Shown here: positions 1 to 64,000 of the stretch, piece after piece
How positions within the stretch are numbered: the stretch's first letter is position 1
Layout: each line of letters starts with the position of its first letter
Made by a program: the position numbers and the translations under genes
Origin: Escherichia phage ECML-10
Direction: 5' to 3' (one strand)
DNA length: 64,000 nucleotides
Sequence record: OL631479.1
The notes under the pieces: generated by a model
Database searches by the model: none
Seen by the model: the letters and a program-made list of their open reading frames with translations, nothing else
Told to the model about the DNA's origin: nothing

Positions 1-1009
1 CTATCCACTCTGGGACAAACACTGATGGAAAATCTGTTTCAGAATACCCTTTGGTCGGACTAGTGAATCTGCCAGTTATTGTGTTGGATCTTTTGTCAAA
101 TGAGGCTTCCGGATAGATCTTTACCTCACCACAGACACAATCCTCACTCAGTGTCATTGTTGCCGGGCCATAATATGCACCGACCAGCAAACCATACTTA
201 CCAGCTACATAGCTGAGATCTGCTCCACAAGCTTTCAGCATTTCTGCCATAATACTTGCGGGAGCCTCATCCATGTCAAACTCACCGTTAATGGTGTAAC
301 GTCGCTCACTGGTTCCGTCAGCGTTTTTTACCGCCTCGTCGCATATGTTAGCAGCTTCCTTGAAGGACTCCCAGTTGATGGTTTCGTCAGGACATTTAAG
401 GTACGTTCTTAAATAGTCTAGGATCACCAAGGCCGCGTTATTGGTATACACCTCTTTACTGATACGAGGATCATAGCATTTTTTACCAACCTTGACGAGT
501 GTAACGTTTGGCAACCCAAAAGGAAACTTGTTAGGGTCAAACTTGAAGCTGGCACGTAGCCAACTGATCCCTCTACCTATCATGTCTGGTGACCACGATG
601 GACAGTGTGTCCCCATGAAAGGATCAGCTGTTTTTCTGTCGTTATGTAGCTCCCACGATACCAGATCTCCATACGAGGAAATAGGATTACCGTCGATGAG
701 TATGTCTTCTATACCTTCCAGAGGATGATTGGCAAGAACAATAGCACAGTGGAGAGTTCTGTCTCTATCCTGCTCCAAAAACGCAAGCAATCCGGATGTG
801 CGTGTCTTCCCATACACTACAGAGCAAGGTGCAGCAGAAGATCTGAGAAGCTTTTGTCTATCTTGCTGACTTCTGTAAGATTTGTTGCCCTCAAAAATCT
901 TATCCAGAGTTCTGGTGGTAACAGTGTTCAGGCTGTCAGCCAGAGCTGCCTTGGATGCGTTCCAGTCATAACTTGAAGATCTTGCAGAAGCAACGATGTT
1001 ATCAATCAT
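1..1009 (-). CDS. Tail tip / host-specificity-like protein, partial (runs off window start)
   Basis: Minus-strand ATG at 1009 (MIDNIVASARSSSYDWN...); manual translation stays open to position 1; last gene of the tail module. Not in ORF track because truncated. Confidence 0.35.
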   Translation of the reverse strand, partial: MIDNIVASARSSSYDWNASKAALADSLNTVTTRTLDKIFEGNKSYRSQQDRQKLLRSSAAPCSVVYGKTRTSGLLAFLEQDRDRTLHCAIVLANHPLEGIEDILIDGNPISSYGDLVSWELHNDRKTADPFMGTHCPSWSPDMIGRGISWLRASFKFDPNKFPFGLPNVTLVKVGKKCYDPRISKEVYTNNAALVILDYLRTYLKCPDETINWESFKEAANICDEAVKNADGTSERRYTINGEFDMDEAPASIMAEMLKACGADLSYVAGKYGLLVGAYYGPATMTLSEDCVCGEVKIYPEASFDKRSNTITGRFTSPTKGYSETDFPSVFVPEWI

Positions 1010-1020
1010 TGCAATTGGCA

Positions 1021-1458
1021 TTAATACCTCCAGACATCAACAACGACAGAATCTTTCATATCGAACATAAATACCCCTTTATCACCTTTCGCCCAAATCT
1101 GGTTGTTCCAGAACACACCAGCGGTGAGCCCGTTCAGACCTTCGAAGATAACAATATCTCCACGCTGAACCTGTTTAGGAGTATCCAGCCTAGTCATAAA
1201 GAGATCAAAAATAGTAGGCAGGTGTGTGGTTTTGAAACGGAGCATGCACCATCTTTTGCTTTCCAACTCCGTTTTATACGTTCCTTCGAAGTTAGAAAGA
1301 AAATCTGTTCCGTATTGGGCATCAACACACTTAGCTGCAAAGGTGCAACAATCGTGGAATCCCCATTCAAAAGGTATGGTGGCCTCTTCGTCAAATACTT
1401 TCCACAATCTTTCTTGCCAGTCCACTAGACGAGGATGTGTGCTCATTAAACCTCCCAA
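1021..1458 (-). CDS. Hypothetical tail-associated protein, possible Cys/His peptidase-like
   Basis: 145 aa; FHDCC motif; position in distal tail module. Confidence 0.3.
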   Translation of the reverse strand: MGGLMSTHPRLVDWQERLWKVFDEEATIPFEWGFHDCCTFAAKCVDAQYGTDFLSNFEGTYKTELESKRWCMLRFKTTHLPTIFDLFMTRLDTPKQVQRGDIVIFEGLNGLTAGVFWNNQIWAKGDKGVFMFDMKDSVVVDVWRY

Positions 1459-2012
1459 ATGATCGGGCGGCTCGCCACCTGATCCACATATTTAAAAAAT
1501 CTGTCATTATCGTTTCTTGAGCTGTGGCTTTCCTCCGTGTACCGATAAGGAAAACCTCTTAACCAACTGTTGAAGATGGAAGAGATGGATATGGACAAAG
1601 CACTATTCTCACCAGTCTGAATAGCCATATCTGTTATAAGGCCGTCAAACAAGCCATTAGTTGTAACAGGCAGACCATTCTCCATAGCGGTAATGTACAA
1701 CGTGGCACGACAACCAGAATACTCCGTCTTCAGCAGATCACCCACATACTTAGGATCAAACCCGTTCAATGTCGCTACCACAGATCCGAAGTTGGTGGCA
1801 TCTTTCTCAGACACAGCAGTTAATGTTGCTGATCCACCTATCCCTATAAAATGTTGCCCCTCAATTACTACAACACCAGTGCCTGAGCACACCCTGACAG
1901 TTCCTGTCGGTAGCTCCAGCTTTGCAGCAATTAAGATCTCAACACCATCAAGCTCCAGCTTTTCAAGAAATAAATTATCTAATGGCGCTCTGATCATCTT
2001 AGAAATCCTCAA
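1446..2012 (-). CDS. Hypothetical tail protein
   Basis: 188 aa ORF co-oriented and overlapping neighbours in tail module. Confidence 0.3.
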   Translation of the reverse strand: MRISKMIRAPLDNLFLEKLELDGVEILIAAKLELPTGTVRVCSGTGVVVIEGQHFIGIGGSATLTAVSEKDATNFGSVVATLNGFDPKYVGDLLKTEYSGCRATLYITAMENGLPVTTNGLFDGLITDMAIQTGENSALSISISSIFNSWLRGFPYRYTEESHSSRNDNDRFFKYVDQVASRPIIWEV

Positions 2013-2589
2013 AGAAGTTGATAACTATATTATCACCTTTTTGCATAGCATCGACTTTTTGCTTAATTTTGTAAATATCTCTGATATGAAACCTACCCTT
2101 CGGAGATTGAGTTATTATCTTCATGGTGTCCCCTGCGGCAATAGGTTTTCTAAGTCTTGGAGATATGCCTATAACAGCAGACCCAACACCATCACTACGC
2201 ACTGGAGCTGTTACCACTTTCAATTCATCATTGACAGATATTTTATCCCCAGCTCTGGCTATGTCTCTGTTTGGCTCCCACCCAACAGTCCTCAAAAAAT
2301 CATCGTTACCAGTAGGACCAAGGGCGATTGGCTCATTAGCTGTAACTGAGTGACCGTAAGTTTTAATAAGAAAGATGTTTCCATCTTTATACACCTGGTC
2401 AACAAAGCTCTTAAGCTCTAGCAACTGTGATTCGCTGATATTGGAAACCGTCAAAGTGCCTTTCCAGTTAGGTGTGGCATAGGTTACTTTTTGCGTTTTA
2501 CCTGTAAACGGACTTTTAAACGTAACAATATCTGCCAGCAGCTCCAATCTAATATCTGGAAGGTATCTAGGCCTTTCCCATAAAAACAT
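1999..2589 (-). CDS. Hypothetical tail protein
   Basis: 196 aa ORF directly downstream of the long tail fiber gene. Confidence 0.3.
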   Translation of the reverse strand: MFLWERPRYLPDIRLELLADIVTFKSPFTGKTQKVTYATPNWKGTLTVSNISESQLLELKSFVDQVYKDGNIFLIKTYGHSVTANEPIALGPTGNDDFLRTVGWEPNRDIARAGDKISVNDELKVVTAPVRSDGVGSAVIGISPRLRKPIAAGDTMKIITQSPKGRFHIRDIYKIKQKVDAMQKGDNIVINFFEDF

Positions 2590-2688
2590 TGTGCCTCCAG
2601 GTTAAACAATCATGATAGTTATTTTACCAGATTTTGAGTTAATACGCAATACAAACAAAAAGCCCCCGCCGAAGCGAGGGCAAAACAG

Positions 2689-5600
2689 TTACTTCAGTTT
2701 CTCTTGCAACCCAGTAACAACCTCTGTCAATTTTTTAACCTGCTCCTCAAGGGCGGTTATTTTATCGTCCTGTTCCCTGCAAACCTGGACAAGCAAGCCT
2801 GTTACGGCTGCGTAATCCACGCTGTAGAATCTTTCCTCTGTTATCAAAGGAGTTCCATCTTGATCAGGGTTTGGGATTTCCTTTCTTTGCACGAAAGAGC
2901 TAACTGCTTCCGGCAGCGCTTCAAGCACTTCTTGTGCTATAACACCTGCATAAGGCATACCGTTCTCTTTAAGAGTGTAAGTATAACCCTTCATCTTCCG
3001 GATAGCTTCTAACGCATCAGGAATAACAGATATGTTGTCTTTCAGGTCTCTGTCAGAGCTCTGATTGACAGATGTGCAATTCACAGCACCGTTTACAGAA
3101 AGATATCTTGATTTATCCGGCAAGGTACCGCAATGCCATACCCAATTTGCTTGAGACTCGTCAAGAACCTTAAACTCTAACACGTTTGGACGATCCCCTG
3201 TGCTGCCGTTACCCCAATAGTGCATATGGGCGGCATTAGCAGGCATGTTGCCACCGTTATTAGTAACATGGCTTCCAGAAATATATACCTTTAACTCTGA
3301 GGTCGGTATTTCCCCTTCGGGAGTTGTTCCTCCATATCTGAAGCTAACACCATTGCCACCTGTTTGGGTCCACGGGCCCCAAGTGAAGGTTTGTCTCACC
3401 ATATTACCATAACGTATAAATCTATCGCCGTGATAGGTAATATACTCTTGAACACACCCATTACCGTTATTGGCGTTATTCTGCAACACAATAAGTGTTC
3501 CAGCTTCATTTACCGGATAATGACGATCATATGTTGCATCATTATTTGCCGATTGATGGTAAATGCCTTCCCACAACCCATTATAGGTGTCAAGGTCTGA
3601 GGTACCGAGACCCTGACCCCTGTGCTGCATAGCCTTATTCCAGGGGTGGTGATTACCGCCTTCTATAGACCTGGTGTATAAGTTACTTTGTCTGCCAGCA
3701 ATCTGGAAAGCGTAGTTTCCCGAGAATCCTACAGATAAACCTCCTACAACCATGGTGTCTTGTGGACCGTTAACATTACCAGCCATTATTTTTGACGGGT
3801 TATTAGGCCCGAACTGGTTGTTCCAGTCTCCACCAGTATGACATACAAAACCACCTGGGGCTGAAAAAGTACCATCCTTATTGAAGTTGTAGAATCTATG
3901 AGCTGTGCCCACAACATCTCGAACAATAACTTGACCAGCCTCTGGAGTAGACCTGAACTCTGCTTGACCTTTAAGGCCAGCACCATTACCGCATTTAGAG
4001 GTAAACGTGCCGTTAGTTAGATCCTCTGTTCCATCTGATGCACACTGGAATCCTGCGTTAGAGAATAGCGCCTTTCTAGGACCACTGTAGCACAAATAGT
4101 CAAAACCGTCAGCCCATAGCTCTACTTTAGGCATGTTCATTTTGCTCATTATCGCATAGCGTTCAGCAGTGCCTATATAGTGCCACTGTGTGCCGCCGCC
4201 AGTGTAGAACCCAGAGGTACCTTTGAAGTCAACAATAGGTCTGGTGTTGGTATTGTTATCTCCGAGAACAGCCAGATTTAAATCTGCTGACTGGAGAGGT
4301 GCAACGAACTTAACACCGTCCTGATTGTCTGTTACAGAGCCAACCTGGTAATCTTGCTCCCTGGTAAACACCTCGACAACATTTCTACTTGCGTATATGC
4401 TGACAGGGAAAGCACGCGCCTCTGCATAGAAAGCAACATATTCTTGTTTACCCCTTGTTGGAGCAACCATCCCAAGAAGTGCTTTTTCATTCTGGTAGAA
4501 ATTTACTACCCCGTAGAAAGAGTCTCCTCTGTCTGTCCAACCACCAGTTCTATAGTGACACTGTAAGGTAGCACAGTTCATAGGGTCATTTCCAGATGAC
4601 GATCTGGTAACTATGGTAATATCAGTACCAGTTGCTGGAGCATAGTACGGATCTGTTCTAACGATGATCGGGTAGTATTTCCCATCTTCCATCCCTGCGG
4701 TTCTTGGCAGTGTTAAGAAGTCTTTCACACCTGCTGCTATAGGAACTTTGAACAGATTCTGAGCATCTGCTAGAGTTGTAGCCCCGGTGCCACCTGCGGC
4801 TTGAGGTAGAGGTTCCCACTTGGCCTTCCGGTTGTTATAAACACCCCATTCCAGAGTGCCGTTACCGGATTCGTCCATCCAGCCATCCCAGATAACCATC
4901 TTGGCGGCTTTCTTAGATCCCCAGAAGCCTCTTTCTGCTCCTGAACTACGTATCCACTCTCCAAGTCCCCAGTTTGTCAGCTGACCAGTAAGATCCCCAA
5001 CCTGCATGTATTTAGGGCAGTCTAATACACCGTCTTCGCGGAAACCCAAATATCTATGAGTTTCAGATCCTTTTGCACCTTTGTGGAGGTGGATTGTCAA
5101 CCAAGCCTTATTGTCGTTTCTTACCTCAGAGTAGATCCTATATCCATGCTCAAGGACACCGTCAGCGCTGTATTTGTCCCCGTTAACAATACCGGATGCT
5201 GACTTAACATCAGCAGAACTTTGAGACAGGTAAAGGTGCCCGAAGGTAGGAGAATTTCTAGACCCGAGACCGATGTGCGATCTAAAGGTATCATCGTTAC
5301 GAGGTCTAACCATCGGCTGCCATGCAGTCCACTGATTTGTGTTGGCCTGATAGGTTCTCAAATACCAAACATCTACGTTAGAGAATGGGTAGTATTCCTG
5401 ACGACAACCTGTACCGCCGTTAGCATTGTTCTGCCAAACAATCAAGTGACCAGCACCAGAACCTGCAGGGTAACCATTTGCCTCAGTTGCATAAGCAGTC
5501 ATCGGCTGGTAGTATACACCATCCTGATTACCAGTCAAGTTATTGATATTGAAATTTGGCTCAAGGGCTGCACGTTGCTTATAGAAAGCACCGATATTGA

Positions 5601-6501
5601 TACGGACTCCAGCGGCATCTCTAGCCCCTGTGCCGCCTTGCTCTATAGCAAGAGGTTGCCACGAAGCTGTTTGTTGGTTCCACATACCCCAACGGCCTGT
5701 TGCATCAAGCTGCAAGTACCCTGCCGTATTTAAATCATCTCCAGCACGGATAACTGTTCTTGTTGGGTTGTTTGCCTCTAGGCGTTTAAATTCATCACGA
5801 AGTGCTATTCTTTTCGTTGTTGCTACACCGTTGGTTACTGCAATGGTGTACATGGCTCCGGTGGTAGCGCCACGGAAAATACCATCAACAGTTGTAGTAT
5901 CACGGCGAGATACCACACCGTTCAGAAATTTTTCACCAGCTGCTACAGAAGGGTAGTTGGTGGTTCTTCCCTCTTCAATAACTGCAGGGCCAACAAAGTT
6001 ATCAAGGTGAATAACATCGCCTACGGTGTGCACTGTACCAAAATCTACACGCTGTGCAAGTGCTTTAGCATCGTTAGCTGTCTGAACAGTAACATCCATT
6101 ACATCCTGGACAGACTGCCCTTCGGCTGTCATGATCATAGATGCGCCAATGGTAGATTCCAGCTCCTCCCTTAAGGACGGGTCAGTATATACCATCCATG
6201 CAGCGTCAGTAATCCCACCATCAGCGTACGGTGAAGACAGTGCAGGAACAGTGTGCGGAAATTCACCTTTCCAACGCAGGTAGAGGTCTTCCTCTTCGAA
6301 GTAGGCAAAATCCATTGGGCCGTTTAACTTACCACCTTCCTTAAAGGAGATTACATGAGAAACAGTCCCATCCACATGGACAACATCGCCAATTTTTACA
6401 CGACGGGTCAGGTCTGGTTGCTGAACAACCAGGTAATCATCCTCTGTCACTGCGGTAGTGGCAGGAAGAGATTCAATTCTGACAACTTTAATATCAGCCA
6501 T
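2689..6501 (-). CDS. Long tail fiber protein with C-terminal intramolecular chaperone (peptidase S74-like) domain
   Basis: 1270 aa; internal repeats with W-x-P-L...GGTGA motif; C-terminus SDRDLKDNISVIPDALEAIRKMKGYTYTLKE resembles tail-fiber auto-cleaving chaperone domain; N-terminal ~100 aa shared with the 9136-9804 protein. Confidence 0.75.
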   Translation of the reverse strand: MADIKVVRIESLPATTAVTEDDYLVVQQPDLTRRVKIGDVVHVDGTVSHVISFKEGGKLNGPMDFAYFEEEDLYLRWKGEFPHTVPALSSPYADGGITDAAWMVYTDPSLREELESTIGASMIMTAEGQSVQDVMDVTVQTANDAKALAQRVDFGTVHTVGDVIHLDNFVGPAVIEEGRTTNYPSVAAGEKFLNGVVSRRDTTTVDGIFRGATTGAMYTIAVTNGVATTKRIALRDEFKRLEANNPTRTVIRAGDDLNTAGYLQLDATGRWGMWNQQTASWQPLAIEQGGTGARDAAGVRINIGAFYKQRAALEPNFNINNLTGNQDGVYYQPMTAYATEANGYPAGSGAGHLIVWQNNANGGTGCRQEYYPFSNVDVWYLRTYQANTNQWTAWQPMVRPRNDDTFRSHIGLGSRNSPTFGHLYLSQSSADVKSASGIVNGDKYSADGVLEHGYRIYSEVRNDNKAWLTIHLHKGAKGSETHRYLGFREDGVLDCPKYMQVGDLTGQLTNWGLGEWIRSSGAERGFWGSKKAAKMVIWDGWMDESGNGTLEWGVYNNRKAKWEPLPQAAGGTGATTLADAQNLFKVPIAAGVKDFLTLPRTAGMEDGKYYPIIVRTDPYYAPATGTDITIVTRSSSGNDPMNCATLQCHYRTGGWTDRGDSFYGVVNFYQNEKALLGMVAPTRGKQEYVAFYAEARAFPVSIYASRNVVEVFTREQDYQVGSVTDNQDGVKFVAPLQSADLNLAVLGDNNTNTRPIVDFKGTSGFYTGGGTQWHYIGTAERYAIMSKMNMPKVELWADGFDYLCYSGPRKALFSNAGFQCASDGTEDLTNGTFTSKCGNGAGLKGQAEFRSTPEAGQVIVRDVVGTAHRFYNFNKDGTFSAPGGFVCHTGGDWNNQFGPNNPSKIMAGNVNGPQDTMVVGGLSVGFSGNYAFQIAGRQSNLYTRSIEGGNHHPWNKAMQHRGQGLGTSDLDTYNGLWEGIYHQSANNDATYDRHYPVNEAGTLIVLQNNANNGNGCVQEYITYHGDRFIRYGNMVRQTFTWGPWTQTGGNGVSFRYGGTTPEGEIPTSELKVYISGSHVTNNGGNMPANAAHMHYWGNGSTGDRPNVLEFKVLDESQANWVWHCGTLPDKSRYLSVNGAVNCTSVNQSSDRDLKDNISVIPDALEAIRKMKGYTYTLKENGMPYAGVIAQEVLEALPEAVSSFVQRKEIPNPDQDGTPLITEERFYSVDYAAVTGLLVQVCREQDDKITALEEQVKKLTEVVTGLQEKLK

Positions 6502-6515
6502 TCTTTCTCCTGAAA

Positions 6516-6532
6516 GGGGGCAAACAGCCCCC
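6516..6532 (-). terminator. Hairpin (GGGGGCUGUUUGCCCCC on minus strand) between 865-aa gene and long fiber gene
   Basis: GC stem 5 nt after stop of 6537-9134 gene, followed by short U-run then RBS AGGAGAAAG of fiber gene. Confidence 0.4.
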
Positions 6533-6536
6533 TATG

Positions 6537-9134
6537 TTAAAGGTACAATCCACGGTATTGAGCATAAAGGCCCAGACCGCGAAGGATTTCGCCAGAGTGA
6601 TAGCCAACCGGATCAGAAACTGCCCAGCAGCCGTTTAAAATATTATCCCCATTAATGAAGTGGTGCTTTTGCAGTAGCTTCACACAGGCTTCTACAACAA
6701 TATCTATTTGAGGTATTGTCTCTGAATATCCGCACAGACCTAGCCAGCAGCAACCTGCAAGCCATTCACCTACCACCCACATCCTGTCTCCTCTGTCCTG
6801 ATAAGAATATCCCCCAGAGGTGTTAAAGTCTGTAGGCAGATTTCCTGAATGAGATGACTGGAATCTGTTGAGGAACCATGCCCATTTCTGGCAGAACAGG
6901 AATAGTCTTTCATCAACAGGTTCTTTATGTTTCTTGAGCTCATATATTGTGCGGCACGCAGCAACAAAAGATCTTGACTGGAGCTTAGAGTTATCTACCA
7001 TCTCCCACCAACCAGTCAACCCTTCATTACCTCTTTGCCATACATAACGTGAGGCAACTGGACCCTCTGTCTTAAATGTATTATTATACCAGACTTGAGC
7101 GTCATACAGAAAGCCTATTGTATTTGACAATCTATGGCGATCTATGTTTTCTGCACCCATGCAGTAGACTGCTGGGTATTGCATGCCAGGGTAGGGCCAA
7201 TTTGGCTTTTCCTCTAAGAGATAGTTTTCCTTATCTATCACCTTTCCGGCAGGGAACACACCCGGTGTGTGCCTGTATGCACCTTGCTTGTAGTTTCTGA
7301 CATAGCAATCTCCAACCTTAGCGGTTGATTCTGTCTTGCTTGCCATCCATACACTAAACCAGATTAGATAAGCATCCCTATCTGCAATATAGAATTGCGG
7401 CAGCGTGTTGACGCAATATAGATCAAACAAGCCATTACCTATCTGCCTGTCGCTTAGGCTGAAATCCACAGAGGTGAGCCCCTTAGGATTAGCAAAGAAA
7501 GGTTTAATCTCTTCTTCGGTGTGATGAGGTTGTGTCGGATCTAGTTTGAAATCTCCTAGAGTAAGAGTTTCTGTTATCCATTGTCCATTAGTGGCATATA
7601 GATCAGCATACCATAACCACCTGTCTTTGTCAAGAAATTTGACCCTTACCATCTCATCATCTGATCGATAAGTTACTGAGTTTAAAGAAATCTCTCTTCC
7701 AAAATTGAAAGTTACTTTACCTCTTGCTATATTACAACGGGTGAAGTTGTCAGAGTGGTTGTAAATGTCGGTATCATACTGCATACTGACACTAGCGCCA
7801 CCGCTCACGGCAATGTTTTCCTCTTTAGGTAAGAGATACGGATTACCGTCTTTACCAACCACCTCTACGAAATCGGTAACCTTGGCAACTATTTCTGTTA
7901 CCTCTGCCCCTCCAAAAGGAACCCCTATCCTGTACTGTTTTTTGTTATTGTTGCCATCATTAAGGATGAAATGTGGCTGGAACAGAACCCCTTCTCCTCC
8001 GAAATTCATAACAATTTCAGCATCTCTGCCTATTTTGTATGTAGTCCCTTTTTGGATTATTTCGCAAGGCTGGCGTGCGTTCATTCTAAAATTGATATAC
8101 CCGTCACTGTCCCTGCTCATGACAGGAACTGTTCCTGCAACAAGACAAGTACCATCTGTAAACGGTGCCTTAATCAACGTGGTCTTTCTAAACAGTTTGT
8201 CGTAGGCGTTTATATCACTGAAATTAAGCAACTTGTTGTAAGACTGTTCAAACGCGGTGTAATACTTTTCCTCACCTGTTAAGGTGTAGAGTTGATAACA
8301 AGCGTCACACCACATCTCTTCCCCGTCCAACTCTGGGGCTTGATTATCTGCAACCACGTTTATAGGATTTACAATTACAGGCGATCCTGCAGGTATCACC
8401 GATCCACCCTGCTCTTGGGGTAATCTTACACAATAGGTCACCTTGTGGCTGCCTGTAACACCCTTATCTTGTAATTGGATTGTGCCGAACTCTACAGACG
8501 TATGACCACTGTCGGCTATGCTACCGTTAGCCCAATAGCGGTTACCATCCCATGCTATATACCACTCAACCCACCAACTTAATCCAGATGTTGTCCAATC
8601 TGGGTTAGCATCTGTGCCGCCGTAAACATCAGCGTCTACAGTGTTTCTTCCTAACACACCGTTATATGCTTGGAAGGCCTTGTCCAGGTATTCTCCCCAT
8701 GTCGGAGATCCAGCTGGGATTTTTCCTCTACCGTTAGTAAAAGACACCACCACATCTTTAAACCCACCATGTGATGGGACCCCGTCTGTGGATAGAGGGT
8801 AGTGGGACAATCTTTGCATTTTACTTTCTACAGCATATGCGCCCAGAAGATGACTATTGTAAGCTTCCCAAGCATCTTTTGCCCTATCCAGATAGAAATC
8901 GCTTTTCGATGCCCTGTATGCTTCAATGTATCCCAGAATCAACACAGCTTGGGACTCATGCATTGCCCAATCATTATTTATCTTATTACCTGCCCACCCT
9001 GCAGCTATAAGACCATCAGGGTTTACTAGCTTATTTTGTGTAGGGGTGTTGGTAATACCTGTGTTGTTATCGAGGCACTTCCTGTGCCCCTCAATCATCT
9101 GAAATACGTTATCAATGTTGTGTTGAATACGCAT
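6537..9134 (-). CDS. Tail fiber/spike-like protein, possibly enzymatic (glycosidase-like)
   Basis: 865 aa, Trp/Gly/Tyr-rich, between two fiber genes; no recognised anchor domain. Confidence 0.45.
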   Translation of the reverse strand: MRIQHNIDNVFQMIEGHRKCLDNNTGITNTPTQNKLVNPDGLIAAGWAGNKINNDWAMHESQAVLILGYIEAYRASKSDFYLDRAKDAWEAYNSHLLGAYAVESKMQRLSHYPLSTDGVPSHGGFKDVVVSFTNGRGKIPAGSPTWGEYLDKAFQAYNGVLGRNTVDADVYGGTDANPDWTTSGLSWWVEWYIAWDGNRYWANGSIADSGHTSVEFGTIQLQDKGVTGSHKVTYCVRLPQEQGGSVIPAGSPVIVNPINVVADNQAPELDGEEMWCDACYQLYTLTGEEKYYTAFEQSYNKLLNFSDINAYDKLFRKTTLIKAPFTDGTCLVAGTVPVMSRDSDGYINFRMNARQPCEIIQKGTTYKIGRDAEIVMNFGGEGVLFQPHFILNDGNNNKKQYRIGVPFGGAEVTEIVAKVTDFVEVVGKDGNPYLLPKEENIAVSGGASVSMQYDTDIYNHSDNFTRCNIARGKVTFNFGREISLNSVTYRSDDEMVRVKFLDKDRWLWYADLYATNGQWITETLTLGDFKLDPTQPHHTEEEIKPFFANPKGLTSVDFSLSDRQIGNGLFDLYCVNTLPQFYIADRDAYLIWFSVWMASKTESTAKVGDCYVRNYKQGAYRHTPGVFPAGKVIDKENYLLEEKPNWPYPGMQYPAVYCMGAENIDRHRLSNTIGFLYDAQVWYNNTFKTEGPVASRYVWQRGNEGLTGWWEMVDNSKLQSRSFVAACRTIYELKKHKEPVDERLFLFCQKWAWFLNRFQSSHSGNLPTDFNTSGGYSYQDRGDRMWVVGEWLAGCCWLGLCGYSETIPQIDIVVEACVKLLQKHHFINGDNILNGCWAVSDPVGYHSGEILRGLGLYAQYRGLYL

Positions 9135-9135
9135 C

Positions 9136-9804
9136 TTAGATAGCTCCTGCGATAATCAGTGCCCCGTACCAAGTTAACCCGTTGTCGTAGGTTTCCAACT
9201 TGAAAATGTCTGTTGCACCAGCCGTGAATGTTAGGATAGGATCTCTTCCATAAGCCCATTTAACATTATCAGGCCAATAGACTTTGTTGCCGCCAGAGGT
9301 CTGCGTAATGCATACGGTTATAGTTCTCGCCACCCCTTCAAGACCTTCTGTTTGATTTTCAAAAGAGATTGTGGTATTTGAAGTTAGTCGAACTTTAAAG
9401 GTATCCGCAACTTCAAGATCCATATCAAGCTGACCACCGATAGATCCGTAATCAACTATTCTGCCAGAAGAAGTTGCAGCAAGCTCACCAAAAACAGACC
9501 AGGCATTTGCAGACACACCCCCAGCACCCTCTACAGTGGAGTCTGGGAGGATTATTTTAGGATAATCCCCGTTCCACGTGTAGTAGCGCTTAGTTTCGGG
9601 GTCGTAAGCAAAGTCCTTCTTGCTCTTAAGATAACCACCCTCTGTGAAATAGACTATCTTAGTAATGCTAAGATCGTTGACAACATCGTCAATCTTAGCC
9701 TTTCTTGTCCCATCAGTCTGGTTGACAACCAAGAAGTCATCACTCAGGACTGTTTCTGCATCTTCAAGATCTGGAATTGGTATTGTAGGATAAGCTACAG
9801 CCAT
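9136..9804 (-). CDS. Short tail fiber/spike protein sharing N-terminal anchor domain with long fiber
   Basis: 222 aa; N-terminus (DDFLVVNQTDGTRKAKIDDVV...YFTEGGYLKSKKDFAY) aligns with N-terminus of 2689-6501 product. Confidence 0.5.
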   Translation of the reverse strand: MAVAYPTIPIPDLEDAETVLSDDFLVVNQTDGTRKAKIDDVVNDLSITKIVYFTEGGYLKSKKDFAYDPETKRYYTWNGDYPKIILPDSTVEGAGGVSANAWSVFGELAATSSGRIVDYGSIGGQLDMDLEVADTFKVRLTSNTTISFENQTEGLEGVARTITVCITQTSGGNKVYWPDNVKWAYGRDPILTFTAGATDIFKLETYDNGLTWYGALIIAGAI

Positions 9805-9813
9805 GATTTCTCC

Positions 9814-10530
9814 TTAGTTAACATCAATAGCACGACCAGACTGGTTGGCAATAGCCTCATCGTTGGAGGTAGCAATAACACCAGAGTATTCGCGCTCATC
9901 TGGAGCAAGCGTCCAGGTATTGCGGTTAATGGTTTGTTCTGCCTCAGTCATCAGCAGATCTTTATCCTGAGTCAACAGAGAGCCTACAGGGATCGGGTTT
10001 TCCATCTCAGGACCAGCATACTGGTTCCACCATGTGGCATCTCCGGTTCTAGGCAACCTGAAGTTGATCAGATAGTACAGTTTATTAGCCCACTTAATCC
10101 AACCCTCATCATCACAGAGAGAGGTTGTCCCAGAATCAGGCTGTGGGTAGGTGAACTGATCAAGACCTACGAAAGCCAGTCTTACAATCTCGTTCTCTTT
10201 GGTAACAACCTCAAAGAACGCTTGGTATGTTCTCGATCTTCGATCCATGGTAGACTGGAAGTTTATGATGTTTAGCACATCCGGCTCTTGTCTTGCCACT
10301 TCCATGATCTTGTTATCAAGAACAGTCTTCATGACCTTCTTACTGAGAAAGTCCATATAAGGGAAGCCAAACAACTCGTCAAAGTACCAGCTCCCCTTCC
10401 ACGTATTAAACCTCATCCACAAGCGCTGGCGCAGACTTACCTGGTTTGAATCTATCAACTCAAGACCTTTGTCTATCGCCAAATCGCCTGTCTGTGGGTC
10501 CATCAATATATCACTATAAAGCGTAGCCAT
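9814..10530 (-). CDS. Putative baseplate protein
   Basis: 238 aa ORF between spike-like protein and fibers. Confidence 0.35.
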   Translation of the reverse strand: MATLYSDILMDPQTGDLAIDKGLELIDSNQVSLRQRLWMRFNTWKGSWYFDELFGFPYMDFLSKKVMKTVLDNKIMEVARQEPDVLNIINFQSTMDRRSRTYQAFFEVVTKENEIVRLAFVGLDQFTYPQPDSGTTSLCDDEGWIKWANKLYYLINFRLPRTGDATWWNQYAGPEMENPIPVGSLLTQDKDLLMTEAEQTINRNTWTLAPDEREYSGVIATSNDEAIANQSGRAIDVN

Positions 10531-10542
10531 GAAAGCCCTCTA

Positions 10543-11220
10543 TTAGTGCGGTCCACTTGTCTCGCCATCAGGGCAAGAGTGGGTATGACCTTTATATTCT
10601 GCATAGAATGAATCCAAATCCACACCAGCAGCAGTTATAATTCTACCAGATGGGTCTATTGTGGCACCATTCATTCTGATATTTCCATCCACAGCAGCTC
10701 GCAAATTGGCAGCCCCGTTAGTGAAAGAAAACTCCCCACTGCTGTCGCACCGTAATGTCCCACCAGGTGTTTGAAGCTCAAAATCGCCAGAAGGTGTCAG
10801 TTTAAAATAAACCCTATCATTCCATAACTCTACGTTATCAGGATCGATCTGTAAAGCGTTTGAGTCTGAATGAACAGAGGTGATTGCCCACCCTGGAAAC
10901 AGGCCGTGAGTTTGTTGATCGTCGTTATTGTTTTCATTTCTCTCTGAAAACTGCAATCCTACAACATCTCCGGCCTTAATAGGAAGTGTTAACCTTGCCT
11001 TTCCGCTGTTTGCGGACATCACTTGGATTGGAACGTCATAGATAAGAGGGTATCTCTCCACATCTCCGTCATCAAACGTGGTTTCAGCTATTGGCTGCAC
11101 GGCTGCAGAAGGTATACTGTAGTCAACACTGACAACTCTGGCCCTGATACTTGTGTGGTAGTCCCTCATCATTTTTTCTATGAAGGATCTTACAGCAGCA
11201 TCTTTCCTATTTATTGCCAT
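10543..11220 (-). CDS. Putative baseplate central spike protein
   Basis: 225 aa; Gly/Asn-rich beta-helix-like repeats and C-terminal His/Cys cluster (GHTHSCPDGETSGPH). Confidence 0.35.
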   Translation of the reverse strand: MAINRKDAAVRSFIEKMMRDYHTSIRARVVSVDYSIPSAAVQPIAETTFDDGDVERYPLIYDVPIQVMSANSGKARLTLPIKAGDVVGLQFSERNENNNDDQQTHGLFPGWAITSVHSDSNALQIDPDNVELWNDRVYFKLTPSGDFELQTPGGTLRCDSSGEFSFTNGAANLRAAVDGNIRMNGATIDPSGRIITAAGVDLDSFYAEYKGHTHSCPDGETSGPH

Positions 11221-12224
11221 TATACCTCCTCAGTTTTGTCAACAACTCCACCCACTGTTTCCCCAAGGCCAAGCTCTGTAGTGTAATCACCTCCTTCTAT
11301 GGTGCCCTTATGATGCACCGTGATCACCTTATAGAATCCTGTATATTGCTTGCTTTTAAGATAAATAGTGGACTCTGGGAGGATAGCTCCGTTAAGGCAG
11401 GTGGTTACAGTAAGGCCAACATCCTCTCTCGGGTTTTTCTTTTTCTTTTTAGATGTCGAACCACCTTTGGCAGCAGCTTTAGCTTTTCGTTTTTTAGCAG
11501 GTTCTGGGTTTTTAGGGGTAGGCGATCCGTGCATCCCAGACTCTGCACTTATTTCAAACACAGAGTCTTTGAACCTTTTTCCAACCTTGGTCCAATACAA
11601 AGCTCCATCCTGAACGCTAAATGTGGAGTTGGTCAGCCTTGCAAACCTGCGGAGGTTCTCTGCAGTGTTTCCAGAGAAAGCCATAGAGTATTGCAAAGTC
11701 TGGTTTCCAAAACCAACAACCCTACCTTTTGGCAAGTTCATATCCTTCAGTAGGTCATTAAGCACAGAGTTCAGAGGTGTGCCTTTCTGATAAGATCTTG
11801 TGCTTTGGCACTTAATGATGTTCTCAGTACCATCCCCGAAGATGAACTTAGTTTTTCTGGTCGGACCTTCCCATCTGTCTTCAACAAACTCTACAGTTCC
11901 GGAGAATATCAACTGGTTCTCATCATCATAGCCAGCTTCAAACATAACTGCAAGGGCATCAGCCTGATGCATATCCAGATAGTTAACTGTATCGTCAGAC
12001 AGGTTGTAAACTGTCACATAACCTTTGTTTGGCTCTTTGGTATTGTCCTTTTGTATGTCAAACTCTATATTGGCGGCACCAGTGTCTGAGCTAACTTCAT
12101 AAACTCCGGAATCACTCTCCCCTTTCTTTTCAACAGATTTTGGGATATTGGTTTTTGATTTACCGCCATGCTCTACCGGACGACCAAACAATAATCGCCA
12201 TGTTCTACGTCTGTACTCTGCCAT
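11220..12224 (-). CDS. Putative baseplate/tail hub protein
   Basis: 334 aa with Lys-rich internal linker; position after tape measure. Confidence 0.3.
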   Translation of the reverse strand: MAEYRRRTWRLLFGRPVEHGGKSKTNIPKSVEKKGESDSGVYEVSSDTGAANIEFDIQKDNTKEPNKGYVTVYNLSDDTVNYLDMHQADALAVMFEAGYDDENQLIFSGTVEFVEDRWEGPTRKTKFIFGDGTENIIKCQSTRSYQKGTPLNSVLNDLLKDMNLPKGRVVGFGNQTLQYSMAFSGNTAENLRRFARLTNSTFSVQDGALYWTKVGKRFKDSVFEISAESGMHGSPTPKNPEPAKKRKAKAAAKGGSTSKKKKKNPREDVGLTVTTCLNGAILPESTIYLKSKQYTGFYKVITVHHKGTIEGGDYTTELGLGETVGGVVDKTEEV

Positions 12225-12604
12225 TATTCTAACCCTTGCTGTTCCTTGTAAAGATCAACCGGGGTGCCGTATACAAGTTGTAGCTCAGATCTCGCCCCAA
12301 GGTTATATCTTCCAACCCTACCCCAATATTGATCGTCTTTAAACGACAGCGCCATCAGTCTACCTTTCGGTAAATCATCTCTGTAATGCAGTCCGTCTAA
12401 AATATCTTGACAAGCTGTTACTTTTCTGGTTACTAAAGGGCTGTCACCTACTGGACCAAGAGATAACCACCAGGACTCATCCCTCTCATTCCATTGCATA
12501 CGCATTTCATACGTTTCATTGTCTAAAACAACACGCATGGTTTGATCAGGAAAGCCGTCAATGTCCCACACAAAGGTAATTATGCACCAATCTTTAAGCT
12601 CCAT
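12224..12604 (-). CDS. Hypothetical tail protein
   Basis: 126 aa ORF in baseplate block. Confidence 0.3.
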   Translation of the reverse strand: MELKDWCIITFVWDIDGFPDQTMRVVLDNETYEMRMQWNERDESWWLSLGPVGDSPLVTRKVTACQDILDGLHYRDDLPKGRLMALSFKDDQYWGRVGRYNLGARSELQLVYGTPVDLYKEQQGLE

Positions 12605-12616
12605 TATACGCTCTCC

Positions 12617-13501
12617 TTATTTCCCGTTAACTTTGTTGTAGTTTCCCTGCTCAGAGGGGACTATGGTAGAAGGTCTTCCATATTCCTGATAATACCAATC
12701 CGCAGCCGATTGGGTAACACCGTTTTCATCTGTCCACATCATAGATTTGTATGGCTGCCACTCCTCTGCAGCGTTTGTGGATGCAGTGTCTGCGAATGCT
12801 CCTGTGTCCCTCTTGTTACCCACGTTACTGCCATTCTTACAGTCGTTGACAGCACCTTTTTGCTGGGTTTTGCCTACTTTCTTAGGATTGCTGTATACAG
12901 TTGCATTAACAACCTTATTCAAGTAGAATGTGCGGAACTCTGTAAGCTCTACATCAAACACCATTGCAGCGCCTTCACCAACAGACTTGTTGGCAGAAAG
13001 ACTGGTTATGATGTAGTTCTCAAGAAGTCTCTCCTCGGTAACCAAAGAAACCAACTGTCGCTTATTGATAATCTCAGTCAAAGCCTCCAATGCAGCGCCT
13101 GGTCGCATAGATGCTGCAGGGTTTTTAGAGTCAGTATTCCTATCAATGTAGTTTTGCTCATAAATTATGTGTGGGGATGTATTTACCCTACCAGTAAAAG
13201 AAAATACACCATCTTTAATTACAGCGTGGTCTGACAGGGTAGATTTATCTTCCACCGCAAACCCAGTCTTATCAACAGAATGTTTGAAAGAGTAATTCTC
13301 AACCTGATCGAAGATAATGGCAAGATCGTTAGTAAAGTTTTTACCCTTCATCTCCGTATTGCGACCGCCATAGTTAAGACCGCTGACAAACATAGTGTAC
13401 TTTACATCGCTTTCAGTTTGCTGCTCTGCCTTTTCAGCCTTTGGAGATTTAACCTCTTGAGGCTTGTACAGGTCTTTTTCATCAACTATATTGCTTGGCA
13501 T
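12617..13501 (-). CDS. Hypothetical tail/baseplate protein
   Basis: ORF trimmed to ATG at 13501 (RBS GGAGAGG) because promoter -10 lies at 13535-13540. Confidence 0.3.
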   Translation of the reverse strand: MPSNIVDEKDLYKPQEVKSPKAEKAEQQTESDVKYTMFVSGLNYGGRNTEMKGKNFTNDLAIIFDQVENYSFKHSVDKTGFAVEDKSTLSDHAVIKDGVFSFTGRVNTSPHIIYEQNYIDRNTDSKNPAASMRPGAALEALTEIINKRQLVSLVTEERLLENYIITSLSANKSVGEGAAMVFDVELTEFRTFYLNKVVNATVYSNPKKVGKTQQKGAVNDCKNGSNVGNKRDTGAFADTASTNAAEEWQPYKSMMWTDENGVTQSAADWYYQEYGRPSTIVPSEQGNYNKVNGK

Positions 13502-13534
13502 AACCTCTCCAGGACACTCCGATACCATCTAGAT

Positions 13535-13563
13535 ATTGTATCATAAAATAGCCGTTTTTACAA
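13535..13563 (-). promoter_or_regulatory. Sigma70-like promoter (TTGTAA-N17-TACAAT)
   Basis: Minus-strand hexamers with 17-nt spacer upstream of 13501 start. Confidence 0.4.
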
Positions 13564-13566
13564 CAC

Positions 13567-13594
13567 CGATAAAATAAAGGGGGCCGGAGCCCCC
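13567..13594 (-). terminator. Rho-independent terminator after tape measure gene
   Basis: Minus-strand GC hairpin (GGGGGGCUCCGGCCCCC) followed by UUUUAUUUU. Confidence 0.5.
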
Positions 13595-13606
13595 CTGCAC
13601 AGTTTA

Positions 13607-15943
13607 TTACCAAAGGTCGGTAGACATGAAGTTGATATCTTTATTGTTCTCCCACTCAAGTTTTGCATCAAATATTTTGTTAAACTCACCCTCATCTATT
13701 GAAATCGTGATTTTCCCATCACTGATCTCTAAAGGTAGCATTTCCATAGTTCTTAATTGAGAAGCAAAACCAGGGCCACCCGGCAACGGAAGAGTCCCGC
13801 CCGGTAAGGTGTCCAAAGGATTAACAAACCCGTTACCTCCCGATATGATATCTTTGCGAATCATATCGCTGATAGTATCCAGCTGCTGATTTCTTTCACT
13901 TAGTGGGTTGTAACGGTCATTAAATAATTCCCCGGCGCTTAGTATTGTACCGATAATGCCCAGCTTACCGAGCAGACCAACTTTGCCACCAGGTGTCTTG
14001 AGGCCACCTCCACCTTTTCCTGCCGGAGCTCCACCACCAGATCCTTCTGTAGTAGCGGCACCCGCTGCTCCAGCTGCACCCCTTAGAGAGTTAAGGAATT
14101 TAAAGGTTTTTACAAGCATAGATGCCATGACAAAACCTTTTGTTAGGGCGTTGACGACCAGCATGATGGCAGCAGCAAACCCTGCCCATTTAGCATAGCT
14201 AAAGGTGTCATGAAGCTCTTCAGAATATTCCTTCGTCTTGGCTGTTATGAACCCCCATTTAATCCCCCATTCAAGGAAAAACATGCGGATCTTGACTATA
14301 GTGTTGTTTAGTTCACCAACTACCCAGTTAAGGCCTCTCACAAACCCGCTAACAAAATCACCAGAGGCATCCCACACAAATTGCAGAGTCTCACCAGTGC
14401 GGATTAGTGTATAATAGAACTCTGTTAGTTCGTCAGACCAACGGGTGAACAGTTTCTGACGAGTCAGTTCGATAAAGGTTTTCAGTCTGTTTTCTGCCAG
14501 CACGTTAGACTTCTGCATTCTTTCATAACCAGCTGCAGATGCCTCGTTCATGTACTTAGCCACATACTTCATGATCTTGGCTGTTTTAACCTCGCCTTTC
14601 TTCATCATATCCATGAACTGATCCATGGAGAGTTCAGAAAGACCAAAAGCCTCTTTGGTGGCCTTGATAAAAGGTTCGTATGCACCAGGCAATGCTTCAG
14701 CAAGCTGTTGCTTCAGTTCCTCGGACATTACTTGTCCCTTGCCAAGCATCTGTTGGATTGCCATAATACCGCGCTGGTATTTTACCTCATCGGCACCATA
14801 AGCAGCAGCATACTGGGAGTATGCAGAAAACAGCTCATGCACTTCCTGATTTGTCATCTGGTTTTTGGCGTTTACCGACATCTGGGCGTAACCTTGAAGA
14901 CCAGATTTGAGATCAAAACCAAGACGCATAGCCTCTTGCTGGACAAACGCAACCTCACTGTTGGCTTTGTTTGGATCTCCAGTAACAGCAGTAAGAGCAG
15001 CACTTGCCCCCTCCATCATGTGACCGGATCTGTTAACCGCAGCAAATCCAGAAAAAGCTGTATACGCAGCTGTTGCATTAATAACAGATCTACGTAAGTC
15101 TCTCATGGCATCGCCTAGTGTAAGCGTTTGACTGGTGGCGCTTTTAAACCCAGACTGCAGCGCTGACAGGTGGGCGTTAAAGGTTGACTTCTTCATCTCC
15201 CCGCGAGCAAACCTGGACTCTAACTCTGAGTATCCTGGCAAGCTTCCACGGAATCCGGCCCCATACTTGGCAGAAAGTCTTATCGCGGAGTTGTAGAGGT
15301 GGGTTCTCCTTGCCTCACGATCCGACATAAGCCTATTATCCATACCAGCTTTACTGTCTCTTCTTAGCTGTCTATGATAACGATTCATAGCGGCTGTCTG
15401 AGCTTTCACAAGGTTAGGGTCGGAAGCCACACCACCCATATTAGGGTTACCGGGGATATATTTGAAAGATTTGGCATTAGCCAAAACTCTTGCCTTAGGT
15501 GCCTTATAACCACCGTAAGACACTGGTGCAGATTTGGCAGCCTTTTTGGCCTCTTTAGCTTGCTGCTGGTAGAACTTACGCATCCTAGCCATTTCTGGAT
15601 TTTTAGCGGTAAGATTACCTACAGCTTGTTTACGTCTCGCATTCTCCCTACGTTCTATTGCAGCCCTTACTGCAGCCTCTTTCTTGGCCTGTGCTACGCT
15701 CTCTCTGTGCAGTTTAGCATTTGCCTGAGATTGCTGTCTGGCAACCCTCTGCATTGTCTGCTGGGTTTTAACAGCTACCGCCTGCCATCTACTCATGGGG
15801 TTGGCTGAGTTAAAATCCTCGCCCAGTTTCCTGAACTCCCTCCCAATACTGCGAATTTTCTCTACAGCTTTTTTGTAGGAGGAGTTCTCTATCTCAAAGC
15901 CAATCTTGTTGACTGTTGTGGCAACTATTTTGTTTGTAGCCAT
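13607..15943 (-). CDS. Tail tape measure protein
   Basis: 778 aa, coiled-coil-rich with Gly-rich segment (GGGAPAGKGGGGLKTPGGKVG); between chaperone ORFs and baseplate genes. Confidence 0.7.
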   Translation of the reverse strand: MATNKIVATTVNKIGFEIENSSYKKAVEKIRSIGREFRKLGEDFNSANPMSRWQAVAVKTQQTMQRVARQQSQANAKLHRESVAQAKKEAAVRAAIERRENARRKQAVGNLTAKNPEMARMRKFYQQQAKEAKKAAKSAPVSYGGYKAPKARVLANAKSFKYIPGNPNMGGVASDPNLVKAQTAAMNRYHRQLRRDSKAGMDNRLMSDREARRTHLYNSAIRLSAKYGAGFRGSLPGYSELESRFARGEMKKSTFNAHLSALQSGFKSATSQTLTLGDAMRDLRRSVINATAAYTAFSGFAAVNRSGHMMEGASAALTAVTGDPNKANSEVAFVQQEAMRLGFDLKSGLQGYAQMSVNAKNQMTNQEVHELFSAYSQYAAAYGADEVKYQRGIMAIQQMLGKGQVMSEELKQQLAEALPGAYEPFIKATKEAFGLSELSMDQFMDMMKKGEVKTAKIMKYVAKYMNEASAAGYERMQKSNVLAENRLKTFIELTRQKLFTRWSDELTEFYYTLIRTGETLQFVWDASGDFVSGFVRGLNWVVGELNNTIVKIRMFFLEWGIKWGFITAKTKEYSEELHDTFSYAKWAGFAAAIMLVVNALTKGFVMASMLVKTFKFLNSLRGAAGAAGAATTEGSGGGAPAGKGGGGLKTPGGKVGLLGKLGIIGTILSAGELFNDRYNPLSERNQQLDTISDMIRKDIISGGNGFVNPLDTLPGGTLPLPGGPGFASQLRTMEMLPLEISDGKITISIDEGEFNKIFDAKLEWENNKDINFMSTDLW

Positions 15944-15997
15944 GGTTTCCTCATAATAAAAAGGGCCAGATCCCAGAAAAGGAATCCGGCCCTTAGA

Positions 15998-16246
15998 TTA
16001 TCCTCTCCTGCGCTTAGCTTTCGCAGCAGCTGCGGCAGCCTTCTGCTCCCGCTCCATTTCCCTGTTTTGGACGGTATCTAGGAATTCTTCGATATCAAGA
16101 TACTCACAGAGCTTCAGGAAATACGCCATATCTGCAAGATTTAGCGATTCAAAATTTTCCCCTTTGAAATTCTTGAGCACCCTGCACCAAAGAAAGTCGA
16201 ACCAGTTGAGTGAACTGTTCTTGGCTGCCCACTCACTGGCCCTCAC
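15998..16246 (-). CDS. Putative tail assembly chaperone (small)
   Basis: 82 aa ORF immediately upstream of tape measure. Confidence 0.35.
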   Translation of the reverse strand: MRASEWAAKNSSLNWFDFLWCRVLKNFKGENFESLNLADMAYFLKLCEYLDIEEFLDTVQNREMEREQKAAAAAAKAKRRRG

Positions 16247-16257
16247 AACAACCTTGC

Positions 16258-16731
16258 TTATTCCTGCTCTTCCGGAGTCTGATCCAGGTTGTTCACCTGC
16301 TGAATCATACCCATCTGCTGTAACATCTCCAGAAGGCTTCCTAAACCGTCTTGTGTGAAAAAACAGCCGTAGTTAACCTCCAGAACCTTACCTGCCAGCT
16401 TAATCATCTCCAGCAGATGCCCTGCAAACACAACATCCGGGTTAAGCTTATCCACACCATCTACGGTAATATCTTCGAACAAGATTTTAAATAGCTCTTC
16501 AATAGAGTTATCATCAAGTTCTTGGAACAGGTAAGCCAGAGCTGTAGGAAGGACCTCTGCCATGTTCTGACCGCCTGAGATAATAGATCCACCGATAGCA
16601 CCTAGCGGGACAGCCACAATCTTACCGATTTTAGGCATGTTTTTCATTGCTTTCATCGGTCCCCAGTGGGTGATCACAAAGTTGTGCCCTGCTAAATCAA
16701 TCTCTGTTGTAGGTCTAAAGTTTATAGCCAT
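16258..16731 (-). CDS. Putative tail assembly chaperone
   Basis: 157 aa acidic ORF between tube and tape measure genes. Confidence 0.35.
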   Translation of the reverse strand: MAINFRPTTEIDLAGHNFVITHWGPMKAMKNMPKIGKIVAVPLGAIGGSIISGGQNMAEVLPTALAYLFQELDDNSIEELFKILFEDITVDGVDKLNPDVVFAGHLLEMIKLAGKVLEVNYGCFFTQDGLGSLLEMLQQMGMIQQVNNLDQTPEEQE

Positions 16732-16774
16732 TTTATAGCATCCTTATTAGTCATGTTGTGCACCATATTTGTGT

Positions 16775-16803
16775 ATTTTACCATGATTATGGTGCATTGT
16801 CAA
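16775..16803 (-). promoter_or_regulatory. Sigma70-like promoter (TTGACA-N17-TAAAAT) flanked by inverted repeats
   Basis: Minus-strand hexamers upstream of 16731 start; GCACCAT / ATGGTGC inverted repeats flank the -10. Confidence 0.45.
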
Positions 16804-16852
16804 TTTAACCTTTCAAGCAATTCAAGAACGTGTGTCAAAACCATAAAAGCAA

Positions 16853-16884
16853 AAAGCCCCACCCGAAGGTGAGGCTTATGCTAA
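16853..16884 (-). terminator. Rho-independent terminator after tube gene
   Basis: Minus-strand 8-bp stem with UUCG tetraloop (GCCUCACC-UUCG-GGUGGGGC) followed by UUUUUGCUUUU. Confidence 0.6.
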
Positions 16885-16893
16885 AGTGTGCCC

Positions 16894-17367
16894 TTAGATA
16901 ATACCTGCAAGACCTGCGAGGCCAGTAAGAGCACCAGTGATGTTATCACGGTTGAGCCATGCATCCAGAATACCGATATCCCAGTCCAGCTGACCTACTT
17001 CGGTTCCGTAAGTCAGGTCAGGCTGTTTCTGGATCCAACCAATTGTGGAAATACCAGGGCCCTGGCTACCTTCCAGCAGAACCGGGAAGAATACCAGGCC
17101 AGTAATCGATGCCTGTTTCTGCCAGTCAGAAAGGTAAGCGTTCCATACAGAAGTGTTCTGCAAAGATACAGTCATAACACCAGATTGGTTACGAGACAGG
17201 GCAGCAGACATTTCGCCATCCACACCAACGTGAGGGTAGATGTTGTCTTCGTTTCTTGAAACAACGATCTTGGTGTCAGCAGCGAAGCCAGTGACACGCT
17301 GCTGCATCAGATACAGTTTGACCTTTTTAGGATCATAAGCATAAGGAGTTAAAATTTGAGTTTCCAT
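16894..17367 (-). CDS. Putative tail tube protein
   Basis: 157 aa ORF directly downstream of the putative sheath gene and followed by a strong terminator. Confidence 0.5.
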   Translation of the reverse strand: METQILTPYAYDPKKVKLYLMQQRVTGFAADTKIVVSRNEDNIYPHVGVDGEMSAALSRNQSGVMTVSLQNTSVWNAYLSDWQKQASITGLVFFPVLLEGSQGPGISTIGWIQKQPDLTYGTEVGQLDWDIGILDAWLNRDNITGALTGLAGLAGII

Positions 17368-17377
17368 CTAGTCTTCC

Positions 17378-18754
17378 TTATTCAGTCATTGCAACAGCAT
17401 TGGTGGATTTAGAACCAACTTTGTCCAGAAGGACGTTGATCCGGATACGAACGAAGTGCAGGGCGTTGTTATACACCAGTTCTACTTTCACACCTTCCAG
17501 AACACGAGCAGCCAACTGATTGGTTGGAATCTCTGCACGTTTAGGAACTGTGATGATCGGGTCGTAGAACACATTGTTGTCTTCGTCAAAACCTGTCAGG
17601 ATCGCACCATTCTTAATGCCAGTGTTGATTGGGTTGTTCATCAGGACAGACTTGATGACCGGAAGATCATCATCAGACATCTTCATGCTTAAACCCATGT
17701 TGGAGCGACGATGCATGTACCCAAACATAGATTCTTCAGATCTGAACTTGATCCAGTGTGCAAAACGAATAGCGTCTGCATACTGACCTGAAGCACACTT
17801 ACCTTCCCAGAAAGCGCCAACACCGTTAATCATTCTGTAGAAGTTAACGTGGTTTTCCCAAATAGCCATACGCTGAGTTAAAGTCAGAGACGGTGCAATC
17901 ACACCTGGCATCTGTTTTAAGTGCAAGCTGTCGCCGTAGGACGGATCGTTGGATGCCATAGCACCTATGATACCACCCTCCGGGAAGTCCTTATCTGCAC
18001 GAGGATCGTACATGCCAACACTGTCATATTGTGCAGCTTTCAGTTTGGTAGCGATGTTACTATCTTTGCCAGTCACATCTTCTGCAGTAGAGTAGACGTG
18101 CAGCTTGTAGTTGGCCTGAGCCCACTTAGCACATGCTTCAATGTCGGTGTGGTCTTCATGGCACAGGAAGTACCAATTGTCCCGCTCAGCATTGATCTTA
18201 TCAACTACTGTAGAAGGTTTTTCAGCATTGGCGATATTTTTAATTGTATAGTTACCAGTATGATAACCTACAGTGCAGTCACCAGTGATGGTGATAACAC
18301 CGTCTTCAGCCGCTACAGTGATATCGTCCAAGTTATCATCTGCTTCGATTTTAGTCTTCATGGACTCTGCGATCTGAGTTGCAGCTGTCCCACCAGAGAT
18401 AGGAACTATCAAAGAGGTATTGTAGCCACCTTTTGCAATAGTCATTACTACATCGGTATCAGCTGCGGCAGCAATACCTTTAAAATCTACAGTGGTTTTT
18501 TCTTTGGCCTGTCTGCCGATCATAACATATTGTGGAGGGAATACACCACCAAAAGCTTTTGCTGCAAACTCATACGCTGCAGAGCCTTGTGCGAAACCAT
18601 CTTCCACCATCTGATCCAGCTCCGCATATACGCGAGCTCGCTCAGTAAAGTTGTTGTGGATAGCGATGAACAGGGGAGTTTCGAAACCTACAGTGTCAAT
18701 AGGTTGGGTTCCGAGGTTAACTGTAACATCTACCACTTTATCTAAATATGGCAT
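17378..18754 (-). CDS. Putative tail sheath (major tail) protein
   Basis: 458 aa; sheath-tube-chaperone-tape measure gene order typical of contractile tails. Confidence 0.5.
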   Translation of the reverse strand: MPYLDKVVDVTVNLGTQPIDTVGFETPLFIAIHNNFTERARVYAELDQMVEDGFAQGSAAYEFAAKAFGGVFPPQYVMIGRQAKEKTTVDFKGIAAAADTDVVMTIAKGGYNTSLIVPISGGTAATQIAESMKTKIEADDNLDDITVAAEDGVITITGDCTVGYHTGNYTIKNIANAEKPSTVVDKINAERDNWYFLCHEDHTDIEACAKWAQANYKLHVYSTAEDVTGKDSNIATKLKAAQYDSVGMYDPRADKDFPEGGIIGAMASNDPSYGDSLHLKQMPGVIAPSLTLTQRMAIWENHVNFYRMINGVGAFWEGKCASGQYADAIRFAHWIKFRSEESMFGYMHRRSNMGLSMKMSDDDLPVIKSVLMNNPINTGIKNGAILTGFDEDNNVFYDPIITVPKRAEIPTNQLAARVLEGVKVELVYNNALHFVRIRINVLLDKVGSKSTNAVAMTE

Positions 18755-18826
18755 TTGTTTCCTCTTAATATCTGTGCACGGATATCAAACACGCAGTGTA
18801 ATCATTACACTACACAATTATAACGA

Positions 18827-19378
18827 TTACTGACCACTGTCTGTAACCGATTTATCAGAATTGGGTGAAGGGAAGTGTGTGGTTATTTCAGCCTTAATTC
18901 CCTGAAGATCCTCAAAAGCCCCAATGTCTGTCTCAACAAACCTTACGTTAAATGTCAGCATTACCGTGGCTCTATTTTCATACGTCTGCTTATTCAACGG
19001 CACTCTTTGAGGTGAGATTGTTGAATTGTTAGAGTAGGCAAAGCACGATCCCAGAGGGAAATACTTGTCATAAAACATTGGAAGGTTTATTGCTTGCAAT
19101 ACTCTGCTAAGTGCAGCATATGCCCTGCCGCGATAAGCTGTTAACAGATAAGTAACAGTGTAACTGTGGGTGACGTAAGCATTACCTTCCGCATCTTGAA
19201 ACTCATTATCTTCCCAAGTGGTGGGATTGATCGCCAGGGTTTGCAAAAGTACAAACTCACCTTCCGGCTTCGGTATGGTAGAGCTTTCTGCCAGAACTAC
19301 AGTTCTTCCTGTGGCAACCTTGACAAGCTTAGCGATGGTTGTTTCAAGATCAGAAAAAACTTTTTCGAAAGCTTCCAT
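18827..19378 (-). CDS. Hypothetical neck/tail-completion protein
   Basis: 183 aa ORF between capsid and tail genes. Confidence 0.3.
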   Translation of the reverse strand: MEAFEKVFSDLETTIAKLVKVATGRTVVLAESSTIPKPEGEFVLLQTLAINPTTWEDNEFQDAEGNAYVTHSYTVTYLLTAYRGRAYAALSRVLQAINLPMFYDKYFPLGSCFAYSNNSTISPQRVPLNKQTYENRATVMLTFNVRFVETDIGAFEDLQGIKAEITTHFPSPNSDKSVTDSGQ

Positions 19379-19803
19379 CAGTTTTCTCCTTCAGGCTCTT
19401 CTACCACAAAAAATCTATATCTTCCACCACCAGACGTGACATAAGCATCACATTTTAAAACGGTAAACCACTTCAGGTCACCACGGATGTCAGGCAGTTG
19501 AATTTGATCAGCCATTGCATATGTTCCTTCGTCTGGACTATACAACTTGGTTGAGGAGTAAACTGTAAAAGCCTCGTACTGTCTGTCACCCTCAGGATTT
19601 ATCTGGGAGGAGTAATCTTTAGCTGCCCTTCCTGTCAACGGCTGCACAACACACTCTAAGACATCAAACTCTTCATACTCAAGTTCTAACCCCTCGTTGG
19701 CAAAAGGGCCACCAACTGTTTTGTTATACACTCTGTGGCGACCTTTGAATGTTTTACGAGGTATTAGTCTGTTCTTTCCTATCAGCTTATAACCTGCTGC
19801 CAC
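19378..19803 (-). CDS. Hypothetical head-tail joining protein
   Basis: 141 aa ORF, start overlaps stop of upstream gene. Confidence 0.3.
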   Translation of the reverse strand: MAAGYKLIGKNRLIPRKTFKGRHRVYNKTVGGPFANEGLELEYEEFDVLECVVQPLTGRAAKDYSSQINPEGDRQYEAFTVYSSTKLYSPDEGTYAMADQIQLPDIRGDLKWFTVLKCDAYVTSGGGRYRFFVVEEPEGEN

Positions 19804-19819
19804 TCAACCCCCCTTATTT

Positions 19820-20290
19820 TTACTGTCCGATTTTAAAGGTTGCAGATTCAAGCAGCACATCGTAATGCCGCATAGCCTCGTTGAAGCCTTTCTCTTGTGC
19901 CCACTGCTCGCTAACAGTAGGATTACTAAACTGCCCAGCCTCAATAACAAACTGGATAGCTTTGGCCCCTGTGTCCCCCATCTGCTTAAGAATAGCCTCT
20001 GCACTCGATCCCCTAGCCATAGCTCTCAACAATTTTTCTGTCAAGGTCTGTAGTTGAGTACTATGAAATGCAAAAGCTGTCTCCATGAAATTGCGAACAG
20101 GCAGCCCGTTCCAACCGAAGTTGTGAATGGCTGCCAATGTTGCCATATTTAAGCCTGACGGGTGAGGTTCGTCATAAAAGCCGTAGGTTATTGTTTTACT
20201 TTCAAGTCTCACAAGCTCTTTGTAGAAGCGATCTAAACGCTTTAGGTTGAACCTTGTTTGACATTTAACCTTTAGCATTATATCCCTCAC
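19820..20290 (-). CDS. Hypothetical head-tail joining protein
   Basis: 156 aa ORF in connector region. Confidence 0.3.
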   Translation of the reverse strand: MRDIMLKVKCQTRFNLKRLDRFYKELVRLESKTITYGFYDEPHPSGLNMATLAAIHNFGWNGLPVRNFMETAFAFHSTQLQTLTEKLLRAMARGSSAEAILKQMGDTGAKAIQFVIEAGQFSNPTVSEQWAQEKGFNEAMRHYDVLLESATFKIGQ

Positions 20291-20331
20291 TAATGTATTT
20301 TACCACAAAGATGCATCAAAAGCAACAATTT

Positions 20332-21009
20332 TTAAAAACTGCGTTTGCGTCTTGGGTGGCGAGGAGGTTGGTTATTTAGACCACTGATAGGTGTAATCCC
20401 CTGGACATCGAACGGTCCGTTGCTGTTTTCATTAAATTTAACCCGAATTCCTTCGTCTACACGAACACCACCAATGATAATCATTCTGCTGTAAGCATCT
20501 AACTCAGAATCTACATAGTCTGGGTGTGCCAGCAGCCAATCAAGAAAATCCTTCCATTGGGCGTAGGAAGATCCACCACGAATCTCTATGGTCTCATCAC
20601 CTATTTTTTCCAGACGGGAAGTTATACTTGCATTACCACTGGACACTTCCTGCATCATCAGCCACCGCACAAGTTGCACAAGAACATTGTACTTAAGCAG
20701 CGGTAGCTTATCAGGATCTGCCGGATAATTTAGTTTCAACTTCTCCATGTCAAGGAATGTTTTAATTACCTCATCAGGGAGAGTTTCCTCATCAACATTG
20801 CCAAGCAATAACCTCATAATATCAATAAGAGGTTGGTCTGGATCAGGTTCCGGAGGCACAGGATCTTCTTTTGGTGGTTCTTCTGGGGTATCGACTACAC
20901 CATCATGGTTAGGCGGTGACGGGATAATCTCTTCATCTTCATACCATGCCATTTGAAAATACCTCGTAAAAATAAAGCCCCATTCCTGATTTGGAAGGGG
21001 CCTTAACAA
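20332..21009 (-). CDS. Hypothetical virion protein
   Basis: 225 aa with Pro/Glu-rich linker (PPEPDPDQP). Confidence 0.3.
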   Translation of the reverse strand: MLRPLPNQEWGFIFTRYFQMAWYEDEEIIPSPPNHDGVVDTPEEPPKEDPVPPEPDPDQPLIDIMRLLLGNVDEETLPDEVIKTFLDMEKLKLNYPADPDKLPLLKYNVLVQLVRWLMMQEVSSGNASITSRLEKIGDETIEIRGGSSYAQWKDFLDWLLAHPDYVDSELDAYSRMIIIGGVRVDEGIRVKFNENSNGPFDVQGITPISGLNNQPPRHPRRKRSF

Positions 21010-21011
21010 AA

Positions 21012-21839
21012 TTATGCCAGTGCAGCCTCAAAATCTTTCATCATATTTTGGAAAGTTTTTGCCTTACTTAAGGTAACACCGTACTCTTTAGCGAAGGTTT
21101 GGAGTGCATCTTTTGAACCACTTTTGTCATCTTCGTTGTTAAGAGCTGCGGCCTGTTTAAGGATTTCATCCTTATTCTCAACGGTTACAAATGAGGAAGA
21201 GGATACAGTCACATCTTGCGGATCTGCTACAGTAACTTCACCGTCACCACCAGGTTCAGTAGGACCTACAGGTGGCTCCGGCTCTGGTTCAGGCGGTGGA
21301 GCTATCGTAGAGACCAGTCCAAGATTTACAACCTGAGAACGTTTCTTAGGCCACTCAATGGTGAAAGTTTGGGTATCTTCTTCATAAACAATGTTGCATT
21401 GCTCATCGTTTATGGTCACTTTTTTAGGCATCCCTACAGGGTCCCATAGATGGCCCTCTGCCACGGAAACTTGGAAAGCCGCATCTACCTCTTTAAACAC
21501 TGACGGGGTGAGTGTGATATTGACATCACCGCTTTGCAGTGTTAAAGTGCTTTCATCAAGGTTCTCTGTGAAGAACAGAAGAATAACACCCATACGAATA
21601 GTTGAGATACCAGTATCAATTGGCAGGCCTGTGTGTTTTGCAATCTTCTCGAAGAAGTCTACAATCGTTCTGCACGGATAGTGAACACTGCCAATAACGA
21701 ATTCTGTTGGTGGCAGCAGGGCTGATAAACCAACATTGATTTCTGGATTGTATTGTGATAAAAATTGATAAAAACTTAACTGATTGTTGAAAACTCTTAA
21801 TAGAGGATCATACTCGACTGGATATACAGCTCTCTTCAC
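21012..21839 (-). CDS. Hypothetical virion protein
   Basis: 275 aa with Pro/Glu-rich linker (PPPEPEPEPPVGPTEPGG). Confidence 0.3.
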   Translation of the reverse strand: MKRAVYPVEYDPLLRVFNNQLSFYQFLSQYNPEINVGLSALLPPTEFVIGSVHYPCRTIVDFFEKIAKHTGLPIDTGISTIRMGVILLFFTENLDESTLTLQSGDVNITLTPSVFKEVDAAFQVSVAEGHLWDPVGMPKKVTINDEQCNIVYEEDTQTFTIEWPKKRSQVVNLGLVSTIAPPPEPEPEPPVGPTEPGGDGEVTVADPQDVTVSSSSFVTVENKDEILKQAAALNNEDDKSGSKDALQTFAKEYGVTLSKAKTFQNMMKDFEAALA

Positions 21840-21860
21840 GGGACACTCCTGTTAAACCCT

Positions 21861-21900
21861 AATAAATAAAAAGGGGAGGGGAGAACCCCCTCCCCCCCCC
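21861..21900 (-). terminator. Rho-independent terminator after major capsid gene
   Basis: Minus-strand long GC hairpin (GGGGGGGGGAGGGGGUUCUCCCCUCCCC) followed by UUUUUAUUUAUU. Confidence 0.55.
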
Positions 21901-21924
21901 ATATGGGATGAATCACCTTAGTGA

Positions 21925-22932
21925 TTATTCACTTTTCAGAGTTACTTTAACAACCAGCTCTGGACGGGTGTTAACTGCCAGCATAGAAGTTTCAGATTCA
22001 ATCTTCTCTTCACGCAGGTATGCAGAGTGTTTATACCACATGTACAGTTCCTGTGCTGGAGTGTTTGCTTCGTTAACATCGTCTGCCGGAGCAAAGTGCA
22101 GCTGGAACATCTGATCAATACCCATCGGCAGAATGCGAGCTTCTTTCTTAGGAATATTGCCAGAGATATCTTCGATAAAGGTGATACCTTTATGCTCAAA
22201 CACACGGTATACGCTGTCTTGACCGCCAGCACCCAGACGGCGACGCAGAGGTTCCTGAGCAGAGCCGTAATAGGTGTATGCCAGTTCTACCAGCGGGTGA
22301 TGAGTAACAGCACTGAAGAACTCCGGTGAGCACAGGGCTACAATGCGATAGCCAGCTGCGTTATCACCAGCTTGCAGTGCGATGTGCAGACGAGCTTCTT
22401 CCAGAACCTCCATAGGATCCTGATCTGCTTTTGCAGGGTCGATCTCAACAGACTTCTGAGACACACCCCACAGAGTGTAGTAATCATACTGGCAGGTAGC
22501 GTCACCAGGTGCATAGGATTTACCCAGAATAGCCTGGAACAGCGCTTTCTCACGCAGTGCTTCATGGGAAACACGGATACGGCGAACAACGCGGGTCACT
22601 ACGTCCTGAACAGTTTTCGGAGCATCAGGGGTGAAGTAACGACGGAAGTTCTGGACATCTGCAGCAGTGATGCCTTTATCCAGAGGGAAGAACGGGATGT
22701 TCAGGTTTTTAACCTGAGCACGTTCATTACCAACGTAGTTACGCTCACCACCACGACGGCGTGCTGGAATGTCGGTTACAACTTCATCAACACGCTCAAT
22801 CTGAGCAATTGTTGAGGTGCCGAGACGAGTTTCGAACAGATCCATACCGGTAATCAGGCGAAATTGACGCGGAACAAGGTCCAGAGTAGCACCTAAATCG
22901 ACAATGCCAAATTCATCTTTACGAGTAATCAT
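21925..22932 (-). CDS. Major capsid protein (lambda gpE-like)
   Basis: 335 aa; follows decoration gene and precedes strong terminator; resemblance to lambda E family from memory. Confidence 0.7.
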   Translation of the reverse strand: MITRKDEFGIVDLGATLDLVPRQFRLITGMDLFETRLGTSTIAQIERVDEVVTDIPARRRGGERNYVGNERAQVKNLNIPFFPLDKGITAADVQNFRRYFTPDAPKTVQDVVTRVVRRIRVSHEALREKALFQAILGKSYAPGDATCQYDYYTLWGVSQKSVEIDPAKADQDPMEVLEEARLHIALQAGDNAAGYRIVALCSPEFFSAVTHHPLVELAYTYYGSAQEPLRRRLGAGGQDSVYRVFEHKGITFIEDISGNIPKKEARILPMGIDQMFQLHFAPADDVNEANTPAQELYMWYKHSAYLREEKIESETSMLAVNTRPELVVKVTLKSE

Positions 22933-22984
22933 TTATTTCTCCAAAGTAAAACTTAAATATTTTTCCCGAACAATTTAGGGCTTA

Positions 22985-23371
22985 TTATTCACCAATAGTC
23001 TGGACGTGAACTTTGTTACCTAAAGCTTCCAACTTATCCAGAATTCTTTGGTCTGCTTTAGCTCCATCTGCACCTAACAGCATGTCTTTTGCAAAGGTGA
23101 CACCATGGACGGCAACAACCAGGTTATAGGATTGTCCTACTTCTAACGGTTTTGCAAGATGAACCGTACCAGCATCTTTGACAAGAGCACGGTCAACAAG
23201 AACGCCGTACACATCAGAACCGTCTGCGTTAGCGATGGTACCTGTTTTTGTTACAACAGTGCCAGCGTGGTGATGCTCTGTCAGTGTTACCTTAATCTCT
23301 TTAAAATTGTAGCCAGCATCGCTAGAATCAACTTTGCCGAGCACGATATCAGAATATTGAGCGGTAATCAT
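22985..23371 (-). CDS. Head decoration protein (lambda gpD-like)
   Basis: 128 aa ORF immediately upstream of major capsid gene. Confidence 0.5.
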   Translation of the reverse strand: MITAQYSDIVLGKVDSSDAGYNFKEIKVTLTEHHHAGTVVTKTGTIANADGSDVYGVLVDRALVKDAGTVHLAKPLEVGQSYNLVVAVHGVTFAKDMLLGADGAKADQRILDKLEALGNKVHVQTIGE

Positions 23372-23391
23372 TTATTTCCCCCGTTAATGTC

Positions 23392-24369
23392 TTATTTGTT
23401 AGATTCTGCACGTGCACGAGCAAGTGCTTTTGCAACGTTTTCAGCAAGAATTTCTTCTGCGGATTTTGCAATATCATCCACAACAGGTTCGCCATCATTA
23501 CCATGTTCAGTGGTGGCAAACTCTTCTTTAGTTTTATGCACCTCTGCTTCCAGCTCTTCAATTTTTGCTTGAGCTTTCTCCAGCATAGCTACGATAGGTT
23601 CGTTAGCTTTTTCCAGCATGAAGTCAACCAGGGTTGCGTGATCTTCTTCACCAACAAAGCTTAAAGCTTGAGCCTTAGTCAGCATTTTAGCTTTTTCAAC
23701 TTCAACCTGGGCCTTGATGATTTCTTCAGCTTTACTCTGGGTTGCTTTCAGCTCTTCTACTTGCTTCAGCAGATCCAGATACTCTTTAGTTTTGGTTACG
23801 TCCACCGGATTCTCCTCGGTATTTGCGGATTTTGCAACATCATCCACCTCGGTAGTTTTATCCACCTCAGCAGGTTCCTGTACCGCCTTGATCAGGTTCC
23901 CTTCTTTATCGAAGAGATCAGCGGTTACTTGTTCAAAAATCTGTTGTGTTTTTAACAGGCTGTACTGATCTACCACACTAAGCTGCTTGCCTTCTTTTGC
24001 AGCCTTATGAATGGTCACGTTATCACAACGCTCTTCCAGCCATGCAATACAAGACTCTGCGTCAGCTTGCGCCCATTCCCAATCAGGATGCTCTTTAGCC
24101 CAAGCCTCCTCTTCAATCTCAAAACCAAGCATGTGTGCAAGTGCTTTAGCATCATCATACCACATATCGAAGAAACGACGCAGGTATTCTTCAAAACTAA
24201 GCTCCACAGTAACTTGGCGAAGTGCCTTAACAATATCGTCTGTTAACTGCTCAGGCTTAAGATCACTCTTCATCAAAAGAGATACAGGTCTATTGTTAGC
24301 GCTATAGCCTTGCGCCTTGTGGCACAGGGCAATCCCCTTCTCTTTAATAGTAATCGTTTTTTCAGACAT
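23392..24369 (-). CDS. Putative scaffolding protein
   Basis: 325 aa with Glu/Lys-rich coiled-coil C-terminal half; between portal and capsid genes. Confidence 0.45.
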   Translation of the reverse strand: MSEKTITIKEKGIALCHKAQGYSANNRPVSLLMKSDLKPEQLTDDIVKALRQVTVELSFEEYLRRFFDMWYDDAKALAHMLGFEIEEEAWAKEHPDWEWAQADAESCIAWLEERCDNVTIHKAAKEGKQLSVVDQYSLLKTQQIFEQVTADLFDKEGNLIKAVQEPAEVDKTTEVDDVAKSANTEENPVDVTKTKEYLDLLKQVEELKATQSKAEEIIKAQVEVEKAKMLTKAQALSFVGEEDHATLVDFMLEKANEPIVAMLEKAQAKIEELEAEVHKTKEEFATTEHGNDGEPVVDDIAKSAEEILAENVAKALARARAESNK

Positions 24370-24800
24370 TATTCATTGCCCTCTTCTACAACACTGATCC
24401 CGAAGTTTACGTTGGTAATTTCACCAGTTTCTTCATCAACATTACCTGTTGCCTGAATGCTTAGGCCACCAACAATGCCAGCCTTCTTAGCTTCCCATAG
24501 TTCAGGATTATTGTATTTAACTTTAGCAACCCAAGAGCCAGCCTTGATGACCTGCTCAGTGCCAATCACTACAACATCAAACTCTTCTTGAATCCACGTC
24601 TTTTCAATGGTGAAAGCATCTGTAGAGGTCAAGTGGAAAAGGTTCTCAGAAACTAGGCCTGCGGCGTATGCTGCGTCCCAGTTATCTTTGGCCTTTTTGA
24701 TGGTGTCTTTACTCATCCACTCCCCGTGAGCATCTTTAGTGTCAGGTTCGTAGATGATTTCGTAGGAAATCATTTCTTCCTGTGGCATCTTATTCCCCAT
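24369..24800 (-). CDS. Hypothetical head morphogenesis protein
   Basis: ORF trimmed to internal ATG (24800 or 24788) to avoid overlap with portal. Confidence 0.3.
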   Translation of the reverse strand: MGNKMPQEEMISYEIIYEPDTKDAHGEWMSKDTIKKAKDNWDAAYAAGLVSENLFHLTSTDAFTIEKTWIQEEFDVVVIGTEQVIKAGSWVAKVKYNNPELWEAKKAGIVGGLSIQATGNVDEETGEITNVNFGISVVEEGNE

Positions 24801-24855
24801 GTGGATTATTTTATCACGCCAAAGGAGGTTTTGCAACCCCCTGTGTTGATAATTT

Positions 24856-26412
24856 TTAATTTTCCATGTTGGATATGGAATTATCTCTGGTTGATGACAT
24901 CTTAGAAGTGCCGTTGCCAGTGGATCCTGCAGCCATTCCATCACCAGCCCTACTGATGTCCTGGCCCAAGAGCTTCATCAGCTCTTCCTGATCCATGTCC
25001 TCGTCAAATCTTTCATCAAACCCGCCTACTTCAAGAATCTTATTAATTACTGCAGGAGTTTTTGGCAAGTAACCTACAGCACCGATCCTCTGGACAAACT
25101 TGGAGAAGCTCTCCATGTCCACTTCTTCAATCAGACCAGGTTTCAGTTTAGGCATATCATCATCCTCAAGGATGATACCATTCAATGCCAGAAGCTGTGG
25201 AATAAGATCTTTATTGAAGGCCTCAGTGATAATATCTATATCACGCTGAACAAAATGACCATGAATAGATTGTTTTGACTCAGACAGAGAGAAGGATCCA
25301 ACGTTATCGTTACCAAGGTTAATAAAGCCAGCACCGAAACGGTCAAGAATCGCCTTCTTACGGGCATCAATCAAATCTTTAGTGGAATACTGCTTACCCA
25401 TACCGTCAACCCCCTTCAGGGTCATGGAGTAAAGCTCTTTACCAGACTTATCTCTATCAGACGGAAGTATAAAGAAACTTTGCTCACCACTATGGGCGTT
25501 TGCTGCGTCAAGCATAAGGTCTGCAACCATTCTCCCTTCCATTGAATTCGGGTCAATGCTGGCCTTGTTCAAAATATTGGAAGGAATTTTCAGCTCAAGC
25601 ACACCACCAAGGTCTTTGGAACAGCCAACAACCTCAAGGTTTTCAATCAGAACTTTCTCACGGAAAGATCTGTAGCAACCTATCATCGGTGACACACCTG
25701 CAGGGTTAGATTCTGTTCCTGACAGGGTCATGAGCATAAGCTTTTTAGCAGGGATGAAAATTTCAGGCTCATTAAAGCCTTTTGAAGGCATTGCAGCAAG
25801 AGGTCCAGCCCAGCGTGCATTCTGAGTGTTTAGAAATGCATTAGGTGACTGATAAATACCTGTCAGTGTTCTACTATTCTTGTCAAAGACAAACGGCTCT
25901 GATCTGGACAAACTGGCCTGAGGTCGGAATGCAATTTTATCAATAAGAAGCATCCCGGCATATTTACCTTCTTTCTCTCTGCGGTATACTTTCTCAAACA
26001 GTGAAAAACCATACTCGTTAAAGGTAGCTGCGCTTCTTGCAATATCTCGAAGAGTTTGTTGGTTTGCCAAATTACGCAAAGAATACTCTATAAGCTCGGC
26101 AGCTTTCTTAGAGTCTTCACTTTTAACATTGTAAAGGATCTTAAAATCATTGAATGCTTTCGTGATGAAAACATATTTTGTATCTAAGGCAGTAGCAACT
26201 GTGGAATCACATTTCATAGTCTCCACTGTGGCAATCAGCTGAGGCCAACGCAATTCCTCAACCATCATAGATTGCGATTCTGCCATAATTTGGGAAAGTG
26301 CGCCAGAACCGATCTCACTCATACGAACATTATGAGTTGGTGCGCCTGCGTTCCCAGATTTATTCACAGTTTTGGCTGTGGCGTTGTGTTTCCTGCGGTT
26401 CTTTTTGGACAC
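24856..26412 (-). CDS. Portal protein
   Basis: 518 aa ORF immediately downstream of terminase, upstream of scaffold/capsid genes. Confidence 0.6.
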   Translation of the reverse strand: MSKKNRRKHNATAKTVNKSGNAGAPTHNVRMSEIGSGALSQIMAESQSMMVEELRWPQLIATVETMKCDSTVATALDTKYVFITKAFNDFKILYNVKSEDSKKAAELIEYSLRNLANQQTLRDIARSAATFNEYGFSLFEKVYRREKEGKYAGMLLIDKIAFRPQASLSRSEPFVFDKNSRTLTGIYQSPNAFLNTQNARWAGPLAAMPSKGFNEPEIFIPAKKLMLMTLSGTESNPAGVSPMIGCYRSFREKVLIENLEVVGCSKDLGGVLELKIPSNILNKASIDPNSMEGRMVADLMLDAANAHSGEQSFFILPSDRDKSGKELYSMTLKGVDGMGKQYSTKDLIDARKKAILDRFGAGFINLGNDNVGSFSLSESKQSIHGHFVQRDIDIITEAFNKDLIPQLLALNGIILEDDDMPKLKPGLIEEVDMESFSKFVQRIGAVGYLPKTPAVINKILEVGGFDERFDEDMDQEELMKLLGQDISRAGDGMAAGSTGNGTSKMSSTRDNSISNMEN

Positions 26413-26436
26413 AAGCTTTACCCCTCAAAACAGTAT

Positions 26437-26463
26437 AACAAAATAGCCCTCGTGTTAGAGGGC
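26437..26463 (-). terminator. Hairpin terminator between terminase and portal genes
   Basis: Minus-strand GCCCUC-UAACAC-GAGGGC stem-loop followed by UAUUUUGUU. Confidence 0.45.
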
Positions 26464-26514
26464 CAGTATCTCCGATTACTCTATTCTACCACATCTAATT
26501 AAGATTGGCAACAC

Positions 26515-27321
26515 TTAGATAAAACGCTTGAACATAGAAGGTGATGAGATTGATGGAATCACACAAGGAAGTGCTACCTCCTCTTTCTCCAGGAAATTAA
26601 TCGCAGAAGCTACACAGTCGGCCCAGTCGTCTTTCCTGTTAAATGTTGATCTTTCCCCGTTGAATTTTTCAAGTTCAGTCAGAAATGCTTCCAGAGTATC
26701 AGGATGGAAACTGGATTTTACAATCCTAACCATTCCTTGTTGGGCAAGATTGGCAAAAGGTGAGAACCTTGTCAGTTTAGATTTGTTGGAAGGCATTGGG
26801 TCTTCTTCAACCCTAAACCCTTCGGCGAGCAAGGATCTGGAGGATGTTAAGAACTCACTCTTACCTGCCTGACCAGGGTCCACAGAGAATACGATTATAC
26901 AATCATCACCATCAAACTGCGCCTGTTTCCTGATGATCACATCTCGTTCACCAGCCTTTTTACAGAACTTACCTTCCAGACCTGTGGAATACCTCCCGTC
27001 ATCAACGTTCTCAGGACAATAATCACCGGACAGGTAATAAAAGCCGTCGCTATCCTTACTTACCTTAACACTGGCTGTAAAGTCAGGAAATTTATTACCG
27101 GAAGTTCTCTCGGTTCCTGCCTTATCCCATGCCCTGCAAGATACTGATCCAAGGGGTACTCTATCGGCATCACGAAGGAAAGATCTTTGAAAATAGTTTG
27201 CACCCTCAGGCTTTGCAAACCAGTTGCCATGAAGAAGCTGGGCTTTTTCAAGCTCGGGCAGACCTTCAAGAAAAGCAAGGTATTCTGGGTTGTCTCTTAA
27301 GCAGACAGGATTATCGAATCC
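26515..27321 (-). CDS. terL: Terminase large subunit, C-terminal nuclease part (putative exon 2)
   Basis: Frame open from 27321 to 26515 (269 codons, longer than the 141-aa track ORF); RAWDKAGT and DFTAS motifs typical of terminase nuclease domain. Confidence 0.65.
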   Translation of the reverse strand, partial: GFDNPVCLRDNPEYLAFLEGLPELEKAQLLHGNWFAKPEGANYFQRSFLRDADRVPLGSVSCRAWDKAGTERTSGNKFPDFTASVKVSKDSDGFYYLSGDYCPENVDDGRYSTGLEGKFCKKAGERDVIIRKQAQFDGDDCIIVFSVDPGQAGKSEFLTSSRSLLAEGFRVEEDPMPSNKSKLTRFSPFANLAQQGMVRIVKSSFHPDTLEAFLTELEKFNGERSTFNRKDDWADCVASAINFLEKEEVALPCVIPSISSPSMFKRFI

Positions 27322-28291
27322 TTATATTCAAAGGTGGTCGCAACACCACCTTCCGCACCTTTACGTGCTGCTGCATGTTACCATGCAGAGTAGACTATAT
27401 CACCACCCATTTCAGGGTGCTTCGCTTTTCGAGCGCCATAAGCTTGCGCCCTACTCCCTCTCGGGATAGTCGTTGAACTACATTACCAATCGTAATTGTT
27501 TGAAATATAGGTGTAAGTCTTACGGTCTTTTATTCCTTTAACAACACTAAAACTTACTCCCCACTTCTTAGCTATTTTATTTACACACAAGACCTTATCA
27601 CTAAGATCCTCGCAGATACCTATTATCTTGTGCTCACTTATCCGATTAGAGGTTGGCACTTTTCTAAAGTTAAACTCTTTAGAAATATCTGGGTATACTG
27701 AGCCATTCTTTATACCACTTACAAGTGGTTGATTGACACCAAACATTTCACAAATGTCTTTTACCCTTGCGCCTTGCTCTAACAGCCTACATATTTCAAG
27801 AGCAGTGGCATCATCCAGAGACCTGTATTTATTGACATAGTCCTTTTTAAGTCCCATTTCATGAGCGTGATGTGTGTTTTCCTCAGGCGTTGTCCACTCA
27901 AGGTTCCATGCGGCGTTATTCAACTTATTACCATCTAGGTGGTTTACTTGAGTTTTTACGCTGGGATTGTCATTATCAACAAAAGTCATAGCAATCACTC
28001 TGTGAACGAGCACTTGGAACTTTTTACCGTCCTCGCACAAAGTTACCATAGCATAGCCAGTCTTTTTCTGCACATTAGGATGGAGGAATTTATTAGAATA
28101 CAGACTGTAAATTCTGCCATCGTATGTAGCACAATAATGATTGTAGCCTAAAAAGCCTAAATTTTTCATTTCAAACATCTCCCTACTACAGGTTCGGAAG
28201 GGTAATTATAGCTGCTGATTGTCCGTTTAGCAATCGGATTTCCCAGCAATTAACGAAGTTATTCGACGTGCATTTCTGCACGAAGCCACTA
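27322..28291 (-). other. Intervening sequence in terL, putative group I intron carrying an HNH ORF
   Basis: ~970 bp between the two terminase halves; same-strand HNH ORF; 3' part contains a GATATAGTCT-like element. Boundaries approximate. Confidence 0.45.
27483..28178 (-). CDS. HNH homing endonuclease
   Basis: 231 aa; HNH motif VNHLDGNKLNNAAWNLEWTTPEEN; located inside interrupted terminase gene. Confidence 0.8.
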   Translation of the reverse strand: MFEMKNLGFLGYNHYCATYDGRIYSLYSNKFLHPNVQKKTGYAMVTLCEDGKKFQVLVHRVIAMTFVDNDNPSVKTQVNHLDGNKLNNAAWNLEWTTPEENTHHAHEMGLKKDYVNKYRSLDDATALEICRLLEQGARVKDICEMFGVNQPLVSGIKNGSVYPDISKEFNFRKVPTSNRISEHKIIGICEDLSDKVLCVNKIAKKWGVSFSVVKGIKDRKTYTYISNNYDW

Positions 28292-29041
28292 TCATTTAAT
28301 GGTTGCGCCTATGAACGAGAATGACAACGGTCTTGGCTTGATCTCTACACCCAGTCCGTTAACCGTGGTGTATTTCTCTATCAACTCTTCTTTAGAGTCT
28401 CCCCATATAAATTCACCGTCGCGTCGGATAAAATATCTTTTCTTACCGCATTTCTCCGGATCTGGATACCCTTCATCGTCCAACCACCATCTAACCAGTT
28501 TGGCAAGCATGTGTTCTGAATCGGGGTTACAGCTGATAACCATTCTTGATGGATACTTTGACTGAGATCGCAGACGAGACATCAGATAGTCTATCTGCTC
28601 CCATTCGAACTGCGTGCCCTCATCGAAGCAAACCATGGTGTACTCAAGCCCCTGATGGTTAAGCTTATCTTGTACATACTCCATGTGGCAGTATTTTACA
28701 ACAGCTCCCTTTTTGCTTCTATCCCACTTGCCAGTGCTCGGATCAAACCGTGGAAAAATGAACTTATGATCCTTCTCTCTGAACTTTGGCTTAATGTTTT
28801 CAGGCAGATCACTATAAATAGCTACTGCTTTAGGCCATAGTCCACCCTCACCTTCCAACTGTGGGGTTGTTCTTCGGAACATAACCACAGAGCTGTGGGG
28901 GTCATCAATAATTTTAAGTGGCATCAACTGCAAGAGGAACGACTTGCCAGACCCTGCGGCACCGCCGATTACCAAAATATCTGCATCGTTTTCTAGGATC
29001 ATCTTCTGCTTTTCAGAACACGGTCCGTAAATCTTAGACAT
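28292..29041 (-). CDS. terL: Terminase large subunit, N-terminal ATPase part (putative exon 1)
   Basis: Walker A GGAAGSGKS, Walker B-like VCFDEG; 249 aa. Confidence 0.75.
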   Translation of the reverse strand: MSKIYGPCSEKQKMILENDADILVIGGAAGSGKSFLLQLMPLKIIDDPHSSVVMFRRTTPQLEGEGGLWPKAVAIYSDLPENIKPKFREKDHKFIFPRFDPSTGKWDRSKKGAVVKYCHMEYVQDKLNHQGLEYTMVCFDEGTQFEWEQIDYLMSRLRSQSKYPSRMVISCNPDSEHMLAKLVRWWLDDEGYPDPEKCGKKRYFIRRDGEFIWGDSKEELIEKYTTVNGLGVEIKPRPLSFSFIGATIK

Positions 29042-29328
29042 TAACCTCTCTCCTTTGGAAACAGTGTTCTAATATAGTCTTGCAAAATGATCAATTTAGC
29101 TCTATCATTGCTACAAGACAGATTATTATCCCTCATAATGCCAGAGTTCACTGCATCTGGCGCACCTTTCTTCAAAGGCATAGCTTTAGCAGGTGGTTTC
29201 ATGGCACCTTCTGGGGGTTTAACAATCAACCTTCCTACATCTGGAGGGTCAATCTTGTATTCTTTCTCAACACTGGTTGCACACCCACATAATAACAAGC
29301 ACGCAATAAACAGTGTAGCAACTCTCAT
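29041..29328 (-). CDS. Putative o-spanin (outer-membrane lipoprotein)
   Basis: 95 aa; N-terminal signal with Cys cluster (FIACLLLCGC), Pro-rich mature region; follows i-spanin-like gene with 4-nt overlap. Confidence 0.5.
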   Translation of the reverse strand: MRVATLFIACLLLCGCATSVEKEYKIDPPDVGRLIVKPPEGAMKPPAKAMPLKKGAPDAVNSGIMRDNNLSCSNDRAKLIILQDYIRTLFPKERG

Positions 29329-29723
29329 CGATCCTCCTGATTGATACTCTCATTATAAATATCTATAAGCTGATCAGGAAGTGTTGACTTCTTACCTTCA
29401 GGTGATTGGAGGTAGATAATCTGCTTTTCTCTACCTGCCCTCTCAGCTATATTTAATTTATCCTGCAAATCAGAAAGAGATTTTTCAAGGTTTTTAACCT
29501 CCTCTGCGTGGCCCATTTTAATTTTGTCGGCCTGCTTTTGTTGCTGATCAAGGATCCGTTCCCACTTTAACTCTGTTGCTGACACACCCTCTTGGTAGGC
29601 ATCATTAAGCTTAGAGTTAAACCAATACACGGCCCCAAGATAAGCTGCACCTATAGCCGCTGCAAAAACTAAACCTTTTATGATCCCTTTATACCTACTC
29701 AGCCATGTTAAAACTGAAATCAT
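29325..29723 (-). CDS. Putative i-spanin
   Basis: 132 aa; N-terminal TM helix (GLVFAAAIGAAYLGAVYWF) followed by charged coiled-coil region. Confidence 0.5.
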   Translation of the reverse strand: MISVLTWLSRYKGIIKGLVFAAAIGAAYLGAVYWFNSKLNDAYQEGVSATELKWERILDQQQKQADKIKMGHAEEVKNLEKSLSDLQDKLNIAERAGREKQIIYLQSPEGKKSTLPDQLIDIYNESINQEDR

Positions 29724-29828
29724 TTTAAGGCTCCAGAAACGAAAAAACCCCGCAGCTATGCAGCTAACGGGGCGGGTTAAAATTGAGTAACCTAAATAGA
29801 TCGAAACTAACTAAAAGGAGACTAATAC

Positions 29829-30098
29829 TTATCGAGGCACTCGGTGGATGATTCTAACAGTAACTGCATTTTCATTCATCAAGTATGCATCTACATCTCT
29901 GTAAATATAAAACTTCTGCTCACTATCAACAACACAAGCTACCGCCCCTTCAGAGTTGTCTTCAAAAAAGACCACCACTGCATCGCAGCTGAGTTCATGA
30001 TATGACTCTCGAAGATTTACAGCCAGAGGATTGAAATCGTCACGAAAATCTACGGTATGGGTTGGATTTACACGCTCTACAATTTTAAGTGTATACAT
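29829..30098 (-). CDS. Hypothetical protein
   Basis: Track ORF 29829-30188 trimmed to ATG at 30098 (RBS AAAGGAAC) because upstream part overlaps tRNA-Pro. Confidence 0.3.
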   Translation of the reverse strand: MYTLKIVERVNPTHTVDFRDDFNPLAVNLRESYHELSCDAVVVFFEDNSEGAVACVVDSEQKFYIYRDVDAYLMNENAVTVRIIHRVPR

Positions 30099-30143
30099 TT
30101 TAAAGGTTCCTTTTGTTTGTATATGTTTAAAGTATAACTGAAA

Positions 30144-30221
30144 GTGGTCTCCACGGAGTGATTCGAACACTCGACCTCCTGATCCCAAATCAGGCGCTCT
30201 ACCAAGCTGAGCTACGCGGAG
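30144..30221 (-). tRNA. tRNA-Pro (anticodon UGG)
   Basis: Hand-folded cloverleaf: 7-bp acceptor, T-loop TTCGAAT, anticodon loop UUUGGGA, encoded CCA. Confidence 0.75.
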
Positions 30222-30232
30222 TATTCATTATT

Positions 30233-30307
30233 TGGTGGCCCTGGGTGGAATTGAACCACCGTCTGGCGATTATGAGTCGCTTGCTTGAACCTTCCAGCTA
30301 CAGGGCC
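30233..30307 (-). tRNA. tRNA-Met (anticodon CAU; could be Ile-lysidine type)
   Basis: Acceptor GGCCCTG/CAGGGCC, T-loop TTCAATT, anticodon loop CUCAUAA, CCA encoded. Confidence 0.7.
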
Positions 30308-30308
30308 A

Positions 30309-30384
30309 TGGTGCTGATGGCAGGACTTGAACCTGCAACCTATTGATTACAAATCAATTGCACTACCAATTGTGCTACATCAGC
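30309..30384 (-). tRNA. tRNA-Thr (anticodon UGU)
   Basis: Acceptor GCTGATG/CATCAGC, D-stem GCAC/GTGC, anticodon loop UUUGUAA, T-loop TTCAAGT, CCA encoded. Confidence 0.7.
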
Positions 30385-30390
30385 AAAAAG

Positions 30391-30488
30391 GTGCTAGGTG
30401 ATGGAATCGAACCACCTATGTATTCAACGACTACCTCGTCTATTTTCAGGATTAAAAATCCTCGCCCTTGCCAAAGGGCTTACCTAGC
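30391..30488 (-). tRNA. Atypical tRNA-like gene (~98 nt), isotype unresolved
   Basis: Perfect 7-bp acceptor and 4-bp D-stem, T-loop TTCGATT; anticodon arm has only 4 bp with loop UUUUUAA (UUU) and a ~30-nt variable region. Confidence 0.4.
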
Positions 30489-30596
30489 TCAGTATGTTGA
30501 CCATGTTGCTAGTCGGCGATGACGACTGTAACATTTGATAATCCGGTTCTGCTTCCGGCTTTCGCTTAATTACAAGGTCAACAATATGGCAGAGGA

Positions 30597-30686
30597 TAAT
30601 GGAATCGAACCATCATCGAGTCATCCTCAACGGGACGGTTTTCAAGACCGCTTGAGCACCATTGCTCCCTACCCTCTTTTATAAAC
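30597..30686 (-). tRNA. tRNA-Ser (anticodon UGA)
   Basis: Type II tRNA with long variable arm; anticodon loop CUUGAAA; T-loop TTCGATT; CCA encoded. Confidence 0.65.
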
Positions 30687-30791
30687 AATACTGATAATGA
30701 CACTGATTTTCGAGCAGTTAGTGACTAGTATAAACGACGATAAATATCAATGCCATTATCTGTATGATTTATGCATTTAAAAATATAAATT

Positions 30792-30879
30792 TGGTGGTGA
30801 GTGATGGAGTCGAACCACCAGAATCGCAATGATAACAGATTTACAGTCTGCCCCGCTACCCCTACGGAATTAACTCACC
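30792..30879 (-). tRNA. tRNA-Tyr (anticodon GUA)
   Basis: Acceptor GGTGAGT/ACTCACC, anticodon loop CUGUAAA, long variable arm, T-loop TTCGACT, CCA encoded. Confidence 0.7.
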
Positions 30880-31009
30880 TAAATACTAATATTTAAATTC
30901 TTTTTAAAATAGCTAGTGTTCTCACCACTAACTATGAGGTATCGGTAAAGTGGTTACCGCCACTTGCCGAAGATTTACTCTGCTAAAGTAAGCTACATTA
31001 AAAAGAACT

Positions 31010-31084
31010 TGGCACCCCGTACTGGACTCGAACCAGTGTCAACGGCTTAGAAGGCCGCTGCTTTATCCACTAAGCTAACAGGGC
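31010..31084 (-). tRNA. tRNA-Arg (anticodon UCU)
   Basis: Acceptor with two G-U pairs, D-stem GCTT/AAGC, anticodon loop CUUCUAA, T-loop TTCGAGT, CCA encoded. Confidence 0.65.
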
Positions 31085-31180
31085 ACTGGGTGGCTTTCTT
31101 TTACACCTTAGCCGCCAGAAAAGGTGGGAGACCATGTTTACAATATTACACTGTTAAGCAAAGTTTGTCAAGAAAATATT

Positions 31181-31516
31181 TTAGCTATTGCTAACAGGCT
31201 GTATTTCTGTAGTAAATGGCATAAAAGGTGCTGGTTTTTCAGCCTCTTCCACTACCATCTCTTCCTCTTCACCAAACATCTCATCATATTCTTCCTGCAT
31301 TCGGTCTGCCTTATCAAGAACATACTCTGCAATGCTTTGACGAATATTTTGTTTGGTTTTCGGGTCCAACATCATCTCTCTTAAAACTTTGTGAGCTTCT
31401 GGAACCATCGCTATAAAAGATTCCTTCATATCAAGGATGTTCTTCTCTAGCTGAATGGCGTTGGACTCCTCTTTCAGAGGTCTGCCTCTACGGCGACGCT
31501 TTTTAGTTGTATCCGC
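31181..31516 (-). CDS. Hypothetical protein with basic AT-hook-like N-terminus
   Basis: Start chosen at MADTTKKRRRRGRPLK; acidic C-terminus. Confidence 0.3.
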   Translation of the reverse strand, partial: ADTTKKRRRRGRPLKEESNAIQLEKNILDMKESFIAMVPEAHKVLREMMLDPKTKQNIRQSIAEYVLDKADRMQEEYDEMFGEEEEMVVEEAEKPAPFMPFTTEIQPVSNS

Positions 31517-31865
31517 CATGTTTCCTCCATTATCACGTGATAGGTGGATTTTATCATAGCAAATACTGATTGTCAAGTTCGCCGCAGGGTGGTATTCCCT
31601 GCGACTTGTCCAGCGTCCTGGACCAGCAAGACCCAACAAGTGGGTTACCAGAGGCCTATTACCCGCGCTTCGGCTCGACCTTGTTACAGGTTGGCTGGGG
31701 TCACATCGTCATGTGCTGGCTGCCCCTACCATTTTAAGTGTGGTGCACTATCAAGCCCTCTAAGGGGAACTCAGTCTTCTCCGAACCCTGTTTCAAAGCA
31801 TCCGGAGATAAAGCCATCAAATTCATCTTTAAATTGGATATTCATCATGATACACGAAAACAACC

Positions 31866-32108
31866 TCATTGTAAAGCACAAATAAATAAAACATACTTAA
31901 TTTGTTTGTTATCAGGCTCAGGGTAGAAGTAGAAGATCTTGCTATCACCGATCTGAACACCACCATCCCAACAGCATAGCCCATAACCTGTATTCATACA
32001 AGCTAAGTCGTTGGCAAAATCTATTGCATCATCCAGTGCACGAAATTCACCTTCATCTTCTAAATAATCCTCATTCATGGAACGAAAAACGAGCTTAACC
32101 TTAAACAT
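31866..32108 (-). CDS. Hypothetical protein
   Basis: 80 aa ORF, co-oriented. Confidence 0.25.
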   Translation of the reverse strand: MFKVKLVFRSMNEDYLEDEGEFRALDDAIDFANDLACMNTGYGLCCWDGGVQIGDSKIFYFYPEPDNKQIKYVLFICALQ

Positions 32109-32184
32109 AGCATTACCTGTAGACCTCGTAAGTTAAAATTGTAGCACATCATATTGCAGATCTTATCAGGTAACATTATTTTTG

Positions 32185-32394
32185 TCAACAGATTCCGGCC
32201 TTATCTCGCCTGTCTGCGTATTCTTTAATCGCAACCTCATCTGCATTAGTGACCAGGTCTTCAAAGTAACTCTCAAGCTCCTCGTCAATGTCAGGAGACC
32301 AGCTCTTTTTCCTGTCAGTGTGAATTGCAGACTTGTTGAACTTATTACAGTTCTTTGCTACCGGATTATTCATTAAGCGCTCCTCAGCGTTCAT
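32185..32394 (-). CDS. Hypothetical protein
   Basis: 69 aa ORF overlapping upstream gene end. Confidence 0.25.
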   Translation of the reverse strand: MNAEERLMNNPVAKNCNKFNKSAIHTDRKKSWSPDIDEELESYFEDLVTNADEVAIKEYADRRDKAGIC

Positions 32395-32962
32395 AGTAAA
32401 TTTTATTTAACATTACCTCATCCTTTGCAGAAAGAATACCGAGATATGCATCACCGAATCTACCTGCAACAACCTCTGCGTGATACATCACTTCGTTAAT
32501 ATCGTCAAGAGTGATAACTGGATGACCGTATCTCTCTGAGTATTGTCTCAGAGTGCGATGTAGGGAGTCATCATCATAGGCAGACTTTTTAATATCACAA
32601 ACACGACGAATAGCCTTGATGTCGAAAAACCCTGTACGATACCAACCAAGAAAAAGGTTTCGTGCAGTGTCAACATCTACATCAATACCATCAAGAACCT
32701 TATCTACAAGATAGCTGTCATCCTTTGGACCTGCTTCCTTAGTGCGAATGTAGTTGCCATCTTTTCCAGGTGACAGCTCCTTCTCATCACCAACCTGAAT
32801 GCCATCATTTGGCGGTGTTAACCACTTATCCGGATGCTTACGATCACGAGCGTTAGAATGATTACGCTGGAAACCTGGCTTCCACTTGAAAGTTTTCTCC
32901 ATCTGTTCTTCATTCTGATAACGTTTTGCAATCTTTTCACGGTCATCTTTGCGTGAGCTCAT
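32384..32962 (-). CDS. Hypothetical protein
   Basis: 192 aa ORF downstream of the non-coding repeat region. Confidence 0.3.
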   Translation of the reverse strand: MSSRKDDREKIAKRYQNEEQMEKTFKWKPGFQRNHSNARDRKHPDKWLTPPNDGIQVGDEKELSPGKDGNYIRTKEAGPKDDSYLVDKVLDGIDVDVDTARNLFLGWYRTGFFDIKAIRRVCDIKKSAYDDDSLHRTLRQYSERYGHPVITLDDINEVMYHAEVVAGRFGDAYLGILSAKDEVMLNKIYYER

Positions 32963-33465
32963 AGCTGCCTCCTCTTCAAGTTATAGAAAAACTCACTGTA
33001 TCGCTTTGTAACGAGCTTTTCTATCAAACTGGTGCGATTGCATTACTTGGTATGGTTTATACAGCTGTGGAGCGATTTAGGGGCCTCATTATCCGTTTCC
33101 ACACATAAACTTTATCCAAACTCGCGCGGGAGTCTCTCAACCGACTCCTTACGGCGCTGGCAAGCTTTCGTCGGTGGCCCACATTAGTGCTCGGCCTTTG
33201 GCCTGCGCTATCGCTTCGCTCCCACACATGTTAACAGACCTGCATGTATGCACTTCTGTTATTGTGTGCACTATGGAGGCCCGGCATCTCGCCCCCTCGT
33301 AGGCGAGTGCCAATGAAGGGCCGACACTACCTATAGAAAGTAATAAATTTAAAACATGGTACTTAGGATCTAGTATATTCTACATAAGTTAAGTATATGT
33401 ACTTAGTACCATAAGTACTAGATCTTTTATTTTTTATTATTTAGTTATTTTAGTTATATTCTTTA

Positions 33466-33549
33466 TGTGTCCGTATCACGGACAGTTAGTGTCCGTATTA
33501 CGGGCAGATGTGTCCGCGTGACGGACAGTAGTGTCCGTATCACGGACAG
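33466..33549. repeat. Four tandem 21-bp palindromic repeats (consensus TGTCCGT-NNN-ACGGACA), candidate iterons/operators
   Basis: Units at ~33466, 33487, 33508, 33529, each an internal inverted repeat; preceded by AT-rich tract 33421-33465. Confidence 0.7.
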
Positions 33550-33623
33550 TTACTAGCCTCTGTTCCAGGGCGAACATAAAACATACGAATCCTTATAGTA
33601 CAGATATTTAAGTTTTTACTGGT

Positions 33624-33974
33624 CTAACCAGTTGTTGACATCCGAATAACTTCTTCTGGTGGCAAAACTTTGGAAAATGTGCATCTTTTACCTCTCCCTT
33701 GTGTGGATATTTCAACCACTCCCGCACATTCTAAAGTTTTAACGCACGCTGCTGCTTTTGTTTTCTTTATCCCAACATCTGCTGCAATTTTCCTTGTGCT
33801 GGGTGTGAAGCGTGAATTTCCTCCAAGCTTATACCAGTTGTGCAGGTAGCAGTATACAATCTTGTCATACAAGTCAAGAACAACAACCTCTCCAGTTGTG
33901 TCATTCAAAACTTTTGACATAGACAGTATTTCAAGGGGGACTTTAAGATATAGCAGCTTATCCCCATCTTTCAT
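33624..33974 (-). CDS. Hypothetical protein, possible DNA-binding
   Basis: 116 aa ORF ending ~75 bp upstream of the palindromic repeat array; basic segment RKIAADVGIKKTKAAACVKTLE. Confidence 0.3.
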   Translation of the reverse strand: MKDGDKLLYLKVPLEILSMSKVLNDTTGEVVVLDLYDKIVYCYLHNWYKLGGNSRFTPSTRKIAADVGIKKTKAAACVKTLECAGVVEISTQGRGKRCTFSKVLPPEEVIRMSTTG

Positions 33975-34021
33975 ATCTCCTGATTCTCCTTGTGTGGCAA
34001 TTTTCTTTAAAATAGCAGGGA

Positions 34022-34576
34022 TTACTCCCCGCTGTCAATAGCAAGACTCATTGCAATACGGTATGCCTCTTCTAATGGTAAGAGTCTCCCCCACACATCC
34101 CAACCGACATCAAGCTGCCTGCCAAACAACTGTTGTGTGGTTCCGTGAGCATGACCGAACAGTTGGACTGATCCATGAGGCTTTCTGTTCCACTTTGCAA
34201 ACTGGTAATGGCTCATACAGATCAAATTCTTGTTGTGGCGAAGCTCGTAATAATCTACAACCTCGTGATAGAACTCTTTCATAATTCTGACAGTCGTCCT
34301 TGTGTCATGGTTGCCACGAACAAGAATAATATGTCCGTTCAACATATTTAGAATATCCGGGAGTAAGTTGTTGATATTCTTATCATTAGTGCACGCAATA
34401 TCTCCCAAGTGGAACACAGTGTCTGCAGGTGACACAACAGAGTTCCACTCGGCGATGATTCCTGCATTCATACTGTCAAGATTGTGATCATACTGAGATC
34501 TGTGTTTTTGACATGAATCAAACTCCATGACCCGCTGGTGGAGAAAGTGTGTGTCGCTTGTTACAAAGTATTTCAT
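34022..34576 (-). CDS. Calcineurin-like metallophosphoesterase
   Basis: Motifs GDIACTND, GNHD, GHAHG; start at ATG 34576 (RBS GAGGAA) just after kinase gene stop. Confidence 0.65.
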   Translation of the reverse strand: MKYFVTSDTHFLHQRVMEFDSCQKHRSQYDHNLDSMNAGIIAEWNSVVSPADTVFHLGDIACTNDKNINNLLPDILNMLNGHIILVRGNHDTRTTVRIMKEFYHEVVDYYELRHNKNLICMSHYQFAKWNRKPHGSVQLFGHAHGTTQQLFGRQLDVGWDVWGRLLPLEEAYRIAMSLAIDSGE

Positions 34577-34583
34577 ACATTCC

Positions 34584-34994
34584 TCATTTAAGTTTAATGC
34601 AGTTTTTAAGCTGGCGTTCCATACGATCCACAACCCTGTCTGGAACATCATGAATGCTTTTATTACCGTGGCGGTTTTCAACCACGATCACGGTATAACT
34701 ATACCCATGACTGATTGCCATGTCAATATATTCTTGCACATGTTTTTCTTTTGTAAACGTATTACTTACCACGATACGGTCGTATCCCATACGCATCATA
34801 TCTTCTACGTTATCTTTGCACCATTTTGCTGCAAGTGTTACTTTACTTGCATCCCAGTTGTAATTTCCGTCATCGTCGTACCAGAACATGTCGTTCTCAA
34901 AATGTGGATACAGACCTTCTAAAGATAGAGCATTTGCCAGTGTTGATTTGCCAGACCCTGGTATACCACGCACGATATATAGCATTTTAGACAT
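34584..34994 (-). CDS. P-loop polynucleotide kinase-like protein
   Basis: Walker A GIPGSGKST near N-terminus like T4 Pnk kinase domain; start ATG 34994 with RBS GGGGGA. Confidence 0.5.
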   Translation of the reverse strand: MSKMLYIVRGIPGSGKSTLANALSLEGLYPHFENDMFWYDDDGNYNWDASKVTLAAKWCKDNVEDMMRMGYDRIVVSNTFTKEKHVQEYIDMAISHGYSYTVIVVENRHGNKSIHDVPDRVVDRMERQLKNCIKLK

Positions 34995-35022
34995 AGCAAT
35001 CCCCCGTTTTAATTTTAATGAT

Positions 35023-35051
35023 AGTATACCTAACTGTTTTGTTAATTTCAA
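35023..35051 (-). promoter_or_regulatory. Sigma70-like promoter (TTGAAA-N17-TATACT) for kinase/phosphoesterase genes
   Basis: Minus-strand hexamers in divergent intergenic region. Confidence 0.4.
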
Positions 35052-35054
35052 GTG

Positions 35055-35084
35055 TTGACACTAGGTTGTTTGTGTGGCAGGATA
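35055..35084 (+). promoter_or_regulatory. Candidate promoter for RNA ligase operon (TTGACA, weak -10)
   Basis: TTGACA at 35055-35060; -10 region diverged; shares leading GTTGACA with other plus-strand promoters. Confidence 0.3.
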
Positions 35085-35094
35085 GACTGACAAA

Positions 35095-36030
35095 ATGACA
35101 AATGAGGAACGTATGATGAAGTATTTTAATGCAGACGATCTAGTTGACAAAGGTCTTGTAACCAGTCGATATTATCCAGATCTTGGATTAAAGATCTATA
35201 AATATGCCAGAAAAGTATTCTACAACAATCTGTGGCATTTGTCCCCTCGTTTGCTGGAGTGCCGAGGCATTGTTGTCGGTAATGAAGGAAATGTTGTGGC
35301 ATGGCCCTTCACAAAAGTGTTTAACTTGGGAGAAAATCACACCAACCTGCCTGACAATAAGCTTGTGACGGCGGTAGAGAAAAAGAACGGATTCCTCGGC
35401 GTGGTGTCATCTCATAAAGGTGAACTATTGTTCTCAACAACCGGATCTCTTGATTCCCCATATTGTAACCTCGCAAAGGAAACCATCCGGGAGCAATGTG
35501 GTAATTTAGATCTTATCAAGAAGGTTATGGGCAATGAAAACATGACATTCATGTTTGAAATTTGTCACCCTTCAGATCCGCATATTGTTCAGGAAGATCA
35601 TGGCGCATATTTGATAGGTTGCAGATATAATGATTCTGGAATAATGCTGCCAGAAGCAGCTTTAGATGGGATTGCCAAATACCTTGGCGCAAAACGTCCT
35701 CACACTGTGCGTGAAATTCCGTTCAGCTATGCAAAAGAATTGGCTGCAGAAACAAGAGGTGAAGGGTATATGATTCGTAAGCCTTACTACCCTTATGATC
35801 TGCAGCTGAAGATCAAGTCTCCATACTATCTGGCACGGAAGGCCGTAATGAGGGGTAAAGCTTGGAAGATTTGGGATGATGATATCTTTAAACGTGTTGA
35901 CGAAGAGTTTTACGGCATGGTAAACTTCATTCGTAGCAATTACACAGAAGATGTGTGGAACTGCCTACTGGAGCAGGAACGCAGGGAGATACTCGACCAC
36001 TATTTCCACAACGAGGACTATATGCAATGA
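35095..36030 (+). CDS. rnlA: RNA ligase 1 (T4 RnlA-like)
   Basis: LLECRGIVV, FTKVFNLGEN, VEKKNGFLGVV (motif I), GEGYMIRK (motif IV), LKIKS (motif V); matches T4 Rnl1 as recalled. Alternative start ATG 35113. Confidence 0.7.
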   Translation: MTNEERMMKYFNADDLVDKGLVTSRYYPDLGLKIYKYARKVFYNNLWHLSPRLLECRGIVVGNEGNVVAWPFTKVFNLGENHTNLPDNKLVTAVEKKNGFLGVVSSHKGELLFSTTGSLDSPYCNLAKETIREQCGNLDLIKKVMGNENMTFMFEICHPSDPHIVQEDHGAYLIGCRYNDSGIMLPEAALDGIAKYLGAKRPHTVREIPFSYAKELAAETRGEGYMIRKPYYPYDLQLKIKSPYYLARKAVMRGKAWKIWDDDIFKRVDEEFYGMVNFIRSNYTEDVWNCLLEQERREILDHYFHNEDYMQ

Positions 36031-36377
36031 AGAAGTTGATTGTGTGGCTGGATGATTTGAGAGATCCGTCAAATTATGGACTCCCAGACGCTGTTTGGCT
36101 GAAGAATTCCTCCGAGTTTATGGATTTTATTAACGATAAGGGAAAGCTCTACAGACGCGTTTCTGAGTGGCATATGGACAACGACTTAGGAGAAGTATTC
36201 GAAGGATATGATTGCCTATCCATGTTGGAGGAAAAATTTGTATTCGGTAAGCCTCCAGTGGTTGACAACGTGAAGATTTTCGTACATACTTCTAATCCAT
36301 CAGCGGCTCGTAAATTCATGCTTGCAGCTGACTCGTTTAAAAAGTTTGGAATAGAGATTAAACAAAACATCTACTGA
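36027..36377 (+). CDS. Hypothetical protein (receiver-like N-terminus), translationally coupled to rnl and sir2
   Basis: ATG overlaps rnl stop (ATGA); begins MKKLIVWLDDLRDP. Confidence 0.3.
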   Translation: MKKLIVWLDDLRDPSNYGLPDAVWLKNSSEFMDFINDKGKLYRRVSEWHMDNDLGEVFEGYDCLSMLEEKFVFGKPPVVDNVKIFVHTSNPSAARKFMLAADSFKKFGIEIKQNIY

Positions 36378-36385
36378 GGACACTT

Positions 36386-37147
36386 ATGCGACGACTGATT
36401 ATTATCTCCGGTGCTGGTTTGAGCGCTGAATCTGGTATTCCCACTTTCCGATCTGGTAGCACTGCAATGTGGGAGAATTTCAGCATCGATGAGGTGTGCA
36501 ACATCCACACCTTTGCCAAGAACTACTATAAGGTGCATGACTTTTACAATGCACGTCGTGTAGCTCTGGGCAGTGTTGATCCTAACCTTGCACATCTTCG
36601 GATCGCTGAGTGGTATTCCCGCTGGTCTGGTCGTGTGATCAACCTTACCACCAATGTAGATGATTTGCTGGAGCGTGCTGGTGTAAAACATGAAGATATT
36701 TTACATGTCCACGGGTATTTGCCTGAAATCACCTACGAAGATGCTGAAGGTAATGATGTAATTAAAAATATCGGATACACGGAGGTAGATACAGGTAAGT
36801 ATACCTGGGTTAAGCCCAATGTAGTGTTCTTCGGTGAGGTTGCTCCTAAGTATACAGACATGTATGACCTGTTGACATCTCTCACAAGCAATGATATGGT
36901 GATCCTGGTAGGTTGTTCTAACACAGTTATTAATTTTAACTGGGAATTGTTTCCTGCTACTTGTAAAGGCACAAAACTGCTGATTGTAAACAAGTATGAT
37001 TCGCAGAGTGCAGATGGAAGTGGCATTTCACGTAGCGACCTTTATCAATATGAGGATCGCGGGATCCCTGTATGGTTTAACGGTGCTGTTGACGCTTTCT
37101 CTGATAAAGTATTTATTGAAACTGTAGAAAACTTTATGGAACTTTAA
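36386..37147 (+). CDS. Sir2-family NAD-dependent protein (sirtuin-like, no zinc ribbon)
   Basis: GAGLSAESGIPTFR, TTNVDDL, HVHGY, VVFFGE, LVGCSNTV motifs; no CxxC pairs. Confidence 0.75.
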   Translation: MRRLIIISGAGLSAESGIPTFRSGSTAMWENFSIDEVCNIHTFAKNYYKVHDFYNARRVALGSVDPNLAHLRIAEWYSRWSGRVINLTTNVDDLLERAGVKHEDILHVHGYLPEITYEDAEGNDVIKNIGYTEVDTGKYTWVKPNVVFFGEVAPKYTDMYDLLTSLTSNDMVILVGCSNTVINFNWELFPATCKGTKLLIVNKYDSQSADGSGISRSDLYQYEDRGIPVWFNGAVDAFSDKVFIETVENFMEL

Positions 37148-37160
37148 AAGGAGACCTTTA

Positions 37161-37874
37161 ATGCTGAATACTAAACTGATCGACAACCTGGAAAAACTGT
37201 CTCAGCCTGAAAACTACCTTTGGTCTGCCAACTGGGTGGAAAACTGGAACCGTGTGGCAGCTAAGGTGAAAAAATCATACACACCATTCGAATTACAGCT
37301 TAGCTTCATTGAGGAAGAGTTCAATGAAGTTTTGGAAGAGCTGGAGAAAGGTGATGGTGGAGATCACTTGCTAAAAGAGGCCTGCGATCTTCATGTTGTC
37401 ACAAGTTATGCCGCTTATCTTGTTAATGACAATCACGAAAAGTGGTCAAACCTGTTTGATAATCCACGAGGTATTAAGTTCAAGATTGGTGAGTTCTATG
37501 ATACACTGATCGCTGCGAAAAACACCTCTAAGCAAAGAGCGTCTGCTTACCGCTTAGCAGAGTTGTCAACAGCTTTGCTGTTCCAGCTTCGCGGTGATGT
37601 GTGCGGGATGATGCGTAAGGTTCTCAAATCGAATGACAGCAAGTTTGCACGGGTCAACCATCTACGGTATTCACACGGTGCCAGTGCAGATATGCCTGCT
37701 GAACAACTCATCGAGTTGGAGATTAAAGATCTTGAGCGACGCTTTGATGGTCGATATGAAGGTTTTGTTGCCAAGGAAGAATTCTACAACGGTAATAAAG
37801 TTATCATATTCCTTGACAGTAAAGGTAAGATCATGAAGCCTTCAAGCTTCAAGGATGTAACAGAGTATATTTAA
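37161..37874 (+). CDS. Hypothetical protein, possibly MazG-like nucleotide pyrophosphohydrolase
   Basis: Glu-rich helix IEEEFNEVLEELEKGD; assignment tentative. Confidence 0.3.
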   Translation: MLNTKLIDNLEKLSQPENYLWSANWVENWNRVAAKVKKSYTPFELQLSFIEEEFNEVLEELEKGDGGDHLLKEACDLHVVTSYAAYLVNDNHEKWSNLFDNPRGIKFKIGEFYDTLIAAKNTSKQRASAYRLAELSTALLFQLRGDVCGMMRKVLKSNDSKFARVNHLRYSHGASADMPAEQLIELEIKDLERRFDGRYEGFVAKEEFYNGNKVIIFLDSKGKIMKPSSFKDVTEYI

Positions 37875-37880
37875 CAACAT

Positions 37881-37905
37881 AGCCGGGTGATCCCGGCTTT
37901 ACTTG
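37881..37905 (+). terminator. Rho-independent terminator ending the rnl-sir2 operon
   Basis: Hairpin AGCCGGG-UGAU-CCCGGCU followed by UUACUUGUUG. Confidence 0.45.
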
Positions 37906-37937
37906 TTGTGGAAAGTATGCAAGTGAGGCAGATAGTT

Positions 37938-38246
37938 ATGTACAAGCACTCTAGAGATCTTGAAAACGATGCTGTGTTTGGGGATCAGATGAAAGAGTTG
38001 GTTAAACTCATAGACAGGATAGAGGATAAGTTTGACACTAAGATCTACATCGACAGCAAAGTATTCAACCACAAAATATGGACAAATCTGTGTGTTGGGC
38101 TACATGGTGATAAAGATATTGTAAATTTGGTTGTAATAAAGTTCATAGTGTGGCAGAATAAGACTATACGTTATTCCGATCCACACTTACTTGTTTATCC
38201 TATAAAAGACCTACTACAGAAGGAGGACTGCAATGCCGTTATTTAA
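37938..38246 (+). CDS. Hypothetical protein
   Basis: Start trimmed to ATG 37938 (RBS GAGG) downstream of terminator. Confidence 0.3.
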   Translation: MYKHSRDLENDAVFGDQMKELVKLIDRIEDKFDTKIYIDSKVFNHKIWTNLCVGLHGDKDIVNLVVIKFIVWQNKTIRYSDPHLLVYPIKDLLQKEDCNAVI

Positions 38247-38502
38247 TCTTGCTAAACCTGTAGAAGCCCACCAGTTTGACGGAAGCTCTTCATCAGTATC
38301 TGATCTGCAACGGTGGATTGATACAGGTGTGTTTACATCGTCACCTGTTCGGACCAGAGATCTTCGTCGCATGTGTGAGCTTGTCGAGCCTTTTGGTAAC
38401 CTTGTCTTGTACCAGGGAGATTGGCTAGTTGACTTTATGGGAGACTGGTTGGTAATGAGTAAAGAAGAGATGTTTAAAATTTTTAAGGAAGAGGCCGAGT
38501 AA
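38233..38502 (+). CDS. Hypothetical protein
   Basis: 89 aa ORF, overlaps neighbours by a few nt. Confidence 0.3.
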   Translation: MPLFNLAKPVEAHQFDGSSSSVSDLQRWIDTGVFTSSPVRTRDLRRMCELVEPFGNLVLYQGDWLVDFMGDWLVMSKEEMFKIFKEEAE

Positions 38503-39785
38503 TGCATCAAATCAAAACAACACTGTACGCACTGAACAAAGATGGCAGCTACCAACAGTGGAAAGTATTCACTGATGGCGAAAAGGTTATCGTAGAGTTT
38601 GGCAAGCTTGACGGTAAATTGCAGTACAAAGAGACGGTATGCACACCTAAGAACGTAGGTCGTGCCAATGAGACTACAGCTGAGCAACAGGCCGAGCTTG
38701 AGGCTATCAGCAAGTGGGAAAAACAAGTCCGTCTGGGGTATGTTGAAAACATGGAAGATTGCGAGCAGGGTGTTGATCTTTTACCCATGCTGGTGCATGA
38801 CTACCTGAAGCGTGGCAAGGCACTTAAATTACCTTGCTGGATCTTGCGTAAGTTAGATGGCCTTCGTCTGCTTGTTGTTTTCCAAAATGGTGAGCCTAAA
38901 TTTATTTCCCGTGGTAATAAGTCCTATCCTATTCAAGGAAAGCTTTTAGAGCAACTTCGTTCTTTCCATTCTACCACTGGGATTAAACAACTTGATGGGG
39001 AACTATACATTCATGGTCTTCCTTTGCAGAAAATAGTGTCTCTTGCTAAACGGTGGCGCACACAGGAAGAGATTCAGGCCGAGATCGATAAAGACTATGA
39101 GGCAGATAAAAAACGCCGTCATGCCGCAATTAAGGCAGGCTTATCAACATACAAAAACTTCAACAAGGTAGATATTCCTGTCGATGTTGAGCCTGTTCGT
39201 GATGATTTGCGTTACGGTGGGTACTGTAGCTACGATCTTGAGTATCACATTTTTGATATTCCTAGCGACAAGGTGTGGTGGGATCCAGAAACAGAGTCTG
39301 GACGCTGCAAGGATCTTATGGATGCAGAGGATACCGTTACCACTCTGATGCTTGACCATATCAAGGTTGTTGACGCAGAGCTTGCGTACACAGTTGATCA
39401 TTGCGAAGAATCTGTTGGTATATTCATGTCCGAAGGATATGAAGGTACCATTATGCGTAACTTCTGTGGTAAATATGAGTATGGTCAGCGAACATCTGAA
39501 GCATTGAAATGGAAAAAGTTCAACGACGCAGAGGTGAAAGTTATTGACGTTGAGAAAGATAAGAATGATGAAGGTGTTCTTATCTGTGTTGACAAGGAAG
39601 GTGTTGTTGTTAAAATGAAGATGAAAGGCACGCACGAGGAGCGTAGCTATGACAGGATGCAGAAAATGATCGGCAAGTTTGTCACCTTCAAATATCAAGC
39701 AAGGACAGAAGACAACAACTACCAATTCCCTGTCGGTATCTGCGTCCGAAATGTTAACCCAGACACTTGGGAGGTTCTGGAATGA
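38502..39785 (+). CDS. ATP-dependent DNA ligase
   Basis: 427 aa; motif I RKLDGLR (KxDG), DGELYIHG, EGTIMRN; nucleotidyltransferase layout. Confidence 0.65.
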   Translation: MHQIKTTLYALNKDGSYQQWKVFTDGEKVIVEFGKLDGKLQYKETVCTPKNVGRANETTAEQQAELEAISKWEKQVRLGYVENMEDCEQGVDLLPMLVHDYLKRGKALKLPCWILRKLDGLRLLVVFQNGEPKFISRGNKSYPIQGKLLEQLRSFHSTTGIKQLDGELYIHGLPLQKIVSLAKRWRTQEEIQAEIDKDYEADKKRRHAAIKAGLSTYKNFNKVDIPVDVEPVRDDLRYGGYCSYDLEYHIFDIPSDKVWWDPETESGRCKDLMDAEDTVTTLMLDHIKVVDAELAYTVDHCEESVGIFMSEGYEGTIMRNFCGKYEYGQRTSEALKWKKFNDAEVKVIDVEKDKNDEGVLICVDKEGVVVKMKMKGTHEERSYDRMQKMIGKFVTFKYQARTEDNNYQFPVGICVRNVNPDTWEVLE

Positions 39786-39912
39786 TGTAGGATGGTTTAG
39801 TAGATAACGGTAGCCAATTGAATGATGGTTTTTCAATTGGCACCTACATAACCACACTATGCAGTGTTGTTGTTGATCGGGTTAGTTATGAGTAAACTGG
39901 AGAGTATGAAAA

Positions 39913-40410
39913 ATGAAACTTGATAAAAATGTTCAACGAAAAGCTTTCTTGGATCTTATTGGCTGGGCAGAGGGAACAACAACCCACCCTGCCACCAAAT
40001 GTGGAGGATACGATGTTGTAGCATACGGGATGGACGGAAAACCTGAAATCTTTACAGATTTTTCTACGCACCCTTTTGCAAACGGTCGCCCTGGTAAAGT
40101 GTTTAACTCAAAAGGGCAAAGAACTACAGCCTGCGGTAAATATCAATTTCTTGTCAAATACTGGGAACACTACAAAAAACAGCTTAAGTTGCCGGATTTT
40201 GGACCAGATAGCCAGGATAAGTGGGCAATCCAGTTGATCAGGGAACGTAAAGCACTTGAAGACATAGATAACGGTCATATTAAATCTGCTATACGTAAGA
40301 CCTCAAATATTTGGGCTTCGTTCCCATACAACCAGTACGACCAAAATCCAAAAACCATTGACAAGTTGCTTAAGAAATTTGTAGAGTTTGGAGGTGTTGT
40401 TCTGGATTAA
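39913..40410 (+). CDS. Endolysin, lambda R-like lytic transglycosylase
   Basis: 165 aa; QRKAFLD, EGT, GYDV, GKYQ, SQDKWAIQLIRERKAL, NIWAS align with lambda R as recalled. Confidence 0.85.
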   Translation: MKLDKNVQRKAFLDLIGWAEGTTTHPATKCGGYDVVAYGMDGKPEIFTDFSTHPFANGRPGKVFNSKGQRTTACGKYQFLVKYWEHYKKQLKLPDFGPDSQDKWAIQLIRERKALEDIDNGHIKSAIRKTSNIWASFPYNQYDQNPKTIDKLLKKFVEFGGVVLD

Positions 40411-40464
40411 TGATCAAAAGGTAGGCCACTCGCCTACCTTTCTACACCAGAGGTGTGTTGAGAT

Positions 40465-41226
40465 ATGAAGATACATTTCTTTTTTAATGATCACTATCCT
40501 TATTGGTACAAGGATGGTGATCTAATCTTTTGGAAACCTGGCTACAGTAGGAATGGAAATAGGGCTGGACACTACAACAAAAAGACTGGATATTTCCAAG
40601 TGTACAATAAGCTGACAAATGTTAAACGTGGCAGACATAGGGAAATTTTTGACATGTTTTACGGATGTGTCACAGATACTTGGCATATCGATCATATCGT
40701 CTCTAAGAAAAATTCTACTAACGGAGTGCCTGTAGACAAGATAGAAAACCTTCAAATGTTGAAGCCTTGGGATAACTACTGTAAGAGAGCCTTGGAAAAT
40801 GTGCAAAGCAATAACACCTCTACAGTGACTGGTGTGGTATGGCTGAAAAGAGAGGGTAAGTGGAGGGCAAGTAGAAGGATAAATAGGGTAAATGTTAGGT
40901 TGGGAGATTTTGACACTTTCGAAGAGGCTAAGTCTAGGGTTGAATGGTCAATAGCCAACCCGGAAGAGGCTTTAAAGATAGTTCCAAACCCGCACAAGAA
41001 TAATATCCTGCCAGGTATTGATTGGTCTAAGAAAGATACCTGTTGGAGGGCACGAGATAACAAAGGAAGAAACTTAAGATGCTTCAACGACAGGAAGTGG
41101 CTAAATCCGTGGTGGGAGGCAGTTTGTGCAAGAAAGTCTTGGGAAGTAAACTGTCTCTACGGAGGGATGTCACTAACTGAGTGGAAGTTATCCAGAGGCT
41201 ATCCAAGACCTTGTGTTGAGGATTGA
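40465..41226 (+). CDS. HNH homing endonuclease with AP2-like DNA-binding domain (free-standing)
   Basis: HNH motif WHIDHIVSKKNSTNG...NLQML; AP2-like segment GVVWLKREGKWRASRRINRVNVRLGDFDTFEEA. Confidence 0.75.
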   Translation: MKIHFFFNDHYPYWYKDGDLIFWKPGYSRNGNRAGHYNKKTGYFQVYNKLTNVKRGRHREIFDMFYGCVTDTWHIDHIVSKKNSTNGVPVDKIENLQMLKPWDNYCKRALENVQSNNTSTVTGVVWLKREGKWRASRRINRVNVRLGDFDTFEEAKSRVEWSIANPEEALKIVPNPHKNNILPGIDWSKKDTCWRARDNKGRNLRCFNDRKWLNPWWEAVCARKSWEVNCLYGGMSLTEWKLSRGYPRPCVED

Positions 41227-41289
41227 TCATTGACATAACCACACGGACGTGGTACTGTTACCTCATAAAATGTTTGAGGGGGTTTAACC

Positions 41290-41496
41290 ATGAAAGATTT
41301 TCTGTTGGCAATTTTGTTCATGGCGGCATGTCTGGCCTGTGGTGTCGTGTTTGCAGGTGAAACAGCGTATCTTGTCGATGTATATCGTGACAATGGTAAA
41401 CGTATTTGCCTTTATGAGACAAGCCAAGGTGAGCTCTACGAGCTTGTGAAACAAGGTGAGGCAGGTTCCTGCCCTCGCACCAATTTCTTTGAATGA
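41290..41496 (+). CDS. Small signal-peptide protein
   Basis: 68 aa; hydrophobic N-terminus LLAILFMAACLACGVVFA. Confidence 0.35.
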   Translation: MKDFLLAILFMAACLACGVVFAGETAYLVDVYRDNGKRICLYETSQGELYELVKQGEAGSCPRTNFFE

Positions 41497-41505
41497 GGGA
41501 GAACA

Positions 41506-41971
41506 CGTGGAAGACGGACGTTTAATGAAGTCTGAACGAAGGCTTATTGTGCAACTGATCCCAGAAACAGCTTGGTATAATAACCTCCGAAACGCTGTGA
41601 AGAAGAGTGAGTGGGATAAGATCCGCAAGAAGTGCTATAGAGAAGCCAACTACACCTGTGAGGTGTGCGGCGGTAAAGGCAGCAAACACCCAGTGGAGTG
41701 TCATGAACTTTACACTTTCGAAGAGGGAGTGATCCGGCTTGTCGGACTGATAGCACTGTGCCCGGATTGTCACACATCGGTGCATCCTGGGTTAGCAAAT
41801 ATCCGTGGAAAGTATGCTCAGGCAGTTAATCAGTTGGCTAAGGTGAATAAGATCACCAAGAGTATGGCAGAGGCGTATTACCGAGACTGCTTTGCAGAGT
41901 GGCGTGAGCTTAGTAAAGTTCCAGAATGGAAGACTGACTTTTCGTGGATAGAGGGTTACCTTGATGGCTAA
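41506..41971 (+). CDS. Zinc-finger protein, possible HNH-like nuclease
   Basis: GTG 41506 preceded by RBS GAGGGAG; CEVCG...ECHEL...CPDCH pattern. Confidence 0.3.
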
Positions 41972-42254
41972 GAGACCTGTAAAAGAGAAATTCGATAAGA
42001 CAGCTTTTGTATTCGATACACCTCTGGACGACATCATTAGAGGTATGCAATCATTGTATCGGAAGGCTGAATCTGAGCAGCTGTCGGAATCAGAACTTTA
42101 CTGGCTCGGTTGGTGGGAGTTAAACCTGCCTAAAGCTGAAAGTTCTTCTCTGAGAACTGTTAAAACGTGCGCCCAAGAAAACGCTGCACTTGGAATCTAC
42201 CACAAAAGGAAAAGATCAACAAAAAGCTCTCCAAGAAAGACTAAAAAGTCTTGA
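41961..42254 (+). CDS. Hypothetical protein
   Basis: 97 aa ORF with basic C-terminus. Confidence 0.25.
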   Translation: MMAKRPVKEKFDKTAFVFDTPLDDIIRGMQSLYRKAESEQLSESELYWLGWWELNLPKAESSSLRTVKTCAQENAALGIYHKRKRSTKSSPRKTKKS

Positions 42255-42280
42255 CAAAAGTGTTATTAATCTGATATTAT
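42251..42280 (+). promoter_or_regulatory. Sigma70-like promoter (TTGACA-N18-TATTAT)
   Basis: Consensus -35; member of recurring GTTGACAAA...AGATATTATCGG family. Confidence 0.5.
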
Positions 42281-42313
42281 CGGTCAGATATCTATAAACT
42301 AGGAGAACTAGAT

Positions 42314-42622
42314 ATGCTTAAAATTTTTATTGTTGAAGATAAAGATATTGTCCAGTTGTATGCAAACGAGAATCATAAAGGTATGATTCTGAAGAAGGCA
42401 AGCAACCTTCATGAAAACACAATTCAACCTGGCGATGTAATTAAGATCTGTGGTTATATGATACCAGACTCCTTGATGAAAATAACCCACCACTGGGGGT
42501 CTAATCCGTTCCTTTTTGAAAAGTATTGGGATGTTGAGTCACTTATTGCAGAGAGTGATGATGCATTCCATTACAGCATCCAACCATCTTGCAGAATAAC
42601 TAACAGGAGGGTCTTTGAGTAG
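42314..42622 (+). CDS. Hypothetical protein
   Basis: 102 aa ORF with RBS AGGAGAA. Confidence 0.3.
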   Translation: MLKIFIVEDKDIVQLYANENHKGMILKKASNLHENTIQPGDVIKICGYMIPDSLMKITHHWGSNPFLFEKYWDVESLIAESDDAFHYSIQPSCRITNRRVFE

Positions 42623-43754
42623 AGAATATCCACTTATTGAGTCCATAGATTGTCTGGCTGATCTTCTTGAACCTGACGCTATAGTTTATTATGACTTCGA
42701 TCAGGTTGCATATCAAGCTGCAGCAAGTTGTGAAAAAAGGACAATTGAGGTAACACACAAAGCCTCCGGACGTAAGAAGATGTTTAAAACACGAACAGAG
42801 TTCTGGGGGCGGCAGAAGAACACAGTTGGTGGTTGGTTAAAAGCTGAGAATACCAACCGTGAAGCTGCATGTAAAAAGGCTGGCAAGGAGTTTATTCCGT
42901 GGACACGAGAAGATTTCGATGTCTTGGATATCCAAACCCCTGATCCTGTAGAGAACTGCTTGCACACAATTAAGTGTAAAGCGAATGCAGTCCTTAATTA
43001 TCTCGGTATTCCGGAAGATCGGTGCGTGGGGGTACTTGGAGGCACAGGTAATTTCAGACTAGATCTTCCCATGCCGGAAAGATATAAAGCCAACCGTAAC
43101 AATACTCTTCGACCACTGCTGCTTGGAGATGCAAGACAGTATCTCCAAAAGCAGTATAATGCTCAAGTGATCAACGGTATCGAGGCTGACGACTGGTTAG
43201 CTATCCAGCAATTTGAAGGTTGGAACCACTACCAAAAAACAGGTAAGTTCAACAAGTTTATTATCTCTATTGATAAGGACCAAAGAACACTGCCGGGGCT
43301 TGTGTTCGATCCCATGCGAAACGATAAGGGAGATTTTGTAAGGGAAACCCCTATGCTGATCGATAACGGTATGGGGAACATCTTCATGAAGCCTAATGGA
43401 GAGGTTGGTGGTTACGGAATGCTGTTCTTCGGATACCAAATGCTGTGTGGTGACTCTGCCGACAATATCAAGCCGTATCAAGGACTTATCGGTAAGGGTA
43501 AGTTCGGGGATGCCTCAGCATTCTACCTACTGTCTCAGTGCAGCACTCCAAAGGAGATGTGGGTGGCTATTATTGATCAGTACAAGAAGTGGTTCCCGAA
43601 AGGTGTTGTTAAGTATACTGACTTCAATGGTGTTGATCGTAGAATTTCCGTAGGTCAATGGATGAGTATAATTTTTGACTGTTTGTATATGAAGCGAACA
43701 TTCAATGATCAAACAAAACTTGTTAACGTTCTTAGAAATGTTGGAGCAATTTGA
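42615..43754 (+). CDS. 5'-3' exonuclease / flap endonuclease
   Basis: GIEADDWLA and LCGDSADNIKPYQGLIGKGKFGDAS (H3TH-like) motifs. Confidence 0.65.
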   Translation: MSREYPLIESIDCLADLLEPDAIVYYDFDQVAYQAAASCEKRTIEVTHKASGRKKMFKTRTEFWGRQKNTVGGWLKAENTNREAACKKAGKEFIPWTREDFDVLDIQTPDPVENCLHTIKCKANAVLNYLGIPEDRCVGVLGGTGNFRLDLPMPERYKANRNNTLRPLLLGDARQYLQKQYNAQVINGIEADDWLAIQQFEGWNHYQKTGKFNKFIISIDKDQRTLPGLVFDPMRNDKGDFVRETPMLIDNGMGNIFMKPNGEVGGYGMLFFGYQMLCGDSADNIKPYQGLIGKGKFGDASAFYLLSQCSTPKEMWVAIIDQYKKWFPKGVVKYTDFNGVDRRISVGQWMSIIFDCLYMKRTFNDQTKLVNVLRNVGAI

Positions 43755-44086
43755 TGACTAAAAATTCTGTAGATAGTGCAATTATGGAAGCTGTTTTTGA
43801 GGATGATCATACAACAGGGACACTTAAAACAAAAAATACATTCGTTGTTGCCACAGGTATGTGGCGGTTGTATGAAGATGACACCATTTCATACATCCTG
43901 TACACTGATGATTACGCAGATGACCGTGTATGGTCTGCTGTTTTAAAAGAGGATTGTGAACTGATTGAGGGCGAGCGGTTATGCATGTTCCCCAGTGTGG
44001 AAACAGATGTTAAGCTTTGCTCTCTCGTCTTGTTCAAAGATAAGGCTTATGCTCCTGATGAAGGAGAGGAGGATGAGGAAGTATGA
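43751..44086 (+). CDS. Hypothetical acidic protein
   Basis: 111 aa ORF, overlapping start/stop with neighbours. Confidence 0.25.
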   Translation: MMTKNSVDSAIMEAVFEDDHTTGTLKTKNTFVVATGMWRLYEDDTISYILYTDDYADDRVWSAVLKEDCELIEGERLCMFPSVETDVKLCSLVLFKDKAYAPDEGEEDEEV

Positions 44087-44712
44087 GAGAGCGTCTATTA
44101 TCCATAGACCAGTCGTTGACACACACAGCTTGCGTTGTATGGGACGATGGAAAGCCTGTTCATAAGGTTGTGTTACGAACTCAAAGCTCATCTGCAAAAG
44201 AGAAGAAACCAGGGACGGTTTCTTTTGCAACAGCTGCTGAGCGTATTGACTGGATCTGCAAACAGGTCAGATATTATATCCACACGCACGGAGTTGACAC
44301 CGTGGTTATGGAAGGACTTTCCTTCGGATCTCGCGGGGATGCCACACGTGAACTGGCTGGGTTGTTTTACGGTCTCGAAGTTATGCTTTGGGATGCTTTA
44401 GCTGATTGTGAAAATGACGGCCTGTTTAAGGTTCACACAGTGACACCAACAACTGCCAAAAAGTTTGCTCGTAGTCATCTTCCTGAAGAACTTGCTTTTG
44501 AGGAGAAGAAAAAGCTTGACAAAAAGACAGGTAAAGAGCATACTGTGAAGAAACCTGTTACGATGGATAAAAAGTTGATGGTTAAGGCCTGCGAAGTATC
44601 TGAACCAGGGTTCCTAGATGGGATCAATTTGGTACAAGGTAAGGCCGATCTCGCAGATGCTTATTGGATAGGCAGGGCGCATCTGGAGGGGTTATCGCAA
44701 AGCGTAAAATAA
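44083..44712 (+). CDS. RuvC-like Holliday junction resolvase
   Basis: N-terminal LLSIDQSLTHTACVVWDDGK and C-terminal KADLADAYWIGRAH resemble RuvC motifs. Confidence 0.5.
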   Translation: MRERLLSIDQSLTHTACVVWDDGKPVHKVVLRTQSSSAKEKKPGTVSFATAAERIDWICKQVRYYIHTHGVDTVVMEGLSFGSRGDATRELAGLFYGLEVMLWDALADCENDGLFKVHTVTPTTAKKFARSHLPEELAFEEKKKLDKKTGKEHTVKKPVTMDKKLMVKACEVSEPGFLDGINLVQGKADLADAYWIGRAHLEGLSQSVK

Positions 44713-45269
44713 GAAAGAAAGCTGTCAAAGCCCCCGTTCATAGCGGGTGGCTAAAAGATTCTAAGGACATAGCCAACTTTCGAAAAGAATTGTCAGAGGA
44801 GCAGGATGGTCTTGATCCGATCTTGTGCGAGCCACTTCGTAAGCCTTGTTTAGATCATGATCATCTGACTGGTCGTTGCAGGGGTGTTTTGTCTCAGTGC
44901 ACTAATACCTTTGAGGGGTATGTGCTTAAATACTGGATGAAATACTGTAACGAGTATACAGATTGCAGTTTATCAGAGGCGTTGCGCCGGATGGCTGACT
45001 ATCTGGAGAAAGACTACAGCGACTTCCCGCTCCACAAAAACTACAGAGATGATATGACAAAGTTCTTGAGGAGATGCTCTAAAGCTACGATTATTGCACG
45101 AGCAGAATCAGATCTCAATCTTGTCATTAATCCAGAGTGCACCAAGCATGAGGCTATTGAGTCCTACATGCAGGAGTTTATAAAGAAAACTGAGGAGAGA
45201 GATTTCTATGGGGATGAAAAAGGTATTCAATCCTTGCGACTCAGTCCTGATCAGGATGAAATACCGTAA
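44664..45269 (+). CDS. Endonuclease VII-like (T4 gp49-type) resolvase
   Basis: CLDHDHLTGRCRGVLSQCTN motif; start uncertain (TTG 44664 overlapping upstream gene, no early in-frame ATG). Confidence 0.65.
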   Translation: MDRQGASGGVIAKRKIRKKAVKAPVHSGWLKDSKDIANFRKELSEEQDGLDPILCEPLRKPCLDHDHLTGRCRGVLSQCTNTFEGYVLKYWMKYCNEYTDCSLSEALRRMADYLEKDYSDFPLHKNYRDDMTKFLRRCSKATIIARAESDLNLVINPECTKHEAIESYMQEFIKKTEERDFYGDEKGIQSLRLSPDQDEIP

Positions 45270-45429
45270 CTGGAAAGGTGTTGTTGCAGATCGCTGCGTT
45301 ACTGAGCCTAATTTATGGTTTGGCTCTACAGAGTATCATAAAGAAGAGCAGTGGTTGATGCATGCCTTTGATGTAGACAAGGGCGAATATCGTGACTTCG
45401 CTTTAAAAGACATTCTTCAGTTTTACTAA
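45208..45429 (+). CDS. Hypothetical small protein
   Basis: 73 aa ORF overlapping 3' end of preceding gene in another frame. Confidence 0.2.
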   Translation: MGMKKVFNPCDSVLIRMKYRNWKGVVADRCVTEPNLWFGSTEYHKEEQWLMHAFDVDKGEYRDFALKDILQFY

Positions 45430-45441
45430 GGAATTTTGACG

Positions 45442-46425
45442 ATGATGGCAAAGTTAACTCTTGAGCAAATTTTAACACTAAAGCAGCAGGGATACACTAA
45501 TAGACAAATTGCTCGTGAATTTTTAGGCCGTGAGTCACGTGAGAGTTGGATCCGACTACAGCTTAAACGTGCACAAGAGAATATGTCAGAGATTGTAGGA
45601 GAAGCAACGGAGCGCTTCCTTGAAGAACACAAAGGAGCTAAAGTTTGGGTGTATGATACAGAAACATCACCAACAAACGGCTGGTTCTTTGGGCACTATA
45701 AGACCAACATTCAAACCTGCGGTATTGAAATTATGCCCTATATGCTAACTTTCGCAGGTAAGTGGTTAGACAGTCCTAGTGTGGTTGACTGCGCTCTTCC
45801 CGATTACAAAATGTGGGATGAGGATATTCACAATGACCTCGAATTGATTCAGGACTTGTGGTATTATCTGGATAAATGTGATGTCGCAGTAGCCCACAAT
45901 TCAGGTTTTGACTGTGGGTGGGCAAACCAACGATTTGCATTTCACGGGTTGCCTCCAACAAGCCCATACAAAGAGGTTGACACCCTTAAAATGATCAAGA
46001 AGGCATTCCGTTTGAATGCAAACACTTTGGAGTATGCATGCAAATACTTCCAACTTGCCAGACAGAAACTGATTGACCACACATTTGAAATGTGGATCAA
46101 GTGTGTTCATGGTGATCTTGAGGCGTTTAAACAGATGCGGGAGTACAATGTTGGTGATATCCTATCTCTGGAAGGCCTGTATTTGCTGGCACGCCCGTTT
46201 GCTAAGCAGCACCCCAACATGTCATTGTACTACCAGGATGAGGAGCCAAAAGTTCGTTGCCCACGCTGCGGTGGAGAACACCTTCACGAGGAAGAAGCTT
46301 TGGCGTATACTCAACTGAGTGCATTTAAAACATATCGCTGCGAAGGTTGTGGATCTGTTGTTCGTGACCGTAACAACATCCGTACCAGAGAAGAAATGAA
46401 AAACACCCTGATTCAGATAATCTAA
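45442..46425 (+). CDS. HTH / DEDD-family 3'-5' exonuclease / Zn-ribbon fusion protein
   Basis: N-terminal HTH-like LKQQGYTNRQIAREF; VWVYDTETSP, AHNSGFD, EYNVGD exonuclease motifs; C-terminal CPRCG...CEGCG. Confidence 0.5.
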   Translation: MMAKLTLEQILTLKQQGYTNRQIAREFLGRESRESWIRLQLKRAQENMSEIVGEATERFLEEHKGAKVWVYDTETSPTNGWFFGHYKTNIQTCGIEIMPYMLTFAGKWLDSPSVVDCALPDYKMWDEDIHNDLELIQDLWYYLDKCDVAVAHNSGFDCGWANQRFAFHGLPPTSPYKEVDTLKMIKKAFRLNANTLEYACKYFQLARQKLIDHTFEMWIKCVHGDLEAFKQMREYNVGDILSLEGLYLLARPFAKQHPNMSLYYQDEEPKVRCPRCGGEHLHEEEALAYTQLSAFKTYRCEGCGSVVRDRNNIRTREEMKNTLIQII

Positions 46426-46434
46426 TCAAGTATA

Positions 46435-46462
46435 GGGAGGCTTGCGCCTCCCTTTTCCTTTT
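46435..46462 (+). terminator. Rho-independent terminator
   Basis: Hairpin GGGAGGC-UUGC-GCCUCCC followed by UUUUCCUUUU. Confidence 0.5.
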
Positions 46463-46471
46463 GGAGGCACT

Positions 46472-47290
46472 TTGAGCAAGAAAGAGTCCAACGACAAATA
46501 TTACACAAACCCTGAGTATGCAGAATATCTTGTTGGTAAAGTAAAAGATAAGTATGGAAATTGTGCATACGTTGAGCCTTCTGCTGGAAGGGGTTCTTTT
46601 TCAAAACTATTTTCAGAGATACTGTCTTACGATCTAGTACCAGATCCTGAATTTGAAGGACCAACACCGTGCATTCAGGCAAACTTCTTGGAGGTGCATC
46701 CCAAGGCAGATGTCTTCATAGGTAACCCACCATTTGGCAAGAATTCATCTTTAGCTTGCAAATTCTTTAACCATTGTGCATCATTGCTAGAGCTTGGAGG
46801 GGCTATAGCCTTCATCTTGCCACGGACATTTGAAAAAATATTTTTTGCAAACAAACTGGACATGTCGATGCACCTTGTCTACAGTGAAAGGTGCCCTAAG
46901 AACTCGTTTCTACTTAATGGCAAACCTTATGACGTGCCGTGTGTTTTCCAAATTTGGGAGAAAAAGGCGTGCAACAGGGATCCTGTAGAGATTGGGGAGA
47001 ATAAGTTATTTTCTTTTAGCACTCCAGATGACTACGACTTCTGTGTAAGACGTGTTGGGTATAATGCTGGAAAAGTATTGGGGGAGGATGACCCAAAATC
47101 TGAAGAATCAACATATTTCATAAAATCTTTAGTTGACGGTGTTGACAGAGTGTTTGCTGAATGCTATTCTTCTTTTCAAGAAGAAGCAGGTAAGACTGCC
47201 GGAATGAAGAGTATAGGTAAGAAAGAACTACAATACATTTTGGAGACTAGGTATGATCAAAAGCATAGACTTGACCAAAGAACTTACTGA
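46472..47290 (+). CDS. N6-adenine DNA methyltransferase
   Basis: Motif I-like VEPSAGRGSF and motif IV NPPFG; start TTG 46472 after GGAGG (no early in-frame ATG). Confidence 0.6.
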   Translation: MSKKESNDKYYTNPEYAEYLVGKVKDKYGNCAYVEPSAGRGSFSKLFSEILSYDLVPDPEFEGPTPCIQANFLEVHPKADVFIGNPPFGKNSSLACKFFNHCASLLELGGAIAFILPRTFEKIFFANKLDMSMHLVYSERCPKNSFLLNGKPYDVPCVFQIWEKKACNRDPVEIGENKLFSFSTPDDYDFCVRRVGYNAGKVLGEDDPKSEESTYFIKSLVDGVDRVFAECYSSFQEEAGKTAGMKSIGKKELQYILETRYDQKHRLDQRTY

Positions 47291-47711
47291 TGCAAAAGCT
47301 TTTGGTGAGACAGCGGTACAAAGGGGGCAGGCGATGGGACTGGCACTACCTTTCGTATTAAAAGAGCACTTTACAGATTTTCAACTTATCAAGGGTGATA
47401 AGGGAATGCTTATCCTGGAGCATAAGTTGAGTAAGAAACGCTATAAAGTTGTTTTTAATTCTAAAGCTCCAACAAAACTGGGATTCAGAACTTACAATCT
47501 TAACCCATCCTACACTAAGGGTGTTGGAAGGGTAGAACAACAGCATTTCAGTGCCAGAGCTTCTTTAGCCCCTTTGATGCTAAATTTCTCAGGGGTGGCT
47601 TTAGGATACCTTGATAAGAAAAGAGTTCTTCATGTCCGTTTCACAGACTTTGTAACGCTTCTAGCCAACAACGAGGTTGATGAAAAGGGACGTGTAAAAA
47701 CAAACTTCTAA
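47253..47711 (+). CDS. Hypothetical protein
   Basis: 152 aa ORF overlapping end of methyltransferase gene. Confidence 0.3.
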   Translation: MIKSIDLTKELTDAKAFGETAVQRGQAMGLALPFVLKEHFTDFQLIKGDKGMLILEHKLSKKRYKVVFNSKAPTKLGFRTYNLNPSYTKGVGRVEQQHFSARASLAPLMLNFSGVALGYLDKKRVLHVRFTDFVTLLANNEVDEKGRVKTNF

Positions 47712-47738
47712 TAACGCATAGTATGATTGGAGAACGCA

Positions 47739-47930
47739 ATGACACTAAAGTTAACAATTCCAGACAGCTTTTCAGAAGACTTTATCCCAGAAATGATGGG
47801 TAAGATGCGATCATTGCTTGATCAGATCGAGGAAGCTGTTTGGGAAGACGATGCTGTAGTGGCTAACGAGCTGGTAGATAAGTGTAAAAGTATTATTGAT
47901 GCAGTTGAAGAATACCACGGAGGTTTTTGA
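47739..47930 (+). CDS. Hypothetical small acidic protein
   Basis: ATG 47739 with RBS GGAGAA. Confidence 0.25.
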   Translation: MTLKLTIPDSFSEDFIPEMMGKMRSLLDQIEEAVWEDDAVVANELVDKCKSIIDAVEEYHGGF

Positions 47931-48544
47931 TGGATATTATTGTTCTTAACGCCCCACCCAGCAGTGGTAAGGATCACATTGCAGATCTCTTGTTGGAAGC
48001 TATTCCTAACTCACACCACCGTGAGGTTAAGGAGATGCTCTTCAGTGTGGCAATTAAGGCAGCTGGTGTAACTCCTCAACTCTGGAATGCACTTTATGAC
48101 CGCCACTACAAAGAAGAGCCTTGCCCTTTCTTAATGATAGACGGCAAGCATGTTTCTCCGCGAGAATGGATGATCCATTGTAGTGAAAATCTGATTAAAC
48201 CTATCTTTGGTGAAGATGCTTTCGGTAAAGCCGCAGTCGCATCTTTGAAGAAAGATTTCCCTAAAGGTAAAGGGGTTGTTGTTTACTCCGATGGTGGATT
48301 CAAAGAGGAGCTGGCATGCCTTAGCGAGTACGCGTACAGCACAGGTGGAGATCTGTTGTTGTTCCGTATTCACCGTGTCGGATATGACTGGGGAAATGAT
48401 TCCAGAACCTATCTAAGTCTGGAAAAGAACGGAATAAAAGGAATTGAGTTCGATGTTGTAAACCCTGAAGGTGCACCTTGGGAATGTGCATCGGAGATTG
48501 TGTGCAAGTATATTGATGCTAAAGAGGCCCAAGAAGAATGTTAA
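47930..48544 (+). CDS. Putative deoxynucleoside monophosphate kinase
   Basis: N-terminal P-loop variant NAPPSSGKD resembling T4 gp1-type kinases; RBS GGAGG. Confidence 0.4.
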   Translation: MDIIVLNAPPSSGKDHIADLLLEAIPNSHHREVKEMLFSVAIKAAGVTPQLWNALYDRHYKEEPCPFLMIDGKHVSPREWMIHCSENLIKPIFGEDAFGKAAVASLKKDFPKGKGVVVYSDGGFKEELACLSEYAYSTGGDLLLFRIHRVGYDWGNDSRTYLSLEKNGIKGIEFDVVNPEGAPWECASEIVCKYIDAKEAQEEC

Positions 48545-49131
48545 TCGGTATTGATGTAGATTTGACACTGGTAGATTCAGGAACAGCATGGTGGGAGTGG
48601 TTGGAGCGTTTATATGGTCCAGCCAGTAAGACAGTCACTAAACCTTCTAATGGGTTAATGTATTACGATCTGTCAAAGTATTGGCCTGATCGCCCCAAAG
48701 AAAACATCATAGGGCCTTTTGATTTCTGGAGTGACCCGTTCCTCTACGACTTTCTTAAGCCTGAAGAGGGGGCTATTGAGGTTATGAAAGATTTGGTGGC
48801 TCGTGGTCACAAGCTTGCATTTATCTCGGTATGCAAGAAAGGTCACCTTGCATCTAAATCAAGGTTCTTAAAGCGTTGGACTAGTGATTTTATGGATCTG
48901 GACGATCACACCCAGGGTCACGGCTTCTACGCCACGCATTTCAAGGGAAATGTGGCTGTAGATGTTATAATTGACGACAGGCATGAATACCTGAACCAAT
49001 TCGCTTCACGCCCTGAAGTTATTAAAATCCTAAAAGATACGCCTTATGAGCAATTTGAGGAGTTAAAGGTTAGTGTTGACTATACCGCTAATAGCTGGTA
49101 TAAAATAGGAAAGTTTTTAGAAGGTATTTGA
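48538..49131 (+). CDS. HAD-family phosphatase / 5'-nucleotidase-like
   Basis: N-terminal HAD motif I IGIDVDLTLV. Confidence 0.45.
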   Translation: MLIGIDVDLTLVDSGTAWWEWLERLYGPASKTVTKPSNGLMYYDLSKYWPDRPKENIIGPFDFWSDPFLYDFLKPEEGAIEVMKDLVARGHKLAFISVCKKGHLASKSRFLKRWTSDFMDLDDHTQGHGFYATHFKGNVAVDVIIDDRHEYLNQFASRPEVIKILKDTPYEQFEELKVSVDYTANSWYKIGKFLEGI

Positions 49132-49132
49132 A

Positions 49133-49333
49133 ATGGGCAGATGTTCTAAAGGTGGCGATCCTGTAGTCAGATACGGTGACTGGCTAGAGGTGTATGATCT
49201 GGGAGGTAAGCTGGTGTATGCCTCCAGGATCACCCAAGACATGTGCTCCGATATGTTCAACAGATACCTTGCATTTAAGGCCAACATAAACCCAGACGAA
49301 ATTTCCAAAATTAAAACAAGGAGAGCTAAATAA
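49133..49333 (+). CDS. Hypothetical small protein
   Basis: 66 aa ORF tightly packed between neighbours. Confidence 0.25.
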   Translation: MGRCSKGGDPVVRYGDWLEVYDLGGKLVYASRITQDMCSDMFNRYLAFKANINPDEISKIKTRRAK

Positions 49334-50316
49334 TGCTAAAACTGTGCACTGCAAAGATCATTGCTGACAGCATTTCCGAGAAAGGTAAGCGCATCACAAC
49401 TTTTGAGCTAGAGTATCCTCGAATTATTCACTCAGAGCTTATGACGCACCGAGTGTTCAGCCGAAACGCCATGTCTTCCCGTGCAGTGCCTGTCGGAAAG
49501 ATGCTGCAACAGATTGTGGAGAATCCGGCAATGCCAGTTCGCTTCGGTGTAAATAAGCGAGGAATGGAAGATGGTGGGGAACACGATCAAAAGATCCGTG
49601 TAGAGTACACTGATATGGAGCTAACTCCGGAAGAGTTTTGGAAAGAAGCTGCAAAAAACGCCGCTTGGCATGCAGAGAAGTTTGCCCTTGCTGGTTACCA
49701 TAAGCAAGTATGTAACCGCTTAGTGGAGCCTTTTCAGCGCATGAAAACAGTTGTAACAAGCACCGAGTGGAATAATTTTTTCCACCTCCGTTGCTGGCAC
49801 GATGCGGATCCTACGATTCAGATGTTAGCTAATTGTATGTGGGAGGCTCTTGTGAATAGCACTCCTGAAATCCTTAAACCGGGTCAATGGCACACTCCAT
49901 ATGTAGAGCACGTTTATTTGGACGGGGAGTTTAACTACGCTGTACGTGACACAGAAGGAAAGCTCTGCATTCTCGATACTAAAGAAGCTCTGTCTATCAG
50001 TGCTAGTTGCTGTGCACAAGTATCTTATCGAAATATTGACAGCACGTTTGAAAAGGCAGACAGTGTGGCTAAAAAATTGATTGGTGGGGATCGTATTCAT
50101 GCAAGCCCTTACGAGCACCAGGCAACACCTATGGATCACGATAACGCAATGGAACGTTTAAACTACTACCTGTCTTCATGTGAAATCACACAAGACATCA
50201 GTACTTGGCAGGAAGGTGTAACCCATCAAGACCGTGATGGTAAATTCTGGTCTGCCAACTTTTGTGGGTGGGTTCAGCACAGACAACTGCTTAATAACCA
50301 CTTCGTGAAAGGTTAA
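49333..50316 (+). CDS. thyX: Flavin-dependent thymidylate synthase ThyX
   Basis: SELMTHRVFSRNAMSSRA matches ThyX signature (ELVRHRxxSxxxxSxR) as recalled. Confidence 0.7.
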   Translation: MLKLCTAKIIADSISEKGKRITTFELEYPRIIHSELMTHRVFSRNAMSSRAVPVGKMLQQIVENPAMPVRFGVNKRGMEDGGEHDQKIRVEYTDMELTPEEFWKEAAKNAAWHAEKFALAGYHKQVCNRLVEPFQRMKTVVTSTEWNNFFHLRCWHDADPTIQMLANCMWEALVNSTPEILKPGQWHTPYVEHVYLDGEFNYAVRDTEGKLCILDTKEALSISASCCAQVSYRNIDSTFEKADSVAKKLIGGDRIHASPYEHQATPMDHDNAMERLNYYLSSCEITQDISTWQEGVTHQDRDGKFWSANFCGWVQHRQLLNNHFVKG

Positions 50317-50317
50317 T

Positions 50318-50344
50318 CCTATCACAGCGATAGGTAACTTTTGT
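50318..50344 (+). terminator. Hairpin after thyX
   Basis: CCTATC-ACAGC-GATAGG stem-loop followed by TAACTTTTGTG. Confidence 0.35.
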
Positions 50345-50345
50345 G

Positions 50346-50374
50346 TTGACTAATAGTATTAGATAATCTATAAT
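50346..50374 (+). promoter_or_regulatory. Sigma70-like promoter (TTGACT-N17-TATAAT)
   Basis: Near-consensus hexamers with 17-nt spacer. Confidence 0.6.
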
Positions 50375-50414
50375 AATGGCTCACTTTGTTGGTGAGCCAG
50401 AAATGGAGACAGAT

Positions 50415-50876
50415 ATGAGTAATGTTATGATTCCTAAAAAGACATTTATTTCAGTTACTTTGGATTTCCTATCTACCGTTCCCGGGTTTAACGTTCGCAC
50501 ACGAAACGGTCTCCGAGCTGCACTCTTTGCCGTAGGGTTTGATTTAAAAAGTATTGATGTTCTTCGTGGAAAAAACGTTCGATGCAAAAATAAGCCAACA
50601 CATTATCGAAAGGCAGATGTATTTGCTGGTGTCATGCGTGCAGACTTTAGATACCCGCAAATGTATAACGGTGTAGATATTTTAGATGTGGATAAAGCAC
50701 CTGGTGAGGCAATGCTTGTTCAAGATCTTCCGTATGATATTCCTGTAGAGGATCGTGTTAATGTAAGAAAGTATACAAAACAATCTGAAAAGGCTGAAGA
50801 TATTCATATTGTTGATGAACCTTTCAATTTTGAAGATCTGCATCGCCTGGAAAAATTATTCGGTATTGAAAGCTAA
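50415..50876 (+). CDS. Hypothetical protein
   Basis: Track ORF trimmed to ATG 50415 because promoter -10 ends at 50374. Confidence 0.3.
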   Translation: MSNVMIPKKTFISVTLDFLSTVPGFNVRTRNGLRAALFAVGFDLKSIDVLRGKNVRCKNKPTHYRKADVFAGVMRADFRYPQMYNGVDILDVDKAPGEAMLVQDLPYDIPVEDRVNVRKYTKQSEKAEDIHIVDEPFNFEDLHRLEKLFGIES

Positions 50877-50886
50877 GGTGGTGAAG

Positions 50887-51117
50887 ATGAGTCATAACTC
50901 CAAGTGGAAGGATCTTGGTTTTGCAAGTCGGTCAGAGTATGTTGGTTGGCTTTGGTTCAACGGCCTGACAAATGATATTAAAATGTATGATGATGTTTAT
51001 TATGACGAGTATACAGGCAAAATTATAAATATCTCTGTAGAAGAGGATACCTTTATCCAGCAAGATACTGATACCTGCCTTGATAAATACGTTGATGAAG
51101 TGGAGGAAGCAAATTGA
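50887..51117 (+). CDS. Hypothetical small protein
   Basis: ATG 50887 with RBS AAGGTGGTG; stop overlaps nrdA start. Confidence 0.25.
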   Translation: MSHNSKWKDLGFASRSEYVGWLWFNGLTNDIKMYDDVYYDEYTGKIINISVEEDTFIQQDTDTCLDKYVDEVEEAN

Positions 51118-53429
51118 TCACCAAGGTAATTAAAAGCAACGGATGTGAAGTGGCATTCGATCCAGAACGTTTAAATAAGGCAGCTATTTTCGGTGACGAC
51201 GGTAACGGCAATTGGTCACATATTGCACTGGATGCATACAAACGACTGTATGATGGATGTACAACCAAAGAAGTTAACCAAGCTATCATAGACTCCTGTG
51301 TTAGCCGTAAAGACGAAGCACATTCCTGTATGGCTGGTCGTGTTCTTATTGGTCAGATTTATAAAGAGGCTTTTGGAGGGTTTACAAAGATCCCTTCCTT
51401 ACCATCATTTTACAACGACATGGTTGAGAAAGGGTATTGGGAGGATATGGGATATAGCTTTACCGAGCTAAACACTTTAGACGCTGTTATTGACCACAGT
51501 AAAGATCTCGGTTATGGCTATGCAGTCCTTAAACAGTTTCGCGACAAATACGGGATCAAGGATACTCTTAAAGACACCTTGTTTGAATCTCCCCAGATGA
51601 TGTTTATGGGGATAGCAATGGCTGTCATGAAGAATATGCCGAAAGAACGTCGTATCAACGATGTTGTAAAATTATACACTTATCTGTCCGACTTAAAGAT
51701 CAATGCCCCGACACCGTACTTAAACGGGCTGCGCACAGGTAAGACAGGGTATGCATCTTGTTGTGTAATAAAAGCTGACGATACAGCAAAATCTATTGGT
51801 GTGGCACGTGAAGTTGCGTACACAATGACGGTTAACCAAGCAGGTATCGGCTACTATTTATCATCAAGATCTGCAGGTGATGGTGTTCGCGGTAACACTA
51901 TTAAACACATGGGTAAGATTCCATATTATCGAGGTATTGACGCTGGGGTTAAGGAGAACAGGCAACAATCACGTGGCGGTTCTGCAACAGTATCATTCCT
52001 TGCACTAGACCCGCAGATTGATGAGCTAATCCGCTTGAGAAACCCTATGACTGTTGCTTCAAAAAGAATCAACACCATGGACTACTCCATCGGTATTAAT
52101 AGGTCGTTTATCAACCGTGTGGCTAAGAATTTAGATTGGATGCTTGTTTCTTATAAGCACGCTCCTCAACTGCATGAGGGTATCTTCACCATGTCTATGG
52201 AGGAGTTTGATGCAGAGGTTGATCGTATTGCTAAAGATGACAGTATCCCTAAAACATGGATCCGAGCCAGAGATCTTGCTGTTGAACTGATCACGCAGCG
52301 TACTGAGGTGGGAAGGCTGTATGTATACTGGACAGATGAGATGAATAGACATACACCTTTTAAAGATGTGATCTATTCAAGTAACCTGTGTGCAGAAATA
52401 GCCCTCCCTACAAAAGGCTATTCAGATATGCGTAATATCTTCAAGTACGATGCTGATGATGGAGAGGTTGCATTGTGCTTCCTGTCATCTCTTGTAGCTG
52501 GAAGGGTTACTCCAGAGGAGTATGAGGATGTTGCATACTACACGGTGCTTATGATTGACAATGTTATGGAAATCATGACATATCCGTATGAAAATATGGA
52601 AAGCACAGTTAAAAAACGCAGATCCATCGGGGTTGGCCTTACCAATGTTGCACATTTTATTGCCAGCCACAAGGTTACTTACGGATCTCCTGAAAGTAAA
52701 CAGCTTGTTCACGATCTTGCAGAACTTCACAGCTACAGCTTGCATAAGGCAAGTTTACGGTTGGCAAAAGAGCGTGGTGTCTGCGAGTGGATGCATAAAA
52801 CAAAATATCCAGAAGGTTGGTTACCAATCGACACCTATAACAAAGAGGTCGATAGCGTGGTGAAAGATCCTTCTCTTAAACAGGATTGGGAAGGGTTACG
52901 TAAAGAAATTATTGAAAATGGTGGGCTACGTAATAGCGTTCTTGAAGCATATATGCCTAATGAAAGCTCTTCGCTGGCAACAAACACCACTAACGGGGTT
53001 TATCCTGTCCGTGAGCACATTATCTTTAAAAAGTCGCCACAAGGGCAGGTGCTGTTTATCGTTCCTGACTATGATGAGTTGAAAGAGTATTACACCTCGG
53101 CTTGGGACGTTGATACTAACGACATGATCGATATGTATGCTGTGATTCAAAAATTTACAGGTCAGGCAATCAGCGCGGATTTATACATAGACTACACCAA
53201 GTTGAAAGATGGTAAAATTTCAATGAAGGAGCAGCTAGGGTACCTTATCCGTGCCACTAAATTCGGGATGAAGACATGGTATTATTTAAACTCCAGGGTT
53301 GGTGCTGGTGACTCATTGGCAGAGGAACTTCATGCCAAGAAACAGGCTGAAGATGAAACCAGAAAGAACTACCCTTTGATTGCAGATAGTTCGGTTGAAG
53401 ATCCGTATTGCGAAAGTTGTGCACTATAA
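51114..53429 (+). CDS. nrdA: Ribonucleotide reductase class Ia alpha subunit NrdA
   Basis: 771 aa; ATP-cone N-terminus, NLCAEIALPT active-site motif, C-terminal CESCAL; TTG start after RBS GGAGGAAG. Confidence 0.9.
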   Translation: MITKVIKSNGCEVAFDPERLNKAAIFGDDGNGNWSHIALDAYKRLYDGCTTKEVNQAIIDSCVSRKDEAHSCMAGRVLIGQIYKEAFGGFTKIPSLPSFYNDMVEKGYWEDMGYSFTELNTLDAVIDHSKDLGYGYAVLKQFRDKYGIKDTLKDTLFESPQMMFMGIAMAVMKNMPKERRINDVVKLYTYLSDLKINAPTPYLNGLRTGKTGYASCCVIKADDTAKSIGVAREVAYTMTVNQAGIGYYLSSRSAGDGVRGNTIKHMGKIPYYRGIDAGVKENRQQSRGGSATVSFLALDPQIDELIRLRNPMTVASKRINTMDYSIGINRSFINRVAKNLDWMLVSYKHAPQLHEGIFTMSMEEFDAEVDRIAKDDSIPKTWIRARDLAVELITQRTEVGRLYVYWTDEMNRHTPFKDVIYSSNLCAEIALPTKGYSDMRNIFKYDADDGEVALCFLSSLVAGRVTPEEYEDVAYYTVLMIDNVMEIMTYPYENMESTVKKRRSIGVGLTNVAHFIASHKVTYGSPESKQLVHDLAELHSYSLHKASLRLAKERGVCEWMHKTKYPEGWLPIDTYNKEVDSVVKDPSLKQDWEGLRKEIIENGGLRNSVLEAYMPNESSSLATNTTNGVYPVREHIIFKKSPQGQVLFIVPDYDELKEYYTSAWDVDTNDMIDMYAVIQKFTGQAISADLYIDYTKLKDGKISMKEQLGYLIRATKFGMKTWYYLNSRVGAGDSLAEELHAKKQAEDETRKNYPLIADSSVEDPYCESCAL

Positions 53430-53436
53430 TTTTAAA

Positions 53437-53456
53437 GGGGCTTCGGCCCCATTTTA
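53437..53456 (+). terminator. Hairpin after nrdA (GGGGC-UUCG-GCCCC + AUUUUA)
   Basis: Short GC stem with UUCG loop and U-rich tail between nrdA and nrdB. Confidence 0.45.
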
Positions 53457-53468
53457 GAGGTTAGAATA

Positions 53469-54557
53469 ATGGCTGTATTTAATGCTGAGAACACCGCTCA
53501 TAAAACTGGTGACTATCCGCTGTTTCTAGGACAGCAAATGGGTATGTATGACTCTATCAACAAAAAATATCCACAACTGTTTGAACTATACAAAAAACAA
53601 AAAGAGCAAGATTGGGCAGAGGATGAAGTGGATTTGTCGCAATCTATTTCAGATTTTGTAACATGCTCCAAGTCAACTTATGACGTGATGGTGCAGACCT
53701 TGATGTGGCAATGGGAGGCTGATAGCGTTGCGGCAAGATCGATCATCTGCCTCTTTTCACCATTCATCACTAATAGTGAGCTTTTCACTCTATTGATGAA
53801 ACAGTCAGAGATTGAAGTTCTTCACGCACTAACTTACTCAGAGATTGTTAGACAATGCCTCCCCAATGCCCGTGAGATTATAGAAGAGATTCAGGAAAAC
53901 CAAAACGTTCTGAGCAGATCTGGCGTTATTGTCAAATACATGCAAGAGCTCGAGGTTATTGGTGCAAAATACCGACTGGATCCTTCTAGTGTTGAAGAAG
54001 ATGTTGTGCGGAAATGCATTCTTAGAGCGCTTTTTGCACTTTTAGCCCTGGAAAGTATTGAGTTTATTGCAAGTTTTGCATGCACTTTCGCAGTAGCTGA
54101 ACAGGGTATCTTTGTTCAGGTGGCGCAGCTTGTTCAAAAAATCATGCTTGACGAAATGCTACATTCGAAAGGTGATTTTGCCATCATTGATATCCTGCTT
54201 AATGATCCCACATGGGAGAAAAGCTTCCTTGAGATAAAGGGGGAGTTAAAAGAGATTCTTGATGAAGTACGAACCAAAGAGTACGGTTGGAGTGACTATA
54301 TTTTCAGCGAAGGAAGGGCGATTATAGGTCTTAACTCACCGTTGCTTAAAGAATGGGTTGACTATAACTGCTCACCGATTTATGATTACTACGACATCGA
54401 CAAAGACTTTGTGCCGCCAACAAAGGACCCGCTACCGTTTATGCAGGTGTGGATGAAACCTTCATTGCAACAGACGGCGAACCAAGAAATGTCGAACACT
54501 GACTACCGCGTCAACACAACTGTTAACGACGCTGAAGAAGAAATTTGGGAGTTTTAA
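53469..54557 (+). CDS. nrdB: Ribonucleotide reductase class Ia beta subunit NrdB
   Basis: 362 aa ferritin-like protein directly after nrdA; acidic aromatic C-terminal tail (EEEIWEF). Confidence 0.85.
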   Translation: MAVFNAENTAHKTGDYPLFLGQQMGMYDSINKKYPQLFELYKKQKEQDWAEDEVDLSQSISDFVTCSKSTYDVMVQTLMWQWEADSVAARSIICLFSPFITNSELFTLLMKQSEIEVLHALTYSEIVRQCLPNAREIIEEIQENQNVLSRSGVIVKYMQELEVIGAKYRLDPSSVEEDVVRKCILRALFALLALESIEFIASFACTFAVAEQGIFVQVAQLVQKIMLDEMLHSKGDFAIIDILLNDPTWEKSFLEIKGELKEILDEVRTKEYGWSDYIFSEGRAIIGLNSPLLKEWVDYNCSPIYDYYDIDKDFVPPTKDPLPFMQVWMKPSLQQTANQEMSNTDYRVNTTVNDAEEEIWEF

Positions 54558-54560
54558 TAT

Positions 54561-54839
54561 ATGAGCTGCGAAAAATCTTTTTTCATCATCATTTACGGTA
54601 AGGATAACTGCCCACATTGTGTCAGAGCAAAAGAATTTGCAATCAGCAAAGGTCTGCCTTTTGTATATAAGACACTTGGCGAGGGCTACACAAAAGAAGA
54701 GCTTATTGAGAAGTGTAGTCCAATCGTCCCCCGAACGTTGCCGCAGATCTTCTTAGAAAGCGATCTTGACAGTATCCATATAGGCGGTGCCGACGATTTC
54801 ATCTCTTTTGTTAAGAATGGTTTTGGAGAGAAAAAGTGA
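54561..54839 (+). CDS. Glutaredoxin-like protein
   Basis: 92 aa; CPHC redox motif; between nrdB and nrdD. Confidence 0.75.
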   Translation: MSCEKSFFIIIYGKDNCPHCVRAKEFAISKGLPFVYKTLGEGYTKEELIEKCSPIVPRTLPQIFLESDLDSIHIGGADDFISFVKNGFGEKK

Positions 54840-55699
54840 AAGTTGTAAAACGGGACGGTAGAGAAGAGTTCTATAACGGAATTAAGGTGATCAAGGCGGC
54901 AGAGTCCGCCTTATTTGAGTCTGGACATACTGAAGAAGAAGCTTACCGGATCGCCTGCGAGGTTAATGAAGTTGTTGCTAACAATCTACCAACCGACCAG
55001 TGCACGATCTCTGTAAAAAATATCCATATCCTTGTTGAAGACGCTCTTATGGATATGGGTTTAAAATGTGCAGCCAGAGAATACATCCAGTATAGGCAGA
55101 CAAGAGATAATAACAGAGAGGCAGGTGGAAAACTGCTCGCAGATATTAGTGGCTTCTTGGATCGCACTTGTGATGAATTTACAAAAGAAAACGCAAATAA
55201 GCCTACCAATCATGTACACACTCATCGTGACCTGCTTGCAGGCATCCTTAGCAAACACCTTGCATCAACACAGATCCTGCCAGACCGTGTCTCAGAAGAG
55301 CACAATAAAGGCTTCATCCATGTGCATGATCTTGACTACTTGATCAGTCCGTTAACAAACTGTTGTTTGGTAAATTATCCAGATATGTTGGAAAACGGAT
55401 TCAACATTGGTAACGCCCATGTCAGTAAGCCGAAGTCAATAGGGGTTGCAACAACAATCCTTAGCCAAATCTCTAGTGCGGTAGCTAGTGCTCAATATGG
55501 GGGTCAGACTATGAGCCATATTGATCATTATCTGGCACAGTATGCTGAAGCGACCTATGAGAAGAACCTTAAATTTTGCCAGGAACATTGGTTGCCAGAT
55601 GCTGAGACTGTTGCAATGCAAATGACAGATAAAGACGTATTTGACAGTATGCAGACATTACTTTATCAAATCAACACGTTAACCTCTGTCAACGGTTAA
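54836..55699 (+). CDS. nrdD: Anaerobic ribonucleotide reductase NrdD, N-terminal part (putative exon 1)
   Basis: ATP-cone-like N-terminus MKVVKRDGREEFYNGIKV; ORF ends at in-frame stop presumably inside intron. Confidence 0.75.
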   Translation: MKVVKRDGREEFYNGIKVIKAAESALFESGHTEEEAYRIACEVNEVVANNLPTDQCTISVKNIHILVEDALMDMGLKCAAREYIQYRQTRDNNREAGGKLLADISGFLDRTCDEFTKENANKPTNHVHTHRDLLAGILSKHLASTQILPDRVSEEHNKGFIHVHDLDYLISPLTNCCLVNYPDMLENGFNIGNAHVSKPKSIGVATTILSQISSAVASAQYGGQTMSHIDHYLAQYAEATYEKNLKFCQEHWLPDAETVAMQMTDKDVFDSMQTLLYQINTLTSVNG

Positions 55700-56547
55700 C
55701 AAACTGGCCGTTGTAAAACTCTCCTAACCTCATAAGAGGGGTCGGTAAATCCGGCTAACGGGGAACGCTAAGGCGAAAGCTATGCCAATCCCGTGACTAG
55801 TTCTTACAGGAGTTGGAACGGTTGTAACGACTAACGAAAGGCAGAGATGCTTGACAAACATTTCTGAACCAAGTAGTGTAGGGGTTAGTTGAAATACTAA
55901 CTTCGAAATGGAGAGGCTCTATGAAAAAGATCATTCTTAATGGTGAAGAATCAAACTATGTGATTGATGAGGTTGGAAACGTATACGGAAAACGTGGAAT
56001 GCTACACCCAATATTGTGGGGAGGTTATGGAAAAGGTAACAAGCATGTTAAACGCCGTTATATGTACTCTTTCAACCACAAAGGTAAAAAGATTCGAATC
56101 CAAACCTCAAGGATTGTTGCCTTGTATTGTTTGCCGGATGTCCCAGAAGACCCTGAAAACTGGGAAGTGAATCATAAAGATGGCAATACATTGAATGATC
56201 ATCCGTCTAACCTAGAGTGGGTTTTGCCGGAAGATAATAAGAGACATGCTTTCCGAACAGGACTTTGTCCAGGTAAGTGCTATAGGAAAGTGCAGGCATA
56301 CAAAGGGAAAACCTTGGTGGGTGAATATCCTTCACTCTATGCCTGTGCAAAAGCCTTAAATTTGAACGTAGGTAACGTTCATAGGGCTATCGAAGGAAAT
56401 GCCGAAGGTAAGCATCTCACAATAAAGGGTTATTATCTTATTGAAGTAGAGTAAGAGATAGTCTGGCCCTGTGGAAACACAGGGAGGAGACAGCAGACTC
56501 CATTCATCACATTAAGTTTAGGACTGGATACCTCGGTCTTTGGTAGA
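55700..56547 (+). other. Putative group I intron in nrdD carrying an HNH ORF
   Basis: ~850 bp between the two nrdD parts with ~220 nt structured leader before the HNH ORF. Boundaries approximate. Confidence 0.5.
55921..56454 (+). CDS. HNH homing endonuclease (intron-encoded)
   Basis: 177 aa; HNH motif VNHKDGNTLNDHPSNLEWVLPEDN. Confidence 0.8.
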   Translation: MKKIILNGEESNYVIDEVGNVYGKRGMLHPILWGGYGKGNKHVKRRYMYSFNHKGKKIRIQTSRIVALYCLPDVPEDPENWEVNHKDGNTLNDHPSNLEWVLPEDNKRHAFRTGLCPGKCYRKVQAYKGKTLVGEYPSLYACAKALNLNVGNVHRAIEGNAEGKHLTIKGYYLIEVE

Positions 56548-57756
56548 ATGATTACCAAAAACTACTTGAAAGTCCACAAAATGGGTCTTGGTGAAGAACG
56601 TATCACACCTGTGTTCCCTAAAGTGCTGTTCTTCCTAGAAGAGGGTGTCAACATGAACCCTGGAGATCCTAACTATGATTTGAAACGATTAGCTCTGGAA
56701 TGCTCTGCAGAGCGGATTTATCCTGACTTTGTTTCTGTTCCACTAAATCGTAAAGTGACAGGCTCGACAGATGGTAAAGTAACGAGCATGGGTTGCCGGA
56801 GTTTTCTTAGCAAATACAATGACTTGGAAACAGGCGAGGAGAAATACCTTGGTAGATTTAACTTAGGCGTTGTTAGCCTTAACCTGCCAATGATTGCGGC
56901 AAAAGCTAAGACGGAAGGTGTTGATTTCTTTGCCGTTCTTGACGAGTATCTGGATTTGGCATATGAAGCTCACCTTGTAAGGGTTAACCGTCTGAAAGGC
57001 ACCAAAGCAGGGCAGAACCCTATCATGTGGTGTGAAGGCGCTCTTGCTCGCCTGGATCCTGAAGAGAGTATTGATAAACTCTTCTATGACGGGTACGCTT
57101 CCATCAGTATTGGGTATATTGGTGTGTATGAAACCTGTCAGATTTTGGGCAGGGAGGGTGACAAGGCTTTAGCTCTTGGAATACTTCAGCACATGAGAGA
57201 TGCTTGTGAGCGATACAAGAAGGAAAGTAGACTAGCGTTTAGCTTGTACGGCACCCCTTCTGAGAGTCTATGCTATAAAGCTGCAACCTGTCTGGATCGT
57301 GAATATCCTGAAGTGTTGAAGCACGAGCATGAATATCTCACCAACAGTTTCCATCAGCCAGTATGGATCAATAGCTCTCCTTTTGATAAGTGGGAGTATG
57401 AGGAAGGTTTTGCTATGATCTCCTCTGGTGGCAACATCGGATACGTAGAGACACCAAATCTGAAAAACAACTTAGATGCTTTGGAAGCTCTTGTTGATTT
57501 CGGATATAAACACATTATGTATTTTGGTATCAACCAGCCTGTGGATAAATGTCTCAAGTGTGGTTTCTCTGGTGAGTTCAGTGCAACAGCTAAAGGCTTT
57601 GTATGCCCAGAGTGCGGAAACCATGAAGAGGGAACGATCAGCGTAATTCGACGTGTGTCTGGATACCTTTCCAGTCCTAACTCTCGTCCTTACAATAAAG
57701 GTAAGCAAGCGGAAGTTATCGAGCGAGTTAAGCACTACGGAAGTTGTGGTTGCTGA
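56548..57756 (+). CDS. nrdD: Anaerobic ribonucleotide reductase NrdD, C-terminal part (putative exon 2)
   Basis: Glycyl-radical motif RRVSGYLS near C-terminus; Zn-ribbon CLKCG...CPECG. Confidence 0.8.
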   Translation: MITKNYLKVHKMGLGEERITPVFPKVLFFLEEGVNMNPGDPNYDLKRLALECSAERIYPDFVSVPLNRKVTGSTDGKVTSMGCRSFLSKYNDLETGEEKYLGRFNLGVVSLNLPMIAAKAKTEGVDFFAVLDEYLDLAYEAHLVRVNRLKGTKAGQNPIMWCEGALARLDPEESIDKLFYDGYASISIGYIGVYETCQILGREGDKALALGILQHMRDACERYKKESRLAFSLYGTPSESLCYKAATCLDREYPEVLKHEHEYLTNSFHQPVWINSSPFDKWEYEEGFAMISSGGNIGYVETPNLKNNLDALEALVDFGYKHIMYFGINQPVDKCLKCGFSGEFSATAKGFVCPECGNHEEGTISVIRRVSGYLSSPNSRPYNKGKQAEVIERVKHYGSCGC

Positions 57757-57822
57757 TACTTGACAAAAGCCACAAGGATGTGGCACACTTAGTTCAAAGA
57801 TTAGAGCTAAGAAGGTTCAGCA

Positions 57823-58950
57823 GTGTCCAGAAAACTTACAACAGATGAGTTTATAAAGAGGGCAAAAGCAGTTCATGGAGATAAGTATGATTACTCTAAG
57901 GTTGAGTATGTAAATGCCTGCACCAAGGTTATAATTATCTGCCCATATCATGGAGAATTTGAACAAGCTACCCACCAACACCTTGCAGGACGAGGCTGCC
58001 GGGAATGTGGAAAGCTAAAAATGGCACAAAGCCACATTATACCACATAAGGAGTGGTTGAATGTTATCCAAGAGGTCAATCCTTATGTCGAAGTGATTGG
58101 AGAAATAATAAGCTGCAGAACAAAAGTGCCGTGCCGCTGCAAAATTTGCAGTCATGAATGGTCAGCAATGCCTTATCTTCTTAAACAAGGACATGGGTGC
58201 CCTAGATGCGGCAAGCTAAAATTCGCACAAAGCAGAGCTATAGCCCATACCGAGTGGGTCGAGGACATAACGAAGAAAAATACATATATTGAAATAGTAG
58301 AAAGGGTTAAAAATAGCGATACACCAGTATTGGCACGATGCAAAATTTGTAGTCATGAATGGTTAGCAAGACCATCCCATCTTAAACGAGGGCATGGGTG
58401 CCCTAGATGTAAAGGCAATGCAAAGAGATCCCATGTGGAATGGGTAGGGCATATAAAGGTTGTCAATCCAAGTATTAAAGTGCTTGGAAAAATTAAAAAC
58501 GGCAGTGCAAAAGTATTATGTAGGTGTAAGATTTGTGATTATGAATGGTCTCCTGCTCCTATTAGGCTCAAGCAAGGACATGGGTGCCCTAGATGTGCTA
58601 ACTACGGCTTTTTATCGTACAATCACGGCAAACTTTACATTATGGTTGATGACTTAGAAGTACCAACACTTATGAAGATCGGTATTAGCGTCAGTGTCGA
58701 AGAGAGAAAAGATAGGATATTGAAAAGTGCCAAAAGGGCAGGGGTAGGTATTTATGATCTCTACCTGGCGAAAACGTGGGAAGGATCAACTCAAAACATG
58801 GCAGATTTAGAAAAATCTGTGCATAAGGCCTTCAGCAAGTATAAAATAAACTTCCCTGTAAAATTTGATGGTAGCACAGAATTCTTCTACTACAGGCCTG
58901 AAGTGTTTGACACGGTGGAAGAAGTATACAGGAAGATTTGTGGTAAATGA
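57823..58950 (+). CDS. Zinc-finger repeat protein with C-terminal GIY-YIG/T5orf172-like domain (putative nuclease)
   Basis: Four ~60-aa repeats (C-x-C-K-I-C...HEW...GHGCPRC) also visible as nucleotide repeats; C-terminal KLYIMVDD...MKIGIS; GTG start. Confidence 0.35.
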   Translation: MSRKLTTDEFIKRAKAVHGDKYDYSKVEYVNACTKVIIICPYHGEFEQATHQHLAGRGCRECGKLKMAQSHIIPHKEWLNVIQEVNPYVEVIGEIISCRTKVPCRCKICSHEWSAMPYLLKQGHGCPRCGKLKFAQSRAIAHTEWVEDITKKNTYIEIVERVKNSDTPVLARCKICSHEWLARPSHLKRGHGCPRCKGNAKRSHVEWVGHIKVVNPSIKVLGKIKNGSAKVLCRCKICDYEWSPAPIRLKQGHGCPRCANYGFLSYNHGKLYIMVDDLEVPTLMKIGISVSVEERKDRILKSAKRAGVGIYDLYLAKTWEGSTQNMADLEKSVHKAFSKYKINFPVKFDGSTEFFYYRPEVFDTVEEVYRKICGK

Positions 58951-59002
58951 TCGTAGAAAGATATGCATATCTTAAATATGCTATTAACTAAGGAGGTTCA
59001 GT

Positions 59003-59119
59003 ATGTCATCGGGTATCTATAAAATCTGCAAGTGCGGTTGTCATTGTAATCTTCGTTGGTGCAAGGCACTGGACGATTTTATTTGGCATTGCCCTAAATG
59101 TGATGCGGAGTATCTATGA
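59003..59119 (+). CDS. Small Cys-rich zinc-ribbon-like protein (38 aa), not in ORF track
   Basis: RBS AAGGAGG 7 nt before ATG; MSSGIYKICKCGCHCNLRWCKALDDFIWHCPKCDAEYL; stop overlaps nrdG ATG. Confidence 0.4.
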   Translation: MSSGIYKICKCGCHCNLRWCKALDDFIWHCPKCDAEYL

Positions 59120-59589
59120 ACATTGCCGGATACACAGAAATATCTTACACCGAAGGGCCAGGTATTAGAACTGCCTTATGGGTATCTGGGTGCCCACACG
59201 CCTGCCCTGGTTGCTTTAATCAGGCATTTTGGTCAAAAGATAAAGGAAGAGAGTTCACTGAAGAAGACTTGCAAAAAATCTTGTCAGATTTAGATAACCC
59301 GTCTGTGTGCGGTATCTCTCTGCTGGGTGGAGAACCCTTAGCATACTATAATGAGCCAGATATTATTAACCTGATGGAGAAAATTAAGGAAAAATTTGGT
59401 GACAAGAAAACTATTCTTGTATATACTGGGTTCACATTTGACCATATCTCTAGCGATGTTCTTAAACTGGCTGATATCATCATTGACGGTAAGTATGTAA
59501 AAGATTTACCAACCAAGAAACCGTTCCGAGGTAGCGATAACCAAAGAATGTTTAAAAAAGTATCAGGCGGTTGGGTTCAGGTAGACTAG
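59116..59589 (+). CDS. nrdG: Anaerobic ribonucleotide reductase activating protein NrdG
   Basis: 157 aa; radical-SAM CxxxCxxC motif CPHACPGC. Confidence 0.8.
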   Translation: MNIAGYTEISYTEGPGIRTALWVSGCPHACPGCFNQAFWSKDKGREFTEEDLQKILSDLDNPSVCGISLLGGEPLAYYNEPDIINLMEKIKEKFGDKKTILVYTGFTFDHISSDVLKLADIIIDGKYVKDLPTKKPFRGSDNQRMFKKVSGGWVQVD

Positions 59590-59592
59590 TTG

Positions 59593-59622
59593 TTGACAAA
59601 GCTTTGTTTAGATAGGTATAAT
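59593..59622 (+). promoter_or_regulatory. Sigma70-like promoter (TTGACA-N18-TATAAT)
   Basis: Consensus hexamers; same family as 42251, 50346, 60986. Confidence 0.6.
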
Positions 59623-59653
59623 TATCGTAAAATGAAAGCAGAGGAGGTGCCAA

Positions 59654-59767
59654 ATGGCTAAAAAAGCCTTGAAGAAGGCGTACAAGAAAGAGATTGCGCT
59701 TGAGCTTAAGAAAAAACACAAGCGTGAAAAGAAACATCATGAGGATGAAGAGGGGGTGCAACAGTGA
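59654..59767 (+). CDS. Small Lys-rich basic protein (37 aa), not in ORF track
   Basis: RBS GAGGAGG; MAKKALKKAYKKEIALELKKKHKREKKHHEDEEGVQQ; stop overlaps GTG start of next ORF. Confidence 0.35.
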   Translation: MAKKALKKAYKKEIALELKKKHKREKKHHEDEEGVQQ

Positions 59768-60114
59768 CACAAGAACGTATCGATTTGGCTAATAAGTTTG
59801 TAGATCTCATTTTGCCACGGTTAGTTACTCAACATGCAGACGCTATTTCTACTAATCTTGATGGCTTACGTCTAATGCTAAATCGCACAGATGACCCTCG
59901 TATTCGGGCTGATTTAGAAGCCTCTGCCAACAAACTGGAAAAGTTCTTGCAAGTAGATACGCAAGAAGCCTTACACAAGATTATGGTGGAAGGTTTCTCT
60001 AAAGAATTTACCATTAAAGAGCTTAAGGAGCTGATCCACCAAGAAGAGATGAATATCCGAGTTCAGGCTGTTGCAAGCAGCATGGAGGCGGCTATTGAAA
60101 AACTGTTGCAGTAA
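59764..60114 (+). CDS. Hypothetical protein
   Basis: 116 aa helical ORF, GTG start. Confidence 0.3.
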   Translation: MTQERIDLANKFVDLILPRLVTQHADAISTNLDGLRLMLNRTDDPRIRADLEASANKLEKFLQVDTQEALHKIMVEGFSKEFTIKELKELIHQEEMNIRVQAVASSMEAAIEKLLQ

Positions 60115-60152
60115 AAGTACTTGGCACATCTCAATCTGAAAGGAGTCCCAAC

Positions 60153-60941
60153 ATGGGTCGAGCTAAAGAAACAAAACGCATGCGTGATGAAGCTAGAGAG
60201 GCTCGCAAATCTGATCGCCTGCGTAAGGCTGCTGAGAAATTTGCTGACGAACGAGAGCACACCGCTCCAGCTCTCCGACCAATGAATAAAAAGCAGCAAA
60301 AGTATCTTGATTATCTAGGGTCACGTAAGATTATTATTGTAAACGGTGTGTTTGGATCCGGTAAGACATTCATGGCATCTGCATATGCAGGTGATCTTCT
60401 GCGTAAGAATGAGATTGATAAGATCATTGTTGCACGTCCTTATGTACAGACCGGAAAATCAAGCGGATACAAACCGGGAACGTCAATGCAGAAGCTTTGG
60501 CCTTACCTTCGTAGTATGATGGACACGATTTGTCGTCGTGTTGGCAAAGGTGCTTTTGCCGCAATGCTGGGAGACGGTCAGAACAGCCGTATCGAGATTT
60601 GTGAAGTTGAAAGCATTCGTGGTCGTAGTTTCGATGAGCGATGCTTTGTCCTGATTGACGAGGCACAGCAAACTAACCCTGAAGAAATGTTGTCAATTAT
60701 CACAAGGATCTCTGATCAGGCCACCCTTGTAATTATGGGCGATAATAGCCAACGTGACATCCCTGGTAAATCTGGCCTTGCATGGGTGACGGATTTCTTT
60801 ACTCGTCATCCAGATCCTGAGGTTGGAATGATCAGCTTTGATAGTCCAGACGATGTCGTTCGTTCCGGGTTGGGTCGTCAGATTGCACTCAATCTTATTG
60901 AGGATCGTGCAAATCATATTTGGACCCCTGTTTCCGAGTAA
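60153..60941 (+). CDS. phoH: PhoH-like ATPase
   Basis: 262 aa; Walker A GVFGSGKTF and PhoH-like downstream motifs. Confidence 0.85.
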   Translation: MGRAKETKRMRDEAREARKSDRLRKAAEKFADEREHTAPALRPMNKKQQKYLDYLGSRKIIIVNGVFGSGKTFMASAYAGDLLRKNEIDKIIVARPYVQTGKSSGYKPGTSMQKLWPYLRSMMDTICRRVGKGAFAAMLGDGQNSRIEICEVESIRGRSFDERCFVLIDEAQQTNPEEMLSIITRISDQATLVIMGDNSQRDIPGKSGLAWVTDFFTRHPDPEVGMISFDSPDDVVRSGLGRQIALNLIEDRANHIWTPVSE

Positions 60942-60985
60942 TACAGAAGGGTGGTTATTCCACCCTTAAATATCTAAAACAGTTG

Positions 60986-61014
60986 TTGACAAATAGGCAA
61001 GCTTTAGATATTAT
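60986..61014 (+). promoter_or_regulatory. Sigma70-like promoter (TTGACA-N17-TATTAT)
   Basis: Follows hairpin 60947-60967; -10 context GATATTATTATCGG resembles promoter at 42251. Confidence 0.55.
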
Positions 61015-61041
61015 TATCGGACAAAACAAGGAGAAGGACAG

Positions 61042-61354
61042 TATGGCCACAATACAAGAGAAACTGAATAAAATATACTGCCTGTTTGTCTATAACGGCG
61101 AGACAATTTTGGCATATAAAGGATCCAAGAATGTATGGATCAAGGACAGTGGTGGTAATATAATCAATTTAGCGTTGCTACGTGAGCGCCGACACAGATT
61201 CTTTATCGAGTCTAGAATTATTGAAAGTAGTACCTGCTACAGAACAGGCGATAAAGTAATTGTTGACAATGATACGTGGTATGTGGTAGACTGGCAATCA
61301 TTGAGCTGTGATGCTTCTGACAATCGTAAGTACTCTATAGTGATTGCTAAATAA
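61042..61354 (+). CDS. Hypothetical protein
   Basis: Start ATG 61042 with RBS AAGGAGAAGG downstream of promoter. Confidence 0.3.
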
Positions 61355-61414
61355 AGGTAAATGTGAATCAGGTTTAAATAAATAGCTTTCAACTTCCAAT
61401 ATTAAGGATTTCTC

Positions 61415-62464
61415 ATGAATTTAACACCTCGCAGCACCATGGTACACGGCATGAAAGAAAAACAGAACGGTTTCGAACCTATGAGTAATAAAATGTTCGG
61501 TATGCCGGGTGGTATTATGGAAACATACAGCTACCCAACACCAGTTGTTGACCACGTTCTTTATATCGACGATTTGGAAGACTTACAAGATCATATGTCT
61601 CGTCTGCAGACGATCCGTATGGCTCAGCCGGAAGAAAGCATTCGGGTGATCATCAATAGCCCTGGGGGTTGCGTGCACATTGCAATGGCTTATCTGCAGG
61701 CATTCCGCGAGTCTCAGGCAAGCGTTGTTGCACATGCTGAAGGGATGTGTTGCTCTGCTGGAACAATCTTATGGCTTGGTTGCAAAGAACGTACTGTGGC
61801 TCCGGACACAGAATTTATGTTCCACTACTATCAAGGTGGCACTTATGGTAACGGTGTGAACATGAATACTCAGGTCAGCTACTGGAAAAAACGTTTTGAA
61901 CGCCTGATCGAAAAATACTACGGTGAGGTGCTGACAGAAGATGAGATCGCATCCATCACAGCTGGTGGCGAAGTGTGGTTGGACGGAGAAGAGCTGGCAG
62001 CACGCACTGGAGCTATTATTCTGGATGAAGGCAACATACAACGCATCCAGAACGGACAAAAACCGAAAAAGCTTCTGGCAAAAGGTGATGAGGAAGGCGT
62101 GTTAGGTGAAGCAGGTCTTCCGGAGATTCACCAGTGCACATCTTTAGATGAGTTAGTTCATGCTGTTGAATCTGCAAAAGAGGGTGGTTCGAAAGGTGAT
62201 GTTCACACTGTGTTCCTGAATCTGCAGATGGAAAGTGGCGAGACCGTCCGAATTGCCCTGGGTGAGATTACTTCAGAAGATCTGCAGAGATTCTCTGTCG
62301 TTGAACTTCAGGATATTCTGTCTCAATTGAAGACCACTCTGAACGGCGGTGAAGAGGTTAAGGTGAAAGATAAGACTCGCAAGCGTCTTGTGGACAATAT
62401 TATTAAAACAGCAAAAGAGCTCAATGAAAAAATCCTGGGTGCAGGAATTGTCGAAGAAGCTTAA
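61415..62464 (+). CDS. ClpP-like serine protease (S14 family) with C-terminal extension
   Basis: VIINSPGGCVHIAMA and HAEGMCCSAGT (catalytic Ser context); ~150 aa Glu-rich C-terminal extension. Confidence 0.7.
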   Translation: MNLTPRSTMVHGMKEKQNGFEPMSNKMFGMPGGIMETYSYPTPVVDHVLYIDDLEDLQDHMSRLQTIRMAQPEESIRVIINSPGGCVHIAMAYLQAFRESQASVVAHAEGMCCSAGTILWLGCKERTVAPDTEFMFHYYQGGTYGNGVNMNTQVSYWKKRFERLIEKYYGEVLTEDEIASITAGGEVWLDGEELAARTGAIILDEGNIQRIQNGQKPKKLLAKGDEEGVLGEAGLPEIHQCTSLDELVHAVESAKEGGSKGDVHTVFLNLQMESGETVRIALGEITSEDLQRFSVVELQDILSQLKTTLNGGEEVKVKDKTRKRLVDNIIKTAKELNEKILGAGIVEEA

Positions 62465-62476
62465 ACATTAATTCTA

Positions 62477-62500
62477 AAGCCCTCTTCGGAGGGCTTTTAT
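62477..62500 (+). terminator. Rho-independent terminator after ClpP-like gene
   Basis: Hairpin AAGCCCUC-UUCG-GAGGGCUU followed by UUAU. Confidence 0.55.
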
Positions 62501-62515
62501 GATCTGGAGATTTGC

Positions 62516-63049
62516 ATGACTTGTGCTAGAAAACCTGATGAACAACGTAACGCATACGATGAGTATGTGACACCGGAGTGGTGTGCAGAAGGGCTGTATG
62601 ACCTCATTCCGTTCCCAGAAGATTGGACCTATTTGGAGCCTTGCAGAAATAGCGCCTCAGGCGTGTTCTACTCCCGTATGCCGTTAGGATCTGCATGGGG
62701 AGAAATCCAAGAAGGTGTTGACTATCTGAATACAGAATACAACCATGTTGACTGTATTATCACCAACCCACCGTACAGCTTGGCTCGTGAGTTTGTAGAC
62801 AAGGCGTTGAAAGATGCTGACGTAGTTATTATGCTTTTGCGTCTTAATTTTCTGGAAAGCAAAGCCAGATTTGAATGGTGGCTTGATAATGCACCTACCA
62901 CTGTGATCACAATATCTAAGCGTCCATCATTCCAATCGAATGGCAGAACTGACGGGCAAGCATATGCATATTTTGTATGGGACAAGAAAAACCGTCTAGA
63001 CTTGCCGCCATTTATGTGGTTGGCACCACCAGAGGCAGATTTGAAATGA
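62516..63049 (+). CDS. Small N6-adenine methyltransferase-like protein
   Basis: 177 aa; DCIITNPPY (motif IV) and EPCRNSASGVF (motif I-like). Confidence 0.4.
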   Translation: MTCARKPDEQRNAYDEYVTPEWCAEGLYDLIPFPEDWTYLEPCRNSASGVFYSRMPLGSAWGEIQEGVDYLNTEYNHVDCIITNPPYSLAREFVDKALKDADVVIMLLRLNFLESKARFEWWLDNAPTTVITISKRPSFQSNGRTDGQAYAYFVWDKKNRLDLPPFMWLAPPEADLK

Positions 63050-63330
63050 AAATGAGTGCTAAGGACAAGTTGCACCAGTTAGCGCTAAAACGTCCTGTAA
63101 CGCTCCCTGACGAGCTTAACTCCATTTATGATGCGATTGTAGGGGAGATACAAAATAAAGCGTTAGCAGGCTTTCTGGGATGCGGATTTTCGATAAATCT
63201 ACCCTCACATCTCTCAGATTACTTCCCGCATATTGTTGGGGATTTGAGGGCAGGAGGTCTGCAGGTAGATGTTGTTGGCATCTCTCCAGAGAAAAATAAC
63301 ACGGTTGCCTACTTGACAGTAACCTGGTAG
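63046..63330 (+). CDS. Hypothetical protein
   Basis: ATG overlaps upstream stop (ATGA). Confidence 0.25.
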   Translation: MKMSAKDKLHQLALKRPVTLPDELNSIYDAIVGEIQNKALAGFLGCGFSINLPSHLSDYFPHIVGDLRAGGLQVDVVGISPEKNNTVAYLTVTW

Positions 63331-63364
63331 TTGTGTATTGTTGTTATCAACAAGGGGGTCATTT

Positions 63365-63604
63365 ATGTACAAGTCATTTTCAATTTACTCAAGACAGGCG
63401 AAACACTACACAGAGATCCTGATTACTCAGAAAAAATCTGTAGAGGGTGAGTGGGAGTATCACCATAAAATGTTGCGTCCAGCTTGGGTTTTTGATAGAC
63501 TTATTGCTATGATCCCTCTTGGAGAAGTATACCCTCTGACAGGTCATAGGGATGCTTGGGATTTAATTGATTACATAGATTCATTTAAGGAGCCCAGTGT
63601 ATGA
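63365..63604 (+). CDS. Hypothetical protein
   Basis: ATG 63365 with RBS AAGGGGG. Confidence 0.25.
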   Translation: MYKSFSIYSRQAKHYTEILITQKKSVEGEWEYHHKMLRPAWVFDRLIAMIPLGEVYPLTGHRDAWDLIDYIDSFKEPSV

Positions 63605-63999
63605 AGATTGAGATCACTAAAGAAGGTAAGAAAGTGTCTGGAGACTATGCAACAGTAATTCGAGATTTAATGTTTGAAACCACCAAGTTCGGCACATCTA
63701 AAGTTGGTCAAACGGTGAGTGTGCAAGGTAATATCACCTCAGGAGAGAAGATAATCATCGTGATCAAAGGACAAGATCCTGTGGAAGGAACAGTGGGCCG
63801 AGGAGGCTACCTGTGCATTTCTGAAGAACCGCGCATGCTGGTTGCTGATGACTCCACAGGTAAAAAGCGGGTATGTAACACTGACGAGGTGATGATTATC
63901 TATCCAGTCAACCCAGATGATCCTGCAACATGGATTGTGGGGAATGAAATCTTCTCTTTAGAAGAGTTATCCTTCCCAGCTCCGCGCTCTGTTCAGTAA
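63601..63999 (+). CDS. Hypothetical protein
   Basis: 132 aa ORF, start overlaps upstream stop. Confidence 0.25.
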   Translation: MKIEITKEGKKVSGDYATVIRDLMFETTKFGTSKVGQTVSVQGNITSGEKIIIVIKGQDPVEGTVGRGGYLCISEEPRMLVADDSTGKKRVCNTDEVMIIYPVNPDDPATWIVGNEIFSLEELSFPAPRSVQ

Positions 64000-64000
64000 T

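Follow-up and report, generated by a model that had tools for sequence, protein, structure and literature searches.

The six contiguous genes at positions 34022–37905 of Escherichia phage ECML-10 (OL631479.1) include the putative RNA-break repair genes of rV5-like E. coli phages, a real cluster already published in 2022 as a prediction (Iyer et al., 2022; PMC9503650). The fuller reading of the locus, in which a healing and sealing core repairs broken RNA (probably tRNA), a sirtuin takes on a 2'-phosphate step and a MazG-like protein stands apart, seems to us about evenly poised between right and wrong. The window, the whole stretch of 64,000 nucleotides that was analysed, is from a Vequintavirus with 99.2% identity to phage JES2013 and 95.5% identity to rV5. 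An earlier note, made from the letters alone, had placed six ORFs here and read them as a module that heals and seals RNA ends and has an NAD+-using enzyme joined to it. All six were found, profile searches gave five of them family-level domain support with conserved catalytic residues, and the general sense of that reading and its domain calls are supported. The note had also known of no precedent for the linkage, but the same neighbourhood and the same counter-defence RNA-repair interpretation appear in section 3.7.3 of Iyer et al. (2022), where phage V5 serves as the prototype and the members are a sirtuin, a T4-like tRNA ligase, cREC, a kinase, MazG and sometimes a calcineurin-like phosphoesterase. 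Literature searches found no biochemistry for the cREC, the Sir2 clade, the ligase clade or the kinase of the cluster.

Two genes lie on the minus strand. The first (34584–34994, 136 aa) encodes a small P-loop kinase of the polynucleotide 5'-kinase type (GIPGSGKST; AAA_33, 4.6e-10), which matches PHROG 505 "polynucleotide kinase" (6.8e-10) and PHROG 8238 (7.2e-6), a 737-position fusion profile whose N-terminal part matches the kinase and whose C-terminal part matches the ligase. In profile searches, its best solved relatives are polynucleotide kinases, namely, Pnkp1 (4xrp, 2.8e-5), the kinase domain of C. thermocellum Pnkp (4gp7, 5e-4) and T4 Pnk (1.2e-3), and hhalign pairs it with T4 PseT at a probability of 94.6% (E 7e-8). 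The GxxGxGKST motif, Asp35 and ENR108HGN are invariant, whereas the residue equivalent to Arg38 of T4 Pnk is not conserved (H/W/A). The kinase stop codon is followed after 7 nt, rather than the 8 nt first counted, by the gene for a calcineurin-like metallophosphoesterase (MPE; 34022–34576, 184 aa), whose ribosome-binding site (GAGGA) is located within the kinase 3' end. MPE matches Pfam Metallophos (6.5e-7) and Metallophos_2 (1.5e-6) and PHROG 547 (1.9e-51), and its closest solved relative is aq_1665 (1xm7, 1.9e-15). Its motifs SD8xH10, GD59, GN89H90D, SH123Y and GH142xH144G are invariant in eight homologs; the second motif, once given as GDxxD, actually reads GDIACTND. MPE is a candidate end-healing enzyme for 2',3'-cyclic phosphates or for 3'- or 2'-phosphates. 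The phosphatase of T4 Pnk is a HAD enzyme, and a closer parallel to the separate kinase, metallophosphoesterase and ligase is found in the three domains of bacterial Pnkp.

The divergent intergenic region (34995–35115) contains candidate promoters for both arms: on the minus strand, TTGAAA-17-TATACT (35051–35023, 10/12 matches), and on the plus strand, identified by eye, a perfect TTGACA (35055–35060) followed by 17 nt ending in TGn and a weak CAGGAT. The first plus-strand gene (35116–36030, 304 aa) encodes an ATP-dependent RNA ligase of the Rnl1/Trl1 structural clade, and its RNA_lig_T4_1 match (6.9e-15) bears out the Rnl1-like call made at the outset. Its start is most likely 35113 or 35116 (304–305 aa) rather than 35095; both lie 4–7 nt after GAGGA and agree with the JES2013 annotation. 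By predicted fold, the protein is about as close to fungal Trl1 as to T4 Rnl1. Three ligase residues are invariant, H156 at +8 from the motif III Glu and K242 and R246 at +8 and +12 from the motif V Lys; they are the counterpart of the Trl1 2'-PO4 triad (Glu +9, Lys +9 and +12), a match made by position relative to the motifs, with a one-residue offset at two of the three sites. T4 Rnl1, which does not join 2'-P ends, lacks the triad and has a six-residue gap at that place.

The ligase gene overlaps the next gene by an ATGA, as had been noticed. The product of that gene (36027–36377, plus strand), previously described as a receiver-like protein of 117 aa, has 116 aa and belongs to a named receiver-like family, cREC (cyclic-phosphate-processing receiver-like; cREC_REC PF20274, 1.5e-14, 54.9 bits against a cut-off of 27). 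It is predicted to be a metal-independent cyclic phosphodiesterase; the domain was defined by Iyer et al. (2021), who also allow for the processing of cADPR or cyclic nucleotides. D9, D10, D51-N-D53-LGE and H87-x-x-NPSA are invariant in five lineages, and a sequence search returned no solved relative. The overlap with the ligase gene recurs in Seunavirus. At six other phage loci, cREC is embedded in tRNA arrays, where it is also found alone, and 22 of 35 cREC loci have a tRNA within 10 kb. In ECML-10, seven tRNA genes (Pro-UGG, Met-CAU, Thr-UGU, one atypical, Ser-UGA, Tyr-GUA and Arg-UCU; 30145–31084, minus strand; ARAGORN, Rfam) share the strand of MPE and are located about 3 kb past it; Phapecoctavirus and other relatives likewise have a tRNA cluster that diverges from the repair genes or lies upstream of them. 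The seven tRNAs are possible clients of the repair enzymes.

The sirtuin gene (Sir2; 36386–37147, plus strand, 253 aa) has a good ribosome-binding site (TGAGGA), as does the MazG-like gene after it (AAGGAG), both in line with the first reading. Sir2 is CobB/SIRT5-like (SIR2 PF02146, 7e-28; CobB 1s5p, 3.3e-21; SIRT5, ~7e-21) and reaches none of the NCBIfam CobB cut-offs (best score 122.6, cut-off 243); PADLOC models of defence Sir2 proteins do not match it. Its GAGxSxxSG, FY54NxR57R, N90-V-D92, H109G, FGE and GCSN motifs are invariant, and the class III Tyr-x-x-Arg anion pocket is kept. The Cys4 zinc ribbon is missing, as the earlier note had it: four of four divergent homologs have no Cys between H109-G110 and P144, and no Cys pairs are present. 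The last product (37161–37874, plus strand, 237 aa) appears to be an all-alpha NTP pyrophosphohydrolase. Its assignment as MazG-like draws on PHROG 671 (5.4e-22), conserved motifs and the predicted fold but not on Pfam, where PRA-PH (0.099) falls below cut-off. The predicted fold is dimeric-dUTPase-like; a search for a trimeric dUTPase homolog found none, and ThyX and RNR are present. Downstream of this gene, a G+C-rich hairpin (37881–37898, plus strand; 7-bp stem with six G–C pairs, 4-nt loop) upholds part of the terminator proposed at 37881–37905, but the T-tract is weak (tail TTACTTGTTG, T-poor), and terminator-like sites in the region are no more numerous than in shuffled sequences.

The cluster is kept at ≥90% identity in 121 phage records. 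The order and linkage of the six genes vary among relatives. Phapecoctavirus, L017, L051 and Hena1 have MPE, ligase and kinase side by side or overlapping; MPE lies at most one short ORF upstream of the ligase there and is adjacent to it in most. Ligase and kinase are both present or both absent across relatives; L015 and L020 retain cREC and MPE without them. In PVP-SE1, a single strand bears ligase, cREC, kinase, Sir2 and DNA ligase in tight succession, each junction being an overlap or a gap of 1–10 nt, and thus the kinase goes with the plus-strand genes even though it is divergent in ECML-10. Sir2 and the ligase do not vary together: the two are 32 kb apart in Phapecoctavirus, Sir2 is retained in phiWec181, where the cluster lacks ligase and kinase, and T5 has Sir2 but neither ligase nor cREC within 7 kb of it. 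The Sir2 clade adjoins phosphoester-processing enzymes in three unrelated contexts: the ligase, cREC and MPE of the ECML-10 cluster; in T5, HAD_SAK_2 ("Swiss Army Knife RNA repair", 4e-20); and in jumbo phages, a 2H/Acb1-like protein, a Nudt16-like Nudix and cREC. In Vibrio phage nt-1, a Pfam search confined to the ORF immediately upstream of Sir2 gave no match; the annotation places a metallophosphoesterase about 3.3 kb downstream and gives the other neighbours as hypothetical. All full-set loci come from one related phage supergroup, so shared ancestry accounts for part of the linkage. An ATP-dependent DNA ligase (38502–39785, plus strand, 427 aa; JES2013 annotation), downstream of the six genes in ECML-10, accompanies the cluster in all relatives examined and, at all rV5-supergroup loci, follows either Sir2 or the RNA ligase at a distance of 0–6 kb; in PVP-SE1 it overlaps the Sir2 stop codon. 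The MazG-like gene adjoins Sir2 in Vequintavirus only and follows the DNA ligase in relatives. NAD+ salvage genes border the cluster in PVP-SE1 and Hena1, and the annotation of the JES2013 genome lists no KptA, 2H, Macro or Nudix gene.

From homology, we infer every substrate and every reaction of the cluster enzymes. The kinase would phosphorylate 5'-OH ends, the 2',3'-cyclic phosphate that metal-independent anticodon nucleases leave behind would be opened or removed by MPE and/or cREC, and the Rnl1/Trl1-type ligase would seal the break. Sirtuins and Tpt1 share their chemistry, in that a substrate oxyanion attacks C1'' of NAD+ and the ribose 2''-OH then attacks the substrate, which makes removal of a 2'-phosphate by a sirtuin plausible. 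Such a step, in the KptA/Tpt1 manner, is the hypothesis of Iyer et al. (2022), of which a literature search found no experimental test, and it is ranked first here. Under this hypothesis, cREC would convert the cyclic phosphate to 3'-OH/2'-PO4, the ligase would tolerate or require the 2'-PO4 as fungal Trl1 does, and the zinc-ribbon-less sirtuin, hypothetically an NAD+-dependent RNA 2'-phosphotransferase, would use NAD+ to take the 2'-phosphate off. Its by-products would be nicotinamide and ADP-ribose 1''-2'' cyclic phosphate, the second of which might be degraded further by cREC and the phosphoesterase. MPE alone could give 2',3'-OH ends, as bacterial Pnkp does, and the 2'-phosphate route would then be unnecessary. 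Iyer et al. (2022) include MazG in the system and regard it as a pyrophosphatase counterpart of the jumbo-phage Nudix enzyme. The MazG-like protein of ECML-10 is probably a deoxynucleotide-pool enzyme rather than an RNA-repair part, and its gene, though presumably co-transcribed, most likely belongs by function with the neighbouring DNA ligase and DNA-metabolism genes.

The strongest competitor, which we regard as unlikely though worth serious attention, is that two unrelated functions lie side by side: T4/Pnkp-type repair by kinase, MPE and ligase, yielding 2',3'-OH ends, and a separate counter-defence unit of Sir2 and cREC (with MazG or Nudix) directed at NAD+/ADP-ribose-derived or cyclic-nucleotide immune signals or products of the Thoeris, CBASS or type III CRISPR type. 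The jumbo-phage block contains Sir2, Nudix and cREC without a ligase, and in PHA46 the gene just upstream of it has a match (1.7e-16) to Acb1, a family of anti-CBASS phosphodiesterases, with NAMPT close by. The persistence of Sir2 in T5 and beside clusters without ligase and kinase, that of cREC with MPE in L015 and L020, and the cADPR or cyclic-nucleotide role permitted for cREC by Iyer et al. (2021) point the same way. However, cREC overlaps the ligase gene in two lineages and sits in tRNA arrays, the T5 partner of Sir2 is a HAD family tied to RNA-end repair, NAD+ use by a sirtuin would be odd for a phage facing NAD+-depleting defences, and signal degradation is known for no sirtuin or cREC.

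Less probable still is that Sir2 serves host takeover as a CobB-like protein lysine deacylase or ADP-ribosyltransferase, its place beside RNA-repair genes reflecting conserved genome layout only. Its nearest solved relatives are indeed deacylases (~1e-21) and its catalytic residues and succinyl-lysine-binding Tyr/Arg are all kept, the linkage of Sir2 to the ligase is restricted by lineage, and in nt-1 Sir2 adjoins a topoisomerase gene; yet the zinc ribbon that shapes the peptide groove of canonical sirtuins is absent clade-wide, all CobB-family cut-offs are missed, and the associations with phosphoesterase families arose in three independent settings. We think it improbable that the cluster mainly repairs DNA ends, with kinase and MPE cleaning 5'-OH/3'-P ends for the DNA ligase, e.g., after host nuclease attack, and the RNA ligase as an accessory. 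Both DNA and RNA are substrates of T4 Pnk, the DNA ligase is cluster-linked throughout and translationally coupled to Sir2 in PVP-SE1, exonuclease and polymerase genes lie downstream, and MPE weakly resembles PdeM, a "ligase-associated DNA damage response" phosphoesterase (7e-4). That PdeM score (19 bits) is nevertheless far under the cut-off of 150, MPE is more tightly adjacent to RNA ligase and kinase than to the DNA ligase, kinase presence follows the RNA ligase and not the DNA ligase, and the cREC and tRNA associations favour RNA.

RNA-break repair with a sirtuin 2'-phosphate step is the reading ranked first, for a set of genes that are separable parts, which happen to adjoin one another in Vequintavirus, rather than a single fixed unit. 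This separability, together with the Trl1-like features of the ligase and the dUTPase-like predicted fold of the MazG-like protein, is what the present analysis adds to the account of Iyer et al. (2022).

The six genes that the earlier note reported at 34022–37905 are all present in the window, which comes from a Vequintavirus, an rV5-like myovirus, and five of the six have family-level support. The minus strand carries a calcineurin-like metallophosphoesterase (MPE; 34022–34576; Metallophos, 6.5e-7; PHROG 547, 1.9e-51) and a P-loop kinase (34584–34994; AAA_33, 4.6e-10). Divergently, the plus strand carries an RNA ligase (35116–36030; RNA_lig_T4_1, 6.9e-15), a 116-aa protein of the receiver-like family cREC (36027–36377; cREC_REC PF20274, 1.5e-14), a sirtuin, Sir2 (36386–37147; SIR2, 7e-28), and an all-alpha, "MazG-like" pyrophosphohydrolase (37161–37874; PHROG 671, 5.4e-22; Pfam PRA-PH just 0.099, below the cut-off). 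A ligase start at 35113 or 35116, after GAGGA, is likelier than one at 35095. The ATGA overlap of ligase and cREC and the good ribosome-binding sites ahead of Sir2 and the MazG-like gene are seen as described. Kinase and MPE lie as close together as claimed, at 7 nt from stop to start rather than 8, and a GAGGA is located within the kinase 3' end, ahead of the MPE. The proposed terminator has its G+C-rich hairpin (37881–37898) and a weak T-tract. Over positions 34000–37950, which hold the cluster, identity is 99.2% to Escherichia phage JES2013 and 95.5% to phage V5, and the stretch is found at ≥90% identity in 121 phage records.

The cluster is not new: it has been predicted computationally, and annotations of it exist in over 100 genomes. 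Iyer, Burroughs, Anantharaman and Aravind described it as the "sirtuin-centred NAD+-utilizing RNA-repair system, type 2", with Escherichia phage V5 and Proteus phage Mydo as prototypes and with a sirtuin, a T4-like tRNA ligase, cREC, a nucleotide kinase, a MazG pyrophosphatase and an occasional calcineurin-like phosphoesterase as its parts (Iyer et al., 2022, Viruses 14:1977, section 3.7.3, Fig. 5f; PMC9503650). The role proposed for the sirtuin is KptA-like removal of a 2'-phosphate (Iyer et al., 2022; PMC9503650). The window has the identical gene set, phage group and proposed sirtuin role, with no difference in kind, and adds no new gene content. The general interpretation in the earlier note coincides with this published prediction, but its statement that the gene linkage has no precedent is wrong, given two earlier papers (Iyer et al., 2021, PMC7824862; Iyer et al., 2022, PMC9503650). 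The observation itself holds, and its interpretation has partial support. Three sirtuin-centred neighborhoods have been listed (Iyer et al., 2022; PMC9503650), and all three configurations are recovered in our independent survey. Our emphasis differs on three points: a ligase that seems no less Trl1-like than T4-like, a MazG-like protein with a dimeric-dUTPase-like predicted fold that tracks DNA ligase, and the lack of co-variation between Sir2 and the ligase.

The best-supported part of the system is a heal-and-seal core, to which MPE, ligase and kinase can be assigned with high confidence. Homologs were gathered from GenBank phages and IMG/VR contigs, with one alignment per family. The kinase keeps its P-loop (G10-x-x-G13-x-G15-K16-S17-T18), D35 and ENR108HGN, and HMMER alignments pair D35 with the catalytic Asp of Pnkp1 and CthPnkp; a P-loop with a catalytic Asp about 20 residues on, as in polynucleotide 5'-hydroxyl kinases, is therefore present. 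The best matches of the kinase profile among solved structures are RNA-repair polynucleotide kinases (Pnkp1, 2.8e-5; CthPnkp kinase domain, 5e-4; T4 Pnk, 1.2e-3), and hhalign gives 94.6% against T4 PseT. In T4 Pnk, R38, three residues past the catalytic Asp, binds the 3'-phosphate of the acceptor nucleotide. Its equivalent is not conserved in the phage kinase, where nine homologs have H, W or A (D-K-F-H, D-M-F-W, D-Q-F-A). The MPE has the calcineurin-like features, with all five metal motifs invariant (D8-x-H10, G58-D59, G88-N89-H90-D91, H123 and G141-H142-x-H144) and a Pfam PF00149 score of 30.4 against a cut-off of 21.5; its nearest solved relative is the uncharacterised aq_1665, not a Pnkp phosphatase.

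Two known systems resemble this core. Compared with the T4 pair that repairs tRNA cut by the anticodon nuclease PrrC, Pnk (PseT) and Rnl1, healing in the phage would involve a separate calcineurin-type metalloenzyme, whereas T4 has a fused HAD phosphatase, and the phage cluster has cREC and Sir2 genes in addition. The combination of P-loop kinase, calcineurin-like metallophosphoesterase and ATP-dependent ligase is that of bacterial Pnkp/Hen1 (Clostridium thermocellum; Capnocytophaga Pnkp1-Rnl-Hen1), but the phage has three separate small proteins where Pnkp is a single polypeptide. The bacterial Pnkp/Hen1 type has an Rnl4-type ligase domain and is partnered by the 2'-O-methyltransferase Hen1; the phage cluster falls outside it, and no Hen1 methyltransferase is seen in the cluster neighborhood.

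The ligase scores 55.9 bits against PF09511 (RNA_lig_T4_1; cut-off 28.3), matching all 227 profile positions (1–227), and its covalent nucleotidyltransferase motifs I (KxxG), III, IV and V (K89-x-N91-G92, E148, E216-G-Y-M-I-R221 and K232-x-K234) show no variation among 41 homologs. It stays below the cut-off for T4 RnlA equivalogs (NCBIfam TIGR02308; 38.8 vs 242.25 bits), and neither sequence nor profile finds a match for it in the PDB. It is 70 aa shorter than T4 Rnl1 and shows no C-domain alignable to that of T4, which confers tRNA specificity; its C-terminal helices align with Trl1, not with T4 Rnl1. In fungal Trl1, the requirement for a 2'-PO4 involves a His placed +9 from the motif III Glu and two Arg placed +9 and +12 from the motif V Lys (PMC11404444; PMC6379707), and T4 Rnl1 does not join 2'-P ends (PMC12440814). 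The phage family has invariant H156 (motif III Glu +8), K242 (motif V Lys +8) and R246 (Lys +12). This likeness to the Trl1 triad is positional, with two sites offset by one residue and a Lys replacing the first Arg. Both the His and the Arg are missing from T4 Rnl1, which shows a six-residue gap opposite the basic segment that follows motif V in the phage ligase. The phage ligase seems to resemble Trl1 no less than T4 Rnl1, and this feature is one new lead, from the present analysis, that favors the sirtuin step.

The family cREC was defined as receiver-derived, with a predicted role in cyclic-phosphate processing, and was noted to occur in operons with RNA ligases (Iyer et al., 2021; PMC7824862). 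The phage protein, described earlier as a 117-aa receiver-like ORF, does belong to a receiver-derived family, and the named family is cREC (54.9 bits against PF20274; cut-off 27). Residues D9-D10, D51-N-D53-LGE and H87-[TS]-x-N90-P-S-A are kept across five lineages, as in cREC_REC, and its neighbors are RNA-repair and tRNA genes, with no histidine kinases among them. A two-component response regulator was considered and rejected, since the protein lacks an output domain, has no partner kinase and is a member of the named cREC family. Its profile gives only chance matches to acyl carrier proteins in the PDB. A tRNA gene lies within 10 kb of cREC in 22 of 35 cREC loci, and a lone cREC sits between the tRNA genes of large arrays in six loci from Demerecviridae-like and other phages (L006, Providencia phage PR1, 7989–8345; L007; L024; L026; L027; L039). 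No RNA ligase of the rV5-type family was found near these six genes, and none of the other five families was found near 23 more distant cREC loci with HMMs built from rV5-group proteins only. The window itself has seven tRNA genes, compared with four in the JES2013 annotation, and is about 400 nt longer there. A 99-nt tRNA-like gene on its minus strand (30390–30488; Rfam tRNA, 35.5 bits) receives no amino-acid identity from ARAGORN and has a 4-base "anticodon", atcc.

Sir2 has the sirtuin signature throughout: GAGxSxxSG, N90, D92, H109-G110, FGE and GCSN are invariant, PF02146 scores 98.2 bits, and the class III pocket Tyr54-x-x-Arg57 is kept. The absence of a zinc ribbon, claimed in the earlier note, holds up, as four divergent homologs have no Cys pairs between the catalytic His and FGE. 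The nearest solved relatives are CobB and SIRT5 (about 1e-21), and the protein lies below all NCBIfam CobB-family cut-offs (best 122.6 vs 243). A defence-type NADase was rejected on the basis of the CobB-like catalytic set and the lack of any match at E ≤0.01 to the PADLOC SIR2 effector models (ThsA, DSR, SIR2-HerA and others). The PADLOC scan of the cluster proteins gave no defence-system relatives, bar P-loop noise for the kinase. Being a sirtuin and not an ART-fold protein, Sir2 is not a KptA/Tpt1 member, and the JES2013 annotation lists no KptA gene. The clade is spread over about 1,000 phage records. In T5, Sir2 is in one operon with a phosphatase of the HAD_SAK_2 family, "Swiss Army Knife RNA repair" (4e-20), and neither a ligase nor cREC lies close by; downstream of Sir2 and the phosphatase, T5.106 and T5.107 lie adjacent in the same operon (L002, the T5 locus, 8651–9481) and have two DUF7415 copies apiece (3e-33 and 3e-30). 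In jumbo phages, Sir2 is followed by a Nudt16-like Nudix gene and then cREC (Salmonella jumbo phage PHA46, L049, 4513–7001; Escherichia phage SP27, L050, 4965–6595). Upstream of Sir2, PHA46 encodes an Acb1-like 2H phosphodiesterase that matches the anti-CBASS family Acb1 (PF23474, 1.7e-16) and, a few kb upstream of the block, NAMPT and a cytidylyltransferase.

The six families and DNA ligase were mapped with iterated HMMs in 44 loci, to which five more were added later. A stretch of about 8 kb holds all six genes and an ATP-dependent DNA ligase, in varying order, in Vequintavirus, Seunavirus and their Klebsiella, Raoultella and Cronobacter relatives. In Vequintavirus, MPE and kinase are divergent from ligase-cREC-Sir2-MazG; in Seunavirus, for instance PVP-SE1, one strand carries MPE, two ORFs, ligase, cREC, kinase, Sir2, DNA ligase, two ORFs and MazG, and the run from ligase to DNA ligase in PVP-SE1 has only overlaps or gaps of 1–10 nt. 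Phapecoctavirus has cREC, one ORF, MPE, ligase and kinase, with DNA ligase and then MazG further along and Sir2 32 kb off. MPE, ligase and kinase are closely adjacent in most lineages, and in Erwinia phage Hena1 and locus L051 the three are clustered with no cREC nearby, one 67-aa ORF separating MPE from ligase in Hena1. Ligase and kinase are gained or lost as a pair: loci L015 and L020 lack both and retain cREC, MPE, DNA ligase and MazG. No co-variation of Sir2 with the ligase was found, the cases being T5, Phapecoctavirus and phiWec181, which is 96% identical to L015 across that region and still encodes Sir2 though its cluster region has no ligase. NAD+ salvage genes, nicotinamide/nicotinate phosphoribosyltransferase and PRPP synthetase, adjoin the MPE-ligase-kinase-Sir2-DNA ligase cluster divergently in PVP-SE1 (L003, 1–1476) and Hena1 (L052, 2852–5595); neither is annotated in the Vequintavirus JES2013.

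Other features of the window lie outside the cluster. Four tandem 21–22-nt iteron-like repeats (GTGTCCGTATCACGGACAGTTA; 33467–33552), each with the palindrome TGTCCGT-N3-ACGGACA, are a candidate origin or operator. They sit in a non-coding gap of about 640 bp (32963–33623), just past the 3' end of a gene for a 116-aa winged-helix "replication initiation protein" (33624–33974, minus). In JES2013 (57792–60222; L001, 1–1464; roughly window 27480–29050), two ORFs annotated as "terminase large subunit" flank an endonuclease VII gene, which suggests a split or interrupted terminase gene; the matching ORFs in the window differ in size (27483–28178 and 28292–29041, minus).

The MazG-like protein keeps E52, E53, E56 and D76, which may correspond to the superfamily pattern of metal-binding helices, EExxE...[ED]xxD, together with the conserved motifs SNDSK and GKIMKP, in which N158, K161, K223, I224 and K226 are invariant. 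Its profile gives only a marginal match to HisE in the PDB (0.05), and a viral fold library contains full-length fold relatives from many phages, including a thymidine-kinase fusion and a "DR2231-like" protein. The JES2013 annotation lists ThyX and ribonucleotide reductases and no dUTPase, and a search of that genome for a trimeric dUTPase returned nothing below E = 1 (with an approximate E. coli Dut query). The protein may be the pyrophosphatase counterpart of the jumbo-phage Nudix. Its predicted fold, its adjacency to DNA ligase in relatives and the lack of another dUTPase argue for the more likely reading, a deoxynucleotide enzyme with a dimeric-dUTPase-like fold, though it is co-transcribed with the cluster here.

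The sirtuin step is a hypothesis. If the ligase accepts 2'-PO4 ends, the sealed junction would retain a 2'-phosphate, and this would create a need for an NAD+-dependent phosphotransferase. The positional match to the Trl1 triad is imperfect, however; the MPE might remove the phosphate outright, and Sir2 does not follow the ligase across phages. Action of the sirtuin on an RNA 2'-phosphate is thus a doubtful but serious possibility. The wider proposal is no more probable: the ligase would be a phage Trl1-like enzyme that accepts or requires a 2'-PO4, the zinc-ribbon-less sirtuin an NAD+-dependent RNA 2'-phosphotransferase, and cREC a cyclic phosphodiesterase of new fold. Compared with the tRNA-splicing enzymes of fungi and plants, Trl1 (LIG-KIN-CPD) and Tpt1, the other parts all differ in fold: cREC stands where 2H would be, and a sirtuin replaces Tpt1 with its ART fold. 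Full-text literature searches turned up no experiments on cREC or on phage sirtuins.

Should the published hypothesis hold, a sirtuin would remove 2'-phosphates from RNA, a reaction described to date only in the unrelated Tpt1/KptA enzymes, and cREC would be a new cyclic phosphodiesterase fold. Under the wider proposal, the sirtuin would carry out the Tpt1 reaction by a second, non-homologous route, and no nucleic-acid-directed sirtuin activity of this kind would have come before it; with the Trl1-like ligase and cREC, the phage would have a complete "yeast-type" tRNA ligation pathway in which nearly all parts are non-orthologous. The value of the cluster lies in a well-defined and cheaply testable question posed by six small soluble proteins. 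The rV5-like phages are a group widely used in typing and therapy against E. coli O157. Their repair of the damage done by tRNA-cleaving defences would, if the proposal is true, depart from the T4 paradigm, and predictions of which defence systems they escape would be affected.

Follow-up and report, generated by a model that had tools for sequence, protein, structure and literature searches.

Near-consensus sigma-70-type promoters in the DNA-metabolism arm of an rV5-like coliphage and their probable use by host RNA polymerase

The window that we analyzed, a 64,000-nucleotide stretch of Escherichia phage ECML-10 (OL631479.1), comes from an rV5-like coliphage (Vequintavirus) with ~99% identity to rV5_ev146. 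In its rightward arm of DNA- and nucleotide-metabolism genes, a preliminary description had placed a family of near-consensus promoters at four sites. We find that the coordinates are correct and that each site matches TTGACA-N17/18-TATAAT at 11 or 12 of 12 positions. The four are orthologous to promoters P93, P107, P118 and P121 of rV5.

42251..42280, plus strand: P93 orthologue, TTGACA-18-TATTAT, 11/12, TGn extended -10
50346..50374, plus strand: P107 orthologue (labelled P106 in RefSeq), TGTTGACT-17-TATAAT with a TTGACT -35, 11/12
59593..59622, plus strand: P118 orthologue, TGTTGACA-18-TATAAT, 12/12
60986..61014, plus strand: P121 orthologue, AAAA-N4-TGTTGACA-17-TATTAT, 11/12

All four are located at gene boundaries, which together with intergenic DNA make up ~5% of the arm, and are co-directional with the downstream gene. 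The upstream ORF ends in a TGA inside the -35 hexamer of the P93 orthologue, a predicted promoter that would drive the exonuclease operon and a 102-aa ORF at 42314. The P107 orthologue lies downstream of thyX and is the predicted driver of gene 107 (ATG 50415), gene 108 and nrdA; the P118 orthologue lies just past the nrdG stop and is predicted to drive a small ORF at 59654, gene 119 and phoH; and the P121 orthologue follows phoH and is predicted to drive gene 121 (ATG 61043) and the ClpP-like protease gene. The -35 hexamer is identical to TTGACA (6/6) at 42251, 59593, 60986 and a further site at 35055, and matches 5/6 at 50346. In genome order, the -10 hexamers of the four sites are TATTAT, TATAAT, TATAAT and TATTAT, all of which carry the A of position 2 and the T of position 6, and the spacers of 18, 17, 18 and 17 bp are within the 17 +/- 1 bp of sigma-70 promoters. 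The distance to the ribosome-binding site is also roughly as described, with 12-30 nt from the -10 to a GGAG-type Shine-Dalgarno sequence.

These promoters are ordinary and already known. P93, P107, P118 and P121 were predicted in 2013 (Kropinski et al., Virol J 10:76, PMC3606486 Table S4) and are annotated as “Sigma70-type promoter” in the RefSeq entry for rV5 (NC_011041). The rV5 promoters and the window sites, both computational predictions, share gene boundaries, hexamers and spacing, and the promoter regions are 93-98% identical. A few spacer substitutions set them apart: TAAGTTGG in rV5 P118 against TAGATAGG in the window, and ATCGTT in rV5 P93 against ATCGGT. Little here is new; the sites confirm the 2013 proposal that rV5-like phages drive the DNA-metabolism arm by host-type promoters. 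For annotation of the genome, P93, P107, P118 and P121 are transferable, and a conserved site designated P082 and several intragenic extended -10 candidates can be added.

The promoter family is larger than the four sites. Across the window, 8 sites match the consensus at 11/12 or better (1.3 +/- 1.15 expected from 200 dinucleotide shuffles, maximum 6), and all 8 are co-directional with genes. For the pattern TGTTGAC(N17-20)TAnnnT there are 10 matches where 0.75 would be expected. For TTGAC-N14-16-TGnTAnnnT there are 13, as compared to an expectation of 0.6, and 12/13 are co-directional. Of the 113 TTGAC occurrences on the coding strand, 12 are coupled to a TGn -10, as compared to 0.73 expected (p = 1.4e-11). 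Further members and candidates in the arm are the following.

41230..41258, plus strand: P90 orthologue, TTGACA-17-(TGg)TACTGT
49076..49104, plus strand: P105 orthologue, TGTTGACT-17-(TGg)TATAAA, within the 3' end of gene 104
35897..35926, plus strand: intragenic candidate, TGTTGACG-18-(TGg)TAAACT
36872..36900, plus strand: intragenic candidate, TGTTGACA-17-(TGa)TATGGT
39589..39616, plus strand: intragenic candidate in the ligase gene, TGTTGACA-16-(TGt)TAAAAT, 11/12
47142..47170, plus strand: intragenic candidate, TGTTGACA-17-(TGc)TATTCT
61263..61292, plus strand: intragenic candidate upstream of the ClpP-like gene, TGTTGACA-18-(TGg)TAGACT

The -10 of the P90 orthologue (TACTGT) is weaker in the window than in rV5 (TATTTT). 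The candidate at 39589 is found in FFH2 and is not alignable in rV5, and at the place equivalent to 61263 relatives L006-L008 carry TTGACA-17-TGgTACATT.

The site at 35055, described as a diverged member of the family, sits back to back with a promoter on the other strand, with 3 bp between the two -35 boxes.

35053..35083, plus strand: candidate P082, TGTTGACA-17-(TGTGg)CAGGAT, extended -10, for the RNA ligase gene
35023..35051, minus strand: P081 orthologue, TTGAAA-17-TATACT

The -10 of P082 is only CAGGAT, but TGn precedes it. An alignment with relative L093 (alignment A5) shows two invariant blocks, TCAAGTGTTGAC and TGTGTGGCA, while the rest of the intergenic region has diverged; on the minus strand, L093 has TTGACA-17-TGgTAATAT at the position of P081. 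A promoter at the P082 position was expected but not found by the rV5 authors (PMC3606486). Based on these sequence comparisons, it is plausible that 35055 is a conserved extended -10 promoter that lacks an annotation in rV5.

To see where constraint falls, we turn to relatives whose flanking proteins are 54-98% identical. Their promoters retain both hexamers and a spacer of exactly the same length, while the sequence within the spacer has been replaced, and spacer length is constant in every orthologue examined (P93, P118, P121 and P082). In the seven-sequence alignment of P118 (A1), the invariant positions are 6/6 in the -35, 5/6 in the -10 and 8/18 in the spacer, with a spacing of 18 throughout. 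For P121 (A2) they are 6/6, 4/6 and 4/17, with a spacing of 17 throughout, and AAAA and TGTTGACAA are also invariant. The P93 orthologue of relative L089 (A4) keeps the -35, the -10 and the 18-nt spacing with 8/9 consecutive spacer bases changed. Selective constraint thus falls on the hexamers and not on the spacer sequence (A1, A2 and A4). Similarly, the promoter downstream of thyX (P107) is position-equivalent in relatives with 54-88% ThyX identity.

The GTTGACA(A) context reported for the -35 appears to be a real, family-wide tendency. TGTTGAC begins at 50344, 59591, 60984 and 35053; the exception is 42251, which has C before the hexamer and reads GTCTTGAC. An A follows the hexamer at all four sites. 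Among 31 rV5 promoters, the (T)G just 5' of the -35 is reflected in G at -36 in 17/31 (p = 5e-5), positions -39 to -45 are A-rich, and G occupies -14 in 16/31. The sole match to AAAA(N3-5)TGTTGAC in the window is at 60976-60990, in the P121 orthologue; 42251 has AAAAA-N3-TTGAC, 50346 has TTTT instead, and 59593 has no A-tract. As judged from these comparisons, the family signature appears to be A-tract/(T)G-TTGACA with an optional TGn, from which the AGATA and ATCGG elements of the preliminary description are excluded.

A close parallel is the sigma-70-like putative early promoter of Certrevirus (Vequintavirinae), AAAA(N3-4)TGTTGAC(N17-19)TATAAT, whose “early” label was inferred from gene content (Buttimer et al. 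2020, Antibiotics 9:352, PMC7344957). It shares TGTTGAC with 50346, 59593, 60986 and 35055, a TATAAT-like -10, the full AAAA-N4-TGTTGAC of 60986, and an occurrence near nucleotide-metabolism genes. It differs in genus and host, in that 42251 has CTTGAC and neither 50346 nor 59593 has an A-tract, and in that the small-ORF early region, where most Certrevirus sites lie, is not part of the window. The canonical E. coli sigma-70 promoter is likewise similar in its TTGACA, 17 +/- 1 bp and TATAAT and in its A-rich upstream region (UP element), and, as in E. coli extended -10 promoters, a TGn makes up for weaker -10 hexamers in the wider family of the window. In contrast, the rV5-like family prefers G at -36; E. 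coli promoter compilations favor TCTTGACAT. The strong early promoters of lytic coliphages (T4 Pe, T5 early promoters, lambda PL/PR) are near-consensus with AT-rich upstream regions and are usable by unmodified host polymerase; the window sites resemble them in being of the near-consensus host type. The putative late promoter of rV5, TggTAaAAtA, is different: its TGGTAAAATA-type -10 region is missing from the four sites, present at 16803 (minus strand) and resembled at 35897 (plus strand).

The arrangement of terminators is not that of insulated cassettes, as had been suggested. Just two of the four sites have a hairpin ahead of them; neither hairpin has the form of a canonical intrinsic terminator, and both are absent from the rV5 terminator list. 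The four clear terminators of the arm are not directly followed by the promoters under study.

50318..50334, plus strand: weak hairpin between the thyX stop and P107, dG -8.3 kcal/mol, tail CUUUUGUGU
60947..60967, plus strand: hairpin between the phoH stop and P121, dG -13.7 kcal/mol, tail UUAAAUAUC with no U-run
40417..40441, plus strand: terminator-like hairpin after the endolysin gene, dG -15.1 kcal/mol, tail UUUCUAC
46434..46453, plus strand: canonical intrinsic terminator, rV5 t099 orthologue, not followed by any of the four promoters
53437..53450, plus strand: intrinsic terminator between nrdA and nrdB, rV5 t109 orthologue
62476..62497, plus strand: intrinsic terminator after the ClpP-like gene, rV5 t122 orthologue
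50377..50399, plus strand: stem-loop in the gene 107 leader, beginning 3 nt past the P107 -10, dG -15.2 kcal/mol

The hairpin at 50318-50334 is at best a marginal terminator, its tail (UAACUUUUGU) being marginal as a U-tract, and relative L008 has a different hairpin at the position of 60947-60967. Upstream of 42251 and 59593 we found no hairpin, the best folds (-1.8 and -1.5 kcal/mol) being no better than those of shuffles.

Because of their enrichment, strand concordance, position at gene boundaries, and conservation of hexamers and spacer length in diverged relatives, we propose that the four sites, and probably 35055 as well, are very likely sigma-70-type promoters of the DNA- and nucleotide-metabolism arm that are used by the E. 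coli sigma-70 holoenzyme in its unmodified form. The (T)G-TTGACA element would be bound by sigma region 4 and the TATAAT-like hexamer 17-18 bp downstream by sigma region 2. Transcription would start ~7 nt past the -10, the leaders would be 20-40 nt long and carry a strong Shine-Dalgarno sequence, and the promoters would reinforce rightward-arm transcription of the exonuclease, gene 107 through nrdA, phoH and the ClpP-like protease. The sites would then be members of a sigma-70-type promoter family that numbers more than 30 across the genomes of rV5-like phages. Its hallmarks are A-rich sequence upstream, (T)G at -37/-36 and, next to weaker -10 hexamers, a TGn extended -10. For recognition by E-sigma70, the start points and activity from the onset of infection, we infer from what the sites display, namely sequence match, enrichment, orientation, position and an evolutionary footprint; the literature searched contained no mapped transcription starts, RNA-seq or in vitro transcription for any Vequintavirus. 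Neither the rV5 nor the Certrevirus paper reports homologues of T4 gp33, gp45 or gp55 or a phage RNA polymerase gene (PMC3606486, PMC7344957). A putative Srd-like anti-sigma decoy is encoded by rV5 (PMC3606486) and could modulate use of these promoters.

That the sites reflect chance or coding and composition bias, with no promoter function, is strongly disfavored and the least probable reading of all. TGTTGAC is indeed common on the coding strand (32 in the window versus 12 expected, many intragenic), and the many 9-10/12 matches of the consensus scan are near shuffle expectation. However, 0/200 shuffles reach 8 sites at 11/12 or better, TTGAC counted on the coding strand alone is coupled to a -10 at the right distance more often than expected (p = 1.4e-11), and the sites are intergenic with hexamers and spacing that outlast spacer replacement. 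A far more serious alternative, to which we give somewhat less than an even chance, concerns timing: the promoters may be functional and of sigma-70 type but middle (delayed-early) or effectively constitutive, with output shaped mainly by upstream read-through and partial terminators. Promoters of the same type stand before structural and tRNA genes of the other arm, with identical architecture before late and tRNA genes at 16803, 31576 and 32188 (minus strand), and an exclusively “early” class is therefore doubtful. In addition, the four sites precede nucleotide-metabolism genes, likely a middle region according to PMC7344957, the dense array of such promoters is in the small-ORF region outside the window, and the rV5 authors inferred likewise (PMC3606486). 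Against this, near-consensus promoters need no phage factor and so should fire upon DNA entry.

It is also conceivable, at very low probability, that the four sites form a distinct subclass in which AGATA and TTATCG(G) are recognized by a phage factor (for example, a middle-transcription activator) or make up a special discriminator or initial transcribed region. Each of the four sites does have an AGATA within 45 nt and three have TTATCG, the 5-mers shared by the quartet exceed those of all 5000 random quartets from the other 27 rV5 promoters, and 59593 and 60986 have GTTGTTGACAAA, AGCTTT, TTAGATA and TATCG in common. But AGATA has no fixed register (offsets from the -10 start of +11, -8, -7 and -3), and ATCG(G) follows the -10 at only 3/4 sites (offsets +4, +7 and +7), with none at P107. 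A 5-mer common to all four arises in 25% of shuffles of equal AT-rich composition, AGATA-like words resemble degenerate -10 hexamers (GATAAT, GATATT), and among the 31 rV5 promoters AGATA is found in 4 and ATCGG in 2. Orthologues drop one or both motifs yet keep hexamers and spacing: AGATA is absent from P118 of rV5 and L005, ATCG(G) is not conserved in L005-L008 or L089, and both are absent from P118 and P121 of L006-L008, P093 of L089 and P107 of L009. Out of register, rare in rV5 promoters and lost in orthologues, AGATA and ATCGG were rejected as consensus elements, and on this comparative evidence we do not regard them as functional. A broader version, that some promoters carry an extra conserved functional cis-element, is only slightly less improbable. 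Its weaker form takes the AGATA/TTATCG similarity as a co-regulated subclass; its best candidate is the GC-rich stem-loop of the gene 107 leader, which begins a few nucleotides at most from the predicted P107 start, keeps its structure across Vequintavirinae with unrelated sequence, and could be a 5'-terminal mRNA stabilizer or an operator for a phage regulator.

The four near-consensus sites of the plus-strand arm singled out in the preliminary description are genuine members of a known set of predicted promoters, and each flagged coordinate is exactly the first base of its -35 hexamer.

Flagged promoter sites, with matches to the two consensus hexamers
42251, plus strand, TTGACA-18-TATTAT with TGn, 11/12 (rV5 P93)
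50346, plus strand, TTGACT-17-TATAAT, 11/12 (rV5 P107)
59593, plus strand, TTGACA-18-TATAAT, 12/12 (rV5 P118)
60986, plus strand, TTGACA-17-TATTAT, 11/12 (rV5 P121)

Across the window, 8 sites have at least 11 of 12 matches, compared with 1.3 +/- 1.15 (maximum 6) in 200 dinucleotide-preserving shuffles, and all 8 lie on the strand of the local genes. Gene boundaries occupy roughly 5% of the plus-strand arm, and all four flagged sites fall there; each has a GGAG-type Shine-Dalgarno sequence 12-30 nt downstream. The observation is correct but ordinary, as the literature and RefSeq already contain these sites. The rV5 genome was predicted to have 33 promoters and 20 terminators (PMC3606486), and Table S4 of that study includes P093 (CTAAAAAGTC TTGACAAAAGTGTTATTAATCTGATATTAT), P107, P118 and P121, the orthologues of the four; RefSeq NC_011041 annotates them as "Sigma70-type promoter" under the names P93, P106, P118 and P121. 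At P93, the TGA stop codon (42252-42254) of ORF 41961-42254 falls within the -35 hexamer TTGACA.

By megablast, the region 42000-62000 is 95-99% identical to over 100 genomes of Vequintavirus (rV5-like) coliphages, rV5_ev146 being the best match (98.9%). By GC skew and ORF layout, genes up to ~35.0 kb are on the minus strand (structural genes, plus tRNAs clustered at 30.1-31.1 kb) and those from 35.1 kb on are on the plus strand. The plus-strand arm encodes RNA ligase, Sir2, DNA ligase, endolysin, exonuclease, ThyX, NrdAB, glutaredoxin, NrdDG, PhoH and a ClpP-like protease. About 20 GenBank "Campylobacter phage" records (e.g., MG065646, MG065666, MG065682, MG065690) are ~97% identical to the ECML-10 region; these probably carry the wrong host label or originate from a co-isolated coliphage.

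The flagged sites belong to a larger family. TGTTGAC(N17-20)TAnnnT occurs 10 times in the window versus 0.75 expected, always co-directional with genes, and TTGAC-N14-16-TGnTAnnnT occurs 13 times versus 0.6 expected, co-directionally in 12. Using a coupling test conditioned on TTGAC occurrences, which removes codon-usage effects, we find a correctly spaced TGnTAnnnT at 12 of 113 TTGAC on the transcribed strand (0.73 expected; p = 1.4e-11) versus 1 of 59 on the non-transcribed strand. On this test and the shuffles, we reject a chance origin of the sites. Annotated members in the window include the orthologues of P90, P105, P51, P74, P75, P76 and P80; the following are not annotated in rV5.

Unannotated intragenic candidates, TGTTGAC...TGnTAnnnT
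35897, plus strand
36872, plus strand
39589, plus strand
47142, plus strand
61263, plus strand

Strong enrichment and strand specificity of the class as a whole make these candidates possible internal promoters. At 61263, TTGACA-17-TGgTACATT is retained in three relatives (L006-L008). We have low confidence in 39589 (11/12) as a promoter, since it is not alignable in rV5.

Comparison of orthologous loci, fetched from IMG/VR via flanking proteins, indicates which bases have been kept. For P118 in 7 sequences (PhoH identity 83-98%), 6/6 positions of the -35 and 5/6 of the -10 are invariant compared with 8/18 of the spacer, and spacing is 18 in all 7. For P121, AAAA and TGTTGACAA are invariant and spacing is 17 throughout, with only 4/17 spacer positions invariant. 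In one relative (L089), 8 of 9 consecutive spacer bases of P93 are changed while AAAAAGTCTTGACAAAAG and TCTG-TATTATC are retained. A promoter at the position equivalent to P107 directly follows thyX even in relatives whose ThyX proteins are only 54-88% identical; these distant orthologues were compared by a -35-anchored listing, as the MAFFT alignment (A3) misaligned the hexamers. Hexamers and spacer length kept with spacer sequence free is, on these alignments, the expected pattern of a sigma-70 promoter.

We evaluated the proposed extended consensus on 31 rV5 promoters placed in the genome. The GTTGACA extension holds: G precedes TTGAC in 17/31 (p = 5e-5) and T precedes that G position in 15/31, and this extension is already published for the sister genus Certrevirus, whose putative early promoter is AAAA(N3-4)TGTTGAC(N17-19)TATAAT (PMC7344957). 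In addition, rV5 promoters are A-rich from -39 to -45, and 16/31 have G at -14 (TGn). The elements proposed on the -10 side fail. AGATA lacks a register (+11, -8, -7 and -3 from the -10 start at the four sites) and is found in just 4/31 rV5 promoters; ATCG lies at +4, +7 and +7, is absent from P107, and as ATCGG is found in just 2/31. Both words are lost in orthologues that retain the hexamers. The four sites do share AT-rich words to a greater extent than quartets drawn at random from the remaining rV5 promoters (0/5000 as alike), but composition-matched shuffles of the four have a 5-mer common to all in 25% of trials. Having examined register, how often the words occur in the 31 promoters, shuffled sequence, randomly drawn quartets and aligned orthologues, we reject AGATA and ATCGG as elements, and we attribute the similarity to base composition together with degenerate -10-like words rather than to a motif.

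The fifth, diverged site is at 35055 (TTGACA-17-CAGGAT, with TGg before the -10). Between genes 81 and 82 of rV5, a divergent promoter pair had been anticipated by the genome's authors, but only P081 was listed (PMC3606486). In a relative (L093) with an 89% identical RnlA, the intergenic region is diverged except for invariant blocks TCAAGTGTTGAC and TGTGTGGCA, 17 bp apart, and P081 and the candidate P082 are both conserved. The alignment supports 35055 as a candidate extended -10 promoter, P082, back to back with P081.

35023-35083, P081 (minus strand) and candidate P082 (plus strand), 3 bp between the -35 boxes, where the GC skew switches

The L093 alignment further points to ATG 35116 or 35119 (MMKYFN), with GAGG in front, as the probable true start of the RNA ligase gene instead of 35095, annotated in relatives.

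As the best explanation we propose that host E-sigma70 would bind these promoters directly; transcription starts at the sites and early activity are inferred. Literature searches for Vequintavirus transcriptomes or transcription start site maps, including time-resolved ones, found nothing relevant. The Certrevirus promoter is mostly in a small-ORF region, with some copies near replication and nucleotide-metabolism genes (PMC7344957). The "early" label is an assumption, because promoters built in this way also stand before structural and tRNA genes, and the data fit delayed-early or constitutive use equally well.

The preliminary description also placed the promoters in hairpin-insulated cassettes. 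We folded all upstream regions, compared them with canonical terminators, and found that this picture fits at most two of the four sites, and only weakly: hairpins precede 50346 (dG -8.3 kcal/mol, tail UAACUUUUGU) and 60986 (-13.7 kcal/mol, tail UUAAAUAUC). Folding gave no upstream hairpin at 42251 or 59593. The clear terminators of the arm are at ~40417, 46434, 53437 and 62476, the last three being orthologues of rV5 t099, t109 and t122, and none has a flagged promoter directly after it. Insulation is therefore unsupported. Two structures in this arm are described further.

53437-53450, plus strand, intrinsic terminator (GGGGCttcgGCCCC-AUUUU) between nrdA and nrdB, no promoter after
50377-50399, plus strand, 9-bp GC-rich stem-loop (dG -15.2 kcal/mol) starting 3 nt past the P107 -10

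Given this terminator and no subsequent promoter, expression of nrdB, grx and nrdD needs read-through, and the terminator is thus a possible attenuator setting subunit ratios. The stem-loop is within the gene-107 leader, which ends at start codon 50415. All gene-107 leaders examined in relatives (L009 2547-2568, L011, L016, L017, L018) form hairpins of 7-9 bp with dG from -13 to -16 kcal/mol, unrelated in sequence and without a U-tract; the stem-loop is conserved as structure and could be a 5' stabiliser or operator. Folding the 45 nt after each of the 31 rV5 promoters gave a mean MFE of -6.5 versus -6.4 kcal/mol in random genome segments (p = 0.74); therefore, leader hairpins are a feature of some promoters only (P107, P144, P168, P174, P185, P194). 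In the rV5 small-ORF region at 106-116 kb (L003), outside the window, GC hairpins lie ~10 nt past the -10 (e.g., GCGGGAaaacTTCCCGC), at P168, P174, P185, P192 and P194; P144 has one as well.

Possibly inserted and unusual genes were also observed.

57823-58950, plus strand, 375-aa ORF between nrdD and nrdG
40465-41226, plus strand, 253-aa ORF with a weak AP2-domain match, between the endolysin terminator and P90
55700-56547, plus strand, nrdD interrupted by an HNH endonuclease gene (55921-56454; HNH_3, I-HmuI NUMOD-like)
30390-30488, minus strand, 99-nt tRNA-like gene in the tRNA cluster, an ARAGORN call with a 4-base anticodon (atcc)

The 375-aa ORF combines a treble-clef zinc finger (DUF4379/CapR) with a T5orf172/MUG113 (GIY-YIG-like) domain and is missing from FFH2 and most close relatives (a 6% megablast gap); we consider it a probable mobile insertion of the homing-endonuclease type. 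In rV5 and FFH2, P90 directly follows the endolysin gene without the 253-aa ORF, and the P90 -10 is degraded in the window (TACTGT versus TATTTT in rV5). The HNH gene has non-coding flanks of ~220 and ~90 nt within nrdD, and the region matched no Rfam intron family at gathering score. An Rfam scan of the whole window returned tRNAs only. rV5 has no annotated tRNA between tRNA-Thr and tRNA-Ser; the tRNA-like gene of ECML-10 scores 35.5 bits against Rfam tRNA.

Follow-up and report, generated by a model that had tools for sequence, protein, structure and literature searches.

A predicted stand-alone DEDDy 3′-5′ exonuclease with helix-turn-helix and zinc-ribbon modules in a nuclease gene unit of an rV5-like Escherichia phage

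The exonuclease gene and its transcription unit

The window analyzed here is a 64,000-nucleotide stretch of DNA from Escherichia phage ECML-10 (OL631479.1), a Vequintavirus (rV5-like E. coli myovirus). Its plus strand contains an intact open reading frame of 327 amino acids (45442..46425), read from an ATG at 45442 to a stop at 46425, with a Shine-Dalgarno-like AAGGA located 9 nt 5′ of the ATG (45428..45432, plus strand). The same coding coordinates are annotated in the identical phages HeinrichReichert and EdH4. Phages EdH4, ime, and HeinrichReichert match positions 44000-48000 of the window at 100% identity, and at least 90% identity to this region is seen in 120 phage records. Database entries name the product variously as a "DnaQ-like 3′-5′ exonuclease", a "putative DNA polymerase/exonuclease", a "DNA polymerase exonuclease subunit", or a "hypothetical protein". 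The reading frame and every motif cited for it in the original prediction (LKQQGYTNRQIAREF, YDTET, HNSGFD, YNVGD, CPRC, and CEGC) are present in the sequence, a match far beyond chance. Public databases already include the sequence, and the family and its exonuclease assignment are likewise known from them.

The exonuclease gene is predicted to be the last in a co-oriented nuclease unit that runs from promoter to terminator on the plus strand. At its 5′ end, a site resembling a strong sigma-70 promoter (42251..42280, plus strand), recognized by consensus scan only, reads TTGACA-18 nt-TATTAT, with 11/12 consensus positions and an extended -10 TG, and likely starts transcription of the unit. An open reading frame follows (42314..42622, plus strand), and after it comes a FEN/RNase H-type 5′-3′ exonuclease (42615..43754, plus strand; phrog_107, E 6e-71) that is annotated as a putative 5′-exonuclease. 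Next on the plus strand are a RuvC-like Holliday junction resolvase candidate (44083..44712; phrog_159, E 3e-39), with an open reading frame of 111 amino acids between it and the 5′-exonuclease gene, and an endonuclease VII of the packaging and recombination type (EndoVII, 44664..45269), which scores above the cutoff for PF02945 (E 1.4e-7) and matches phrog_423 and phrog_29095. Directly 5′ of the exonuclease gene is a 73-aa reading frame (45208..45429, plus strand) that belongs to phrog_3715 (E 5e-26) and otherwise gives only weak WYL/SH3-like matches.

On the 3′ side, a terminator scan places an intrinsic terminator-like hairpin with a T tract at 46434..46463 (plus strand), beginning 9 nt 3′ of the exonuclease stop, with an 8-bp stem containing 6 G-C pairs and an RNA fold of -19.2 kcal/mol (z -2.3); the annotation of EdH4 has a terminator at the matching position. 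Past this hairpin lie genes for a methyltransferase, a dNMP kinase (phrog_139), and an NT5C-like nucleotidase, followed, according to the annotation of an identical phage, by thymidylate synthase and ribonucleotide reductases.

Three predicted modules in one protein

Direct Pfam and NCBIfam scans of the 327-aa protein return only sub-threshold matches (the Exo II region of RNase_T, zinc ribbons, and HTH_38/HTH_7), and classifying it therefore needs family-level and structural evidence. Conservation was assessed in two separate alignments, one of 159 sequences (158 representatives plus the query) and one of 78 diverse relatives. The predicted exonuclease core, of DEDDy type and RNase H-like in fold, covers residues ~66-255 (45637..46206, plus strand). 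Exo I is YDTET at residues 71-75 (45652..45666, plus strand), where D72 and E74 are each found in 157/159 aligned sequences and the remaining two are gaps. Exo II is HNSGFD at residues 152-157 (45895..45912, plus strand), with N153 retained in 154/159 and D157 in 158/159. Exo III is YNVGD at residues 235-239 (46144..46158, plus strand) and is of the DEDDy type, with Y235 in 157/159 and D239 in 158/159, the exceptions again being gaps. Across the 78 diverse relatives, D72, E74, D157, Y235, and D239 are invariant. The signatures of the DEDDy subgroup (DxE in Exo I, Nx2-3(F/Y)D in Exo II, and Yx3D in Exo III) are all present, as is the RNase H-like alpha/beta fold of the DEDD superfamily. The original prediction had made its exonuclease assignment dependent on conservation of the catalytic DEDD residues; because these are kept in 157-158 of the 159 sequences and in all 78 relatives, the exonuclease call stands.

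Comparison with characterized enzymes helps to narrow the class. A PDB sequence search with the protein gives a sole match, to the Exo II region of E. coli epsilon (E ~0.007), where HNSGFD aligns to HNAAFD (D103 region). Against the exonuclease domain of T7 gp5, hhalign aligns only Exo III, pairing YNVGD with DYNVQD at a probability of 36%, and BLASTP finds nothing significant. A confident AlphaFold2 model built from the 78-sequence alignment (mean pLDDT 87.8, pTM 0.73) has the editing domains of PolB enzymes as its top structural matches. The phage protein shares 13-17% identity with these domains (Pyrobaculum, Pyrococcus, Pol epsilon, and E. coli Pol II) and differs from them in being free-standing, with no polymerase domain, and in adding an N-terminal helix-turn-helix (HTH) and a C-terminal zinc ribbon, both of which the PolB editing domains lack. 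It also departs from DnaQ: epsilon is a DEDDh enzyme (Hx4D), whereas the phage exonuclease is DEDDy (Yx3D). The DnaQ equivalog models score far below their cutoffs (PRK05711, 26.8 bits vs 196; TIGR01406, 23 vs 222.7), with only the Exo II region aligning, and no counterpart of the alpha-subunit-binding C-terminus of epsilon is recognized in the phage protein. Residue conservation, motif alignments, and the model together lead us to predict that 45442..46425 encodes a DEDDy exonuclease of the PolB-exonuclease type, and not a DEDDh DnaQ. A terminase-like reading, raised by the combination of an HTH with an RNase H-like fold and by a portal gene that adjoins the homolog in one locus (L010), was rejected because the protein has no ATPase domain and both its catalytic motif and its fold point to a DEDDy exonuclease. 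ExnV1 (PDB 7r0t), considered as a characterized viral relative, is a truncated PolA exonuclease domain unrelated to the phrog_403 family, to which the window protein belongs.

The N-terminus is predicted to form an HTH of the transposase/resolvase/LuxR type (residues ~5-45; 45454..45576, plus strand). In the AlphaFold model, helices occupy residues 7-15, 20-28, and 31-62, and the third extends past the HTH module and forms a long linker that ends at residue 62; the segment LKQQGYTNRQIAREF falls at residues 13-27, inside this region. For the window protein alone, HTH_38 and HTH_7 remain below threshold, with HTH_38 reaching E 0.003 on the isolated N-terminus. At the family level, the Pfam models HTH_38 and HTH_23 are matched by 20/40 and 18/40 N-termini, respectively, and a profile of the family N-terminus finds, in the PDB, the PAI subdomain of Sleeping Beauty (E 5e-7), RhlR, and Tn3 resolvase. 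A profile match and a three-helix fold, the two marks of an HTH, are thus found at the level of the family and of the model. Roughly 80% of family sequences have an N-terminal extension of at least 40 residues, and the remaining members, including mycobacteriophage and Xanthomonas forms, start at the exonuclease core.

At the other end, a putative Cys4 zinc ribbon (CPRC at 273-276 and CEGC at 300-303) is followed by a terminal helix (46249..46377, plus strand). C273 is present in 158/159 aligned sequences and C276, C300, and C303 each in 156/159, while two of the four cysteines are lost in one marine sub-clade. The model predicts a three-stranded beta-ribbon (strands 281-289, 294-300, and 306-312) that carries the two CxxC pairs; several Pfam zinc-ribbon families match at E ~2e-3, all below threshold. 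The fusion of HTH, DEDD core, and zinc ribbon that had been proposed from the sequence is independently supported for each module by profiles, conservation, and AlphaFold. Given the N-terminal extension, the HTH matches, and the conservation of the cysteines, the predicted three-module architecture is real and ancestral to most of the phrog_403 family.

Family membership and loci in other phages

The phrog_403 profile ("DNA polymerase exonuclease subunit") spans the entire window protein (E 2e-110), with residues 4-326 aligned to profile positions 4-320/321. The domain searches suggested at the outset give a full-length family assignment alongside HTH_38 and HTH_23 at the family level. An exhaustive profile search of 1.84 billion cluster representatives yields 4,721 matches at E ≤ 1e-3, 1,800 of them at E ≤ 1e-30, and tblastn finds relatives in 1,527 phage records, including ICP1 (gp189), phiKMV-like phages, phiL7, Ralstonia and Arthrobacter phages, and many mycobacteriophage genomes. 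Length, DEDDy residues, and the four cysteines are the same in the ICP1, phiKMV-like, phiL7, LKA1, and mycobacteriophage relatives. Most relatives at 25-30% identity carry precomputed matches to PF13482 (RNase_H_2, YprB-like), and some carry PF10108 (PolB-exonuclease-like); for the window protein itself, a Pfam scan gives no PF13482 match at E ≤ 0.1. PF13482 is an uncharacterized family with presumed 3′-5′ exonuclease activity, within which a phage cluster, F.23, has already been listed and placed beside the PolB exonuclease clusters (Majorek et al., 2014, PMC3985635). The window protein is a member of this group (phrog_403, PF13482 cluster F.23) and shows no structural difference from it. The original prediction had regarded the architecture as unusual, yet it typifies a very large phage family that is both catalogued and annotated (phrog_403; F.23, PMC3985635). 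Our search of the literature on DnaQ-like phage exonucleases, PF13482/YprB, and phiKMV proofreading found no biochemical characterization and no genetic data for members of phrog_403; the sole experimental result found is that Girr gp37, a cluster-F1 homolog, is moderately cytotoxic when overexpressed (PMC11075535).

To place the gene in a wider context, we analyzed 67 loci, 10 collected beforehand and 57 of the 78 retrieved from IMG/VR, which are not phylogenetically independent. A junction resolvase lies within 4 kb of the family member in 18 of these loci. By raw count, 13 loci have a resolvase on the same strand that ends no more than 700 nt upstream, and these resolvases fall into three unrelated types, namely EndoVII, the PD-(D/E)XK protein phrog_190, and NinG/Rap. 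The gene order 5′-exonuclease, EndoVII, phrog_403 exonuclease recurs in phiKMV-like, phiL7, and RsoP1IDN phages. A RecE-like ExoVIII (phrog_412/DUF3799) stands directly downstream in 8/67 loci, and in Cjw1 a RecA-like gene adjoins the phrog_403 member. At the shallow depth of the neighbor annotation, 40/67 loci have no recognizable recombination gene nearby, and in some phages the gene follows lysis genes or adjoins portal or structural genes. Taken together, the linkage of resolvase and exonuclease across the 67 loci is suggestive of a recombination link. ICP1 and a 116-kb contig (L012) have the same nuclease and nucleotide-metabolism neighborhood as the window, and the contig also encodes, in addition to the phrog_403 member, a second 3′-5′ exonuclease, an Rv2179c-like protein (PF16473) related to T4 DexA.

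Candidate roles in phage DNA metabolism

The best explanation overall, which we advance tentatively, is that the gene encodes an active stand-alone DEDDy 3′-5′ exonuclease that trims 3′ ends or flaps in recombination and in the clean-up of branched DNA; its identity and architecture are supported directly by sequence and predicted structure, its role by gene context. Following what is established for DEDD exonucleases, D72, E74, D157, and D239 would hold two Mg2+ ions in a two-metal-ion site, with Y235 orienting the nucleophilic water, and hydrolysis would proceed stepwise from a free 3′ end, one nucleotide per step. The HTH, by way of the long helix, and the Cys4 ribbon would most likely tether the enzyme to DNA or to a partner protein, and the most likely task of the tethered enzyme would be to trim 3′ ends or 3′ flaps during recombination-dependent replication of the phage. 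Branched DNA could in this way be cleaned up before packaging, together with the co-transcribed 5′-3′ exonuclease, the RuvC-like protein, and EndoVII. DNA, and not RNA, is assumed to be the substrate, on the basis of gene context. A role in recombination or DNA maturation is favored because the gene shares a unit with the FEN-type, RuvC-like, and EndoVII genes and because resolvases adjoin family members elsewhere. The context of the locus points to recombination and branched-DNA processing, a function absent from those first proposed for the protein; of those, host-DNA degradation is possible, proofreading is weakened by the context, and anti-defence finds no support.

The nucleotide-metabolism block just past the terminator fits a salvage role equally well. 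T4 DexA (exonuclease A) is a stand-alone phage DEDD 3′-5′ exonuclease involved in host-DNA breakdown, and both it and the window exonuclease are free-standing phage 3′-5′ exonucleases encoded in a DNA-metabolism gene block. No sequence match of the 327-aa protein to a DexA-type family was detected, and DexA is not known to have an HTH or a zinc-ribbon module. Acting like DexA, the protein would convert fragments left by endonucleases into dNMPs, with recycling proposed to proceed through the neighboring dNMP kinase, thymidylate synthase, and ribonucleotide reductase. The position of the gene between the nuclease and nucleotide-metabolism blocks, the neighborhood shared with ICP1 and the 116-kb contig, and the toxicity of a mycobacteriophage homolog on overexpression (PMC11075535) are all in keeping with this role. 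We nevertheless regard it as unlikely, as the terminator separates the exonuclease gene from the nucleotide-metabolism genes, and small temperate phages, in which there is no large-scale degradation of host DNA, also carry the family. The contig encodes both the PF16473 exonuclease and a phrog_403 member, and the two are therefore probably not redundant, and bulk degradation would not obviously require an HTH that reads sequence.

Quite unlikely, in our assessment, is a trans-acting proofreading subunit that would bind PolA and remove misincorporated 3′ nucleotides, although this is what the name of the family implies. The core does have the fold of polymerase editing domains, and the podovirus copies are found a few kb downstream of PolA. 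In the window, by contrast, the gene is transcribed with nucleases and is ~50 kb from the rV5-type polymerase gene (bas58_0076), which falls outside the window, encodes a T7-like family-A enzyme, and is split by an intron that carries a homing endonuclease. Aligned with the exonuclease domain of T7 gp5, the N-terminus of this PolA retains the acidic D, E, D, and D, and its Exo III has Arg where T7 gp5 has Tyr (DRVFED vs DYNVQD). Marine T7-like PolAs that co-occur with family members share this substitution and likewise keep the four acidic residues. This Tyr-to-Arg change leaves room for a complementing proofreader, and a variant of the proposal, which we consider less likely, is that the phrog_403 exonuclease complements those PolAs, rV5-like and marine T7-like, that lack the catalytic Exo III Tyr. 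The substitution does not always accompany the family, however: it holds in the rV5-like and marine T7-like phages and fails in Arthrobacter phage Heylee, whose PolI has a Pfam-detectable exonuclease domain (PF01612) with a canonical YNAYD and which also carries a phrog_403 member.

Exo III has a non-canonical spacing in the phiKMV-like and phiL7 PolAs, which would again favor a separate proofreader, but about 95% of phiKMV-like PolA sequences have been scored as exonuclease-proficient (Czernecki et al., 2023, PMC10201439). The phiL7 polymerase gp46 carries LDLET and HNGKFD motifs, despite a GenBank note that the exonuclease domain is absent. The idea that co-resident polymerases have no editing domain is contradicted by these gp46 motifs, by the published ratings (PMC10201439), and by PF01612 in Heylee. 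In OlympiaSaint, a temperate mycobacteriophage of cluster F, a homolog directly follows the lysis cassette, yet no polymerase is annotated across 23.9-58.3 kb of its genome, the inspected part to the right of the left arm (genes 1-21). In B. subtilis, deletion of yprB, the namesake of PF13482, gives no mutator phenotype (PMC5627055). A DnaQ-like subunit would call for a partner polymerase without an editing site of its own, whereas the phage has a family-A polymerase that retains an exonuclease site; together with the DEDDy rather than DEDDh signature and the weak score against the DnaQ equivalog, this indicates that the phrog_403 exonuclease is probably not the proofreading subunit of the polymerase. 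Neither "DnaQ-like" nor "DNA polymerase exonuclease subunit" is a precise label, and the present evidence supports neither.

An anti-defence function, in which the nuclease would destroy an immune nucleic acid or signal of the host (guide or retron 3′ ends, or oligonucleotide messengers), is very improbable: the similarities reflect a shared fold only, with PolB editing domains scoring higher; PADLOC reports only generic DEDDh similarity for the exonuclease and thus gives no defence or anti-defence lead; nothing was found linking the gene to a defence system; and the gene sits in a core DNA-metabolism operon that is conserved among widely differing phages and hosts, unlike the variable loci of accessory anti-defence genes.

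Returning to the recombination role, the resolvase linkage allows a broader proposal, which we hold to be somewhat doubtful, namely that the phrog_403 family supplies the 3′-end-processing partner of Holliday-junction resolvases and is no polymerase accessory. A conserved module of a resolvase and an HTH-tethered 3′-5′ exonuclease would then extend across myo-, podo-, and siphoviruses, and unrelated resolvases (EndoVII, PD-(D/E)XK phrog_190, NinG/Rap, and RuvC-like) would have replaced one another beside the same exonuclease.

What the present analysis newly adds is the PolB-type DEDDy class, family-level support for the HTH and ribbon, the case against the subunit label, and the operon and resolvase linkage. 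The gene at 45442..46425 is an ordinary phage DNA-metabolism gene and correctly recognizable as such. Its wider bearing is, first, a correction of annotation, given that many of the phage records matching phrog_403, some 1,500 in all, carry unsupported names; the family occurs with proofreading-proficient polymerases and, in the regions of OlympiaSaint examined, with no annotated polymerase. If the resolvase link is true, the family would be a widespread, uncharacterized component of phage recombination or DNA maturation.

The nuclease unit and its boundaries

Substantial overlaps are found among three successive genes of the nuclease unit (window 44083-45429), where the RuvC-like ORF and the EndoVII gene share 49 nt (44664-44712), and the EndoVII gene and a 73-aa ORF share 62 nt (45208-45269). 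Either the start or end of EndoVII is mis-set, or these genes are translationally coupled. The 73-aa ORF (45208-45429, + strand) lies immediately 5′ of the stand-alone DEDDy exonuclease gene. Its match to phrog_3715 is confined to the C-terminal third of that family (positions 121-189 of 251) and its WYL/SH3-like matches are weak, so the ORF may represent either a remnant or a small free-standing domain. A small ORF likewise sits between EndoVII and the exonuclease homolog in RsoP1IDN.

At the upstream end, the first ORF 3′ of the promoter-like site (42314-42622, + strand) matches phrog_14449, a family labelled ‘transposase’ (E 2e-72), and is annotated as a ‘transposase-like protein’ in phage EdH4. 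A 102-aa product is too short for a transposase, and may instead represent another HTH-type DNA-binding protein. At the downstream end, a mechanical ORF list starts the methyltransferase gene at a TTG at 46442, within the terminator hairpin, while deposited annotations place the start at 46472, 3′ of the hairpin; the latter fits better with the terminator.

tRNA genes and related database records

The window also contains a cluster of seven tRNA genes (30145-31084), one of which has a length of 99 nt (30390-30488, - strand). ARAGORN assigns it a four-base anticodon (tRNA-???), its Rfam score is only 35.5 bits, and an identical phage record carries a 97-nt tRNA-Lys annotation at this site. This gene could contain an insertion or an intron, or could be a degenerate tRNA.

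Twenty GenBank ‘Campylobacter phage’ records (host C. jejuni, about 140 kb) are at least 90% identical in nucleotide sequence to window 44000-48000, and the exonuclease encoded by one such record, A140, shares 99.1% identity with the ECML-10 protein. Such identity to an Escherichia coli Vequintavirus suggests that these submissions represent mislabelled hosts or contaminating coliphages.

Exonuclease motifs of co-resident polymerases and family contexts

We compared the family-A polymerase (PolA) genes of MZ501073 (L003, 18929-21358, outside the window) and five other loci (L034, L040, L046, L059, and L086). In the T7-like PolAs of rV5-like phages and marine T7-like contigs, sequence comparison shows that the four acidic exonuclease residues are kept, while the Exo III tyrosine of T7 gp5 is replaced by arginine (DRVFED or HRCEED versus DYNVQD). 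Every genome examined with an Arg-type PolA, whether rV5-like or marine T7-like, has a stand-alone DEDDy exonuclease; the polymerase of Arthrobacter phage Heylee bears the canonical YNAYD, yet this phage also has the stand-alone enzyme. The DNA polymerase of Xanthomonas phage phiL7, gp46 (L017, 1855-3291, - strand), is described in GenBank as a ‘DNA polymerase lacking N-terminal exonuclease domain’. This note looks outdated, since LDLET (Exo I) and HNGKFD (Exo II) motifs are present at the N-terminus of gp46, as is an Exo III-like Y...GD segment with an insertion.

In the metagenomic siphovirus contig JAAEOM010000052 (L010, 7108-11366), the phrog_403-family member is flanked by NinG/Rap and a portal gene, with no recognizable large terminase at the usual site ahead of the latter; following the family member are genes for a DUF3310 protein and for a 217-aa product that matches no PHROG. 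A 116-kb contig of an ICP1/rV5-like large phage (L012) encodes an Rv2179c-like 3′-5′ exonuclease (PF16473; 6724-7347) directly after EndoVII, and a phrog_403-family member besides. With both encoded by one phage, these two stand-alone 3′-5′ exonucleases are probably not redundant.
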